Shown here: positions 1 to 32,000 of the stretch, piece after piece
Position numbering within the stretch: position 1 is the stretch's first letter
How the letters are laid out: the number at the start of each line of letters is the position of its first letter
The notes under the pieces: generated by a model
What the model was told of the DNA's origin: nothing
Database searches by the model: none
The model's input: the letters and a program-made list of their open reading frames with translations, nothing else
Source of the DNA: Candidatus Saccharimonadota bacterium
GTDB taxonomy: Archaea > Nanohalarchaeota > Nanosalinia > Nanosalinales > Nanosalinaceae
Reading direction: 5' to 3'
Assembly (NCBI RefSeq): GCF_047555085.1
Contig: NZ_CP180230.1
Location: 900,001-932,000 of the forward strand
Length of the DNA: 32,000 nucleotides
Made by a program: the position numbers and the translations under genes

Positions 1-318
1 CTTGAAGCCTGTGTACTCCGGCGGATTATGTGAGGCCGTTACGATTACAGAGGCCTCTAAATTATTCTTGTACTGTCCGTACTTTACTACAGGCGTAGGG
101 ACAACACCTGCAACTAGAGCATCAGTTCCTGTAGAAGTAAGGCCTTCTGTAAAGGCCTCCAAGATTTTTTCCCCGTGTTCTCTGCCGTCTCTCCCGATCA
201 AAACTTTTTCTGCATCGGTGAATGTTCCGAAGGCCTTGCCTACTTTTTCCGCTTCTTTTTCTCCGATTTCGTCAGGAAAAGTTCCTCTCAGATCGTATGT
301 GTGGAAGAATGAACTCAT
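1..318 (-). CDS. Phosphoglucomutase/phosphomannomutase-family sugar-phosphate mutase, N-terminal 106 codons (partial; continues past the left edge)
   Basis: My own reverse-complement translation from the ATG at 318-316 gives MSSFFHTYDLRGTFPDEIGEKEAEKVGKAFGTF...VIVTASHNPPEYTGFK. This contains the catalytic-serine signature T-A-S-H-N-P-x-x-Y-x-G-x-K of alpha-D-phosphohexomutases. The ORF is not in the supplied track; the listed + strand ORF 2..334 is its antisense. Confidence 0.85.
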   Translation of the reverse strand, partial: MSSFFHTYDLRGTFPDEIGEKEAEKVGKAFGTFTDAEKVLIGRDGREHGEKILEAFTEGLTSTGTDALVAGVVPTPVVKYGQYKNNLEASVIVTASHNPPEYTGFK

Positions 319-321
319 TTT

Positions 322-843
322 TTATCTCCAGTAGTCTTCAAGTATCTCTGATTTTTCTTTGTACTCTTCCTGCATATCTGGCAGGGATTTCTTCATGACT
401 TTTGTATCAAGTGAAGTCTCCATGAAGCCTCTATCTTTCTCGTAGATCGGTACTAGCTGTACATGTAGATGCGGAATAGATTCTCCTGCTGCTTTCCCTA
501 TATTCATGCCAACATCGATTCCAGCGGGCTCGACTACTTCCCTCTGAAGCTCTTCAACTTTCTGCACCATTGCGAACAGACGATTTCTCTCCTCATCCTC
601 GAGATCCGTCATCGAGTTGACGTGACGCTTCGGCACGACCATGATGTGGCCGGTGTTGTACGGGAAGATATTCAGCTCCACCATAAGGAAATCGTCTTCA
701 AATATCGCCAGCTTGGAAACTCTTTCATCGTCAGAGGCCTGTGCACAGAAGATACAGTCGATATCATCCGGCACCTCGTTCGCCTCGTACTCTTCACGTT
801 TCGGACTCCACAGGTACTGTTCGTACGGCTTCAAGTCAGTCAT
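322..843 (-). CDS. HIT (histidine triad) family nucleotide hydrolase/transferase
   Basis: Contains the HIT signature H-L-H-V-Q-L-V-P plus CIFC and HIMVVPKRHV. A TATA-like element (tagaatttaagc, 864-875) lies about 26 bp upstream of the ATG at 843. Its stop is 3 nt from the mutase start, so the two are probably co-transcribed. Confidence 0.9.
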   Translation of the reverse strand: MTDLKPYEQYLWSPKREEYEANEVPDDIDCIFCAQASDDERVSKLAIFEDDFLMVELNIFPYNTGHIMVVPKRHVNSMTDLEDEERNRLFAMVQKVEELQREVVEPAGIDVGMNIGKAAGESIPHLHVQLVPIYEKDRGFMETSLDTKVMKKSLPDMQEEYKEKSEILEDYWR

Positions 844-934
844 AGGAAAACCTTCGGAAAACTAGAATTTAAGCCTTACCGCATAAAGGCCTCTAAACGT
901 CCTGAAACAGAGATTAATACAGAAAAAACTTTTT

Positions 935-1693
935 TTACAGGCTGAGATCCTCAATCTTGTAACGGATCTTCGTCGAGAGGCCTCTCTGCGGAGGTTCTTC
1001 TCCTTTCACACGGTGAGCCACATCATGGATTGCATGTGAAACTTTTGATTTAGGCTTGTGTGCAACTACAGGCTTCCGGAGTGCAATAGCTTCTCTTACA
1101 TGTTTGTGATCCGGTACCTCTCCAATTATCTTTTCCTGTACAAGTTCCTCGATGTCTTCCTGTTTAACTTCCGATTTCTCTCCGCGTACCTCGTTCAGTA
1201 CGAGGCCCAGAATATCTCTTTCCATCTCTTCCGCCAGCTTCTTCGCTCCAAGAGCGTTCGTCAGTGCCGGAAGCTCTGGCTTCGAGACGAGAAGTACTTC
1301 GTCAGAGGCCTCTACTGCTGCCTCTACTTCCTCTCCTACTCCTGCGGCTGCGTCGATGAATACGTAGTCTTTGTCGCCGAGGAAATCGATCAGTGCGTGT
1401 TTCAGATTCTCCGAGTCGGCGTCGAATTCAAGTATGGATGCCGGTAGAATTGAGACTCCTTCAGGGTGTTTTGCCAGGGCCTGTGTGATGTATGCGTCGC
1501 CTTCCATCACGTCGTTCAGGGAGACGTCCTGGAATCCCATTCCGAAGTGCTGTGCGATATTTGCTCCGGAGAAGTTTCCGTCAATTATTACAACGTCTTC
1601 GCCCTGCTTTGAAAGTGCAACTCCGAGATTGGAGGTCATGGTCGTCTTTCCTACTCCTCCTTTTCCGGAGACTACAGAGATTACCCTGGTCAT
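935..1693 (-). CDS. minD: MinD/ParA-family P-loop ATPase (archaeal MinD-like), paralog 1
   Basis: Has the deviant Walker A motif SGKGGVGKTT directly after MTRVISVV. The start was moved from the track's 1750 to the ATG at 1693 because an A/T element (cattaaaaac, 1717-1726) is centred about 28 bp upstream. Confidence 0.85.
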   Translation of the reverse strand: MTRVISVVSGKGGVGKTTMTSNLGVALSKQGEDVVIIDGNFSGANIAQHFGMGFQDVSLNDVMEGDAYITQALAKHPEGVSILPASILEFDADSENLKHALIDFLGDKDYVFIDAAAGVGEEVEAAVEASDEVLLVSKPELPALTNALGAKKLAEEMERDILGLVLNEVRGEKSEVKQEDIEELVQEKIIGEVPDHKHVREAIALRKPVVAHKPKSKVSHAIHDVAHRVKGEEPPQRGLSTKIRYKIEDLSL

Positions 1694-1776
1694 ACAGAGT
1701 AGTTTTAGTTTCGCCGCATTAAAAACCTGACTATTCAGGATATGCTTCAAAGTTCAAAGGAAGTAAAATGGAATAT

Positions 1777-2544
1777 TTAGGTGAACTTATCCAGTAGGCG
1801 GGAGATAATGCCTTTTCCACCGATCTGTGGCTCGTATTCTATCCCTGCTACGTCTGAAGCAATCACGTTGAATCTTTCAGAGACATGGTGATCCGGTGCG
1901 TGATGTACAACAGGCTTCTTCTTTGCAAGAGCTTCTTCCACTTTCTGATGCTCAGGGATCTCCATCATGACTTCGTAGCCGATCATGGATTCAACTTCTT
2001 CTTTTGAGAGCTCGGCATCGTGATCCTTGATCTTGTTCAATACTACACCTGTAACTTTTGTTCCTGTCTCCTCTGCGATATCGACAGTCTTCAATGCATC
2101 AGTTACTGCAGGAAGATTCGGATTAGTGACTACAAGAACTTCATCAGAGGCCTCTATAGCGGATACCGATTCCTGGCCAAGGCCTGCCGCTGAATCGACT
2201 AGTACAAAGTCCGGTTCGCCGACGGCATCAAGAAGAACATCTGAAAGATTGTCAGGAGTCGTGTCACGCAGATCCTCTACTGAGAGGCCTGCAGGTACGA
2301 CTCTAAGCCCGGAATCATGGATATACATTGCTTCTGTGATATGGGCGTCTCCTTTCAGGACGTCGTGTAGAGTGGTTGGGTACAGCGGGATGCCGATGTG
2401 GAATCCCAGGTTCGGATTAGTAAGATTTGCATCAAGTACAATCGTGTCGGCGCCGAAATTTGTCAGTGCAGCACCTAGATTTGCCGTGACTGTAGTCTTC
2501 CCGACACCTCCCTTTCCACTGCTAACACAGATTAACCGAGTCAT
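1777..2544 (-). CDS. minD: MinD/ParA-family P-loop ATPase, paralog 2 (tandem with 935-1693)
   Basis: Starts MTRLICVSSGKGGVGKTT and aligns along its full length with paralog 1 (shared EASDEV(L)LV, KPVV.H). The ATG at 2544 is preferred over 2604 because catttaaattac (2565-2576) is centred about 26 bp upstream. Confidence 0.85.
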   Translation of the reverse strand: MTRLICVSSGKGGVGKTTVTANLGAALTNFGADTIVLDANLTNPNLGFHIGIPLYPTTLHDVLKGDAHITEAMYIHDSGLRVVPAGLSVEDLRDTTPDNLSDVLLDAVGEPDFVLVDSAAGLGQESVSAIEASDEVLVVTNPNLPAVTDALKTVDIAEETGTKVTGVVLNKIKDHDAELSKEEVESMIGYEVMMEIPEHQKVEEALAKKKPVVHHAPDHHVSERFNVIASDVAGIEYEPQIGGKGIISRLLDKFT

Positions 2545-2630
2545 ACAATTAGATAGTCTCCGATCATTTAAATTACTAGGTGAATCCTTGTCAAGCCCAG
2601 TCACTCTGAGAAATGAACACTGTTTTTCCT

Positions 2631-5243
2631 CTATCGACCTATCTCTATAACTCCGTTTACAGGCCTGAATCTGGCTCCTGCCTTAATTCTGAGCGAGTCA
2701 CTTTTTATTCTGAAGCTGCCTGTCCATGATCCCGAGATCTCGGCATTCTGGCTTACGTTGAAAAACAGTTTGCCGTTCAGGGATTCAAGATCGGCTTGAG
2801 GCCTGGAGATGAACAATCTAGAGATCTGGTACTCTGAAGCTGTAAACTCTCTGGTACTGTTCAGGACGCATTCAGTCTCTGTAACATGATCACATATACT
2901 GTCAGGATCAGTAGACAGAGTGAAGCTGTTCAAGGCCCAGGAACGTGATATATTCGATGTCCCTCCATGGAACTCCACCGTTACATCCTCAGACTCCGGA
3001 AGATCTACAGAGTAACTCTGTTCGCCCTCAATTAAGAGAACTTTATCAGTCCCCAGCACTTCTCCAGAATAATTCAAGGCCTTTACAGTGGCATTGAGAC
3101 TGGTATTGTCCCTTATTTTTGCATCAGTTGTAAGCGATCGCCATTTTGCTTTATCCTGGCTGTCGGAGTACACAATATCAAGAGAATTAATCCTGCTGGT
3201 GTTATCTCCATCTCCCAGAAAAGATACGTTGAACCGGAAATATCTCGACAGATTGTTCTCCGGGAACTGATCAGAGTACACCCATTGCCCGGAAGAGTTC
3301 ACACCATAGTTTATATTGAAATCTGTTCCCTGAGGCCTCTGATAGTCCAGGAACGCTTTCTTCAGGTAGACCTGTCTGCCCGCATCATAAATTTTTGAGC
3401 TGTACGATCCTGATGTATTGTATCCCAGAGTCGAGCTTAAAGAGTATTCTCCAGGCTCTACAGCCATCCATCCCAGATTCTCTTCGGTATGCGTATCACA
3501 GCTGTTTCCGGATTCTATCTCACAGTATCTTACATCCATACTGGTGCTCTGAATATTTCTGACCTCATCTATCTGAAGTTCCTGTCCTCCGTTCTCGGAA
3601 AGGCCTGAAACAAGGCCTACAGGATTTTCTAGAGATGAGTATGACTGTGTGTTCCAGTTACTGTCAGAAACTACTGTTCCTGTAGTTCCCAGCTCGCTGT
3701 TCGGTATAGGACTGTTTCCTGGCTCTATTGCTATCCATCCTACTGTCTCAGTCGTGTGTCCTCCGTTACAGGCATCCTGAGAATCCTGCTGGCAGATTCC
3801 TCCGGTGAAACTTCCTGATCCATGACTTGAGATACGGGCCTCGACTCCTGGCGTTCCCTGAACCGTCTGGACAGTTGTGAAAGGTACAGGAGCGCTGCTG
3901 AAAGATTCCTGATAGTTTACAGTGTTTGCAGTGCTGGTGAACTCTCCACTGATATCGAATGTTCCAGCCTCGATGCCGTCAACAGAGTTAACCGAGGATG
4001 CGTCTACCGCAATGTAATGTATTATATGCCCAGAAGAGGCCTGACAGCTTCCTCTTCCATCAGAGTCACAGACACGTATAGAAGCTGAACTCTGGCCTAC
4101 ATTGCGCACCTCTGAGATAAGGCCGTTCCCGTTTCCTGTATTCTCTACTGTAGCTACTACAACAGGAGATTCAAAGTTCGAGTAATTTATCTCCATCCAG
4201 TCTCCGCTTGCAGCAGTCAAACTACCTATTTTAACATCGCTTAATTTCTGGAGGCCTAGATTTGAATCCAGAGATTCAGTGCTGTTGAACTCTCCTTTCC
4301 TCCAGTCGCTGTCGGAGTTCAGAAGAGTGTTTTCAGAGTATCTTCGAGAATAACTCGAGTTGAAAAAGCCTTCAAGGCCGTTAAAGTATGAACTGTTTAT
4401 CTCCTGATCTGAAAGAGCGCGCTGATGGATCCTGAATTCATCTATAGTTCCGTTGAATCTTGTATCTACAGATGATCCTCCCTGATCGCCGTTGAAGGAT
4501 GAGGCCTCTGATCCTGTTCCTATGAATCCGTAACGTGTTGCTCCTGTACCCAGAGAGTTCCCTCCATGGGCGCTGGCGGATGCTACCTGGATGCCGTCAA
4601 CGAAAATTTTCTTGCTGGTGGCTGCATCTGAGTCATACCATCCGCAGGCGTAATGCCATTTTCCATCCGCGTAGCTCTTTGAAGTAGCCAGGTCGTGAGT
4701 GTTTCCTGATGAATCTGTTGTATCCCATGCTATGTGGCTGCCGGAAGAGGAATCATCATCGAAGGAGAAACGCCAGTACTCGCTTCTATCGAATGATGCG
4801 ATGAAGTTTCCGTATCCTGTTTCAGCATCTGTTGATTTAACCCAGCTGCATACCGTGATCTGATCTATTTCACCGCTTGAAGTATATTTTTTCCTGAGAG
4901 CAAGATAATCATCCGATCCATCAAGATTTACTGCAGATGATGAGAGTACTCCGGGCGCAGTCGTGTTGACACCATTGTATGCCACAGCACCGTAACCGTT
5001 CTGCGAATAACCTGTAAACTCTCCGCCGTTGCCGGAGACATTCTCCTCGAACCTCCAAAGAGTATCTAAACCATCCGAAGTAGAATTGTGATATCCCATA
5101 GTCAGGCCTTCAGAACTGTTGTAGAAAGTGCCGTTGAACTCTCCTTTTTCCCACTGCGTCCTGTCCGAGGCCTGAAAATCCATGGAGAGGCCTGTGGAAG
5201 AAATGGCAATCACAGCAGCTAACAGGACAAAAATGTTGCGCAT
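2631..5243 (-). CDS. Secreted or surface-anchored LamG (concanavalin A-like lectin) domain protein, Ser/Thr/Asn-rich, probable N-glycoprotein
   Basis: Has an N-terminal signal/TM segment (MRNIFVLLAAVIAISSTGLS). A Laminin_G_3-type region spans about aa 60-285 and ends in the hallmark IDEFRIHQRALSDQEI. I counted about 21 N-x-S/T sequons. Three internal repeats lie at aa 346-598. A TATA-like gatattaaat (5267-5276) lies upstream. Confidence 0.8.
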   Translation of the reverse strand: MRNIFVLLAAVIAISSTGLSMDFQASDRTQWEKGEFNGTFYNSSEGLTMGYHNSTSDGLDTLWRFEENVSGNGGEFTGYSQNGYGAVAYNGVNTTAPGVLSSSAVNLDGSDDYLALRKKYTSSGEIDQITVCSWVKSTDAETGYGNFIASFDRSEYWRFSFDDDSSSGSHIAWDTTDSSGNTHDLATSKSYADGKWHYACGWYDSDAATSKKIFVDGIQVASASAHGGNSLGTGATRYGFIGTGSEASSFNGDQGGSSVDTRFNGTIDEFRIHQRALSDQEINSSYFNGLEGFFNSSYSRRYSENTLLNSDSDWRKGEFNSTESLDSNLGLQKLSDVKIGSLTAASGDWMEINYSNFESPVVVATVENTGNGNGLISEVRNVGQSSASIRVCDSDGRGSCQASSGHIIHYIAVDASSVNSVDGIEAGTFDISGEFTSTANTVNYQESFSSAPVPFTTVQTVQGTPGVEARISSHGSGSFTGGICQQDSQDACNGGHTTETVGWIAIEPGNSPIPNSELGTTGTVVSDSNWNTQSYSSLENPVGLVSGLSENGGQELQIDEVRNIQSTSMDVRYCEIESGNSCDTHTEENLGWMAVEPGEYSLSSTLGYNTSGSYSSKIYDAGRQVYLKKAFLDYQRPQGTDFNINYGVNSSGQWVYSDQFPENNLSRYFRFNVSFLGDGDNTSRINSLDIVYSDSQDKAKWRSLTTDAKIRDNTSLNATVKALNYSGEVLGTDKVLLIEGEQSYSVDLPESEDVTVEFHGGTSNISRSWALNSFTLSTDPDSICDHVTETECVLNSTREFTASEYQISRLFISRPQADLESLNGKLFFNVSQNAEISGSWTGSFRIKSDSLRIKAGARFRPVNGVIEIGR
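3450..4208 (-). repeat. Three tandem protein-level repeats of about 75-85 aa inside the LamG surface protein
   Basis: Repeat 1: DWMEINYSNFESPVVVATVENTG...EVRNVGQSSASIRVCDSDGRGSC...HIIHYIAVD. Repeat 2: NTVNYQESFSSAPVPFTTVQTVQG...ARISSHGSGSFTGGICQQDSQDAC...TVGWIAIEPG. Repeat 3: NWNTQSYSSLENPVGLVSGLSENG...EVRNIQSTSMDVRYCEIESGNSC...NLGWMAVEPG. Confidence 0.75.
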
Positions 5244-5333
5244 AACTGGTATGTGATTTGCTCGATATTAAATCTGACTAACGTGGAGGAAACCTGTTGT
5301 AGAAATTTCTGTTCTTTTTCCGAGTTAACTTAA

Positions 5334-5346
5334 TTTGATATAAATT
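5334..5346 (+). promoter_or_regulatory. TATA-like box for leuS (leaderless)
   Basis: The element tttgatataaatt is centred about 25 bp upstream of the ATG at 5365. Confidence 0.5.
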
Positions 5347-5364
5347 GGCTCCTTATTCGTGTGT

Positions 5365-8223
5365 ATGACTGAGGATTTCGCCTCCAAATTGAATGTTATA
5401 GAGGATAAATGGCAGGAAAAATGGCAAGAGGAAAGAGTTTTCGAGTCCGATCCAAACAATGATGACAAGTTCTTCATCACCGTGGCTTATCCGTATCCGA
5501 GCGGCGGGATGCATATCGGACACGTCGGAACGTATACACTGCCGGATGTCTTCGCACGTTTCAAGCGTATGCAGGGATACAACGTACTTTTCCCTATGGC
5601 CTGGCATGTTACAGGAACCCCTATCATTGGAGCCTTGAACCGTCTGAAGGACGGAGAAGAAGATCAGTGGAATACCTTAACGAATGTGTACAATGTTCCT
5701 GAGGAAGAGCTTGAGGCCATGGAGGAGCCGATGGATTATGCGAACTACTTTATCGAAAACAGTTACAAGCCGAACATGAAGAATCTAGGATTCTCTGTCG
5801 ACTGGAGACGCGAATTCACTACTAACGATGATCACTACAACAGATTTATCGAATGGCAGTACAAACGCTTGAGAGAAAAAGATCTTGTCAAGAAAGGAAT
5901 GCATCCTACAAAGTACTGCCTGAACGATGAGAACCCTGTAACCACCCACGACCTGCTTGAAGGAGAGGACGCGGAAAAACAGGAGTACACACTTGTCAAG
6001 TTCACCGGAGAATACGACGGAAAAGAAGTAATCCTGCCAATGGCGACTTTGAGGCCTGAAACAGTCTTCGGAGTAACACATACACTCGCCGATCCTTCAT
6101 CAACGTACAAACTTGTGGAAGTCGATGGAGAAAACTGGATCGTCAGCGAAGAGGCCTCTGAAAAACTTGAACACCAGGACAGAGAAGTTAAGATCACCGG
6201 AGACGTCCCAGGCGAAGATATAGTCGGCGAATACTTCAGAAATCCTGTAACAGATGATGAAGTCATCATGCTTCCGGCTGATTTCGTGGAAACTGATTCA
6301 GGATCAGGCCTCGTCATGTCTGTTCCTGCACACGCTCCTTACGACTGGATCTCCCTTCAGGACTTGAAAGAGTCAGAGGCCTTGCTGAAGGAGTACGGGA
6401 TTTCTCCTAACGAGGTCAGGAGTATCGAGCCGAAACAGATAATCAATACAGAGTACTATACAGGGATGCCTGCTGAAGAGGCCTGTAATAATTACGATGT
6501 AGAGTCCCAAGGCGATGAAGAGGCCTTGGAGAAGGCGACTGAAGAGGTTTACGAGAAGGAGTTCCACAACGGGAAGTTGAACGGTTCATGCGGCGATTAT
6601 GCATCAGAGAACGTGAACTCTGTGAAAGATGTACTTATCAAGGATTTCGAGGATGATGGATTCTTCGACTCCATGTACGATTTCTCAGAGGAAGTTGTCT
6701 GTCGCTGCGGTGGCAAAGTTATCGTGGCGATGCAGGAGTCATGGTTCCTGGAGTACGGCGATCCGGGATGGAAGGACAAAGTCCAGAAGCTGATGAACAA
6801 TATCGACATCATTCCCGATGAGAAACGGGAGGACTACGAGCACACCGTTGACTGGCTTGAGTCATGGCCTGCGATCAGAAACTTCGGGCTTGGAACAAAG
6901 CTGCCGTTCGACGACGAATTCGTAGTCGAGCCACTCTCGGACTCCACCATCTACATGGCCTTCTACACGATCAGAAACATCATCAGAGACGTCGAATCAG
7001 AGAAACTTGATCCAGAGTTCTTCGACTACGTGTTCAACGAGAAAGGAGAGGCCTCGGAAGTAGCAGAAAAAACAGGAATCGATCTCGAGATAGTTGAAAA
7101 AGCACGTGAAAGCTTCGATTACTGGTACCCTCTTGACTGGAGGACTTCAGCCTATCCACTGATCCAGAATCACCTGACGTTCATGATGTACCATCATACA
7201 GCTTTATTCGAGCAGGATGACTGGCCTCAGGGAATAGCAACGTGGGGACTCGGGACACTGGAAGGTAAGAAGATGTCAAGCAGCAAAGGCCACGTAAAAC
7301 TTCCAGACAACGCTATAAACGAGTACGGAGCCGATACAACAAGATTCTTCATCTTTGCTTCACGTGAGCCATGGCAGGACTTCGACTGGAACGAAGACGA
7401 CGTTGAAGAATACTTCAACAAAGTCAGAAACTTCTACAATCGAAGCCTTGAACTTTACAACACCGGCGAAGAAAGAGAGATGAACAGGCTCGACAGATAC
7501 GCACTTTCCCGACTTCAGAAAATCGTACGGGAAGCAACAGAAGGCCTAGAAGAATTCCAGACACGTAAAGCAGGCCTGAACGCTTTCTTCGAGATGAACT
7601 CTCTGATCAACAGATACAGAACACGTTCAGACACTTTGAACAGAGAAGTAGTCAACGAGCTCGTGGAGAAACAGATCAGGCTCATGTCGCCTTTCACGCC
7701 ACACATCTGTGAGGAACTGTGGAACGAGATAGGCGGCGAAGGATTCGTCTCAAAGGCTGAATGGCCGGAAGCCGACGAAGAACTTATCGATGAAGAAGTA
7801 GAGGCCTCTGAAGATCTTGTACAGGAAACGATGAGTGATATCCGGGAAGTAGCGGATATCGTAGGCGACTATGAAGAGATAAAGATCATAGTCGCAGGCG
7901 AAGAGAAGAGAGAACTTTTCAGAGAGCTGAATAAAACTGTAGATGACAGGCCTGAATTCGGAGAGGCCATGCAGCAGCTGATCGAGTCAACAGGTTCAGA
8001 GCCAGAGACTATAGAAAGTTATCTGAAGAACTACCTGAACTCGCCGGGAGATCTTCCTGAGAACGTATTCAGCGAAGACGACGAACTCGAGATCCTTGAG
8101 GAAAACGAGAAATTCCTGGAGAAAGAGTTCGATTCCTGGGTAGATATAGTCACAGAAGAAGACTCTGAAGACGAAAAGGCCTCAAGAGCAGAGCCAGGAA
8201 AGCCAGCAATCATACTGGAGTAA
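5365..8223 (+). CDS. leuS: Leucyl-tRNA synthetase (archaeal type)
   Basis: Class I signatures are present: [12 protein letters not shown] (HIGH) and KMSSSKG (KMSKS). Length is about 950 aa. The ATG at 5365 is preferred over the track's GTG at 5359 on promoter spacing. Confidence 0.95.
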
Positions 8224-8230
8224 AAAATCC

Positions 8231-8259
8231 GGAGAAAATTCTGGGAAATCTCCTTTTTT
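8231..8259 (+). terminator. Short stem (GGAGA...TCTCC) followed by a T6 tract in the convergent gap after leuS
   Basis: The sequence ggagaaaattctgggaaatctcctttttt lies 8 nt after the leuS stop. Archaeal termination typically uses oligo-T tracts. Confidence 0.4.
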
Positions 8260-8272
8260 ACTTCTCTTTCCT

Positions 8273-9097
8273 TCAGTTCAATGTATCTCCAGAAGAGACT
8301 TTCGAAGGCCTTCTGAGCTGGTACAGGGCCTTGATCTCGGGAGCTGAAAGAGATCTGTCATATATCCTGACGTCGTCCAGTCTGCCGTCCAGATAACCTC
8401 TTTCTATGTTGTTCGTAGCAGGATTGTTATTGTCGTAAGCTCTTGCTCCTATCCTTATATCGTTTAATTTCAACGGCGTACCGTCGTTACTTCTTGATCC
8501 TTCTCTTGTCCCATTGATGAATAGAACCGCCTGTGAAGAAGAGAGTTGTATCGTAACGTGAACCCACTGGCCGAAACTATGAGTACTTGATTTCAGATTT
8601 ACAGCACCGCTGCCATCACCTGCAAACTCAAAGTTCAGATAACTGAAATCAGAAGTTGAATTTGAACCCTGATCCAGCGTAAAACCTGTCTCATAGTCAT
8701 TATACGGATCTTCAGTCGCAGAACACAGAGCTCTGTAATCACCAGAGTTGCTCGCGATATTCACCCATAGCGCAACCGTCAGCTCTGAAACATCAGAAAA
8801 TCCTGTAGAAAAACACCGTACCACATCATCTGTTCCATCAAAACTGAGACATGAACTTCCGATTTTCGAACTGGAACTCCATGATGCGCCATTAACCGTT
8901 CCATCATTTCCCAGGGCCTTATCGACTGCTGTAGTGCCTGAGCCGGAGTCCATAGGATAGTAAGCTACGAGGCCTTGAGTCAATGATCCGTGCCTGTATC
9001 CCTGTTCTAGGCCTCCACCGGAAATTTTCTCTGTAGCAGTACCGCTGGAATCCTGTGGATTCTGGAAGTCGTCTCCGTTCCAGGAAAGTTTCGGCAT
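8273..9097 (-). CDS. LamG (concanavalin A-like lectin) domain protein with no obvious signal peptide
   Basis: Shows typical Laminin_G_3 landmarks: GLVAYYPMDSGSGTTAVD...GNDGTVNGASW, LSFDGTDDVV and LDDVRIYDRSLSAPEIKALY. Confidence 0.8.
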   Translation of the reverse strand: MPKLSWNGDDFQNPQDSSGTATEKISGGGLEQGYRHGSLTQGLVAYYPMDSGSGTTAVDKALGNDGTVNGASWSSSSKIGSSCLSFDGTDDVVRCFSTGFSDVSELTVALWVNIASNSGDYRALCSATEDPYNDYETGFTLDQGSNSTSDFSYLNFEFAGDGSGAVNLKSSTHSFGQWVHVTIQLSSSQAVLFINGTREGSRSNDGTPLKLNDIRIGARAYDNNNPATNNIERGYLDGRLDDVRIYDRSLSAPEIKALYQLRRPSKVSSGDTLN

Positions 9098-9112
9098 AGA
9101 AAGTATTTTGGA

Positions 9113-9143
9113 GAGGCCTGTACTTTAGAGTTTTCCAGGCCTC
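9113..9143 (-). terminator. Hairpin built from two AGGCCT copies (8-bp stem GAGGCCTG/CAGGCCTC, 15-nt loop) downstream of the 9158-9427 gene
   Basis: GAGGCCTG at 9113-9120 and CAGGCCTC at 9136-9143 are exact reverse complements. The pair lies between the stop of the upstream minus-strand gene and the start of the LamG gene. Confidence 0.4.
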
Positions 9144-9157
9144 GAGAAAAGGTTTTT

Positions 9158-9427
9158 CTAGTATCTTCTGAGGCTTTCTTCCAGGTCTTCGTCCAGATGT
9201 TTGTTGACGTTGACGTCTTCCTCGATGTTGTTGAGTGCTTTTCTCTGTGCGTGTGCAAGTTTCTCCAGATTGTCTACCTTGGAGTTGAGGTGTGCGATCG
9301 CCACCCATAGCTGGCCGACGGATGCGTTTTCTGCCTCCATGTAGGCCTCTTCGTTCCTGTTAGTTTTTTCCAGTATTTTTTCAAGTGATTCCTGTAGTTT
9401 ATTCGGAAGGCTGTTCATCCAGCTCAT
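9158..9427 (-). CDS. Small hypothetical coiled-coil protein (89 aa)
   Basis: The ORF has acidic, helical composition and no recognisable motif. The ATG at 9427 is preferred over the track's GTG at 9448. The A/T element ttaaatgttaa (9451-9461) is centred about 29 bp upstream. Confidence 0.5.
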   Translation of the reverse strand: MSWMNSLPNKLQESLEKILEKTNRNEEAYMEAENASVGQLWVAIAHLNSKVDNLEKLAHAQRKALNNIEEDVNVNKHLDEDLEESLRRY

Positions 9428-9489
9428 GGTTTCCACGTGGTAAAGCACTCTTAAATGTTAAACGCGTGTATGTTTACCGTGTGAAAACG

Positions 9490-10131
9490 ATGGAAAAAGG
9501 AGATCTAGTTCTTATTGACTACGTCGGCTACCAAGATGGAGAAATCTTTGACCTTTCAAACGAGGAAAGAGCGAAAGAGGAAGGCCTCTACAACGAAAAC
9601 ATGGAGTTCGGACCGGTACCGGTTCTTATCGGGGAAGGCTATGTTATCGAAGGCCTTGAAGAAGCTCTTGAAGACATGGAGGTAGGCGATGAAAAGGAAC
9701 TGGAGATCCCTTCAGATAAGGCCTACGGGAAGAGAAGCAGCGACAACATCGAGACATATCCCGAGAAAGAGTTCAAGAAACAGGACGTCAATGCAAGGCC
9801 TGGAGACCGTATAATGATAGGTAACAGGCAGGGAAGAATTCTTTCCAGAAGCAGCGGACGTGTAAAAGTAGATTTCAATCATCCTCTCTCTGGAAAAGAT
9901 CTGGAGTACGATGTGGAAGTCCTTGAGAAAGTTGAGGACGACGAGGAAAAGGCCCGGAAAATTTTCGACTACAGGCTTGGACACGGAGAAATCGAGTTCG
10001 ACGGCGACAAAGTAATCATCGATCACGACATCGAGGATCATGACCACGAGCTGCCGGAAAACGTCAAAGAGGAGATCAGAACCGAGATACTGGAAAACAC
10101 CGGCTTCGAGGAAGTAGAGATCAAGGGCTGA
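9490..10131 (+). CDS. FKBP-type peptidyl-prolyl cis-trans isomerase (archaeal SlyD-like, with insert-in-flap region)
   Basis: Starts MEKGDLVLIDYVGYQDGEIFD and contains the hallmark VDFNHPLSGKDLEYDVEVLEKV. The track's N-terminal extension from 9385 overlaps the divergent gene and was rejected. Confidence 0.85.
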   Translation: MEKGDLVLIDYVGYQDGEIFDLSNEERAKEEGLYNENMEFGPVPVLIGEGYVIEGLEEALEDMEVGDEKELEIPSDKAYGKRSSDNIETYPEKEFKKQDVNARPGDRIMIGNRQGRILSRSSGRVKVDFNHPLSGKDLEYDVEVLEKVEDDEEKARKIFDYRLGHGEIEFDGDKVIIDHDIEDHDHELPENVKEEIRTEILENTGFEEVEIKG

Positions 10132-10263
10132 AAAAATTTCAGGCCTCTCGACAGAATTTTTTCTCTACTTTTCTGTTGAATAGGCCTTTACAGGAATTTT
10201 TATTTTACGGTTTCTGGGTGTTGGTAGGTGTTTATACCGGTTTTCAGGCCTGATTTTTAGCCA

Positions 10264-10300
10264 TTTTTATATACGTTGGTGATAACAGTTTCTATAGATA
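10264..10300 (+). promoter_or_regulatory. Promoter region upstream of ftsZ with two TATA-like elements
   Basis: The elements are tttttatata (10264-10273) and tttctatagata (10289-10300), upstream of the ATG at 10314. Which one is used cannot be decided from sequence. Confidence 0.35.
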
Positions 10301-10313
10301 GGGTTGCTGTAAT

Positions 10314-11405
10314 ATGAATCAGAATGAGGCTCGAAACGCTGGAAGATCAGGAAACCAAAACCATGATATTGACAGTGAACTGGAAGATCTGATAGAACAG
10401 AGAAAAGCAGAGATTAAGGTTGTCGGCACCGGAGGAGCCGGAAACAATACTATTTCTAGACTTGTAGATGTCGGTATCGAGGGTTGTGAGACCATCGCTA
10501 TGAACACCGACGCACAGGACTTGCTTTATGCTAACGCCGACAAGAAGGTTTTGATCGGTAAGGAGCTTACAGGAGGCCTTGGAGCCGGAGCCGATCCAAA
10601 GGTTGGAGAGGAATCAGCTAAAGAGTCTCAGCAGCAGGTCAAAGAATCTATCAAAGGCGCCGACATGGTATTCATCACCTGTGGACTTGGAGGAGGAACC
10701 GGAACAGGTTCAGCACCTGTAATCGCAGAACAGGCCAAAAAAGAGGACGCACTGACAGTCGGAATCGTCACACTGCCTTTCGAGATGGAGGGACGAAGCC
10801 GACAGGAAAACGCAGAATACGGACTTGAACGCATGGAGGAAGTCGTTGACACACTGATCGTTATTCCAAACGACAAGCTCCTCGAGATCGTCCCAGACGT
10901 ATCACTCAATACAGCATTCAAGATTGCCGATGAAATACTTGTAAACGCAGTCAAAGGCGTAACAGAACTTGTTACAAAGCCAGGACTCGTCAACCTGGAC
11001 TTCGCAGACATCCGAGCTGTCATGGGCGAAGGAGGAATCGCCATGATCGGAATGGGACAGTCCGATACAGATTCAAGAGCTACAGAGGCCGTACAGAAGG
11101 CCTTGTCCAATCCTCTGCTGGACGTGGATATCGAGGGCGGAAAAGGCGCACTTGCCAACGTCACAGGAGGCACAAGCCTGTCCTTGAACGAGGCCCAGGA
11201 AGTCGTCAACACTGTAAGCGACAAGCTTTCCGATTCAGCTAAGATCATCTGGGGAGCACAGGTCAGAGAGGACATGGATGACTCACTTCAGGCGATGATC
11301 ATCGTTACAGGAGTAGATTCTCCTCAGATCTACGGGCCTGAGAAGACTCATCAGGACGAGTACGAGGATGAGATCGAGGAAGAACTCGGCGTAGAGTTCA
11401 TCTAA
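10314..11405 (+). CDS. ftsZ: Cell division GTPase FtsZ
   Basis: Contains the tubulin/FtsZ signatures GTGGAGNN and [12 protein letters not shown], plus an acidic C-terminal tail. Confidence 0.95.
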
Positions 11406-11418
11406 AAAAAATTTTCAG

Positions 11419-11438
11419 AGGCCTCTTCAAGGAGGCCT
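11419..11438 (+). terminator. Hairpin from two AGGCCT copies (7-bp stem AGGCCTC/GAGGCCT, 6-nt loop) 14 nt after the ftsZ stop, followed by T-rich DNA
   Basis: The context reads taaaaaaaaattttcagAGGCCTCttcaagGAGGCCTtgtacatactcatttttcattaattttt. Confidence 0.5.
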
Positions 11439-11518
11439 TGTACATACTCATTTTTCATTAATTTTTCTTGCTTCAGGAAGGTTTCTGTTTAAAAACGAGC
11501 AGTTGTATAATTCTCTGT

Positions 11519-11860
11519 ATGGAGCGAGCAGCTTTTCTGATCATTTCACTGGCTATAGTTGTCTCCGGATGTACAGGTGGAGGAAGCAATGCCAGCGAAA
11601 AAAGTGTTACATGCAGCTCCATGCATCTGAAAGTTGTCGCTGCCGACGGTTCCGAGGCCCAGGTACGAAATCTCGGTGACGGAAGCTACGGCAACGTTAC
11701 TGTTTCATGGGATTACTACAACAGCGGATTCGTTCAGAAAGAGTTCCCTGCTCCAGAAGCCGGAAAAACAGTCAGCTATGAAAGCGGCGATTCAGGGCCT
11801 GTAAGAAGTGTTGAAGTGCAGCATAACGACTGTCCTTCACGCAGAGGCTCATTCCCTTAG
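11519..11860 (+). CDS. Small secreted protein, probable lipoprotein (113 aa)
   Basis: MERAAFLIISLAIVVSGCTGGG is a signal peptide with a lipobox-like VSGC. The ATG at 11519 is preferred over the track's 11468. The element ctgtttaaaaacg (11485-11497) is centred about 28 bp upstream. Confidence 0.6.
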   Translation: MERAAFLIISLAIVVSGCTGGGSNASEKSVTCSSMHLKVVAADGSEAQVRNLGDGSYGNVTVSWDYYNSGFVQKEFPAPEAGKTVSYESGDSGPVRSVEVQHNDCPSRRGSFP

Positions 11861-11898
11861 AGGCCTTCATGTGAGTTTTCCACGAGTTTTTTCGTTCA

Positions 11899-11910
11899 GT
11901 TTATAAGTTT
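11899..11910 (+). promoter_or_regulatory. TATA-like box upstream of the secE-spt5-L11-L1-L10 operon
   Basis: The element gtttataagttt implies a 5' leader of about 90 nt. secE itself has a GGTGA Shine-Dalgarno site (12009-12013) 5 nt before the ATG at 12019. Confidence 0.4.
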
Positions 11911-12018
11911 TGGCTTCGCTTTTCTGTGTAACCCGTTGGAACCACTTCTGGTGGGAGGGAGCCGTAGAATCTGTTTGTATGGCTGTTTCTACCTGCTGGA
12001 AGGGTTAGGGTGATTGAT

Positions 12019-12240
12019 ATGGATTTTAAACCTGGTAAAATTAAGGAGAAAGTCGTGGGAAAGAAGAACGATCTGAAGAACAGTTTGAAGGAGATGCGCA
12101 GAGTTCTGAAGATCACTGAGAAACCTGACAGAGAAGAGTTCTCTATGAGCGCCAAGGTTACCGGTGCTGGTATGCTCTTGATTGGTTTAATCGGTTTCGC
12201 ATTTTATCTAGCTTCAAACCTGATCCCACAGTTCCTGTAG
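12019..12240 (+). CDS. secE: Protein translocase subunit SecE (Sec61 gamma)
   Basis: Contains RVLKITEKPDREEFSMSAKVTGAGMLLIGLIGFAFYL, a single C-terminal TM helix. It sits immediately upstream of spt5/nusG, the conserved position. Confidence 0.85.
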   Translation: MDFKPGKIKEKVVGKKNDLKNSLKEMRRVLKITEKPDREEFSMSAKVTGAGMLLIGLIGFAFYLASNLIPQFL

Positions 12241-12251
12241 GATGTGAAAGT

Positions 12252-12689
12252 ATGATACTTACTGCCCGAACGACACGAGGACGAGAAAAGACTGCCGTAA
12301 ACGCTCTTAAAAGCAAAGTTAAGAACAAAGATCTTGATATAAAGGCGGTTTTCCATCCTGAGGATCTGAAAGGATACATCTTTATCGAAGGTTCTGAATC
12401 CGATATCCGTGATCTCTCATCCGAAGTTAGAGCTATCAACGGAATCATTGATGAGGAAGTAGGCGTCGATGAGATCGAGAAGTATCTAAGCGATGAGCAG
12501 GAAGAGATCAAGATCGAGGAAGGCGACGAAGTCGAGGTTATCGGCGGAGCCTTCAAGGGCGAAGAAGCGAAGATCACCAGAGTCGATGAAACCAACAGAG
12601 AAGTCACAATCGAACTTCTCGACGCAGCTGTACCGATCCCGACAACTGTAGATGCGGACATGGTACGGAAGAAGGCAAATCAGGGCTAA
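12252..12689 (+). CDS. spt5: Transcription elongation factor Spt5 (archaeal NusG)
   Basis: Has an NGN domain (KGYIFIEG) and a KOW motif (GDEVEVIGGAFKGEEAKITRVD). Synteny is secE-spt5-L11. Confidence 0.9.
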   Translation: MILTARTTRGREKTAVNALKSKVKNKDLDIKAVFHPEDLKGYIFIEGSESDIRDLSSEVRAINGIIDEEVGVDEIEKYLSDEQEEIKIEEGDEVEVIGGAFKGEEAKITRVDETNREVTIELLDAAVPIPTTVDADMVRKKANQG

Positions 12690-12737
12690 AAAACACAAAA
12701 AATTAATTTCAATCAATAATCACGAGGTAAAAATATT

Positions 12738-13238
12738 ATGGGAGACAAGACTACCATCAGCACATTGGTAGAAGGAGGATCAGCTTCTGCTGGGCCTCCG
12801 CTAGGACCAGAACTAGGACCACTCCCTACAGACGTAGGAGAAGTGGTCGGCAAAATCAACGAGAAAACTTCAGAGTTTGAAGGACAGGAAGTACCTGTAG
12901 ATGTCATCGTAGACGAGGAAACAGGAGACTTCGAGATCGAAGTCGGAAAGCCTCCTGCAGCAGGCCTCATCAAGGAAGAGGTCGGTATTGCATCAGGAGC
13001 AGCAGAGCCTAACAGAGAAAAGGTTGCTGACATGTCCTTCGACCAGCTCTGCAAAGTCGCACGCATGAAAGCTTCGGATCTAGTCGCGAAGGATCTTCGT
13101 GGAGCGATCAAGGAGATCGCAGGCACCGCCCAGTCTATGGGAGTGCAGATCGACGGCAAGGATGCGTACGATTTCCAGCATGAAGTCTCTGAAGGAAAAT
13201 ACGACGATAAAATCGAGGCCGCGGAGGGCCTCAACTAG
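12738..13238 (+). CDS. rpl11: 50S ribosomal protein L11 (uL11)
   Basis: Contains VEGGSASAGPPLGPELGPL. An SD-like gaggt (12724-12728) lies upstream and the operon context fits. Confidence 0.95.
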   Translation: MGDKTTISTLVEGGSASAGPPLGPELGPLPTDVGEVVGKINEKTSEFEGQEVPVDVIVDEETGDFEIEVGKPPAAGLIKEEVGIASGAAEPNREKVADMSFDQLCKVARMKASDLVAKDLRGAIKEIAGTAQSMGVQIDGKDAYDFQHEVSEGKYDDKIEAAEGLN

Positions 13239-13244
13239 AGGTGA
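13238..13244 (+). promoter_or_regulatory. Shine-Dalgarno site (GAGGTGA) for L1
   Basis: It lies 6 nt upstream of the ATG at 13251 and overlaps the L11 stop codon region. Confidence 0.6.
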
Positions 13245-13250
13245 TAATTA

Positions 13251-13871
13251 ATGGATTTTGAAGAAGCAGTTGAGAGAGCGATTGAGGAAGCTGAAGACAG
13301 GAACTTCACTGAGAGTGTTGATCTGATTATGAACTTCAGAGGCCTCGATCTTTCCGATCCTAACAACAGGATCAACGATGATCTGAAGCTGCCGAATCAG
13401 GCAGATGAGGACATCAAGATCGCAGTCATTGGAGATTCTCTGAGCGGGGACAGCGCTGATAGACATATCAGTGAAGATGAGCTTGAGGAGATGTTTGATG
13501 AGCCTAACAAGGCGAAGAAGCTTGCTGATGATTTCACTTTCCTGATTGCAGAGGCACCTCTGATGCCTAAGATCGGACAGCAGCTTGGACAGGTATTCGG
13601 ACCGCGCAACATGATGCCGGATCCAACACCTCCAGGAAGCGATCTTGAGGACGAGATCGAGGATCTGAGGAATACGGTTTCGCTCTCAGTTAAGGAGCAG
13701 CCTCTTCTACAGATCAAAGTTGGTAAGGAGGATCACGATCCTAGCGATGTAGCTAGAAACGCCAACACAGTCTACAATTTTGTGGAAGAGAATCTTCCTC
13801 AGGGAGGAAACCACATCAAAAACGTCATGGTGAAGACCACCATGGGACCTTCAGTAGAGGTGGATAACTAA
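13251..13871 (+). CDS. rpl1: 50S ribosomal protein L1 (uL1)
   Basis: The position between L11 and L10, the length (206 aa), and motifs such as FLIAEAPLMPKIGQQLGQVFGPRNMMP support the call. Confidence 0.9.
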   Translation: MDFEEAVERAIEEAEDRNFTESVDLIMNFRGLDLSDPNNRINDDLKLPNQADEDIKIAVIGDSLSGDSADRHISEDELEEMFDEPNKAKKLADDFTFLIAEAPLMPKIGQQLGQVFGPRNMMPDPTPPGSDLEDEIEDLRNTVSLSVKEQPLLQIKVGKEDHDPSDVARNANTVYNFVEENLPQGGNHIKNVMVKTTMGPSVEVDN

Positions 13872-13913
13872 TGCGAAAATCCAAGATTTTCTCCATTAGC
13901 CCAGAAAACAACG

Positions 13914-13920
13914 GAGGTGT
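13914..13920 (+). promoter_or_regulatory. Shine-Dalgarno site (GGAGGTG) for L10/P0
   Basis: It lies 9 nt upstream of the ATG at 13930. Confidence 0.6.
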
Positions 13921-13929
13921 TTTCGAGTA

Positions 13930-14886
13930 ATGGTGCAGCCTAAGCCAAAGAATCTGACACGTGAACAGAAAGAGGCAAAGGTAGAAGAGTTCGCAGATGC
14001 TCTTGAGGAGTACGATGTAATCGGAATCCTCGATATGCAGTCTCTGCCTGCAAGACAGCTTCAGGAGATCGAGTCAGAGATCGAAGAGTTCGCTGACATC
14101 AAGATGTCCCGAAAGACCTTGATGAACATCGCGCTTGACAACGCTGAGAAAGACGGAATCGATGAGCTGGATACAGACGAAGCAATGCAGCCAGCATTCA
14201 TCTTCTCCAAGAAAGATCCTTTCCAGCTTTACTCACTGATTCAGGACAATCAGACGAGTGCAGCTGCTGACGGAGGAGAGATCGCTCCGAACGATATTGA
14301 AATCCCTGAAGGAGATACAGGAATAGGGCCTGGCCCTATGCTTGGAAAGCTGCAGGGTGCTGGAGCACAGGTACAGGTAGATGATGGATCTATCCACGTA
14401 CAGGATCCGGCAGTTATCGTTGAAGCAGGAGAGGAAATTACAGCAGACGACGCTGAAATCCTGAACCAGCTTGGTATCGAGCCTCTACAGATCGGACTTG
14501 ATCTTGTAGTTGCATACAGCGATGGAGAGATCTTCACGTCAGAAGAACTTGACATCGATACAGATGCATACAGAGAAGACATCGAAAGCGCAGCAGCAGC
14601 CGGATTCAACCTTGCAGTCAACGCAGGAGTTGTCAACGAGACAACAGCACCGGCAATCATCAGCGAAGCTGCACAGAAGGCTCGCAACCTTGCAATCAGC
14701 GAAGGCCTTCCAGAGGAAGAAACTATCGAAGAAGCAGTCAGCTACGCAGCCTCAGCAGCAGAAGCAGTTGAGTCAGAAGTAGATCTGGAAGCAGCAAAGG
14801 AAGCTGAAGAAGACGATGAGTCTGAAGAACCTGAGGAAGAGGCCTCAGAGGATTCAGACGACGAAGAATCAGAAGAAGAGGAATAA
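13930..14886 (+). CDS. rpl10: 50S ribosomal protein L10 / acidic stalk protein P0 (uL10)
   Basis: The 318-aa protein has a long acidic Glu/Asp/Ser C-terminal tail. It lies after L1, as in archaeal stalk operons. Confidence 0.9.
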   Translation: MVQPKPKNLTREQKEAKVEEFADALEEYDVIGILDMQSLPARQLQEIESEIEEFADIKMSRKTLMNIALDNAEKDGIDELDTDEAMQPAFIFSKKDPFQLYSLIQDNQTSAAADGGEIAPNDIEIPEGDTGIGPGPMLGKLQGAGAQVQVDDGSIHVQDPAVIVEAGEEITADDAEILNQLGIEPLQIGLDLVVAYSDGEIFTSEELDIDTDAYREDIESAAAAGFNLAVNAGVVNETTAPAIISEAAQKARNLAISEGLPEEETIEEAVSYAASAAEAVESEVDLEAAKEAEEDDESEEPEEEASEDSDDEESEEEE

Positions 14887-14979
14887 AATCCTCCTTTTTC
14901 CTCTTATTCTTCACACATAAATTTTTCTTTTCTCAATTTTCCGATAGATTTTTCCCAGTAGTTAGTCCAAGTGTATTTC

Positions 14980-15372
14980 ATGGAAAGTTCTGGAATCGAC
15001 CACGTGAATATCAGAATCCCGGAGGATGGAGTGGAAGAAGCTGTAAATTTCTACCAGGAAGTGCTCGGCTTCAGGCCGATGAAACTTGAAGAGTTCCAGA
15101 ACGATGAAAGAACTTCTTTCTTCTTCCGGATAAGCGAAGACTCAGTAATCAATATCAGGCCTAAAGAAGATTTCCAGAGGCCTTCAGGGAAAAACTTCGA
15201 TCATTTCTGCATAAGCCTGAAAGAGAAAATCGGGGATGTGAAAGAACTCATGAAAGAAAACAGTATCGAAATCCTCAGAGAGGGAAGTCCGTTAGGCGCA
15301 AAAGGCCGAGGCCCCGGCGTCTATATCAGGGATCCTTTCGGCTACAGGATAGAACTGAAGGCTGAAAAATGA
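14980..15372 (+). CDS. VOC/glyoxalase-family protein
   Basis: Contains GIDHVNIRIP...FYQEVLGFRP...DHFCISL...YIRDPFGYRIEL, typical of the glyoxalase/bleomycin-resistance/dioxygenase fold. The ATG at 14980 is preferred over the GTG at 14971. Confidence 0.75.
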   Translation: MESSGIDHVNIRIPEDGVEEAVNFYQEVLGFRPMKLEEFQNDERTSFFFRISEDSVINIRPKEDFQRPSGKNFDHFCISLKEKIGDVKELMKENSIEILREGSPLGAKGRGPGVYIRDPFGYRIELKAEK

Positions 15373-16092
15373 TCAGTTGCCTATCAGGCCTTTAACTTTC
15401 TCGGATTCCTGTGCCATCAGCTCTGCAATTTTCTCCGAGTCACCTTTCTCCAGTGCAAGTTCAAAGCTTTTCTCCCGGGAGTAAAGCTTACCTTCGAAGT
15501 CCTCCACAGGGACTTCTTTCTTATCCAGGAAAATTTTTCCGTCTCTGATAGTTCCTTTTTCATCGATCAGCGCCGGGAGATCTTCTTCAAAATCGGTCAG
15601 TGAGAAAATTTCCTGTAAAAACTTTGGATACCTCAGCTCGTGCCTTGATTCACGGGAGTAAACCCTATACTCCACATCACCAATTTCATCAAGGAGTACA
15701 GAAAACCTCTGCACCAGGCCTTTCCCGGAAGCCATGTATGTCGGTGTTCCTTCACGATTCTCCTTCACAGAGGCCTCTACACGTGTCAGAAGCTCACTGG
15801 AAATCTCAAGTGGAAATCTCGGCTCCGCTATCTGACCGCTGCTGCCAGGACCTTTCAGTAATATTATCTGATCTGTATTGTTCACACCCATTATCTGACG
15901 GACAAAATCTACAGGCAAAGCAAGATCTTTGGACTTCCAGTTGTAGATTTTTGAAGAGGAGTAGTCGAAGGCCTCTGCCAGGTTTTTCACTCCGCCAAAT
16001 TCATCGACTCGGTGCCAGAGATCTTTTTTTCCTTTGTCTGAGAGTTTGACACGAAAATTTTCAGGAAGTTCTGATAACTCTACTCGAGGCAT
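15373..16092 (-). CDS. Hypothetical protein (239 aa), possibly with an N-terminal HTH-like segment
   Basis: This is a long clean ORF with acidic composition. The segment LAEAFDYSSSKIYNWKSKDLALPVDFVRQI looks like an HTH, but no family was recognised. The ATG at 16092 is preferred. Its stop abuts the VOC gene's stop with no spacer. Confidence 0.55.
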   Translation of the reverse strand: MPRVELSELPENFRVKLSDKGKKDLWHRVDEFGGVKNLAEAFDYSSSKIYNWKSKDLALPVDFVRQIMGVNNTDQIILLKGPGSSGQIAEPRFPLEISSELLTRVEASVKENREGTPTYMASGKGLVQRFSVLLDEIGDVEYRVYSRESRHELRYPKFLQEIFSLTDFEEDLPALIDEKGTIRDGKIFLDKKEVPVEDFEGKLYSREKSFELALEKGDSEKIAELMAQESEKVKGLIGN

Positions 16093-16114
16093 TTGTAATG
16101 ATCTATGCAAGAGA

Positions 16115-16126
16115 GTTTTTTAAGGG
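16115..16126. promoter_or_regulatory. A/T-rich element (gttttttaaggg) likely serving both divergent genes
   Basis: It is centred about 28 bp from the minus-strand ATG at 16092 and about 40 bp from the L12 ATG at 16162. L12 additionally has a GGTGA SD at 16150-16154. Confidence 0.4.
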
Positions 16127-16161
16127 TTGTCTCCTCTTTTCCCTTCATTGGTGAATAATTC

Positions 16162-16470
16162 ATGGAACTAATCTACGCAGCACTTACACTTTCAGAAGCA
16201 GACAAAGAAATCACAGAAGAGAATCTTCAGGACATCGTCGACGCAGCAGGTCTAGACGTCGAGGATTCCGAAGTAGCAGCTCTAGTCGCAGCACTAGAAG
16301 ATGTCGACATCCAGGAAGCAATGGAGACAGCAGTTGCAGGCGGAGCAGCAGCTCCAGCACCAGCAGCAGAAGAAGCTGACGAAGCTGAAGAAGAGGCAGA
16401 GGAAGAAGAGGAAGACGACGACGATGCTTCAGAAGACGAAGCAGCTGAAGGCCTAGGAAACATGTTCTAA
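16162..16470 (+). CDS. rpl12: 50S ribosomal stalk protein L12 / P1
   Basis: Starts MELIYAALTLSEADKEITEENLQDIVDAAGLDVE, followed by an Ala-rich hinge, an acidic tail and a C-terminal GLGNMF. Confidence 0.95.
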   Translation: MELIYAALTLSEADKEITEENLQDIVDAAGLDVEDSEVAALVAALEDVDIQEAMETAVAGGAAAPAPAAEEADEAEEEAEEEEEDDDDASEDEAAEGLGNMF

Positions 16471-16618
16471 AGGCCTCCCTTCTTACTCCACATTTCTCTT
16501 CTTTTTTCTTATCCAAAAACACGTTATACAGGATTTTCTGCAGGTTTCGGACAGTTTAATGAGTATTTCAGGCTCTTTGGCCAAATAAATTATAAAGTAA
16601 AATCCCGTATATGGAGTT

Positions 16619-17380
16619 ATGGCAGTAAATGCCCTTGATATTCTGAAGCACGCCTTTGGTAGTTTGAAAACCCCTGTAGGCCAGAAAGTTGTAGGCCTGT
16701 TCTTCCTAGTTCAAGCACTGAACATCGGAGGAACACTTCTTATGGAGTCAGGATCGGGCACCATGATCGGTATCAGCGTTGCGTTAAGCCTTGTAGCTGC
16801 ACTGGTCGGTGTCATATCTACCATTGGAGGCCTCAGAGCATTTAGAGAGGGAGAGTTCAGTAAAGAGATGTTTACAGAGAACCTTGTATGGCCTTTCGGG
16901 CGTATCCTGGGAGCAAATATAACAACAGCAATCTTGGCATACGCACTGGGCTTCCTGTTCATTCTACCGGCAGGAATCCTGGCAATGCTTTCCGGAGCAG
17001 CTACTCCATCTGGCGTAGCCGCATCAGGAGGCCTTACAATGATTCTGGGCATCCTAGGCCTGATCATGGGACTTGGAGCGTTCTTCTACGTTACAGTCGC
17101 ACTGATCCTGTCACAGCCTCTTCTGGCTATAGACGACAGACGGCTTTTCCAGGCCCTGGATGAAAGTATTCAGAGAACAAAGGGCCACAGATCAAGCATC
17201 TTTGTAGCCCTTCTGGGACTGGTGCTTGTATACTTGCTTCTATGGGCTGTATTCGCAGCTATCGGAGCTGTAGGCCCAGACTTCATCACGATGCTTGGCC
17301 TTCTAGTCGTAGGACCAATCGTGACATCAGCAAGCTTGAGCCTACTGAACTACCTCACCGAAGAACTACCAGAGGCCTAA
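16619..17380 (+). CDS. Polytopic integral membrane protein, function unknown
   Basis: It has about 6 hydrophobic segments (for example VVGLFFLVQALNIGGTLL, ILAYALGFLFILPAGILAML, IFVALLGLVLVYLLLWAVFAAIG). The element aaataaattataaag (16584-16598) is centred about 27 bp upstream. Confidence 0.6.
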   Translation: MAVNALDILKHAFGSLKTPVGQKVVGLFFLVQALNIGGTLLMESGSGTMIGISVALSLVAALVGVISTIGGLRAFREGEFSKEMFTENLVWPFGRILGANITTAILAYALGFLFILPAGILAMLSGAATPSGVAASGGLTMILGILGLIMGLGAFFYVTVALILSQPLLAIDDRRLFQALDESIQRTKGHRSSIFVALLGLVLVYLLLWAVFAAIGAVGPDFITMLGLLVVGPIVTSASLSLLNYLTEELPEA

Positions 17381-17481
17381 ACGGCCTTCCAACATATTTT
17401 CTCTTTTTCTTTTCAGGCAGAAACAGTCCAACAGCCACCTGAAGCGAAAAATACTTAAAATTCGCTGTCGATTTGCTACCT

Positions 17482-18816
17482 ATGAGCAACAAAACACTGA
17501 AGGATATTGATCGGGCCATCAGGGAGTTGAGATCCGAGATAGAGATCTACAGCAGAGTGACTCCTGAGAACTCTGAAGAGGCCAGGAAAAAATTTGAGGA
17601 GAGTATAAAAGGAGAAGTACCTGAATCAGAGGCCTCTGTCCGTGAAGACGTTGTTAACGAAGTTGTAAGCGATACTGTAGCATCCTCTATTACTCCTGAC
17701 GATCTTGGAGCCGAAGAGATAAGAGAACAGGATATCGAAGATCCTGAATTTGAGTATATTGATCAGGAAAGTTTTGAAGACGTCAGAAGAGAGCTTGCCA
17801 GATTCGAGAGAGATCTTGATGAAACAGATGCTTCTGAGACAGTAAAAGAGATGTACAGAGATACTATCGAAGAAGGAATGGCTTTGATTGATATCGCCGA
17901 GAATCTTGGAGATCCGGAAGCGGTGCAGGAGGCCTCAAGAAGGATTTACGGCGAGCCATCCGAAAGTACTGTTGAATGGGCAGACGAAGTGCTTCAAAAT
18001 GAAGAATCTGCTGATGATCCAAGGTATACGGAAGGAAGATTCTCGACTACAGACATGAAGGAGTCTCTAGAGAAGACTCTGGCTCTTCTGGATATGGAGG
18101 AATGGACTGTAGACACCAGAGAAAAAGGCTCTATGAAAGTTAACGCTGCGAATCAGGAAGTCAGTGTCCCGGAGGGAAGAGAGTTTACAGAGAACGAAAT
18201 GATGAGACTTCTGGTACACGAAATCGGCACACACGCCCTGAGAGGAGCAAACGGATACAAACAGGAGTTCGGCGTGATGGGATCAGGAACAGGACATTAT
18301 CATCAGGCCGCCGAAGGAATCGCTTTCTTCCTGGAGGAGGCTACAGGCCTCTCAAATCCGGACAACAAGAAAAAGTACGCTGCACGAGTTAAATCCGTGG
18401 AATCTGTTATGGACGGAAACGACTTCACAGACACCTATATCATGAACAGGGAGTTCGGATTCGATCACGACAAGGCCTGGAATATAAGCCTGAGAGCTCA
18501 CAGAGGCGGCGGATTCATCAAGGATCATATCTACGCCGAAGGCTTCAGGCAGATAGAGGCCTATCTGAAAGAAAGCGATGACGTTGAGAACAGCGACGGA
18601 CTTGAGGAGTTCATGGCTATGGACGGACATCTGGAGGATCTTATGGCTGGAAAGATTTCAGTCGAACAGGGCTATAATCTTAGAGGAGAGTTAGAGGCCG
18701 AATACAGCCCTATGACTGTGATAGAGAATCTGGATTATCTGACGCCCGATGGCGTTGATACAAGCGTCGTGGACGTTGATCCAAGGCTGCAGCAGTGGTA
18801 CTCTCAGGCCTCCTAG
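17482..18816 (+). CDS. DUF1704-type putative zinc metallopeptidase (HExxH; MATCAP / tyrosine carboxypeptidase-like family)
   Basis: Contains LLVHEIGTHALRG (HEIGTH at 18217-18234), followed by AAEGIAFFLEE, which resembles the family's QEGLA motif. The N-terminal about 200 aa are acidic. The ATG at 17482 is supported by aaaaatacttaaaattc (17447-17463). Confidence 0.6.
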   Translation: MSNKTLKDIDRAIRELRSEIEIYSRVTPENSEEARKKFEESIKGEVPESEASVREDVVNEVVSDTVASSITPDDLGAEEIREQDIEDPEFEYIDQESFEDVRRELARFERDLDETDASETVKEMYRDTIEEGMALIDIAENLGDPEAVQEASRRIYGEPSESTVEWADEVLQNEESADDPRYTEGRFSTTDMKESLEKTLALLDMEEWTVDTREKGSMKVNAANQEVSVPEGREFTENEMMRLLVHEIGTHALRGANGYKQEFGVMGSGTGHYHQAAEGIAFFLEEATGLSNPDNKKKYAARVKSVESVMDGNDFTDTYIMNREFGFDHDKAWNISLRAHRGGGFIKDHIYAEGFRQIEAYLKESDDVENSDGLEEFMAMDGHLEDLMAGKISVEQGYNLRGELEAEYSPMTVIENLDYLTPDGVDTSVVDVDPRLQQWYSQAS

Positions 18817-18842
18817 AATTCTTTGCTGATTTCAGGTCTTAA

Positions 18843-18855
18843 CGATAAAAAAATT
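18843..18855 (+). promoter_or_regulatory. TATA-like box for alaS (leaderless)
   Basis: The element cgataaaaaaatt is centred about 26 bp upstream of the ATG at 18874. Confidence 0.5.
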
Positions 18856-18873
18856 CTCTTGGAACTGTTGAGT

Positions 18874-21675
18874 ATGAAAAGCCTCGATGAGCTGAAGCAG
18901 GAGATACAGGAAGAAGCATCAGAGAATCCAGAAAAATTCTTTGCTACAGATGTACTGAGGGAGAAAGGATTCAGTCGAGGCCAGTGCAAAAAATGTGGAC
19001 TGTATTTCTGGGCAAAAAACGAGGATAGAGAGATCTGCGGCGAACCGGAATGCGGAGACGGATATACATTCATAAACGATTCTCCGACAGATAAAGAATT
19101 ATCTTACATCGAGGCCTGGAAAAAGTTCGAGGAATTCATGAAGGACAGAAATTACAAGTCAATCGATCGTTATCCTGTCGTTGCTCGCTGGAGAGACGAC
19201 GTTGAATTTACCGGGGCCTCTATTTACTGTTTCCAGCCTTATGTTGTTTCTGGAGAGGCCGAGCCACCTGCAGACGAGTTAGTTATCCCTCAGCCTTCTC
19301 TCCGTTTCAACGATGTCGACAACGTTGGAGTCACAGGCAGACACTATACTAACTTCACTATGATCGGGCAGACATGCTTCAAGGAAGGTGAAGAGTACGA
19401 TCAGGACCGATACTTCCGCGACATGTTCGAATTCGCAGTAGAAGGACTCGGAATACCGGAAGAGAAACTTATACTGCATGAAGACAGCTGGGGCGGCGGA
19501 GGAAATCTAGGTGCATGCATGGAGTTCTTCGTCGATGGCCTAGAACTCTGGAATCAGGTCTACATGTTTTACAAGCAGACTCCGAACGGCTACGAGGATC
19601 TGGATCTGAAAGTTCTCGACATGGGTATGGGCCAGGAAAGAATCACATGGATATCCAAAGGGACAGAGACTAGTTACGAGTCCGTCATGCCTGAGACTCT
19701 GGAGAAGATGAAGGAACGGACAGGCCTTGAAATCGATCAGGATATCTGGGAAAAGTTCCTGCCACATTCCAGCGAGTTAAACATCGATGAAGTCGATGAT
19801 ATCGATGAAAAATGGCAGGAAGTAGCTGAAAAAATCGATGAAGACGTCGACGATCTAAAAGATGCTATAAAGCCGGCTGCAGCACTCTATAGCATTGCTG
19901 AACACTCAAGAGCTTTGATCTATGCTCTTGCAGACGGGAAGATTCCATCAAATACAGGCGGCGGCCATAATCTACGGATGATCTACCGTAGAGCGAAGGA
20001 TTTCATAGAGAAATATGACTGGGATCTTGACATGAAAGAAGTTGCCAGATGGAACTCTGAAGAGCTTGAACCGATGTTCCCTGAGCTCCTTGCATCCATG
20101 AACGAGATAGAGGAGATCCTAGAAGTTGAAGCAGAGAAGTACGAGGCCTCAAGGAATAAAGCAGAGAAAAAGCTTGCTTCACTGGATGAACAGCCTTCTC
20201 TGGATGAAATGATAGAGCTCTACGAGAGTCACGGCGTTTCACCAGAAATGATGGAGGAACATGGATTCGAAGTCCCTGAAGATTTCTACACACAGCTTGG
20301 AGGAGATGAAGAAACTTTACATGAAGCTGATGAAGAGTTCGATCTTGAAAACGTGGCGGAGACGGAGAAACTTTACTACCAAAGACGTGAGCCATATAGA
20401 GATGATGGAGAAACACAGGATTTCAGCTTCGAGGCCTCTGTAGTTGATATAATCGATGAGGAATGGATAGTCCTGGACAGGACGATGTTTTACCCGCAGG
20501 GAGGAGGCCAGGCCCACGATACCGGAAAAATTAATGGATATGAAGTGGAGGAAGTGCAGAAACAGCAGAACGTGGTACTCCATCGTGCACCAGAACACGA
20601 TCTTGAGGAAGAGGCCTCTGTAGAGTGCATCGTGGATGGTGAGAGAAGGAAGCAGTTGACTCAGCACCACTCCAGCACCCACATGGTGAATGCTGCAGCA
20701 CGTGAAGAACTCGGCGAACATATCTATCAGGCCGGTGCAAACAAGACTACTGAAAAGGCAAGGCTGGATGTGACGCATTACGAGAAGCCTTCCAGAGAAG
20801 TACTTGACGAGATAGAGGCCTCAGTAAGAAAGATGATTGAAGACGATCACAGTATCGATGTGGTGGAGCTTCCGAAGAGTGAGGCAGAGCAGCGATACGG
20901 CTTCAGAATCTATCAGGGAGGGGCTCCTCCAGGGAACATGATCAGATTGATCGATATCAGGGACGTGGATATAGAGGCCTGTGGAGGAACACATCTTGCA
21001 AAGACTTCTCATGCGGATGAATTCTTTATTACAGGCTGCAAGCGTATTCAGGACGGAGTCATACGTCTGGAGTACAAGGCTGGAGAAGCCGCCAGAGAGT
21101 TCAGGAACGATATCGGAGACCGTGTAGAAAAAGTTTCAGAACTGCTGGAAAAAGACGCAGAAAGAGATCCACGCGAAGTCCAGAGAGAGCTTTGTGAAAT
21201 ATTCTCAGTCGAACCAGTACATCTTATCGATACTATCGAAAGATTTCTGGAGGAAGTGGAGGACTACAGAGATGACGTGGAGAAGCTCTCAAGCTTCCTG
21301 AAAGCTGATACAGGCCTGAATGATATCAAAGGCTCATCAATAGTTGAGAAAGCTGAAGCCCTGTTTGATGCCCGCAAGGAGAGAGAAAAGAAAGTTGAAG
21401 ATCTTGAATCACAGATCGAAGAATATCTGGACAGCGAGATCGAGGAATCCGGAGTATCGGAAGTAGAAGCCGAGGTACCTACCGAAAACATAGGCCTCTT
21501 GATACAGGTAGCTCAGAAGCTTTCCAGAAAGCACGAGGCCAGAGTTACTCTTGTAGGAGAGAAAGGTGCTGTTTCAGCCTCTCAAACAGGTGAAAGCGCA
21601 AGGAAAAAACTGGAGGATCTTGGATCTGAAAATGTTCAGGGCGACGAAGAGTTCGCCAAGGCCTTCGACATCTGA
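18874..21675 (+). CDS. alaS: Alanyl-tRNA synthetase (archaeal type)
   Basis: Has an N-terminal Cys cluster (CKKCGLYFWAKNEDREICGEPEC) and editing-domain zinc motifs (HSSTHMVN and CGGTH). Length is about 930 aa. The start was moved from 18823 to the ATG at 18874. Confidence 0.95.
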   Translation: MKSLDELKQEIQEEASENPEKFFATDVLREKGFSRGQCKKCGLYFWAKNEDREICGEPECGDGYTFINDSPTDKELSYIEAWKKFEEFMKDRNYKSIDRYPVVARWRDDVEFTGASIYCFQPYVVSGEAEPPADELVIPQPSLRFNDVDNVGVTGRHYTNFTMIGQTCFKEGEEYDQDRYFRDMFEFAVEGLGIPEEKLILHEDSWGGGGNLGACMEFFVDGLELWNQVYMFYKQTPNGYEDLDLKVLDMGMGQERITWISKGTETSYESVMPETLEKMKERTGLEIDQDIWEKFLPHSSELNIDEVDDIDEKWQEVAEKIDEDVDDLKDAIKPAAALYSIAEHSRALIYALADGKIPSNTGGGHNLRMIYRRAKDFIEKYDWDLDMKEVARWNSEELEPMFPELLASMNEIEEILEVEAEKYEASRNKAEKKLASLDEQPSLDEMIELYESHGVSPEMMEEHGFEVPEDFYTQLGGDEETLHEADEEFDLENVAETEKLYYQRREPYRDDGETQDFSFEASVVDIIDEEWIVLDRTMFYPQGGGQAHDTGKINGYEVEEVQKQQNVVLHRAPEHDLEEEASVECIVDGERRKQLTQHHSSTHMVNAAAREELGEHIYQAGANKTTEKARLDVTHYEKPSREVLDEIEASVRKMIEDDHSIDVVELPKSEAEQRYGFRIYQGGAPPGNMIRLIDIRDVDIEACGGTHLAKTSHADEFFITGCKRIQDGVIRLEYKAGEAAREFRNDIGDRVEKVSELLEKDAERDPREVQRELCEIFSVEPVHLIDTIERFLEEVEDYRDDVEKLSSFLKADTGLNDIKGSSIVEKAEALFDARKEREKKVEDLESQIEEYLDSEIEESGVSEVEAEVPTENIGLLIQVAQKLSRKHEARVTLVGEKGAVSASQTGESARKKLEDLGSENVQGDEEFAKAFDI

Positions 21676-21686
21676 AATAGAAATAC

Positions 21687-21706
21687 AGGCCTGAAAAAAC
21701 AGGCCT
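21687..21706. terminator. Hairpin from two AGGCCT copies (7-bp stem AGGCCTG/CAGGCCT, loop AAAAAA) in the convergent gap after alaS
   Basis: The sequence acAGGCCTGaaaaaaCAGGCCTcag lies 12 nt after the alaS stop and 19 nt from the stop of the minus-strand gene. On the minus strand the loop reads TTTTTT. Confidence 0.5.
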
Positions 21707-21724
21707 CAGAGATTTAAGAAGTTT

Positions 21725-22279
21725 TTAAAGTGCTCCAAGCGACTGGCATCTTGCTGCAACGCCCTGTAGCTGTGAAAGAGCGTTGCAGACTGCTGTCTCT
21801 ACTTCTGTCTGTGTTATATCGCCAGAAATTATCTCCTGCCTTGGAATGACTCCTCTCTGTGAGGCAGATCCCCCTACAACTACTGCCGAAGGATAGTCCT
21901 CGATTCTGGTCTGGCTTGGCAGGTCTTCAGACTCTGAGAGAGGTATCACCTGTACATAGGCTCTGTTGTTGAAGTTTGAGGCCACAGGCCTCATGTCCTC
22001 GATGTTCTCGAGCTGTGATTCGTTATCATAGATTACGTTGACGTACGCGATATCGTTCTGTGCTGCGGATACTACCTGTTCTCTGTAGTTTTTCTGGAAT
22101 CCGGTCTCGCTGTATGTACTGTTCGGAAGCTCGTAGTTGAGCTGCTGTGTATCATCGTTTCCTGTGCTGCCTCCCGGTGCTCCGCCGGCGTAGATCATGA
22201 ACGTTGCTCCGAATCCTACCGCCATCATAAGTGCGATAAGTAGATTTCCGTACTGCTTGACTTTTTTCCAGAGTCCCAT
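21725..22279 (-). CDS. Membrane-anchored hypothetical protein (N-terminal TM helix, extracytoplasmic domain)
   Basis: Starts MGLWKKVKQYGNLLIALMMAVGFGATFMIYAGG, followed by a soluble domain with two Cys near the C-terminus. No family was recognised. Confidence 0.55.
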   Translation of the reverse strand: MGLWKKVKQYGNLLIALMMAVGFGATFMIYAGGAPGGSTGNDDTQQLNYELPNSTYSETGFQKNYREQVVSAAQNDIAYVNVIYDNESQLENIEDMRPVASNFNNRAYVQVIPLSESEDLPSQTRIEDYPSAVVVGGSASQRGVIPRQEIISGDITQTEVETAVCNALSQLQGVAARCQSLGAL

Positions 22280-22297
22280 GTAGATGACTTGGAGGCC

Positions 22298-22317
22298 TAA
22301 AATAATAAAGGTTTAAT
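22298..22317. promoter_or_regulatory. Central A/T-rich element equidistant (about 27 bp) from two divergent start codons
   Basis: The element ctaaaataataaaggtttaa sits midway between the minus-strand ATG at 22279 and the plus-strand ATG at 22334. Confidence 0.4.
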
Positions 22318-22333
22318 CACCGAAAACGTCGGT

Positions 22334-22732
22334 ATGATAGTAGGATTCAACGTTGACAGCATAGACGCCAGCAAGCAGGAAAACGCACGAGGCAACCTGA
22401 AGATTAACTACGTACCAGAGATCGAAAACGTCGAATCAGCTTCAGTAAGCGCATTCGACGAAGAAGTCGCAAAAATTGATTTCAACTTCTCGGTAAGATA
22501 CATGGCCGGAGAAGAAGTAAGAGCCGAGATCAACATCGCAGGAAACGTTCTCTGGAACGGCGATACAGAAAAAATCGTGGATACCTGGGAAGAGAAAGGA
22601 GAACTGGATGAAAGCATGAGAGCACCTCTGATGAACGACATGTACAGAAAACTGCTTTCAGAGGCCGTAGGAATCGCAGATACTTTGAGCATGCTGCCAC
22701 CGATCCCTACACCGCAGGTAGACCAGAACTAG
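22334..22732 (+). CDS. Hypothetical cytoplasmic protein (132 aa); weak SecB-like pattern
   Basis: This is a clean ORF with acidic composition. A beta-rich N-terminal part is followed by a helical C-terminal part ending in LSMLPPIPTPQV, which loosely recalls the SecB chaperone layout. Assignment is speculative. Confidence 0.5.
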   Translation: MIVGFNVDSIDASKQENARGNLKINYVPEIENVESASVSAFDEEVAKIDFNFSVRYMAGEEVRAEINIAGNVLWNGDTEKIVDTWEEKGELDESMRAPLMNDMYRKLLSEAVGIADTLSMLPPIPTPQVDQN

Positions 22733-22938
22733 CGGAAAACACCTATCATCCTTATCTTTTTACCCAGTACGTCTTTCGCACGTGTCTCAACGAGGCCTTC
22801 CTTTTCCAGTATGTTGAGGCATCTGTGTACATCTTCTTCACTCCATTCAAGTTCCTGAGCGACTTTCGCCGCCGATATTTTTTCGCCTTCACCTATCAAT
22901 TCTTTCGAGGCCTTCAGAACTTTCCTTTTTCTTTCCAC
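22729..22938 (-). CDS. Small winged-helix DNA-binding protein (69 aa)
   Basis: Contains ISAAKVAQELEWSEEDVHRCLNILEKEGLVETR, a typical wHTH recognition segment. A GTG start is required because there is no N-terminal ATG. The element tgataaattc (22961-22970) is centred about 27 bp upstream. It overlaps the convergent neighbour by 4 nt (CTAG). Confidence 0.6.
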   Translation of the reverse strand: MERKRKVLKASKELIGEGEKISAAKVAQELEWSEEDVHRCLNILEKEGLVETRAKDVLGKKIRMIGVFR

Positions 22939-22975
22939 GTAAAACTATAAACATCGACAGTGATAAATTCAGTGT

Positions 22976-23218
22976 ATGGGCCTTAATGAAGCTGAAGAGG
23001 AGTTAAATGAAGGAGACTACGATAACGCAGTCAACGATCTTGAAGAGGAGATCGATTCCGTCGAAAGAGATTTCGAGTCTATAAAGGATGAGGAGGCCTC
23101 TGGAGAACTAAAGGAGAAGCAGGAGAAGGCCGAGGAAATCCTGGATGAGATACATGATCAGCTGCATGTTCTGCAGAAACATATAGAGAACGCCAGCGAA
23201 ACAAATAAAAATTTTTAA
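22976..23218 (+). CDS. Small acidic coiled-coil hypothetical protein (80 aa)
   Basis: The ORF has a helical, acidic sequence. The element aaaactataaac (22941-22952) is centred about 29 bp upstream. It lies immediately upstream of hsp20. Confidence 0.45.
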   Translation: MGLNEAEEELNEGDYDNAVNDLEEEIDSVERDFESIKDEEASGELKEKQEKAEEILDEIHDQLHVLQKHIENASETNKNF

Positions 23219-23246
23219 AGACATATACAAAACGGTGAGTATCCAA

Positions 23247-23672
23247 ATGAGACGCCTAAAGAGACAGGATGACCTCGATGACATCTTCAAGCAGATGGAA
23301 AACGTATTCAACAAGTTCCAGGAGAAGGGAACAGATTTTGCCTCGGAACTGAGGCCTAACTTCCCTGTAGACATCGCAGAGGAGGACGGCGAATTCGTAA
23401 TCACAGCCGATCTTCCGGGAGTCAACAAGGAAGAAATCAACATCAAGGCCGATGAAGAGTCAGTAGACATCTCTGCAGAATCCAGCGCAGAAGTAGAGGA
23501 AGAGAACGAGAAGTACTACAGAAAGGAGCGATCACACAGAAGATTCAACAGAAGAGTGAACTTCCCTGCGAAAGTAGATGCTGATACAGTCGAGGCAGAG
23601 TACAAGGACGGTGTGCTGACTATCACAGCCGAGAAAGATGTCGAGGAAGGACGCGACATCGAGATCGAGTAA
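23247..23672 (+). CDS. hsp20: Small heat shock protein, Hsp20/alpha-crystallin family
   Basis: Has an alpha-crystallin domain: VDIAEEDGEFVITADLPGVNKEEINIKADEESVDISAE...FNRRVNFPAKVDADTVEAEYKDGVLTITAEK. The ATG at 23247 is preferred over the GTG at 23235. Confidence 0.9.
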   Translation: MRRLKRQDDLDDIFKQMENVFNKFQEKGTDFASELRPNFPVDIAEEDGEFVITADLPGVNKEEINIKADEESVDISAESSAEVEEENEKYYRKERSHRRFNRRVNFPAKVDADTVEAEYKDGVLTITAEKDVEEGRDIEIE

Positions 23673-23757
23673 AAAACACACCTCCATTTCCTATTTCTAT
23701 TATTCTCCAGCTATTTTTACCGGAAAATTTTTAACGTTAGAGGCCTCTACTGTTGAT

Positions 23758-24687
23758 GTGGCCGCAGAAGAGATATTCTACGATATAGAAGGCGTGCCTG
23801 ATACTTTCTACGAAGAAGCTCGTGAAAACGTTGTCATGATCGGCGATGTCCATGTAATGGATGAGAAGCCGGCGGAAAGACTTTCCTACGCACGTGAAGT
23901 CGCTGGCGATGTCAACGAGGCCCTGGAAAGATACAACTCTGATACTGTCGTTTTCAACGGCGACACAGGAAGTCCTGATCACATAGGAACTATACTGGAT
24001 GAATTAGAGGCCTCGAATGCGATATTTATAGAGGGGGATGAGGACAGGAAGAAAGATCGGGAAAGAAACTACAATGGTTGGGCTAATCTTCTGGATAAAA
24101 CTCATTCAAGGCATTTCGATACAGAAGTGGATTACAGTCTTGAAGGGGAACACATACGGCTTGACGAGGAAATCGAGCTGCCAGGACATTATCCTGTCCA
24201 CGTACAGCATTTCCCGGAGGACTGTCTGGACTCGGAACAAGAGTTAGGGTTTCAGGCCGCATGGTTCGCAAATCCACGGGCATACGAGATGGATGCCTAC
24301 GATGTCTCTCCAAGCATGAACGATATGCCTCAGGTCGGCGTACACAGCCACAACCACGGCTACGATGCACAGCAGATCGGGAAAACAGGCCTTGTCTCAC
24401 TGCCGGGAGGACGAGACAACTATGTGACAAACGGCAACCTCCCCAGAAACGGTCTAACAGCATTCAGTTTCGGGGAAAAAGACTTCGAGGTAGTACACCA
24501 GGCCCGGGAAACCGGAGAGATCCAGGAATCACAGAGATTCAAAGAAACCAAAAAAGGATTCAAAATGATCGATTCAAAAGGCAAAGCACATTTCACACCG
24601 CTCGGCAGATACGAGAAAGGCGAACTACCGCCAGGATACCTGCAACACCTCCTGGAAAACCCGAACAGAAAGCGGATAAACCACTGA
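23758..24687 (+). CDS. Calcineurin-like metallophosphoesterase-related protein with an atypical motif III
   Basis: Contains VVMIGDVHVMD (motif I, DxH), VVFNGDTGSPD (motif II, GDxxD) and IFIEGDEDRK in place of GNH(D/E), then VHSHNHGY. The start is uncertain. GTG 23758 fits the TATA-like gaaaatttttaacg (23724-23736); the alternative is the ATG at 23836. The track's 23638 start overlaps hsp20. Confidence 0.55.
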   Translation: MAAEEIFYDIEGVPDTFYEEARENVVMIGDVHVMDEKPAERLSYAREVAGDVNEALERYNSDTVVFNGDTGSPDHIGTILDELEASNAIFIEGDEDRKKDRERNYNGWANLLDKTHSRHFDTEVDYSLEGEHIRLDEEIELPGHYPVHVQHFPEDCLDSEQELGFQAAWFANPRAYEMDAYDVSPSMNDMPQVGVHSHNHGYDAQQIGKTGLVSLPGGRDNYVTNGNLPRNGLTAFSFGEKDFEVVHQARETGEIQESQRFKETKKGFKMIDSKGKAHFTPLGRYEKGELPPGYLQHLLENPNRKRINH

Positions 24688-24689
24688 AC

Positions 24690-25706
24690 TTATTTTCCCG
24701 CGCGTAAAACCGCTCTGGACTCTTCTCTACCCACCTCAACACGGTAGCCAAATTTCTCGATAACATACGAATTAGACCGGATATGCGAATTTATCTCCGG
24801 AACAGAGTACACTCCATCGACTATCGCCGCGAAAACCATCAACTGATCTGCCATGTACTCATCGACAGAGGCCTCCGAATCATGGAACTCCATAAACGCC
24901 TGGAAGGCCTGTTCAGCTACTTTCTCGGAACTTTTACCTTTCTCCCCTAGTGCATCGAAACCTGCTATCGAGTTCTCATAGACAGCTTTGATCAAAAGAG
25001 CGGAGCCTGTAGAATCTGATTCGATATACTCGAAATTTTTCTCAACTTTTTCTGAAGCAAAATTTTTCTTCAGTTTTTTAGCTGCTTCATCGGCCTGACG
25101 CTCCGCCACGTTACTTTCCTCAAGATCCCTGGAGGCCTTCGAGTAGATCTCGATTTTTTCAAGTTCTCCACGCTCCAAGAGTTCAAAACTTTCCATGGAG
25201 TAATTTTCTGTCTCCAGGGAGATTTTTCCACCACCTTTCGGATAGAAACCTGTTTTTTCAACCTCAAAATCTGTTTCAAGGCCTAGTTTTTCCAGTAAAA
25301 GAAGTTTAACATGTTCATAGTAAAGTGAGGTCGGCGACCATTTTACATCGGTTCCTCCGGAGGCCTTTATACCGAATTTTTCCGTGAACTGTGTTGTGAC
25401 AGGTAAAACAGTATCGAAGAGCAAAGTTGTGCTTCCTGCCGTCCCTATATCTGATTCTATATCCTGGTTGCGGTATTTTCCTGGTTTGAAAACTATTTTC
25501 TCCGAATATTTCTCCAGGCCTTCTGTTTTGGCGTCGCAGAGTTTTTTCGCTGCTTTAACGCATTCCAGGTGCTGGTTTTTCAGGCCCGGATTCGATCGAT
25601 TGCCTCTGATGTTTTCTATAGTAAAGTTTTTTCCGGTGACTGCGGAAAGTGTTAAAGCTGTTCTCAGCATCTGTCCTCCGCCCTTCTCACCGTTTATCTG
25701 TATCAT
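24690..25706 (-). CDS. rtcA: RNA 3'-terminal phosphate cyclase
   Basis: Starts MIQINGEKGGGQMLRTALTLSAVTGKNFTIENIRGNRSNPGLKNQHL, matching the conserved RtcA N-terminus. The start was moved from 25892 to the ATG at 25706. Confidence 0.9.
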   Translation of the reverse strand: MIQINGEKGGGQMLRTALTLSAVTGKNFTIENIRGNRSNPGLKNQHLECVKAAKKLCDAKTEGLEKYSEKIVFKPGKYRNQDIESDIGTAGSTTLLFDTVLPVTTQFTEKFGIKASGGTDVKWSPTSLYYEHVKLLLLEKLGLETDFEVEKTGFYPKGGGKISLETENYSMESFELLERGELEKIEIYSKASRDLEESNVAERQADEAAKKLKKNFASEKVEKNFEYIESDSTGSALLIKAVYENSIAGFDALGEKGKSSEKVAEQAFQAFMEFHDSEASVDEYMADQLMVFAAIVDGVYSVPEINSHIRSNSYVIEKFGYRVEVGREESRAVLRAGK

Positions 25707-25727
25707 GGAAAATTCAATGAGGCCGGA

Positions 25728-25738
25728 GTTATTTGAAT
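25728..25738. promoter_or_regulatory. Single A/T element (gttatttgaat) centred exactly between the divergent rtcA and ybaK-like starts
   Basis: The midpoint of 25706 and 25761 is 25733.5, and the element centre is 25733. That puts it about 27 bp from each ATG. Confidence 0.4.
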
Positions 25739-25760
25739 CTGGCCGGGAAAATTTTCGGTA

Positions 25761-26273
25761 ATGAAAGGCTTCACGCAGACACCTGAGGAGATGGAAGAGT
25801 TCGCAGAGTTCATTGAAGAAGATATAGAAAACGTACAGAGAGTTATAGGCGAATTGATGAGCGAAGATATCGACGCCGAGTTCATGGTACATGCAAAAGC
25901 CGAGACAGTCGAGGAATCCGCAGAAAACACCGATATGGAAGCAGAAAACATAATCAAAACACTTGTCTTCATCGGCGAAGAACCTGTCGCCGTCCTCTGT
26001 CCAGGCGACACCAGCGTCTCCGAGGAAAAACTCGAGAAAATTTTAGGGAGCGAGGTCAGGATGGCAAAACCTGGTGAAGTCACTGAAGCCACCGGATACA
26101 TCGTAGGCGGAGTATCACCTTTCGATCTTGATATCAAAGTCCTTATGGAAGAATCTATACTTGAAAAAGAACGTGTAAAGCCAGCAGCCGGATCAAGAGT
26201 CGTAGGAGTATCAATTAACGTAGATGATCTGAAAGAAATCACAGATCCAGATATTGTGGACGTATCAAGATAA
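25761..26273 (+). CDS. YbaK/ProX-type aminoacyl-tRNA trans-editing deacylase
   Basis: Contains IKTLVFIGEEPVAVLCPGDTSVSEEKLEKILGSEVRMAKPGEVTEATGYIVGGVSPF, the YbaK/ProRS-INS-like core with G-G-V-S-P. Confidence 0.8.
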   Translation: MKGFTQTPEEMEEFAEFIEEDIENVQRVIGELMSEDIDAEFMVHAKAETVEESAENTDMEAENIIKTLVFIGEEPVAVLCPGDTSVSEEKLEKILGSEVRMAKPGEVTEATGYIVGGVSPFDLDIKVLMEESILEKERVKPAAGSRVVGVSINVDDLKEITDPDIVDVSR

Positions 26274-26279
26274 AAAAAT

Positions 26280-27164
26280 CTATAAAACAGGCCTTCTGTC
26301 CATTTCAGGCCTCTTTCCTTCCAGTAACTCGTCTATACCGCCTCTGAAAAACGTATCGTTCAATATCTCGAGATCTTCCGAGGCCTCGGCTTTTTCGAAG
26401 CCTTCATCTGTTCCAAGAGCGTATCCTGTGCTCTGATCGTAGCTATGCGGCAAAGCGTATTCTGTATTGTTTGAGAGACTTGAGGCCTCAAGTACGTCGG
26501 ATCCGAAGACGAACTCCGGGTGGTATACCGTCCAGTCGTTTGAAAGTTCTCCCTGTACTGTCTGCCAGGCCTCTGAAAGGTTTCTGGATTTTTTCCTGAC
26601 TGTTCCTCCTCCCTGATTTTCTTCCTGGAGGTCCTGGGCCTCGATGTATATCTGATCCTGGTCTAGTTCATCGAGCGCCGGTTCTGGCGAAGCCTCCTGT
26701 TTTTCCCGCGATGTGTCGCTGTATCCTTCATGTGGTTTTACCTCCACCATGTGGATGTCGTATTGATCAAGATCGATGAAAAGCAGGTCTGCATCGCCTT
26801 TTCTCAGGTGGTCTGCCGGATCCCTGTTATGATCGACTCCAGAATCTATATTGAATTCGTCAGGATGTTCGTAGAAGTCCTGTTCGACCAGTACAAGATC
26901 CCATCTGTTTCTGCCCTGTTCGATGTTTCTCCTGTATCTGTCAAGTCTTCCATCGATCAGGAGATCATGGCGGTCCTGTTTCTCACGTGGATCAGCCCGG
27001 AGAATACCTCCAACATAGACGTCTTCCTCGATACCTACGCCCGGAGCATCAACCATATCCGGCGTCCAGGGCCTGTTAACACTTGCCTTCTGTAGAACAG
27101 TCGAGTGAGCGGCTTCAGGAATGTCAAAAGTCCTGTAAGCCTCAGATGCATCAAGCTCACTCAT
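26280..27164 (-). CDS. Acidic hypothetical protein (294 aa) with a PD-(D/E)xK nuclease-like motif
   Basis: The segment GDADLLFIDLDQYDIHMVEVKP (nt 26736-26798) matches the D...(D/E)-x-K core seen in NucS/Hjc-type nuclease folds. The rest is unrecognised. It has its own TATA-like gatgttaaaaatctat (27186-27201). Confidence 0.5.
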   Translation of the reverse strand: MSELDASEAYRTFDIPEAAHSTVLQKASVNRPWTPDMVDAPGVGIEEDVYVGGILRADPREKQDRHDLLIDGRLDRYRRNIEQGRNRWDLVLVEQDFYEHPDEFNIDSGVDHNRDPADHLRKGDADLLFIDLDQYDIHMVEVKPHEGYSDTSREKQEASPEPALDELDQDQIYIEAQDLQEENQGGGTVRKKSRNLSEAWQTVQGELSNDWTVYHPEFVFGSDVLEASSLSNNTEYALPHSYDQSTGYALGTDEGFEKAEASEDLEILNDTFFRGGIDELLEGKRPEMDRRPVL

Positions 27165-27208
27165 TCAAGACAGAATTTAGAAGTTGATGTTAAAAATCTA
27201 TCCAAGGC

Positions 27209-27700
27209 CTAAAGCCGGGACAGAATATCCTTGCCGAAAAGCCGTCTAACATCCCTGTAAACATCTTCAGAGTGGTCTCTAGTGGAATCAGGCCAGTAAA
27301 CCGATCCCTGCAACAATCCATCCTCAGAGGCCTCATAATCCCTTTCCTCGTCGAATACAAGCATGGAGGCCTCGTATCCCCAGTCGTTCTCCATCTCTTC
27401 AAGCAGATCAGTCAGCTCCCGACCATTCTCAGCCACGAAACCAGGCCCCAGAGAATCACGTGACTTTCCAAGATCCACATCATACACGCTGATATAGAAA
27501 TCCCTCATATCGACGTTAACCATATCAGCCTGTATGGAAAAACCTTCTCCGCCCATATTGAGGCCTCTAACAGAATTATTTCCGGAGATGTATTCTCCAC
27601 GGTACAGGAAATCGAAAGGCCTGTCTAATCCTACTTCACTCATTCTTTCACGGGTGATGCTGTCCCAGAAAAGCTCCCTGTCCGAGAAATTTTTTCCCAC
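27209..27700 (-). CDS. Hypothetical protein (163 aa)
   Basis: This is a clean ORF with no recognised motif. The GTG start at 27700 is supported by an A/T element (caacaaaatatttacag, 27714-27730) about 25 bp upstream. The alternative start is the ATG at 27643. Confidence 0.45.
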   Translation of the reverse strand: MGKNFSDRELFWDSITRERMSEVGLDRPFDFLYRGEYISGNNSVRGLNMGGEGFSIQADMVNVDMRDFYISVYDVDLGKSRDSLGPGFVAENGRELTDLLEEMENDWGYEASMLVFDEERDYEASEDGLLQGSVYWPDSTRDHSEDVYRDVRRLFGKDILSRL

Positions 27701-27768
27701 ACCCTGTTTTTACTCAACAAAATATTTACAGATACGTGAAAAACAGGCCTCTCCAAGTTTTCCGGAAA

Positions 27769-27779
27769 GTAATTTAATG
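27769..27779 (+). promoter_or_regulatory. TATA-like box for tyrS (leaderless)
   Basis: The element gtaatttaatg is centred about 26 bp upstream of the ATG at 27800. Confidence 0.5.
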
Positions 27780-27799
27780 CTTGGAAGGAATTTTCCGGT

Positions 27800-28825
27800 A
27801 TGGATCTTGAAGAGAAAAAAGAGCTTGTACTGCGTAACACCGACGAAATAGTAACTGAAGAAGAACTCGAAGAAGTACTTGAAGAGAAAAACGAGCCGAA
27901 CACGTACGTCGGCTACGAAACATCAGGCCCCGTCCACCTAGGACACTGGGCCTCTATCAGAAAACTAAGTGATCTGCAGAAAGCAGGATTCAATCTCAAA
28001 GTTCTGTTCGCAGACCTGCATACCTATCTGAACAAGAAAGGAGAGGAGGACTGGATCCAGTCCATGACAGAGTACTGGGAGGCCACTTTCGAGGCCTGTG
28101 GCCTTGACGCAGAGTTCCACAGAGGCCGAGGATTCCAGGAAAAAACAGAATACTTCCACGACGTCCTGGAAATGTCACTAAACACCACGATAAACCGTGG
28201 ACAGAGATCAATGAGCGAGGTAGCATCCGGAGACGACGACTCACGTGCAGTCAGCCAGGTGATCTACCCGCTCATGCAAGCCTTAGATATCGAATACCTA
28301 GACGTCGACGTTGCCATGGGTGCAACGGATCAGAGAAAGATTCACATGCTGGCAAGAGAAGCGCTGCCAAAGATTGGATACAGAAAGCCGACATGCCTCC
28401 ACCATCCACTCGTCGTCTCACTTCAGGGAACGGAGAAAATGAGTTCCTCGAAGCCTAAGACCATGTTCCCACTCCACGCATCCATAGAGACAGTAGTTGA
28501 GAGAATCGAAGACGCCTACTGCCCACAGGGAGAAGTAGAAGAAAATCCAGTCATCCAGATCTGCCAGTTCCACATATTCGGCGACGACGAAGAACTTCAC
28601 ATCGAGAGGCCTGAAGAATACGGCGGAGACATCCACTACGAAACACTGGAGGCCTTAGAGAAAGACTTCGAAAGCGGAGAACTCCACCCACAGGACCTCA
28701 AAAACTCCGTCGCACAGCACATCGCCGACAAACTCAAACCAGTCAGAGAAAAATTCAAGAACAACCCAGAACTGCTGGAGTGCCTGGAAGAAATTGGGCA
28801 TGAAAAACCAGACTACGTGGAATAA
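27800..28825 (+). CDS. tyrS: Tyrosyl-tRNA synthetase (archaeal type)
   Basis: Contains YVGYETSGPVHLGHW (HIGH-type) and KMSSSKP (KMSKS-type). Length is 341 aa. Confidence 0.92.
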   Translation: MDLEEKKELVLRNTDEIVTEEELEEVLEEKNEPNTYVGYETSGPVHLGHWASIRKLSDLQKAGFNLKVLFADLHTYLNKKGEEDWIQSMTEYWEATFEACGLDAEFHRGRGFQEKTEYFHDVLEMSLNTTINRGQRSMSEVASGDDDSRAVSQVIYPLMQALDIEYLDVDVAMGATDQRKIHMLAREALPKIGYRKPTCLHHPLVVSLQGTEKMSSSKPKTMFPLHASIETVVERIEDAYCPQGEVEENPVIQICQFHIFGDDEELHIERPEEYGGDIHYETLEALEKDFESGELHPQDLKNSVAQHIADKLKPVREKFKNNPELLECLEEIGHEKPDYVE

Positions 28826-28854
28826 AGGCTAGATAAGCCTAAATTTTTCCTTAT

Positions 28855-29427
28855 TTATAGTTTCCAGTAGCTAAAATCATCTTTCTCAACTCTCTTCTCA
28901 ATAAACTGTGTCCTTATTTTCTCGAGCTCAGAAATGGATTCTATTGCCATATCTAAAATTTCATCAGTCTCTTTGGGGAGGTCAGCCTCAAAATCTTTCG
29001 AATTCACAGAATCTCCTAATTTGGAATTATCTCTCTTTTTAGCAATTGTCTTATGAACTAGCTCATTTCTAATTCCGGAAATATATTCAAGTTTTTCTTT
29101 GAGCTCATTCCCTATCACACCTTCTTCTGCCATCTTTTCAACAGCCTCGGGAAAATCAACATTGTTAAATTCCTCTTCAAACTCCTCAACATCCATTGCA
29201 GGAATTAAGACATTATTTTGTCGAAGAAAATCTTTATCCAAAGTTTGAACCAAAGGAAAAGCCATCTGAACATACAGACATTGGACATCCACGTTGAATC
29301 TAGCAAAAAATTTCAACAAATCATTCTCTCGTTTTACTGTATCTTCAACAGGATAAAAACTCTCCTTCATAGCCTCTAAATTTTCTGAAAATTTGTAATT
29401 TGATATCAAAAATTCAGAATCAGTCAT
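28855..29427 (-). CDS. Low-GC hypothetical protein with an R-N-x-x-x-H (HEPN-like) motif
   Basis: The segment EYISGIRNELVHK has its RNELVH at nt 29053-29070. It has a helical, Lys-richer composition than its neighbours. Sampled lines give about 32-40% GC, against about 50% in a sampled line of adjacent tyrS. It contains no AGGCCT copy. Confidence 0.5.
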   Translation of the reverse strand: MTDSEFLISNYKFSENLEAMKESFYPVEDTVKRENDLLKFFARFNVDVQCLYVQMAFPLVQTLDKDFLRQNNVLIPAMDVEEFEEEFNNVDFPEAVEKMAEEGVIGNELKEKLEYISGIRNELVHKTIAKKRDNSKLGDSVNSKDFEADLPKETDEILDMAIESISELEKIRTQFIEKRVEKDDFSYWKL

Positions 29428-29466
29428 ACAGGTGAAAATTTTAACGTTCTTAGATAATTAATCCTT

Positions 29467-30210
29467 ATGACTTACTCCGATTTCGAGGATTATGCGGCCT
29501 TGTATGATATAGTTTCCGAGAGTAAGAGTGATGGGAGAGATGTCGAGTTCTACGTTGAAGAGGCCTCTAAAGTTGATGGGAAGGTCTTGGAGGTTGCGTG
29601 TGGGACTGGCCGGATCTATCTGGAGATGCTGGAGGCCGGTGTTGATGCGTACGGTATCGATATCTCTGAGGCGATGCTCGAAATTTTGAGGGAGAAAGCC
29701 GAGAGTAGAGGCCTTGAGCCGGAAGTTGAGAAGGCGAATATGCAGGATTTTGATCTGGATGAAAAATTTTCCCTAATTATGATTCCGTACCGGAGTTTTC
29801 ATCATAATTTAACTGTGGATGATCAGCTGGCGACGCTTGAGACGATCTACGAACATCTTGAGGATGGCGGAAAATTTATACTGAATTTTTACTGTCCGGA
29901 TTTCGAGTTCATCAGTGAGAACTACGGGGAAGAACTGAGAAGTGATATCGAAGGACATCCGGAACTTGAGTTAGTTGAGTTCAACGAGTTTGTGGATCCT
30001 GTGGATATGATCATCGAGTTCGAGAAAAAAGTTCTTGAGGACGGTGAAGTGAAATGGTCTTCTACTGGGAAAAGCAAGATGACGACTAAGACGGAGTTTG
30101 AGCTTTTGTTGCGGAACTCAAGTTTCTCAGAGTGGAATGTCTACGGTGGTTTTGATCTTGAGGAGCTGGAAAACTCGGAGCAGGAGATGGTCTGGATAAT
30201 AGAGAAATGA
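29467..30210 (+). CDS. Class I SAM-dependent methyltransferase (small-molecule/RNA type)
   Basis: Contains motif I, VLEVACGTGRIYLEMLEAGVDAYGIDISEAML. No DNA-methyltransferase (D/N/S)PP(Y/F) or PCQ motifs are present. A TATA-like gaaaattttaacg (29434-29446) lies upstream. Confidence 0.8.
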   Translation: MTYSDFEDYAALYDIVSESKSDGRDVEFYVEEASKVDGKVLEVACGTGRIYLEMLEAGVDAYGIDISEAMLEILREKAESRGLEPEVEKANMQDFDLDEKFSLIMIPYRSFHHNLTVDDQLATLETIYEHLEDGGKFILNFYCPDFEFISENYGEELRSDIEGHPELELVEFNEFVDPVDMIIEFEKKVLEDGEVKWSSTGKSKMTTKTEFELLLRNSSFSEWNVYGGFDLEELENSEQEMVWIIEK

Positions 30211-30596
30211 AGCTGAAAGTTTTCGATACAGAGATTTTTCTGGATGAAAGTCTTGTAGAGGCCTCTGAAGACGAGATCAGGAGACAGGTGAAAGAGTATC
30301 TTTTAGGAGAACAAGAAGTTTTTGAACTGGATTTTTCGAGGCCGGAAAATTTTACAGGGAAAGTTATGGAGGAGATGCTGGAGATCCCGCGTGGCGAGAC
30401 CAGAAGTTACGGCGAGATTGCAGAGGCCTTGGATTCTGCTGCGATTGCTGTTGGTCAGGCCTGTGGAAGGAATCCTTTGCCGTTGATTGTTCCTTGTCAC
30501 AGGGTTGTCGGGAAAAGTTCTGTTGGTGGTTACTGCGGTGAGAAAGACAGTTTGGCGAAGAAAAAGTTGCTGGAGCTGGAAGAGTCAGATTTTTAA
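30207..30596 (+). CDS. ogt: Methylated-DNA--protein-cysteine methyltransferase (Ogt/MGMT) DNA-binding/active-site domain
   Basis: Has the active-site IVPCHRVVG (PCHR at 30492-30503), preceded by GETRSYGEIA. An ATGA overlap with the upstream methyltransferase suggests translational coupling. Confidence 0.85.
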   Translation: MKLKVFDTEIFLDESLVEASEDEIRRQVKEYLLGEQEVFELDFSRPENFTGKVMEEMLEIPRGETRSYGEIAEALDSAAIAVGQACGRNPLPLIVPCHRVVGKSSVGGYCGEKDSLAKKKLLELEESDF

Positions 30597-30693
30597 CTCT
30601 GCCCGCAAAAATTCTGGTTACAATGAAAGGTGGATGTGTTTCTACCGGCTACGTTTGCAACTTGTAGGCCTGTTTTAGGTCAGTTAAAACCTG

Positions 30694-30707
30694 TTTTAGA
30701 TAAAAAT
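30694..30707 (+). promoter_or_regulatory. TATA-like box for serS (leaderless)
   Basis: The element ttttagataaaaat is centred about 27 bp upstream of the ATG at 30728. Confidence 0.5.
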
Positions 30708-30727
30708 TTCTGCACAAGTGATTATAC

Positions 30728-31996
30728 ATGTTAGATATTGAACTGTTCCGTGAGAGTCCTGAGATTATTAAGGCCTCTGAGGAGAGGCGTGGGAAAGATC
30801 CTGAAAGAGTTGATAAAGTAGTTGAATTGGATGAGGCCTGGCGTGAGACTTTGCAGAGGCTTCAGGAGCTTCAGGAGAAGCGGAACTCTGTCGGGGACAA
30901 GATTGCTGAACTGAAAAAGAACGGTGAGGATGCCCAAGAATATATTGAAAAGATGCAGGAGGTTAAAGAGACGATCTCCGAGCTTGAAGAAGATGTAGAA
31001 GCTTTGAAGGCGGAGCGTGATGAGTTAAGATATCGTGTAGGGAATGTTCTGCATGATTCTGTTCCTGAGGGAGATGATGAAGATGATAACAGGGAGATCA
31101 AGACATGGGAGCCGGATTCAGGCATAGATGAAGATGCGGAGCTTGCTGCGGATATCCTGCAGGAGAACGATCTCGTGGAGACTGAGAAAGCGGCTGAATT
31201 ATCCGGCGAACGCGCTTATTATCTGAAAAATGAGTTGTTCCGCTTGAATCAGGCCTTGATCCAGTTCTCGATGGATCTGCTTGAGGAAAAAGATTTCACG
31301 CCTATGCAGACTCCTTACTACTTGAAGCACAGGCCTATGGAGGCTGCTGCAGAGCTTGAGGATTTTGAGGAGCAGCTTTACAAGATCGAGGATGAGGATA
31401 AGTACCTGATTGCGACTTCGGAACAGACTCTGGCGACTTTCCACATGGATGAAATTTTGCAGCCTCAGGATCTTCCGAAGAAGTACGCCGGATTTTCCAC
31501 GAACTTCAGGCAGGAGGCCGGTAAGCACGGACAGGAGACTCGTGGGATCTGGCGCGTCCACCAGTTTGAGAAAGTTGAGCAGTACATTTTTTGCGAACCG
31601 GAGGAAAGCTGGGATAAACACGAGGAGTTACTTGAAAATTCCGAGGAAGTTATGCAGAAGCTAGGCCTTCCGTACAGAGTTGTCAACGTCTGTACAGGCG
31701 ACATGAACGATAACGCGGCTAAAAAGTACGATGTTGAAGTGTGGAGGCCTCCTCTTCAGGAGTACGGAGAAGTTGTGTCCTGCAGTAACTGTACTGATTT
31801 CCAGGCCCGAAAAGTCGGTGTCCGGATCAGAAGGGACGGCGACAATGAGACTGCTCACACGTTGAACGCGACAGCGTGCGCTACTTCAAGAGTTATGACG
31901 GCTATCATCGAGAACAATCAGACTGAGCAGGGGATCAAGATTCCTGAGCCGCTTCAGAAGTACATGGGCGGAAAAGAGTTTATCGAATTAGAGTAA
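30728..31996 (+). CDS. serS: Seryl-tRNA synthetase
   Basis: Has an N-terminal coiled-coil tRNA-binding arm (MLDIELFRESPEIIKASEERRG...) and a class II core (FRQEAGKHGQETRGIWRVHQFEKVEQ, TLNATACATSRVMTAIIENNQ). Confidence 0.95.
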   Translation: MLDIELFRESPEIIKASEERRGKDPERVDKVVELDEAWRETLQRLQELQEKRNSVGDKIAELKKNGEDAQEYIEKMQEVKETISELEEDVEALKAERDELRYRVGNVLHDSVPEGDDEDDNREIKTWEPDSGIDEDAELAADILQENDLVETEKAAELSGERAYYLKNELFRLNQALIQFSMDLLEEKDFTPMQTPYYLKHRPMEAAAELEDFEEQLYKIEDEDKYLIATSEQTLATFHMDEILQPQDLPKKYAGFSTNFRQEAGKHGQETRGIWRVHQFEKVEQYIFCEPEESWDKHEELLENSEEVMQKLGLPYRVVNVCTGDMNDNAAKKYDVEVWRPPLQEYGEVVSCSNCTDFQARKVGVRIRRDGDNETAHTLNATACATSRVMTAIIENNQTEQGIKIPEPLQKYMGGKEFIELE

Positions 31997-32000
31997 ATTC

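Follow-up and report, generated by a model that had tools for sequence, protein, structure and literature searches.

Cyanobacterial genomes contain highly iterated palindromes (HIPs) that are still unexplained, namely HIP1 (GCGATCGC) and the alternates GGCGCC, GCsGC and rCCGGy (Elhai 2015, PMC4390886; Xu et al. 2018, PMC5861425). Alternate HIPs of six letters, such as GGCGCC, reach an observed/expected ratio of ~15 and are found alongside a cognate methyltransferase (PMC4390886). HIPs are phylum-wide, number 300-2700 copies per Mb and show a 10-90-kb periodicity. Uptake sequences (DUS of Neisseria, USS of Pasteurellaceae) are another class of over-represented, lineage-specific words, which are 9-12 nt long, non-palindromic, recognized by a known competence receptor and spread by molecular drive to permissive coding positions at a frequency of ~1 per kb or more. 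Word bias also arises from very-short-patch (VSP) repair, which Bhagwat and McClelland reportedly described in 1992 for Dcm/Vsr and the CCWGG excess in E. coli. There, methylation-linked repair shifts its own target word and depletes the neighbouring word, although the effects are small and run only from T to C at the methylated base. Targets of restriction-modification systems are normally neutral or avoided. Enzymes reading and methylating the word AGGCCT exist: the AgGCcT restriction-modification system of Alcanivorax borkumensis SK2 modifies both strands by methylation, and the whole genome has 1674 AGGCCT sites (PMC12128166). In the nanohaloarchaeon SVXNc, the methylated GDGCHC motif occurs only 140 times. 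For Alcanivorax, genome size (~3.1 Mb) and GC content translate into ~0.54 AGGCCT/kb, roughly 2x composition.

We analysed a window of 32 kb (the whole stretch of DNA, GC content 46.6%) that matches the nanohaloarchaeon Candidatus Nanosalina sp. VS9-1 and for which an earlier note had reported a hand count of about 129 AGGCCT. The exact count was also 129, corresponding to 4.03 copies per kb, and AGGCCT ranked first among all hexamers, followed by GAGGCC (90) and GGCCTC (60). A total of 100 dinucleotide-preserving shuffles gave 7.07±2.61 copies with a maximum of 14. Markov observed/expected ratios were 19.2 at order 0 and 18.1 at order 1, in line with the claimed ~20-fold excess over composition, and 5.2, 2.1 and 1.02 at orders 2, 3 and 4. 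The statements that over half of all GGCC are flanked by A...T and that one-base neighbours are scarce held as well, with 129 of 217 GGCC (59%) so flanked and with 20 AGGCCG, 15 AGGCCC, 14 GGGCCT, 12 AGGCCA, 9 TGGCCT and 3 CGGCCT.

The earlier note had offered a 4th- or 5th-order Markov model as a refutation test, and the ratio of 1.02 could be read in favour of composition, codon usage, codon pairs, or an artefact of a repeat family or of the assembly as the source of the excess. Yet the test is invalid for so dominant a word: the order-4 expectation is N(AGGCC) x N(GGCCT) / N(GGCC), and because most AGGCC and GGCCT counted are pieces of AGGCCT, it is circular. All that the ratio tells is that, once GGCC is present, its A and T flanks occur independently of each other. 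Such explanations might further draw on codon phase 1 (xAG|GCC|Txx) being the commonest, Glu-Ala being frequent in acidic halophile proteomes. However, coding sequence contained 109 AGGCCT compared to 17.4±3.9 after within-gene permutation of synonymous codons (~6-fold) and 8.1 after shuffling of whole codons. The use of opportunities is equal across phases, the excess extends to intergenic DNA and is common to four independent assemblies, extended conserved flanks are absent from the sites, and the excess is missing from orthologues in sister lineages, whose proteins and GC content are similar. The tests run refute these explanations, whose probability we regard as negligible, and the excess is confirmed as real.

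Like the HIPs, which the earlier note had already named as a precedent, AGGCCT is a short exact palindrome and the commonest word of its length, dispersed over coding DNA in all frames as well as over non-coding DNA. The match comprises density (4030 copies per Mb, above the range of HIPs), fold excess (O/E ~18 vs ~15 for GGCGCC), conservation of sites between species far over background with gain and loss along lineages, and one-off variants concentrated at outer positions in AGGCCT and HIP1 alike. In contrast to HIP1 it is another, shorter word, and unlike HIPs in general it resides in another domain, in a DPANN ectosymbiont with a ~1-Mb genome, is confined to genus level with a datable single origin, has a so far hypothetical cognate methyltransferase, and shows Poisson-like short-range spacing within 32 kb. 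No report of an equivalent hyper-abundant element in archaea was found in the full-text literature searched, consistent with the earlier note, which knew of none. AGGCCT is an archaeal counterpart of the cyanobacterial palindromes. The hosts are tiny salt-loving symbiotic archaea (nanohaloarchaea, DPANN).

Nearly all genes of the window, on both strands, carried AGGCCT (Table 1). Of the copies, 109 were coding (16, 56 and 37 in the three phases) and 20 intergenic, with a higher density in intergenic (6.2/kb) than in genic DNA (3.8/kb). Sites were evenly distributed over 2-kb bins (dispersion index 0.82, chi-square p = 0.66) with exponential, Poisson-like spacings (KS p = 0.85), and the four pairs 12-14 nt apart did not exceed the Poisson prediction. 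Neither short-range order nor a position preference relative to genes was found in the window. Regarding the flanks, G preceded 46% of the sites, forming a weak symmetric extension (G at -1, C at +1) that was also seen in intergenic DNA (17/40 half-sites, p = 0.006). The claim that a quarter of the copies extend to GAGGCCTC was correct in number (32 copies, 25%; 13 for AGAGGCCTCT), but it reflects merely this modest flank preference. An RNA-level role is conceivable, since the word is its own reverse complement and AGGCCU is present in every transcript regardless of gene orientation, where it might self-pair or bind an RNA-binding factor; strand symmetry is uninformative for a palindrome and sites occur in nearly all genes. 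Nevertheless, density peaks in intergenic DNA including divergent promoter regions, only 64 of 4096 RNA hexamers would be exact DNA palindromes, no matches to structured RNA families were found in the window, and such a role is unsupported for HIP1 (Xu et al., PMC5861425). We consider it very improbable.

Table 1. AGGCCT start positions and individual loci within the window
Feature	Coordinates	Strand	Remarks
AGGCCT starts (a)	51, 140, 153, 231, 735, 887, 978, 1306, 2148, 2180, 2285, 2661, 2799, 3077, 3333, 3601, 3613, 4037, 4252, 4502, 5104, 5168, 5188		
AGGCCT starts (b)	6052, 6152, 6306, 6377, 6479, 6521, 7049, 7542, 7572, 7802, 7948, 8177, 8306, 8970, 9009, 9114, 9137, 9343, 9582, 9651, 9719, 9796		
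AGGCCT starts (c)	10141, 10182, 10246, 10574, 11098, 11419, 11433, 11861, 12962, 13340, 14703, 14840, 15157, 15178, 15386, 15716, 15771, 15969		
AGGCCT starts (d)	16449, 16471, 16693, 16828, 17029, 17056, 17373, 17630, 17930, 18345, 18473, 18557, 18806, 19112, 19722		
AGGCCT starts (e)	20144, 20432, 20612, 20816, 20975, 21312, 21492, 21659, 21687, 21701, 21986, 22293, 22793, 22908, 23094, 23352, 23741		
AGGCCT starts (f)	24008, 24387, 24869, 24905, 25133, 25279, 25361, 25516, 26289, 26307, 26381, 26483, 26567, 27205, 27328, 27367, 27561, 27617, 27745		
AGGCCT starts (g)	28092, 28607, 28650, 29561, 29709, 30259, 30424, 30457, 30666, 30771, 30834, 31251, 31331, 31663, 31745		
LamG-domain gene	2631..5243	-	fast-evolving; 12 AGGCCT sites, 4.6/kb
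leuS	5359..8223	+	12 AGGCCT sites, all three codon phases; phylogenetic anchor
Second LamG gene	8273-9097		3 AGGCCT sites
FKBP-ftsZ spacer	10132..10313		intergenic AGGCCT x3: 10141, 10182, 10246
Close intergenic AGGCCT pair (AGGCCTcttcaaggAGGCCT)	11419..11438		downstream of ftsZ
nusG-L11-L1-L10-glyoxalase segment	12252..15372	+	6 AGGCCT sites
Similar close AGGCCT pair	21687-21706		downstream of alaS

The AGGCCT excess acts on the DNA itself, which is supported by its presence in all codon phases with similar use of opportunities, by the higher intergenic density and by context-dependent codon choice; it is not an effect of peptides or codon pairs. This agrees with the earlier note, whose examples from leuS were correctly phased using the ORF start 5359 (6052 AGG|CCT, phase 0; 6152 gAG|GCC|Tct, phase 1; 6306 tcA|GGC|CTc, phase 2). 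In the context A|GGN|CT, glycine was encoded by GGC in 37 of 41 cases (90%) vs 25% elsewhere, and in the context AG|GCN|T, alanine by GCC in 55 of 58 cases (95%) vs 20% elsewhere; Arg-Pro was written AGGCCT in 17 of 21 cases. Across 12 shared genes, synonymous opportunities were filled with AGGCCT in 33/44 cases in the window and 36/48 in the related genome NHA29, compared to 0-19% in four outgroups. Altogether AGGCCT takes 75-95% of the places permitted by the protein vs 0-19% in relatives. The suggested imprint on the proteome is weak: there were 44 and 48 AGGCCT-compatible peptide contexts in the two enriched genomes compared to 26-39 in outgroups, and the share of sites lying on amino-acid differences was about that predicted from background divergence.

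Four species showed the enrichment: VS9-1 (18x), NHA29 (19x) and two further species, P0003 (14x) and P0002 (12x). They formed a single clade in 100% of bootstraps (2397 aa), and orthologous DNA of the sister lineages L003, P0005 and P0017 showed AGGCCT at only 1-2x. The excess therefore arose once, in the ancestor of a genus-level Nanosalina-like clade. In other nanohaloarchaeal relatives GGCC was almost absent. Of the sites in leuS, 10/12 were position-matched in the orthologue of NHA29, while non-enriched relatives (L003, L002 and others) mostly had words with 1-2 mismatches, e.g. AAGCAG, AGGTCT or AGACCG. AGGCCT was already present in a few non-enriched leuS orthologues, e.g. at alignment column 1201 in L002 and L005.

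Between the window and NHA29, 4-fold degenerate sites were nearly randomised (49% identical), and 82% of the AGGCCT sites were retained vs 28% for other hexamers. Occupancy was correlated across shared opportunities (0.87 vs 0.31, p = 2e-4). Intergenic positions were not conserved, with sites lost yet replenished. In the FKBP-ftsZ spacer only site 10246, directly upstream of a conserved TTTATATA box, was shared in position (with NHA29), and the sites of other genomes lay at non-homologous positions, which indicates turnover with replenishment.

The nusG-L10 segment grouped the window with the non-enriched L003 in 100% of bootstraps, and the left-hand eight genes placed it inside the enriched clade (bootstrap 100%). 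Its ribosomal-protein part (12252-14886) was the site-poorest stretch of the window with four AGGCCT. Still, 6/10 opportunities of the segment were filled in the window vs 2/9 in L003. Window-derived changes included AGGACT>AGGCCT, shared in position with NHA29 and L055, and CGGCCG>AGGCCT; such parallel gains fall at positions used by other clade members. Because of the filling of this segment, the parallel gains and the intergenic replenishment, we conclude that the bias is still acting. The recombinant segment also documents DNA exchange among these lineages, as would be expected if a surface or periplasmic receptor preferred AGGCCT-rich self DNA and recombination spread the sites, like DUS/USS. 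AGGCCT resembles these in being over-represented at a density of the same order or above, in gathering at permissive coding positions and in its clade-specific onset, and HIP1 is described in the literature to boost transformation and to correlate with DNA-uptake genes; a similar drive was recently proposed for HIP1. We nonetheless regard uptake as quite unlikely. A 6-bp palindrome provides low specificity, with ~1 site per 3 kb estimated from composition for host haloarchaeal DNA, unlike the longer, non-palindromic known uptake sequences, and nanohaloarchaea are not known to have a competence system or receptor, none being mentioned in the literature examined.

The data describe a persistent, genome-resident fixation bias at the DNA level, by which AGGCCT alleles replace one-off neighbours where protein or non-coding DNA tolerates it. 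For each completing substitution, the effective strength amounts to S of about 3-4, as arithmetic from the codon counts (context odds ratios of ~27 for Gly and ~71 for Ala) gave S ~3.3-4.3. Direct selection on each site for a DNA function other than methylation, e.g. binding of an abundant dimeric protein that organises the nucleoid or chromosome and was gained by the clade, could produce such a pattern. The conservation far beyond background is in its favour, an argument used by Xu et al. for selection on HIP1 and a nucleoid role (PMC5861425), and so is the palindromic word with its weak symmetric extension, also in intergenic DNA. The Poisson-like spacing without order or gene-relative preference and the lack of positional conservation in intergenic DNA argue against it, and for sites that can each be dispensed with, numbering ~4000 per Mb, S ~3-4 would be an unusually high value. 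To our knowledge there is no nucleoid-type candidate protein binding AGGCCT. We judge direct selection unlikely.

Our preferred reading, held tentatively and at slightly less than even confidence, is a HIP-type element of the Nanosalina-like clade that is fixation-biased, probably through a StuI-type methyltransferase or another reader protein. The agent may be a dimeric protein that recognises the exact 6-bp palindrome. The top candidate would be a StuI-type (AGGCCT) DNA methyltransferase, acting with or without a partner and possibly obtained by horizontal transfer in the ancestor of the clade. Marked sites might then be favoured in repair, recombination or DNA uptake, resulting in a gene-conversion-like molecular drive, by analogy to the current proposal for HIP1 and its cognate methyltransferases. 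As an exact palindrome, the word coincides with a known type IIP specificity, and the abrupt onset at the clade base is consistent with acquisition of a mobile gene for a methyltransferase or restriction-modification system. A cognate methyltransferase alone is insufficient for hyper-abundance, because Alcanivorax has an active AGGCCT system with roughly 2x composition vs 18x here. In line with the earlier note, which saw no DNA-methyltransferase motif, the 32 kb encoded no DNA methyltransferase, and no restriction enzyme or Vsr/Mig-type gene was found there either. A motif scan of ~60 kb of clade relatives yielded no methyltransferase candidates, but this negative is weak, since the regular expressions were loose and the DPPY-type branch covered only ORFs >200 aa. 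The gene at 29467-30210 was rejected as a DNA methyltransferase and represents a generic SAM-dependent methyltransferase. Polarised single-step losses (n=14) lacked the C>T excess expected from hypermutable 5-methylcytosine.

One-off variants were in excess at the outer positions and reduced at the two central ones, as is also reported for HIP1, with AGGTCT/AGACCT at 0.54, AGGGCT at 0.57 and AGGACT at 0.78 of the outgroup level. The 5-of-6 contexts showed a graded preference, which together with the independence of the flanks fits graded recognition and plain selection equally well. An archaeal example of GGCC methylation coupled to a T/G glycosylase is M.MthTI/Mig.MthI, and the depletion of AGGTCT/AGACCT could indicate a by-product of VSP repair, in which a GGCC or AGGCCT 5-methylcytosine methyltransferase and a T:G enzyme (Vsr- or Mig.MthI-like) over-correct T to C. 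However, the transversion neighbours AGGGCT and AGGACT were depleted as much, the outer A and T (each 76% vs ~27%) are not producible by T:G>C:G repair, and by calculation even a perfect T>C corrector caps C at 4-fold sites near 50%, compared to the 90-95% observed. AGGCCT displaces all alternative bases, also at the A/T flanks, and an 18x magnitude is far beyond known VSP effects. This by-product is disfavoured by the present data and appears highly unlikely.

With respect to the fixation bias itself, the LamG-domain gene at 2631..5243 was patchy in distribution, being present in the window, L047 and L055 and absent from NHA29 and L003. The poorly conserved LamG genes match core genes in site density, indicating that the force acts on any DNA resident in the genome.

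The palindromic hexamer AGGCCT was counted exactly 129 times in the 32,000 bases of the window, the same number that an earlier note had estimated by hand, and this corresponds to a density of 4030 per Mb. Dinucleotide-preserving shuffles of the window contained 7.07±2.61 copies with a maximum of 14, an 18x excess of the observed over the shuffled number. AGGCCT was the top-ranked hexamer of the window, followed by the words overlapping it, GAGGCC (90) and GGCCTC (60), and the runner-up among palindromic hexamers had 34 copies. Exact counting also bore out that well over half of all GGCC tetramers lie in A...T flanks (129/217, 59%), that single-base neighbour words are scarce (3-20 copies each in the window) and that about a quarter of the copies extend to the 8-mer GAGGCCTC (32 sites). 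The sites were evenly dispersed along the window (2-kb bins, dispersion index 0.82, p = 0.66) with exponential spacings (KS p = 0.85), and neither short-range periodicity nor clustering was found within the 32 kb.

Under Markov models of order 0-4 the observed/expected ratio for AGGCCT was 19.2, 18.1, 5.2, 2.1 and 1.02. The earlier note had taken a 4th-order ratio near 1-2 as a refutation, yet the value of 1.02 is none: the expectation, N(AGGCC) x N(GGCCT) / N(GGCC), is built from words of which ~78% of occurrences belong to AGGCCT itself, so that the tested signal itself enters the model. The order-4 value does establish statistical independence between the two flanks, A and T, once the GGCC core is given. 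Maximal-order Markov word statistics are able to mask the strongest signal of a genome. Word-independent nulls confirmed the excess, with 17.4±3.9 sites after synonymous-codon permutation within each gene and 8.1 after whole-codon shuffling vs 109 observed in coding DNA, and with AGGCCT at 1-2x in orthologous DNA of related genomes.

With 32 ORFs, the gene map accounted for 90% of the window and was backed by Pfam hits and orthologues. Tabulation by codon phase upheld the claim that all three phases are used (16 AGG-CCT, 56 xAG-GCC-Txx and 37 xxA-GGC-CTx), and 20 further sites were intergenic, at 6.2 per kb compared to 3.8 per kb in genes. Codon choice depended on completing the word. Gly in the context A-GGN-CT was encoded by GGC in 37/41 cases vs 25% elsewhere, Ala in AG-GCN-T by GCC in 55/58 cases vs 20% elsewhere, and the codon preceding GCC-T ended in AG and not AA in 55/58 cases vs ~52% elsewhere; Arg-Pro was spelled AGGCCT in 17/21 cases. 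By our own arithmetic the odds ratios of ~27 and ~71 translate into a scaled advantage S of roughly 3-4 for each substitution that completes the word. Contexts matching five of the six positions with an outer mismatch showed an intermediate preference (0.36-0.49 vs a baseline of 0.16-0.21). The use of all phases, the higher density between genes and this codon choice place the signal at the DNA level, as first proposed. An origin of the excess in codon usage, composition or artefact is refuted by the tests run on the window and its relatives and retains practically no probability.

Beyond the hexamer there was a weak symmetric preference for G at -1 (46%) and A at -2 (40%), which was also seen at intergenic sites (17/40 half-sites, p = 0.006). 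Extended conserved flanks were absent and the sites did not belong to any longer repeat. To see whether amino-acid change drove site creation, sites were compared with the outgroups; about half of them fell on amino-acid differences, roughly as background divergence predicts. No tRNA genes or Rfam families were found in the window, and a role of the self-complementary AGGCCU at the RNA level appears very improbable. Four of the sites scored as intergenic lie in a 0.9-kb stretch of the window (22733-23637) that lacks a confidently assigned gene and for which overlapping ORFs at 23108-23470(-) and 23235-23672(+) are candidates.

The LeuS protein of the window was 100% identical to that of Candidatus Nanosalina sp. 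VS9-1, and the relatives retrieved with LeuS were Nanohaloarchaea. Three loci, from the NHA29 MAG, a saltern species sampled repeatedly and a further ENA contig, shared the excess and were syntenic with the window; the closest loci without excess are listed with them in the table below, and L002, L004, L006 and others carried AGGCCT at chance level. The accessions of NHA29 and L003 are JALDAN01 and JBEQAY01, and metagenomes containing the saltern species include JGI 3300026114, 3300007668, 3300026110, 3300007616 and 3300007532. In a tree of 8 concatenated proteins (2397 aa) the four enriched taxa were monophyletic with 100% bootstraps and the topology (NHA29,(VS9-1,(L047,L055))), and the LeuS tree agreed. 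The excess therefore has a single origin, in the ancestor of this genus-level clade. Within 12 shared genes, 33/44 of the positions at which the protein sequence permits AGGCCT were used in the window and 36/48 in NHA29, as compared to 0-19% in four outgroups. For the binning of this clade the density of AGGCCT offers a strong barcode, and the excess skews inference based on codon usage and k-mers.

Loci, word variants and genomic features in the comparison of AGGCCT. Ratios for word variants are abundances in enriched loci relative to outgroups.
Feature	Locus and position	AGGCCT copies	Length	Enrichment, ratio or remark
NHA29 MAG	L001	105	22.9 kb	19x
Saltern species (seven JGI/Logan/ENA samples and near-identical L048)	L047-L054	62	22.9 kb	14x
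ENA contig	L055	37	15.7 kb	12x
Related locus	L003	8		no excess
Related locus	L056	6	13 kb	no excess
Related locus	L057	3	17 kb	no excess
Outer-position variants (NGGCCT / AGGCCN)				1.2-3.9x
Variants at positions 2 and 5				1.0-1.1x
Central variant AGGTCT				0.54
Central variant AGGGCT				0.57
Central variant AGGACT				0.78
nusG, L11, L1, L10, glyoxalase	window 12252-15372			groups with non-enriched L003
LamG (concanavalin-like) proteins	window 2631-5243 and 8273-9097			flank leuS
MATCAP family protein (PF08014, microtubule-associated tyrosine carboxypeptidase)	window 17473-18816			E = 3e-46
(AGGCCTG) tandem array	L039 10539-10646			IMG/VR contig
(AGGCCTG) tandem array	L044 13886-14000			IMG/VR contig
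(AGGCCTG) tandem array	L046 12429-12536			IMG/VR contig

Sites were maintained against considerable divergence. Only 49% of 4-fold degenerate third positions were identical between the window and NHA29, while 82% of the AGGCCT sites of the window were kept in place there vs 28% for all other hexamers, and with amino acids unchanged the retention was 87-100% vs 38%. Toward the other clade members 52-55% of sites were retained, compared to 29-30% for other words. At opportunities shared by the window and NHA29 occupancy was correlated (0.87 vs 0.31, Fisher p = 2e-4), and site sharing thus exceeds what independent saturation would give. Parsimony assigned 11 gains and 2 losses to the VS9-1 and NHA29 lineages, and 5 gains vs 10 losses to the lower-GC subclade of L047 and L055, where occupancy was lower too. 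This subclade appears to be shedding sites, and the force on AGGCCT may be weaker in it. Intergenic sites were seldom at homologous positions, with several per spacer in every genome. The spacer between the FKBP gene and ftsZ measures 182 bp in the window and holds three sites; in L047 it contains an extra 138-aa ORF (~14693-15109).

One segment of the window appears to have a different history. While the eight genes on its left side support a position of the window within the enriched clade, the nusG-L11-L1-L10 genes grouped with those of L003 with 100% bootstraps, and the other three clade members grouped together with 98%; L1 was 91% identical to L003 vs 73% to NHA29. Apart from the window, only L003 and L056 had the adjacent glyoxalase gene at this position. 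The segment reads as an import from an L003-like lineage, apparently through homologous exchange between the enriched clade and DNA outside it. Opportunities were used in 6/10 cases in the window copy and in 2/9 in L003. Derived changes in the window copy included AGGACT to AGGCCT, at a position that is also a site in NHA29 and L055, and CGGCCG to AGGCCT via two synonymous outer-position changes. The exchanged segment fits a force of the resident genome that is still operating, on small numbers. We also considered whether the ribosomal-protein cluster is poor in sites through recent import, and rejected this, as the native clusters of other clade members were equally poor; constraint is the better explanation, although the window copy has gained sites relative to L003.

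The abundance of neighbouring words in the enriched loci followed a graded pattern, with outer variants raised and central variants depleted (see table). The same outer-biased and centre-depleted pattern has been described for deviants of HIP1, the highly iterated palindrome of cyanobacteria (Elhai, PMC4390886). It bears on very-short-patch repair, in which a methyltransferase together with a T:G mismatch enzyme would alone produce the excess. Several observations argue against a pure T:G-to-C:G mechanism of this kind: transversion neighbours were depleted as strongly as the transition neighbour, the enriched A and T flanks are beyond the reach of such correction, and a perfect T>C corrector would by our own calculation, assuming unbiased mutation, cap C at 4-fold sites near 50% vs the 90-95% observed. 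The 14 polarised single-step losses, a small sample in which a signature of hypermutable methylcytosine was sought, had a mixed spectrum and no C>T excess. We therefore regard such repair as a highly improbable sole cause.

In outlier rank, fold excess, density, dispersion, conservation and deviant pattern AGGCCT corresponds to the HIP elements, among which HIP1 had been named as the closest precedent. HIPs are in addition distributed quasi-periodically on a scale of 10-90 kb; across the 32 kb of the window AGGCCT spacing was exponential at short range and 2-kb bins were homogeneous. Both are short exact palindromes and outlier words of their length; the 18x excess and 4030 copies per Mb compare with HIP observed/expected ratios of roughly >=15 and hundreds to thousands per Mb. 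Both occur in coding DNA of any frame and in non-coding DNA outside longer repeats, are conserved between related genomes above other words, and have one-nucleotide deviants that are mostly outer, the centre being least variable. By form, DNA uptake sequences (DUS/USS) were rejected, as AGGCCT is a 6-bp palindrome and these have a non-palindromic core of 9-12 nt. Uptake sequences also frequently occur as inverted pairs forming terminators. For AGGCCT four pairs were spaced by 12-14 nt, a number within the expectation for Poisson spacing, and two of the four were intergenic. The window contained no competence genes or sequence-specific uptake receptor. An uptake-sequence drive without methylation seems rather unlikely. 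REP/MITE repeats, which are longer imperfect palindromes with conserved flanks outside genes, were rejected because 84% of sites lie in conserved genes at synonymous positions and their flanks are not conserved. Restriction avoidance was rejected for AGGCCT since its sign is opposite.

AGGCCT is under a sequence-specific, genome-wide and persistent fixation bias with an abrupt onset in one ancestor. The exact palindrome is identical to a type IIP specificity, from which we infer a dimeric DNA enzyme as the agent. Direct selection on AGGCCT for a binding or structural role is unlikely, but would deserve some weight. We tentatively favour a reading in which the ancestor of the clade acquired a StuI-type (AGGCCT) methyltransferase, alone or with a partner, and marked sites would then have been favoured in repair, recombination or uptake. 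This preference rests on the existence of AGGCCT-methylating enzymes, on the cognate methyltransferases of HIP variants and on the effect of HIP1 methylation. A restriction-modification system of Alcanivorax reads and methylates AGGCCT on both strands (PMC12128166), and in cyanobacteria each HIP variant co-occurs with a cognate methyltransferase (PMC4390886). Methylated HIP1 raises transformation and recombination.

Against the methyltransferase reading counts that no DNA methyltransferase was found in the window or in the examined loci of relatives. For the window, gene annotation agreed with the initial impression that no such motif is visible, and when the relatives' loci were scanned with loose regular expressions, the nanohaloarchaeal DNA yielded neither 5-methylcytosine (PCQ/ENV) nor DPPY-type methyltransferase motifs. 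Moreover, a cognate restriction-modification system alone does not yield hyper-abundance, since the Alcanivorax genome, which we take to be ~3.1 Mb, would have only ~0.54 AGGCCT per kb. The count for that whole genome is 1674 (PMC12128166).

A more speculative and fairly improbable reading is that AGGCCT tags the DNA of a DPANN ectosymbiont as self, so that a clade-specific system would tell the cell's own AGGCCT-dense chromosome from the AGGCCT-poor DNA of the haloarchaeal host. Recognition could be methylation-dependent or methylation-independent, tagged DNA might be favoured in uptake and recombination or be spared by a nuclease scavenging host DNA, and the spread of the tag would be a drive resembling gene conversion. 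If true, this would be a new use of a HIP and the first for which an ecological rationale can be identified.

The cause and function of HIPs are still debated after 30 years, with biased repair, nucleoid structure and an uptake/recombination tag as proposals. The full-text literature searched was silent on iterated palindromes in archaea, on AGGCCT in nanohaloarchaea and on strain VS9-1, and with the present case the phenomenon would come to include Archaea and a minimal genome of ~1 Mb. Its advantage over the cyanobacterial HIPs is an origin that is recent, single and sharply bounded. Sister species with and without the enrichment are syntenic, and with such an onset in tiny syntenic genomes the origin of iterated palindromes becomes directly testable. 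A gene-content comparison of ~ten small genomes could name the responsible gene, and VS9-1, with its complete genome and presumed cultivability, suits methylome work.

Other words were biased as well. CTTAAG was avoided in the window (0 vs 9.2 expected), in the four enriched loci (3 vs 30.6) and in the outgroups (6 vs 22.3), as were GCTAGC (2 vs 14.4) and CTAG (46 vs 115); these three words are candidates for the real restriction targets in this family. Among related nanohaloarchaea restriction avoidance concerned GGCC and GDGCHC. GGCC was counted 9 times in 22.8 kb of nanohaloarchaeon MAG_AT22, 11 times in NHA25 and once in 16 kb of a Methanophagales MAG; its near absence throughout these loci (L010, L019 and L017) is a classic case of HaeIII-type avoidance and contrary to the situation in the clade of the window. 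TGTACA (29 vs 11.9) and TCCGGA (50 vs 22) were mildly over-represented in the enriched clade only (window and L001), with outgroup ratios of 0.9 and 1.3.

A scan of IMG/VR with the pattern GAGGCCTC..AGGCCT..GAGGCCTC found no AGGCCT-rich virus of the clade; each of the 22 matches either resembled a chance occurrence or lay in a tandem array of the 7-bp unit (AGGCCTG)n. The loosest triple-site pattern gave only ~1 match per 93 kb of clade DNA, and chance matches would swamp its use on metagenomes. The arrays are located on three related viral contigs with a GC of ~55% and hold ~12-13 AGGCCT; they are unrelated to the dispersed sites of the window. In addition, a 209-aa ORF of these contigs contains a methyltransferase-like DPPF motif.

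Both LamG genes flanking leuS were also present in L047 and L055, one was present in L056, and none in NHA29 and L003. With identities of only 43-65% within the clade the encoded proteins are fast-evolving, and they are probably located at the surface. The archaeal MATCAP protein is encoded next to alaS and shares just 44% identity with the orthologue in NHA29.

What the first reader, a model, noticed from the sequence alone, without database searches (positions are those of the whole stretch)
28855..29427. Low-GC, AGGCCT-free gene encoding an RNxxxH (HEPN-like) protein: likely horizontally acquired defence or toxin RNase candidate
Sampled 60-nt lines in this gene give about 32-40% GC, against about 50% in a sampled line of adjacent tyrS. 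It is one of the few genes with no AGGCCT copy, and its protein is more Lys-rich than its very acidic neighbours. All three points are consistent with recent foreign origin. The protein is all-helical in character and contains EYISGIRNELVHK. Its R-N-E-L-V-H (nt 29053-29070) fits the R-x4-6-H catalytic motif of HEPN-domain RNases, typically RNxxxH (established family signature). HEPN proteins act as toxins in toxin-antitoxin, abortive-infection and CRISPR-associated systems. No partner gene such as an MNT-type antitoxin fits in the flanking 29-39 bp gaps, so it would be a solitary HEPN. A single short motif can occur by chance.
Basis: partly seen in the sequence, partly recalled or inferred. 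Interest (0 to 1): 0.65.

Follow-up and report, generated by a model that had tools for sequence, protein, structure and literature searches.

The report
Orphan HEPN-like gene in a nanohaloarchaeon
A small, unusually AT-rich gene beside the tyrosyl-tRNA synthetase gene of a nanohaloarchaeon is real, is known from only three genomes, and probably encodes a very divergent lone member of the HEPN RNA-cutting family; it is an old accessory gene, not a recent import.

Summary
The ORF 28855-29427 (-), 190 aa, is real and under purifying selection (dN/dS about 0.09 against a close relative). It is the strongest composition outlier in the window: GC 0.337 against 0.44-0.52 for the other genes, z = -6.2.

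The HEPN reading is supported, but only below formal thresholds.
- Every best profile hit for it and its one full-length homologue is a HEPN-superfamily family (HepT/DUF86 E = 1.3e-3, NCBIfam HepT_toxin E = 3e-4, DUF4145, DUF3644).
- hhalign against 44 real HepT proteins puts R120 and H125 on the catalytic R and H (P = 0.002).
- The AlphaFold model's best PDB matches are HepT/HEPN toxins and MtlR (prob 0.9-0.96, but E 0.3-1).
- Controls show the hits need both the motif and its native flanks.

It is not a HepT/MntA toxin: the HxY tyrosine is missing, there is no MNT gene, and no curated cut-off is passed.

"Recent acquisition" is not supported. The gene sits at the same tyrS-proximal place in three lineages, always at about 33% GC, and its protein is as acidic as its neighbours. 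It is absent from 15 or more other nanohaloarchaeal genomes, where this slot holds other, often low-GC, genes. The lack of AGGCCT is within chance.

Verdict: a new, very rare family of a known superfamily. Interest is modest.

The parts
28855..29427 (-). Protein-coding gene, 190 aa. It encodes an acidic, all-alpha, orphan HEPN-like protein.
   Evidence: ORF. There is a 55%-identical full-length homologue, P0001, and a 91%-identical partial copy in L084. dN/dS is 0.094 against L084. Against L001, dN is 0.33 with saturated dS. The best profile and fold matches are HEPN-clan.
29053..29070 (-). R120-N121-E-L-V-H125, the putative Rx4H catalytic motif of a HEPN RNase, lying in predicted helix 107-133.
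   Evidence: It is conserved in P0001 as RNELAH. H125 is the only His in the protein. hhalign aligns it to the invariant R and H of 44 HepT proteins. Mutating R, N and H in silico abolishes the HEPN-clan Pfam hits. Keeping the motif but shuffling its flanks also abolishes them, 0 of 10.
29314..29343 (-). D29-T-V-K-R-E-N-D-L-L38 at the start of predicted helix 2. It is the longest invariant block between the two homologues and a possible counterpart of the HEPN helix-2 acidic/basic (Ex3[KR]-like) element.
   Evidence: Invariant in alignment A1. The element is described for HEPN in PMC3710099. The mapping to HepT helix 2 is my reading by eye and was not recovered by hhalign, so it is inference only.
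29428..29466 (.). 39-bp divergent intergenic region shared with the methyltransferase gene. It has AT-rich TATA-like boxes on both strands (TTAATTAT about 27-34 nt upstream of the minus-strand ATG), suggesting leaderless transcripts.
   Evidence: Sequence. About 36 of 39 positions are identical in L084, more conserved than the adjoining methyltransferase coding remnant. Promoter function is inferred, not tested.
28826..28854 (.). 29-bp convergent gap between the tyrS stop and the HEPN-like stop. It holds a 5-bp hairpin followed by a T-run.
   Evidence: Terminator-like site at 28826-28840 followed by AAATTTTT. In L001 the two genes are only 2 bp apart.
27800..28825 (+). tyrS (archaeal TyrRS), the conserved left anchor of the variable slot.
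   Evidence: Pfam tRNA-synt_1b E = 1.6e-40. 93% identical to the TyrRS of Nanohaloarchaeota MAG NHA29.
29467..30210 (+). Class I SAM-dependent methyltransferase, the right neighbour. It is a conserved archaeal gene, not a dedicated partner of the HEPN-like gene.
   Evidence: Pfam Methyltransf_25 E = 4e-19. 444 homologues: 85-88% identical in close relatives (87% in L085, 84% in a Nanosalina sp. MAG) and 45-50% in other archaea. In relatives that lack the HEPN-like gene it sits at the same place between tyrS and serS.

Best explanation
The ORF is a genuine accessory gene of a nanohaloarchaeon (DPANN archaea). It encodes a highly divergent, orphan member of the HEPN superfamily.

The protein is a cytoplasmic, salt-adapted helical bundle. 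Helices 1-2 are at roughly residues 13-56, followed by a long insert. Helix 3 (107-133) carries R120-N121-x3-H125, and helix 4 is at 154-182.

By analogy with characterised HEPN enzymes, it most likely dimerises so that two RNxxxH motifs form a metal-independent endoribonuclease site, leaving 2',3'-cyclic phosphate ends. It has no MNT antitoxin and lacks the tyrosine that MntA AMPylates in HepT. It is therefore not a type VII toxin-antitoxin toxin, and its control (low expression, an unlinked partner, or activation by a trigger) is unknown.

It occupies a variable slot just downstream of tyrS. In related genomes that slot carries other unrelated, often low-GC genes, so a conflict or stress role (toxin or abortive-infection-like RNase) is the most likely biology.

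Shown: the gene is real and constrained, is very rare, has low GC, and has a syntenic but patchy distribution.
Supported below threshold: HEPN homology and fold.
Inferred: dimerisation, RNase chemistry and the defence role.
For: Gene reality and constraint:
- Intact homologue at 55% identity in L001.
- dN/dS = 0.094 against L084.

HEPN homology:
- Pfam HepT-like E = 1.3e-3 (residues 94-125 on profile positions 61-92 of 120) and DUF4145 E = 0.036.
- NCBIfam HepT_toxin E = 3e-4.
- P0001 independently hits DUF3644 (E = 0.017) and DUF4145 (E = 0.027) over the same stretch.
- DUF86, DUF4145, DUF3644 and MtlR are all HEPN families according to PMC3710099.
- hhalign of the two-sequence profile against 44 bona fide HepT proteins gives P = 0.0021 with R/H aligned on R/H.

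Fold:
- AF2 model: pTM 0.64, core helices at pLDDT 75-91.
- Best matches among 350k PDB chains are MtlR, HepT/HEPN toxins 7ae6, 6m6u and 7bxo, and YutE 1ylm, with prob 0.82-0.96 and target-normalised TM 0.45-0.65.

Controls:
- 9 shuffled or reversed sequences give no HEPN hit; best E = 0.02.
- The motif mutant loses the hits.
- Motif kept with flanks shuffled: 0 of 10 hits.

Accessory status and slot:
- No homologue in 15 or more other nanohaloarchaeal tyrS loci.
- The slot holds DUF6338 (GC 0.35), an unrelated 210-aa ORF (GC 0.37), a SAM hydroxide adenosyltransferase and others in relatives.
Against: - No HEPN match reaches a curated or conventional threshold. Pfam gives 18.9 bits against a gathering score of 23.5. 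NCBIfam gives 20.6 against 60. Foldseek E is 0.3 or higher. hhalign probability is 13%.
- An HMM built from my narrow HepT set scores the protein at only 3.8 bits; 668 of 20,000 shuffles do as well.
- Profile matches cover only about 30-50 residues around the motif and vanish when three residues are changed.
- The model rests on a two-sequence alignment (mean pLDDT 64). The replicate model for P0001 is poor (pLDDT 50), and its HEPN-rich hit list is not significant.
- There are no hits in PADLOC, PHROGs or PDB sequences.
- The surroundings are housekeeping genes, not a defence island.
- No regulator or antitoxin is identified, which is unusual for an active HEPN toxin.
Confidence: 0.55

Rival explanations
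1. It is not a HEPN protein. It is a lineage-specific acidic helical protein of unrelated function, in which RNELVH and its helical context resemble HEPN profiles by chance.
For: - All HEPN evidence is sub-threshold.
- R[NHDS]xxxH occurs in three ORFs of this window alone.
- Helical, E/K-rich sequences attract weak hits; controls reach E = 0.02.
- A narrow HepT HMM gives a non-significant score.
- The N-terminal half finds no HEPN counterpart in hhalign.
Against: - The best hits of two proteins only 55% identical, in two HMM libraries, one profile-profile comparison and two structure libraries, all fall in one superfamily.
- 0 of 19 shuffle-type controls gave any HEPN-clan hit.
- The motif's His is the protein's only His and is conserved.
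Confidence: 0.27
2. It has a HEPN fold but is not a toxin or defence gene. It is a benign RNA-processing or regulatory protein, or a catalytically idle binding module (as in MtlR or some MNT-associated HEPN domains) that needs no antitoxin.
For: - No antitoxin or MNT gene in the window.
- The top Foldseek hit for both models is the regulator MtlR.
- Housekeeping neighbourhood with tRNA synthetases and RtcA.
- Strong purifying selection and stable synteny.
- No PADLOC hit.
Against: - The catalytic R-N-x3-H is intact and conserved. Per PMC3710099, non-catalytic HEPN domains typically lose the motif.
- The family is far too rare and patchy for a core function: three instances among about 15 billion proteins.
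- The L084 copy carries a frameshift, so the gene may be dispensable.
Confidence: 0.13
3. One reading: a recently acquired foreign gene, with low GC and lack of AGGCCT as un-ameliorated donor signatures.
For: - Extreme GC and GC3 outlier with atypical codon usage.
- No AGGCCT.
- Absent from NHA29, the closest relative by TyrRS.
- The slot is variable.
Against: - Same position and orientation next to tyrS in the window, L084 and L001.
- The TyrRS tree places L001 outside the window+NHA29 pair, which implies presence in their common ancestor and loss in NHA29 (single-gene NJ tree).
- dS against L084 is similar to that of the flanking ogt.
- GC is about 0.33 in hosts of 0.41 and 0.47 GC, although synonymous sites are saturated. 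Low GC is therefore a stable property of the gene, not a fresh import mark.
- The protein is fully halophile-style acidic.
- No mobile-element marks: no tRNA, no flanking repeats.
- No viral or plasmid relatives.
- The absence of AGGCCT has P = 0.10.
Confidence: 0.1

Closest known systems
HepT (DUF86, PF01934 / NF047751), the RNase toxin of type VII HepT-MntA toxin-antitoxin systems (e.g. Shewanella SO_3166, PDB 5yep/6m6u; Aphanizomenon HEPN, PDB 7ae6)
   Same: - Best sequence-profile match in both Pfam and NCBIfam.
- R-N-x-L-V-H aligns with the HepT R-[ND]-x-L-I-H.
- Best structural matches, with target-normalised TM 0.54-0.65.
- Small all-alpha protein.
   Different: - Scores are below the family cut-offs.
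- The Tyr of Rx4HxY, which is invariant in my set of 44 HepT proteins and is the MntA AMPylation site by established knowledge, is Thr127 in both homologues.
- No adjacent MntA/MNT gene.
- The protein is 190 aa against about 110-140 aa, with a roughly 50-residue insert before helix 3 and a long loop after it.
- The invariant HepT helix-2 E-x2-GEA and the Trp before the motif are absent.
DUF4145 (PF13643) and DUF3644 (PF12358) HEPN families, found alone or fused to restriction and abortive-infection modules (PMC3710099)
   Same: - Both homologues hit DUF4145 over residues 91-133 (E about 0.03).
- P0001 also hits DUF3644.
- These families, unlike HepT, commonly occur without an MNT partner.
- The overall size of stand-alone members is similar (my knowledge).
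   Different: - Scores of 14.6-15.1 bits are well below the gathering scores of 23.1 and 27.6, and lie within the range reached by shuffled controls.
- No restriction-modification, helicase or Abi genes nearby.
MtlR/YggD family (PDB 6kcr), HEPN-superfamily regulators
   Same: Top Foldseek hit for both models. Listed as a HEPN family in PMC3710099.
   Different: E is 0.27-0.9 and query-normalised TM is 0.25-0.39. A subset of MtlR proteins has lost the Rx4-6H motif, whereas this protein keeps it. There is no sugar-operon context.

Membership tests
HEPN superfamily (Anantharaman et al. 2013, PMC3710099; Pfam clan CL0291) | Rx4-6H motif with a polar residue (N, D or H) directly after the Arg | tested here: met
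   R120-N121-E-L-V-H125 is conserved as RNELAH in P0001.
HEPN superfamily (Anantharaman et al. 2013, PMC3710099; Pfam clan CL0291) | [quoted passage not shown] | tested here: inconclusive
   The AF2 helix order fits: 13-24, 30-56, an insert, 107-133 carrying the motif, then 154-182. The best PDB matches are HEPN proteins, but at E 0.27-1 and from a model with pLDDT 64. The replicate model is poor.
HEPN superfamily (Anantharaman et al. 2013, PMC3710099; Pfam clan CL0291) | Statistically significant profile similarity to an established HEPN family | tested here: inconclusive
   HepT-like E = 1.3e-3, HepT_toxin E = 3e-4, hhalign P = 0.002. All are below curated cut-offs. Controls support specificity.
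HEPN superfamily (Anantharaman et al. 2013, PMC3710099; Pfam clan CL0291) | Conserved acidic residue in helix 2, typically within Ex3[KR] | tested here: inconclusive
   D29-x3-R33 is invariant in both homologues, and E28-x3-K32 is present in the window protein only. Its spatial position relative to the motif could not be checked, and hhalign did not align this block to HepT.
HEPN superfamily (Anantharaman et al. 2013, PMC3710099; Pfam clan CL0291) | Metal-independent endoRNase activity from a dimeric composite site | not testable with these tools
   This needs biochemistry or a multimer model.
HepT toxin of type VII HepT/MntA TA systems (PF01934, NF047751) | Score above the curated family cut-off | tested here: not met
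   18.9 bits against 23.5 (Pfam) and 20.6 against 60 (NCBIfam). P0001 gives no HepT hit at all.
HepT toxin of type VII HepT/MntA TA systems (PF01934, NF047751) | Rx4HxY with the tyrosine that MntA AMPylates | tested here: not met
   The position after H-x is T127 in both homologues. Y is invariant in the 44 HepT proteins.
HepT toxin of type VII HepT/MntA TA systems (PF01934, NF047751) | Adjacent mntA (minimal nucleotidyltransferase) antitoxin gene | tested here: not met
   The neighbours are tyrS and a class I SAM methyltransferase. No nucleotidyltransferase family was hit in the 27 window ORFs scanned. In L001 the upstream gene is a small conserved ORF that also occurs in genomes without the HEPN-like gene.
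DUF4145 HEPN family (PF13643) | Score above the gathering threshold, with R-M/Abi association | tested here: not met
   14.6 and 15.0 bits against 23.1. No R-M or Abi genes in the window.
Known anti-phage defence systems (PADLOC-DB v2) | Match to any defence-system protein model | tested here: not met
   0 families at E up to 10 for the window protein and up to 1 for P0001.

The most novel reading that the evidence does not exclude
The gene founds an antitoxin-less HEPN RNase family confined to one nanohaloarchaeal clade. It sits in a tyrS-proximal cassette slot that exchanges low-GC conflict genes between relatives.

Its activity might be held in check by modification of the RNA target by the divergently transcribed methyltransferase. 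This is hinted at only by L084, where the methyltransferase has a roughly 480-bp internal deletion and the HEPN-like ORF carries a frameshift, i.e. possible co-decay.

Against this: the methyltransferase is a widely conserved archaeal gene that sits at this locus in relatives lacking the HEPN-like gene. In L001 the gene immediately upstream is not the methyltransferase, although that contig ends about 100 bp further on. The L084 lesions come from a single short contig.
Probability: 0.06. Interest if true: 0.6.

Novelty: new member of a known kind. Interest (0 to 1): 0.3.

Why it matters
If confirmed, this adds a new and extremely rare family to the HEPN RNases. It would come from the Nanohaloarchaea, tiny symbiotic DPANN archaea whose conflict and defence genes are almost unstudied; a full-text search found no paper mentioning both Nanohaloarchaea and HEPN.

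It would also be an example of a HEPN enzyme with an intact catalytic motif but no recognisable antitoxin or sensor domain.

The tyrS-serS interval emerges as a small hotspot of variable, often AT-rich cargo in this clade. That is a practical place to look for further accessory or defence genes.

The finding does not open a major question. HEPN is a large superfamily already known for many divergent stand-alone families.

Tried and rejected
- Sequence searches for more relatives found only two. These were the 5.8-billion-cluster word search, an exhaustive HMM search of 1.84 billion representatives, and pattern scans of GTDB genomes, IMG/VR and JGI metagenomes. The two relatives are P0001/L001 and the fragment P0002/L084.
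- The exact window protein is not on record in the contig index.
- tblastn against phage and plasmid collections found no match.
- PDB sequence searches with the protein, the two-sequence profile and the motif segment gave nothing or chance hits such as conglycinin and VP4.
- PADLOC and PHROGs gave nothing meaningful.
- An HMM built from my 44 HepT proteins scores the protein at only 3.8 bits (empirical P = 0.03). I reject it as support, because the set is a narrow subfamily.
- My by-eye match of D29-TVKRENDLL to the HepT helix-2 block D-AVIRNLEII was not recovered by hhalign, either on the N-terminal part alone or on insert-deleted constructs. I keep it only as a remark.
- The second structure model (P0001 first) was too poor to add weight. 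The BFVD search was not significant; the highest-probability hit (0.41) was a phage MAE_28990-like HEPN protein.
- The 210-aa ORF in the same slot of L089 contains KEKLE...RNELFGLH, which looked like a distant relative. Smith-Waterman against shuffles gives z = 1.5, so I rejected it.
- The 189-aa ORF in the same position and orientation in L006/L017 has no similarity.
- Mobile-element marks: no tRNA genes in the window, no flanking direct or inverted repeats beyond chance, and no Rfam match in 28500-29800.
- RtcA (RNA 3'-phosphate cyclase) lies 3 kb away and could suggest an RNA-repair link. It is near tyrS in most nanohaloarchaea whether or not the HEPN-like gene is present, so I rejected it as a partner.
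- A spurious ORF is rejected on conservation and dN/dS.
Full report
**1. The observation**

EYISGIRNELVHK is at residues 114-126. R120-N-E-L-V-H125 is encoded at 29053-29070. The gaps to the convergent tyrS gene (29 bp) and to the divergent methyltransferase gene (39 bp) are as stated.

The composition claim holds strongly:
- Gene GC is 0.337 and GC3 is 0.304, against 0.44-0.52 (GC) and 0.34-0.59 (GC3) for the other 30 ORFs.
- It is the global minimum of all 573-nt windows, z = -6.2.
- GC is low at all three codon positions, and its codon usage is the least typical of 30 genes.

The AGGCCT claim does not hold as evidence. The hexamer is 19-fold over-represented in the window (129 copies). At 4 sites per kb, however, a 573-nt stretch lacks it by chance one time in ten, and two larger site-free gaps exist elsewhere.

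The "Lys-rich versus acidic neighbours" point is marginal. Lys at 9.5% is the top value, but the protein has pI 4.5 and 22.6% Asp+Glu, just like its neighbours.

The hexapeptide alone is not significant, since R[NHDS]xxxH occurs in three ORFs of this window. H125 is, though, the protein's only histidine.

**2. Organism and setting**

TyrRS is 93% identical to that of Nanohaloarchaeota MAG NHA29, and all close hits are Nanohaloarchaea.

The window is a housekeeping region: ribosomal proteins L11, L1, L10 and P1, FtsZ, AlaRS, TyrRS, SerRS, RtcA, Hsp20 and MinD-like ATPases. There is no nucleotidyltransferase, no restriction or Abi gene, no tRNA gene and no flanking repeats.

**3. How rare the gene is, and whether it is real**

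Searches of 5.8 billion protein clusters, an exhaustive HMM scan of 1.84 billion representatives, GTDB genomes, IMG/VR and JGI metagenomes gave only two relatives:
- P0001, 194 aa and 55% identical, on JGI contigs L001 and L002.
- A 58-aa fragment, P0002, on Logan contig L084.

In L001 the gene is again convergent with tyrS, 2 bp apart. In L084 it is again divergent from the methyltransferase and ogt genes.

Evidence for constraint:
- Against L084 (118 codons), dN = 0.046 and dS = 0.49, so dN/dS = 0.094. The neighbouring ogt gene has dS = 0.67.
- Against L001, dN = 0.33 with saturated dS. TyrRS has dN = 0.078 and dS = 1.78.

It is therefore a real protein-coding gene under purifying selection. 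It evolves about four times faster than TyrRS at the protein level.

**4. Is it HEPN?**

*Sequence profiles.* The window protein's two best Pfam hits are HepT-like/DUF86 and DUF4145:
- HepT-like/DUF86: E = 1.3e-3, 18.9 bits, residues 94-125 on profile positions 61-92 of 120.
- DUF4145: E = 0.036.

NCBIfam gives HepT_toxin at E = 3e-4. P0001, only 55% identical, hits DUF3644 (E = 0.017) and DUF4145 (E = 0.027) over the same stretch. The reference analysis of the superfamily lists DUF86, DUF4145, DUF3644 and MtlR as HEPN families (PMC3710099).

*Profile-profile comparison.* I retrieved 120 genuine PF01934 proteins, using a consensus-like query only as bait, and aligned 44 of them. hhalign of the two-sequence profile against them gives P = 0.0021. 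It aligns residues 77-125 to HepT positions 27-82 and places R120 and H125 on the invariant Arg and His.

*Fold.* The AlphaFold2 model has pTM 0.64 and mean pLDDT 64, with core helices at 75-91. It is all-helical, with helices at 13-24, 30-56, 80-88, 92-101, 107-133 and 154-182.

Its best matches among 350,542 PDB chains are MtlR (6kcr), the HEPN/HepT toxins 7ae6, 6m6u and 7bxo, and YutE (1ylm). Probabilities are 0.82-0.96 and target-normalised TM is 0.45-0.65, but E is 0.27-1.

This layout matches the published HEPN description. [quoted passage not shown]

*Controls.*
- Nine shuffled or reversed versions gave no HEPN hit; best E = 0.02.
- Changing R120, N121 and H125 to Ala removes both HEPN hits.
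- Keeping RNELVH but shuffling residues 86-119 and 126-140 also removes them, in 10 of 10 constructs.

The signal therefore needs both the motif and its native context.

*Weak points.*
- Nothing passes a curated threshold.
- An HMM from my narrow HepT set scores only 3.8 bits, with empirical P = 0.03.
- The N-terminal half finds no counterpart in hhalign.
- The replicate model of P0001 is poor, at pLDDT 50.
- PDB sequence searches, PADLOC and PHROGs are empty.

I put HEPN-superfamily membership at about 0.65-0.7.

**5. What it is not**

It is not a type VII HepT toxin:
- It is below both family cut-offs.
- The Tyr of Rx4HxY, invariant in the 44 HepT proteins, is Thr127 in both homologues.
- There is no MntA gene.

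The divergent neighbour is a class I SAM methyltransferase with 444 homologues. Identity is 85-88% in close relatives (87% in L085, 84% in a Nanosalina sp. MAG) and 45-50% across other archaea. It sits between tyrS and serS in relatives that lack the HEPN-like gene, so it is an ordinary resident gene rather than a dedicated partner.

The small ORF upstream in L001 also occurs next to tyrS in SG9, M3_22 and another MAG, without the HEPN-like gene.

**6. Origin**

Across nanohaloarchaeal genomes the tyrS-serS interval is highly variable:

| Locus | Content of the interval |
|---|---|
| L005 | nothing |
| L004, L011, L012, L015 | ogt |
| NHA29 (L003) | a SAM hydroxide adenosyltransferase |
| L006, L017 | an unrelated 189-aa ORF |
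| L085-88 | a DUF6338 membrane protein plus a 46-aa ORF (GC 0.35-0.37) |
| L089, L090 | an unrelated 210-aa ORF (GC 0.37) |
| L007 | 4.6 kb of other genes |

"Recent" is not supported:
- A TyrRS NJ tree gives ((window, NHA29), L001). The simplest history is therefore presence in the common ancestor and loss in NHA29. This rests on a single-gene tree, so the caveat is real.
- dS against L084 matches that of the flanking gene.
- GC is 0.33 in both the window and L001, although their genomic GC is 0.47 and 0.41 and synonymous sites are saturated. Low GC is therefore a maintained property of the gene, or the cassette is exchanged among relatives.
- The protein is fully halophile-style acidic.
- No viral or plasmid relative exists in the collections searched.

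**7. Most likely mechanism**

The protein is most likely a cytoplasmic, salt-adapted HEPN-fold protein that dimerises. R120, N121 and H125 from two chains would form a metal-independent endoRNase site (chemistry as described for HEPN in PMC3710099).

It is expressed from a compact divergent promoter that is about 92% conserved in L084. It has no linked antitoxin.

A conflict or stress role is favoured by four observations:
- Its rarity.
- Its patchiness.
- The cargo-slot location.
- Possible pseudogenisation in L084.

That role is inferred, not shown.

**8. Verdict**

The gene is best filed as a new, very rare family within a known superfamily. It is not a HepT/MntA member and not a recent import. 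Interest is modest (0.3).

Noticed in passing
window 1-32000; also L003, L012, L015, L084, L085, L089: AGGCCT (a StuI-type palindrome) occurs 129 times in 32 kb against 6.6 expected (19-fold). It falls in all three codon phases and is slightly enriched between genes (24 of 129 sites in 13% of the sequence), with a weak extension to A-G-AGGCCT-C-T. The same 10- to 20-fold excess is seen in loci of NHA29, SG9, M3_22 and L084, and site counts are also high in L085 and L089 (24 sites each). It is absent (0.3-1.8-fold) from L001 and from most other nanohaloarchaeal loci of similar relatedness. Some sites are positionally conserved in serS and tyrS, even between the window and SG9. This looks like a DNA-level, lineage-patchy signal with no explanation here.
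   Followed up: partly
window 28826-30727 and the tyrS-serS interval of L001-L018 and L085-L092: The interval between tyrS and serS is a small variable hotspot in Nanohaloarchaea. Its content ranges from nothing (156 bp) to 4.6 kb, and several occupants are AT-rich relative to their genome: the HEPN-like gene, a DUF6338 protein, a 210-aa ORF and a 99-aa ORF in L008.
   Followed up: partly
L084 428-595 and 699-1056 (Logan SRR27869037): In this close relative the methyltransferase gene has lost about 480 bp internally (window 29684-30164 is missing). The HEPN-like ORF has a 1-nt deletion in codon 57 that breaks the frame, yet it is otherwise 90% identical with dN/dS of 0.09. This is either very recent joint decay or an assembly error.
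   Followed up: partly
L089 822-1454 (+): A 210-aa low-GC ORF occupies the same slot. It has hydrophobic termini and contains KEKLE..RNELFGLH (an Rx6H with Asn after Arg). It gives weak PADLOC hits to Avs2 models (E 0.004-0.01). Its similarity to the window protein is not significant (z = 1.5).
   Followed up: partly
window 24690-25892 (-): An RtcA RNA 3'-phosphate cyclase gene lies 3 kb from the putative RNase. The tyrS-RtcA proximity is conserved in most nanohaloarchaea whether or not the HEPN-like gene is present, so it is probably unrelated.
   Followed up: yes
window 26280-27164 (-) and 27209-27700 (-): Two very acidic ORFs (294 and 163 aa) upstream of tyrS have no Pfam family. Among the fetched loci they have homologues only in strain M3_22 (L015), at 50% and 42% identity.
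   Followed up: no
window 17482-18816 (+): A 444-aa protein matches Pfam MATCAP (microtubule-associated tyrosine carboxypeptidase) at E = 3e-46. This is an unexpected family name for a DPANN archaeon.
   Followed up: no
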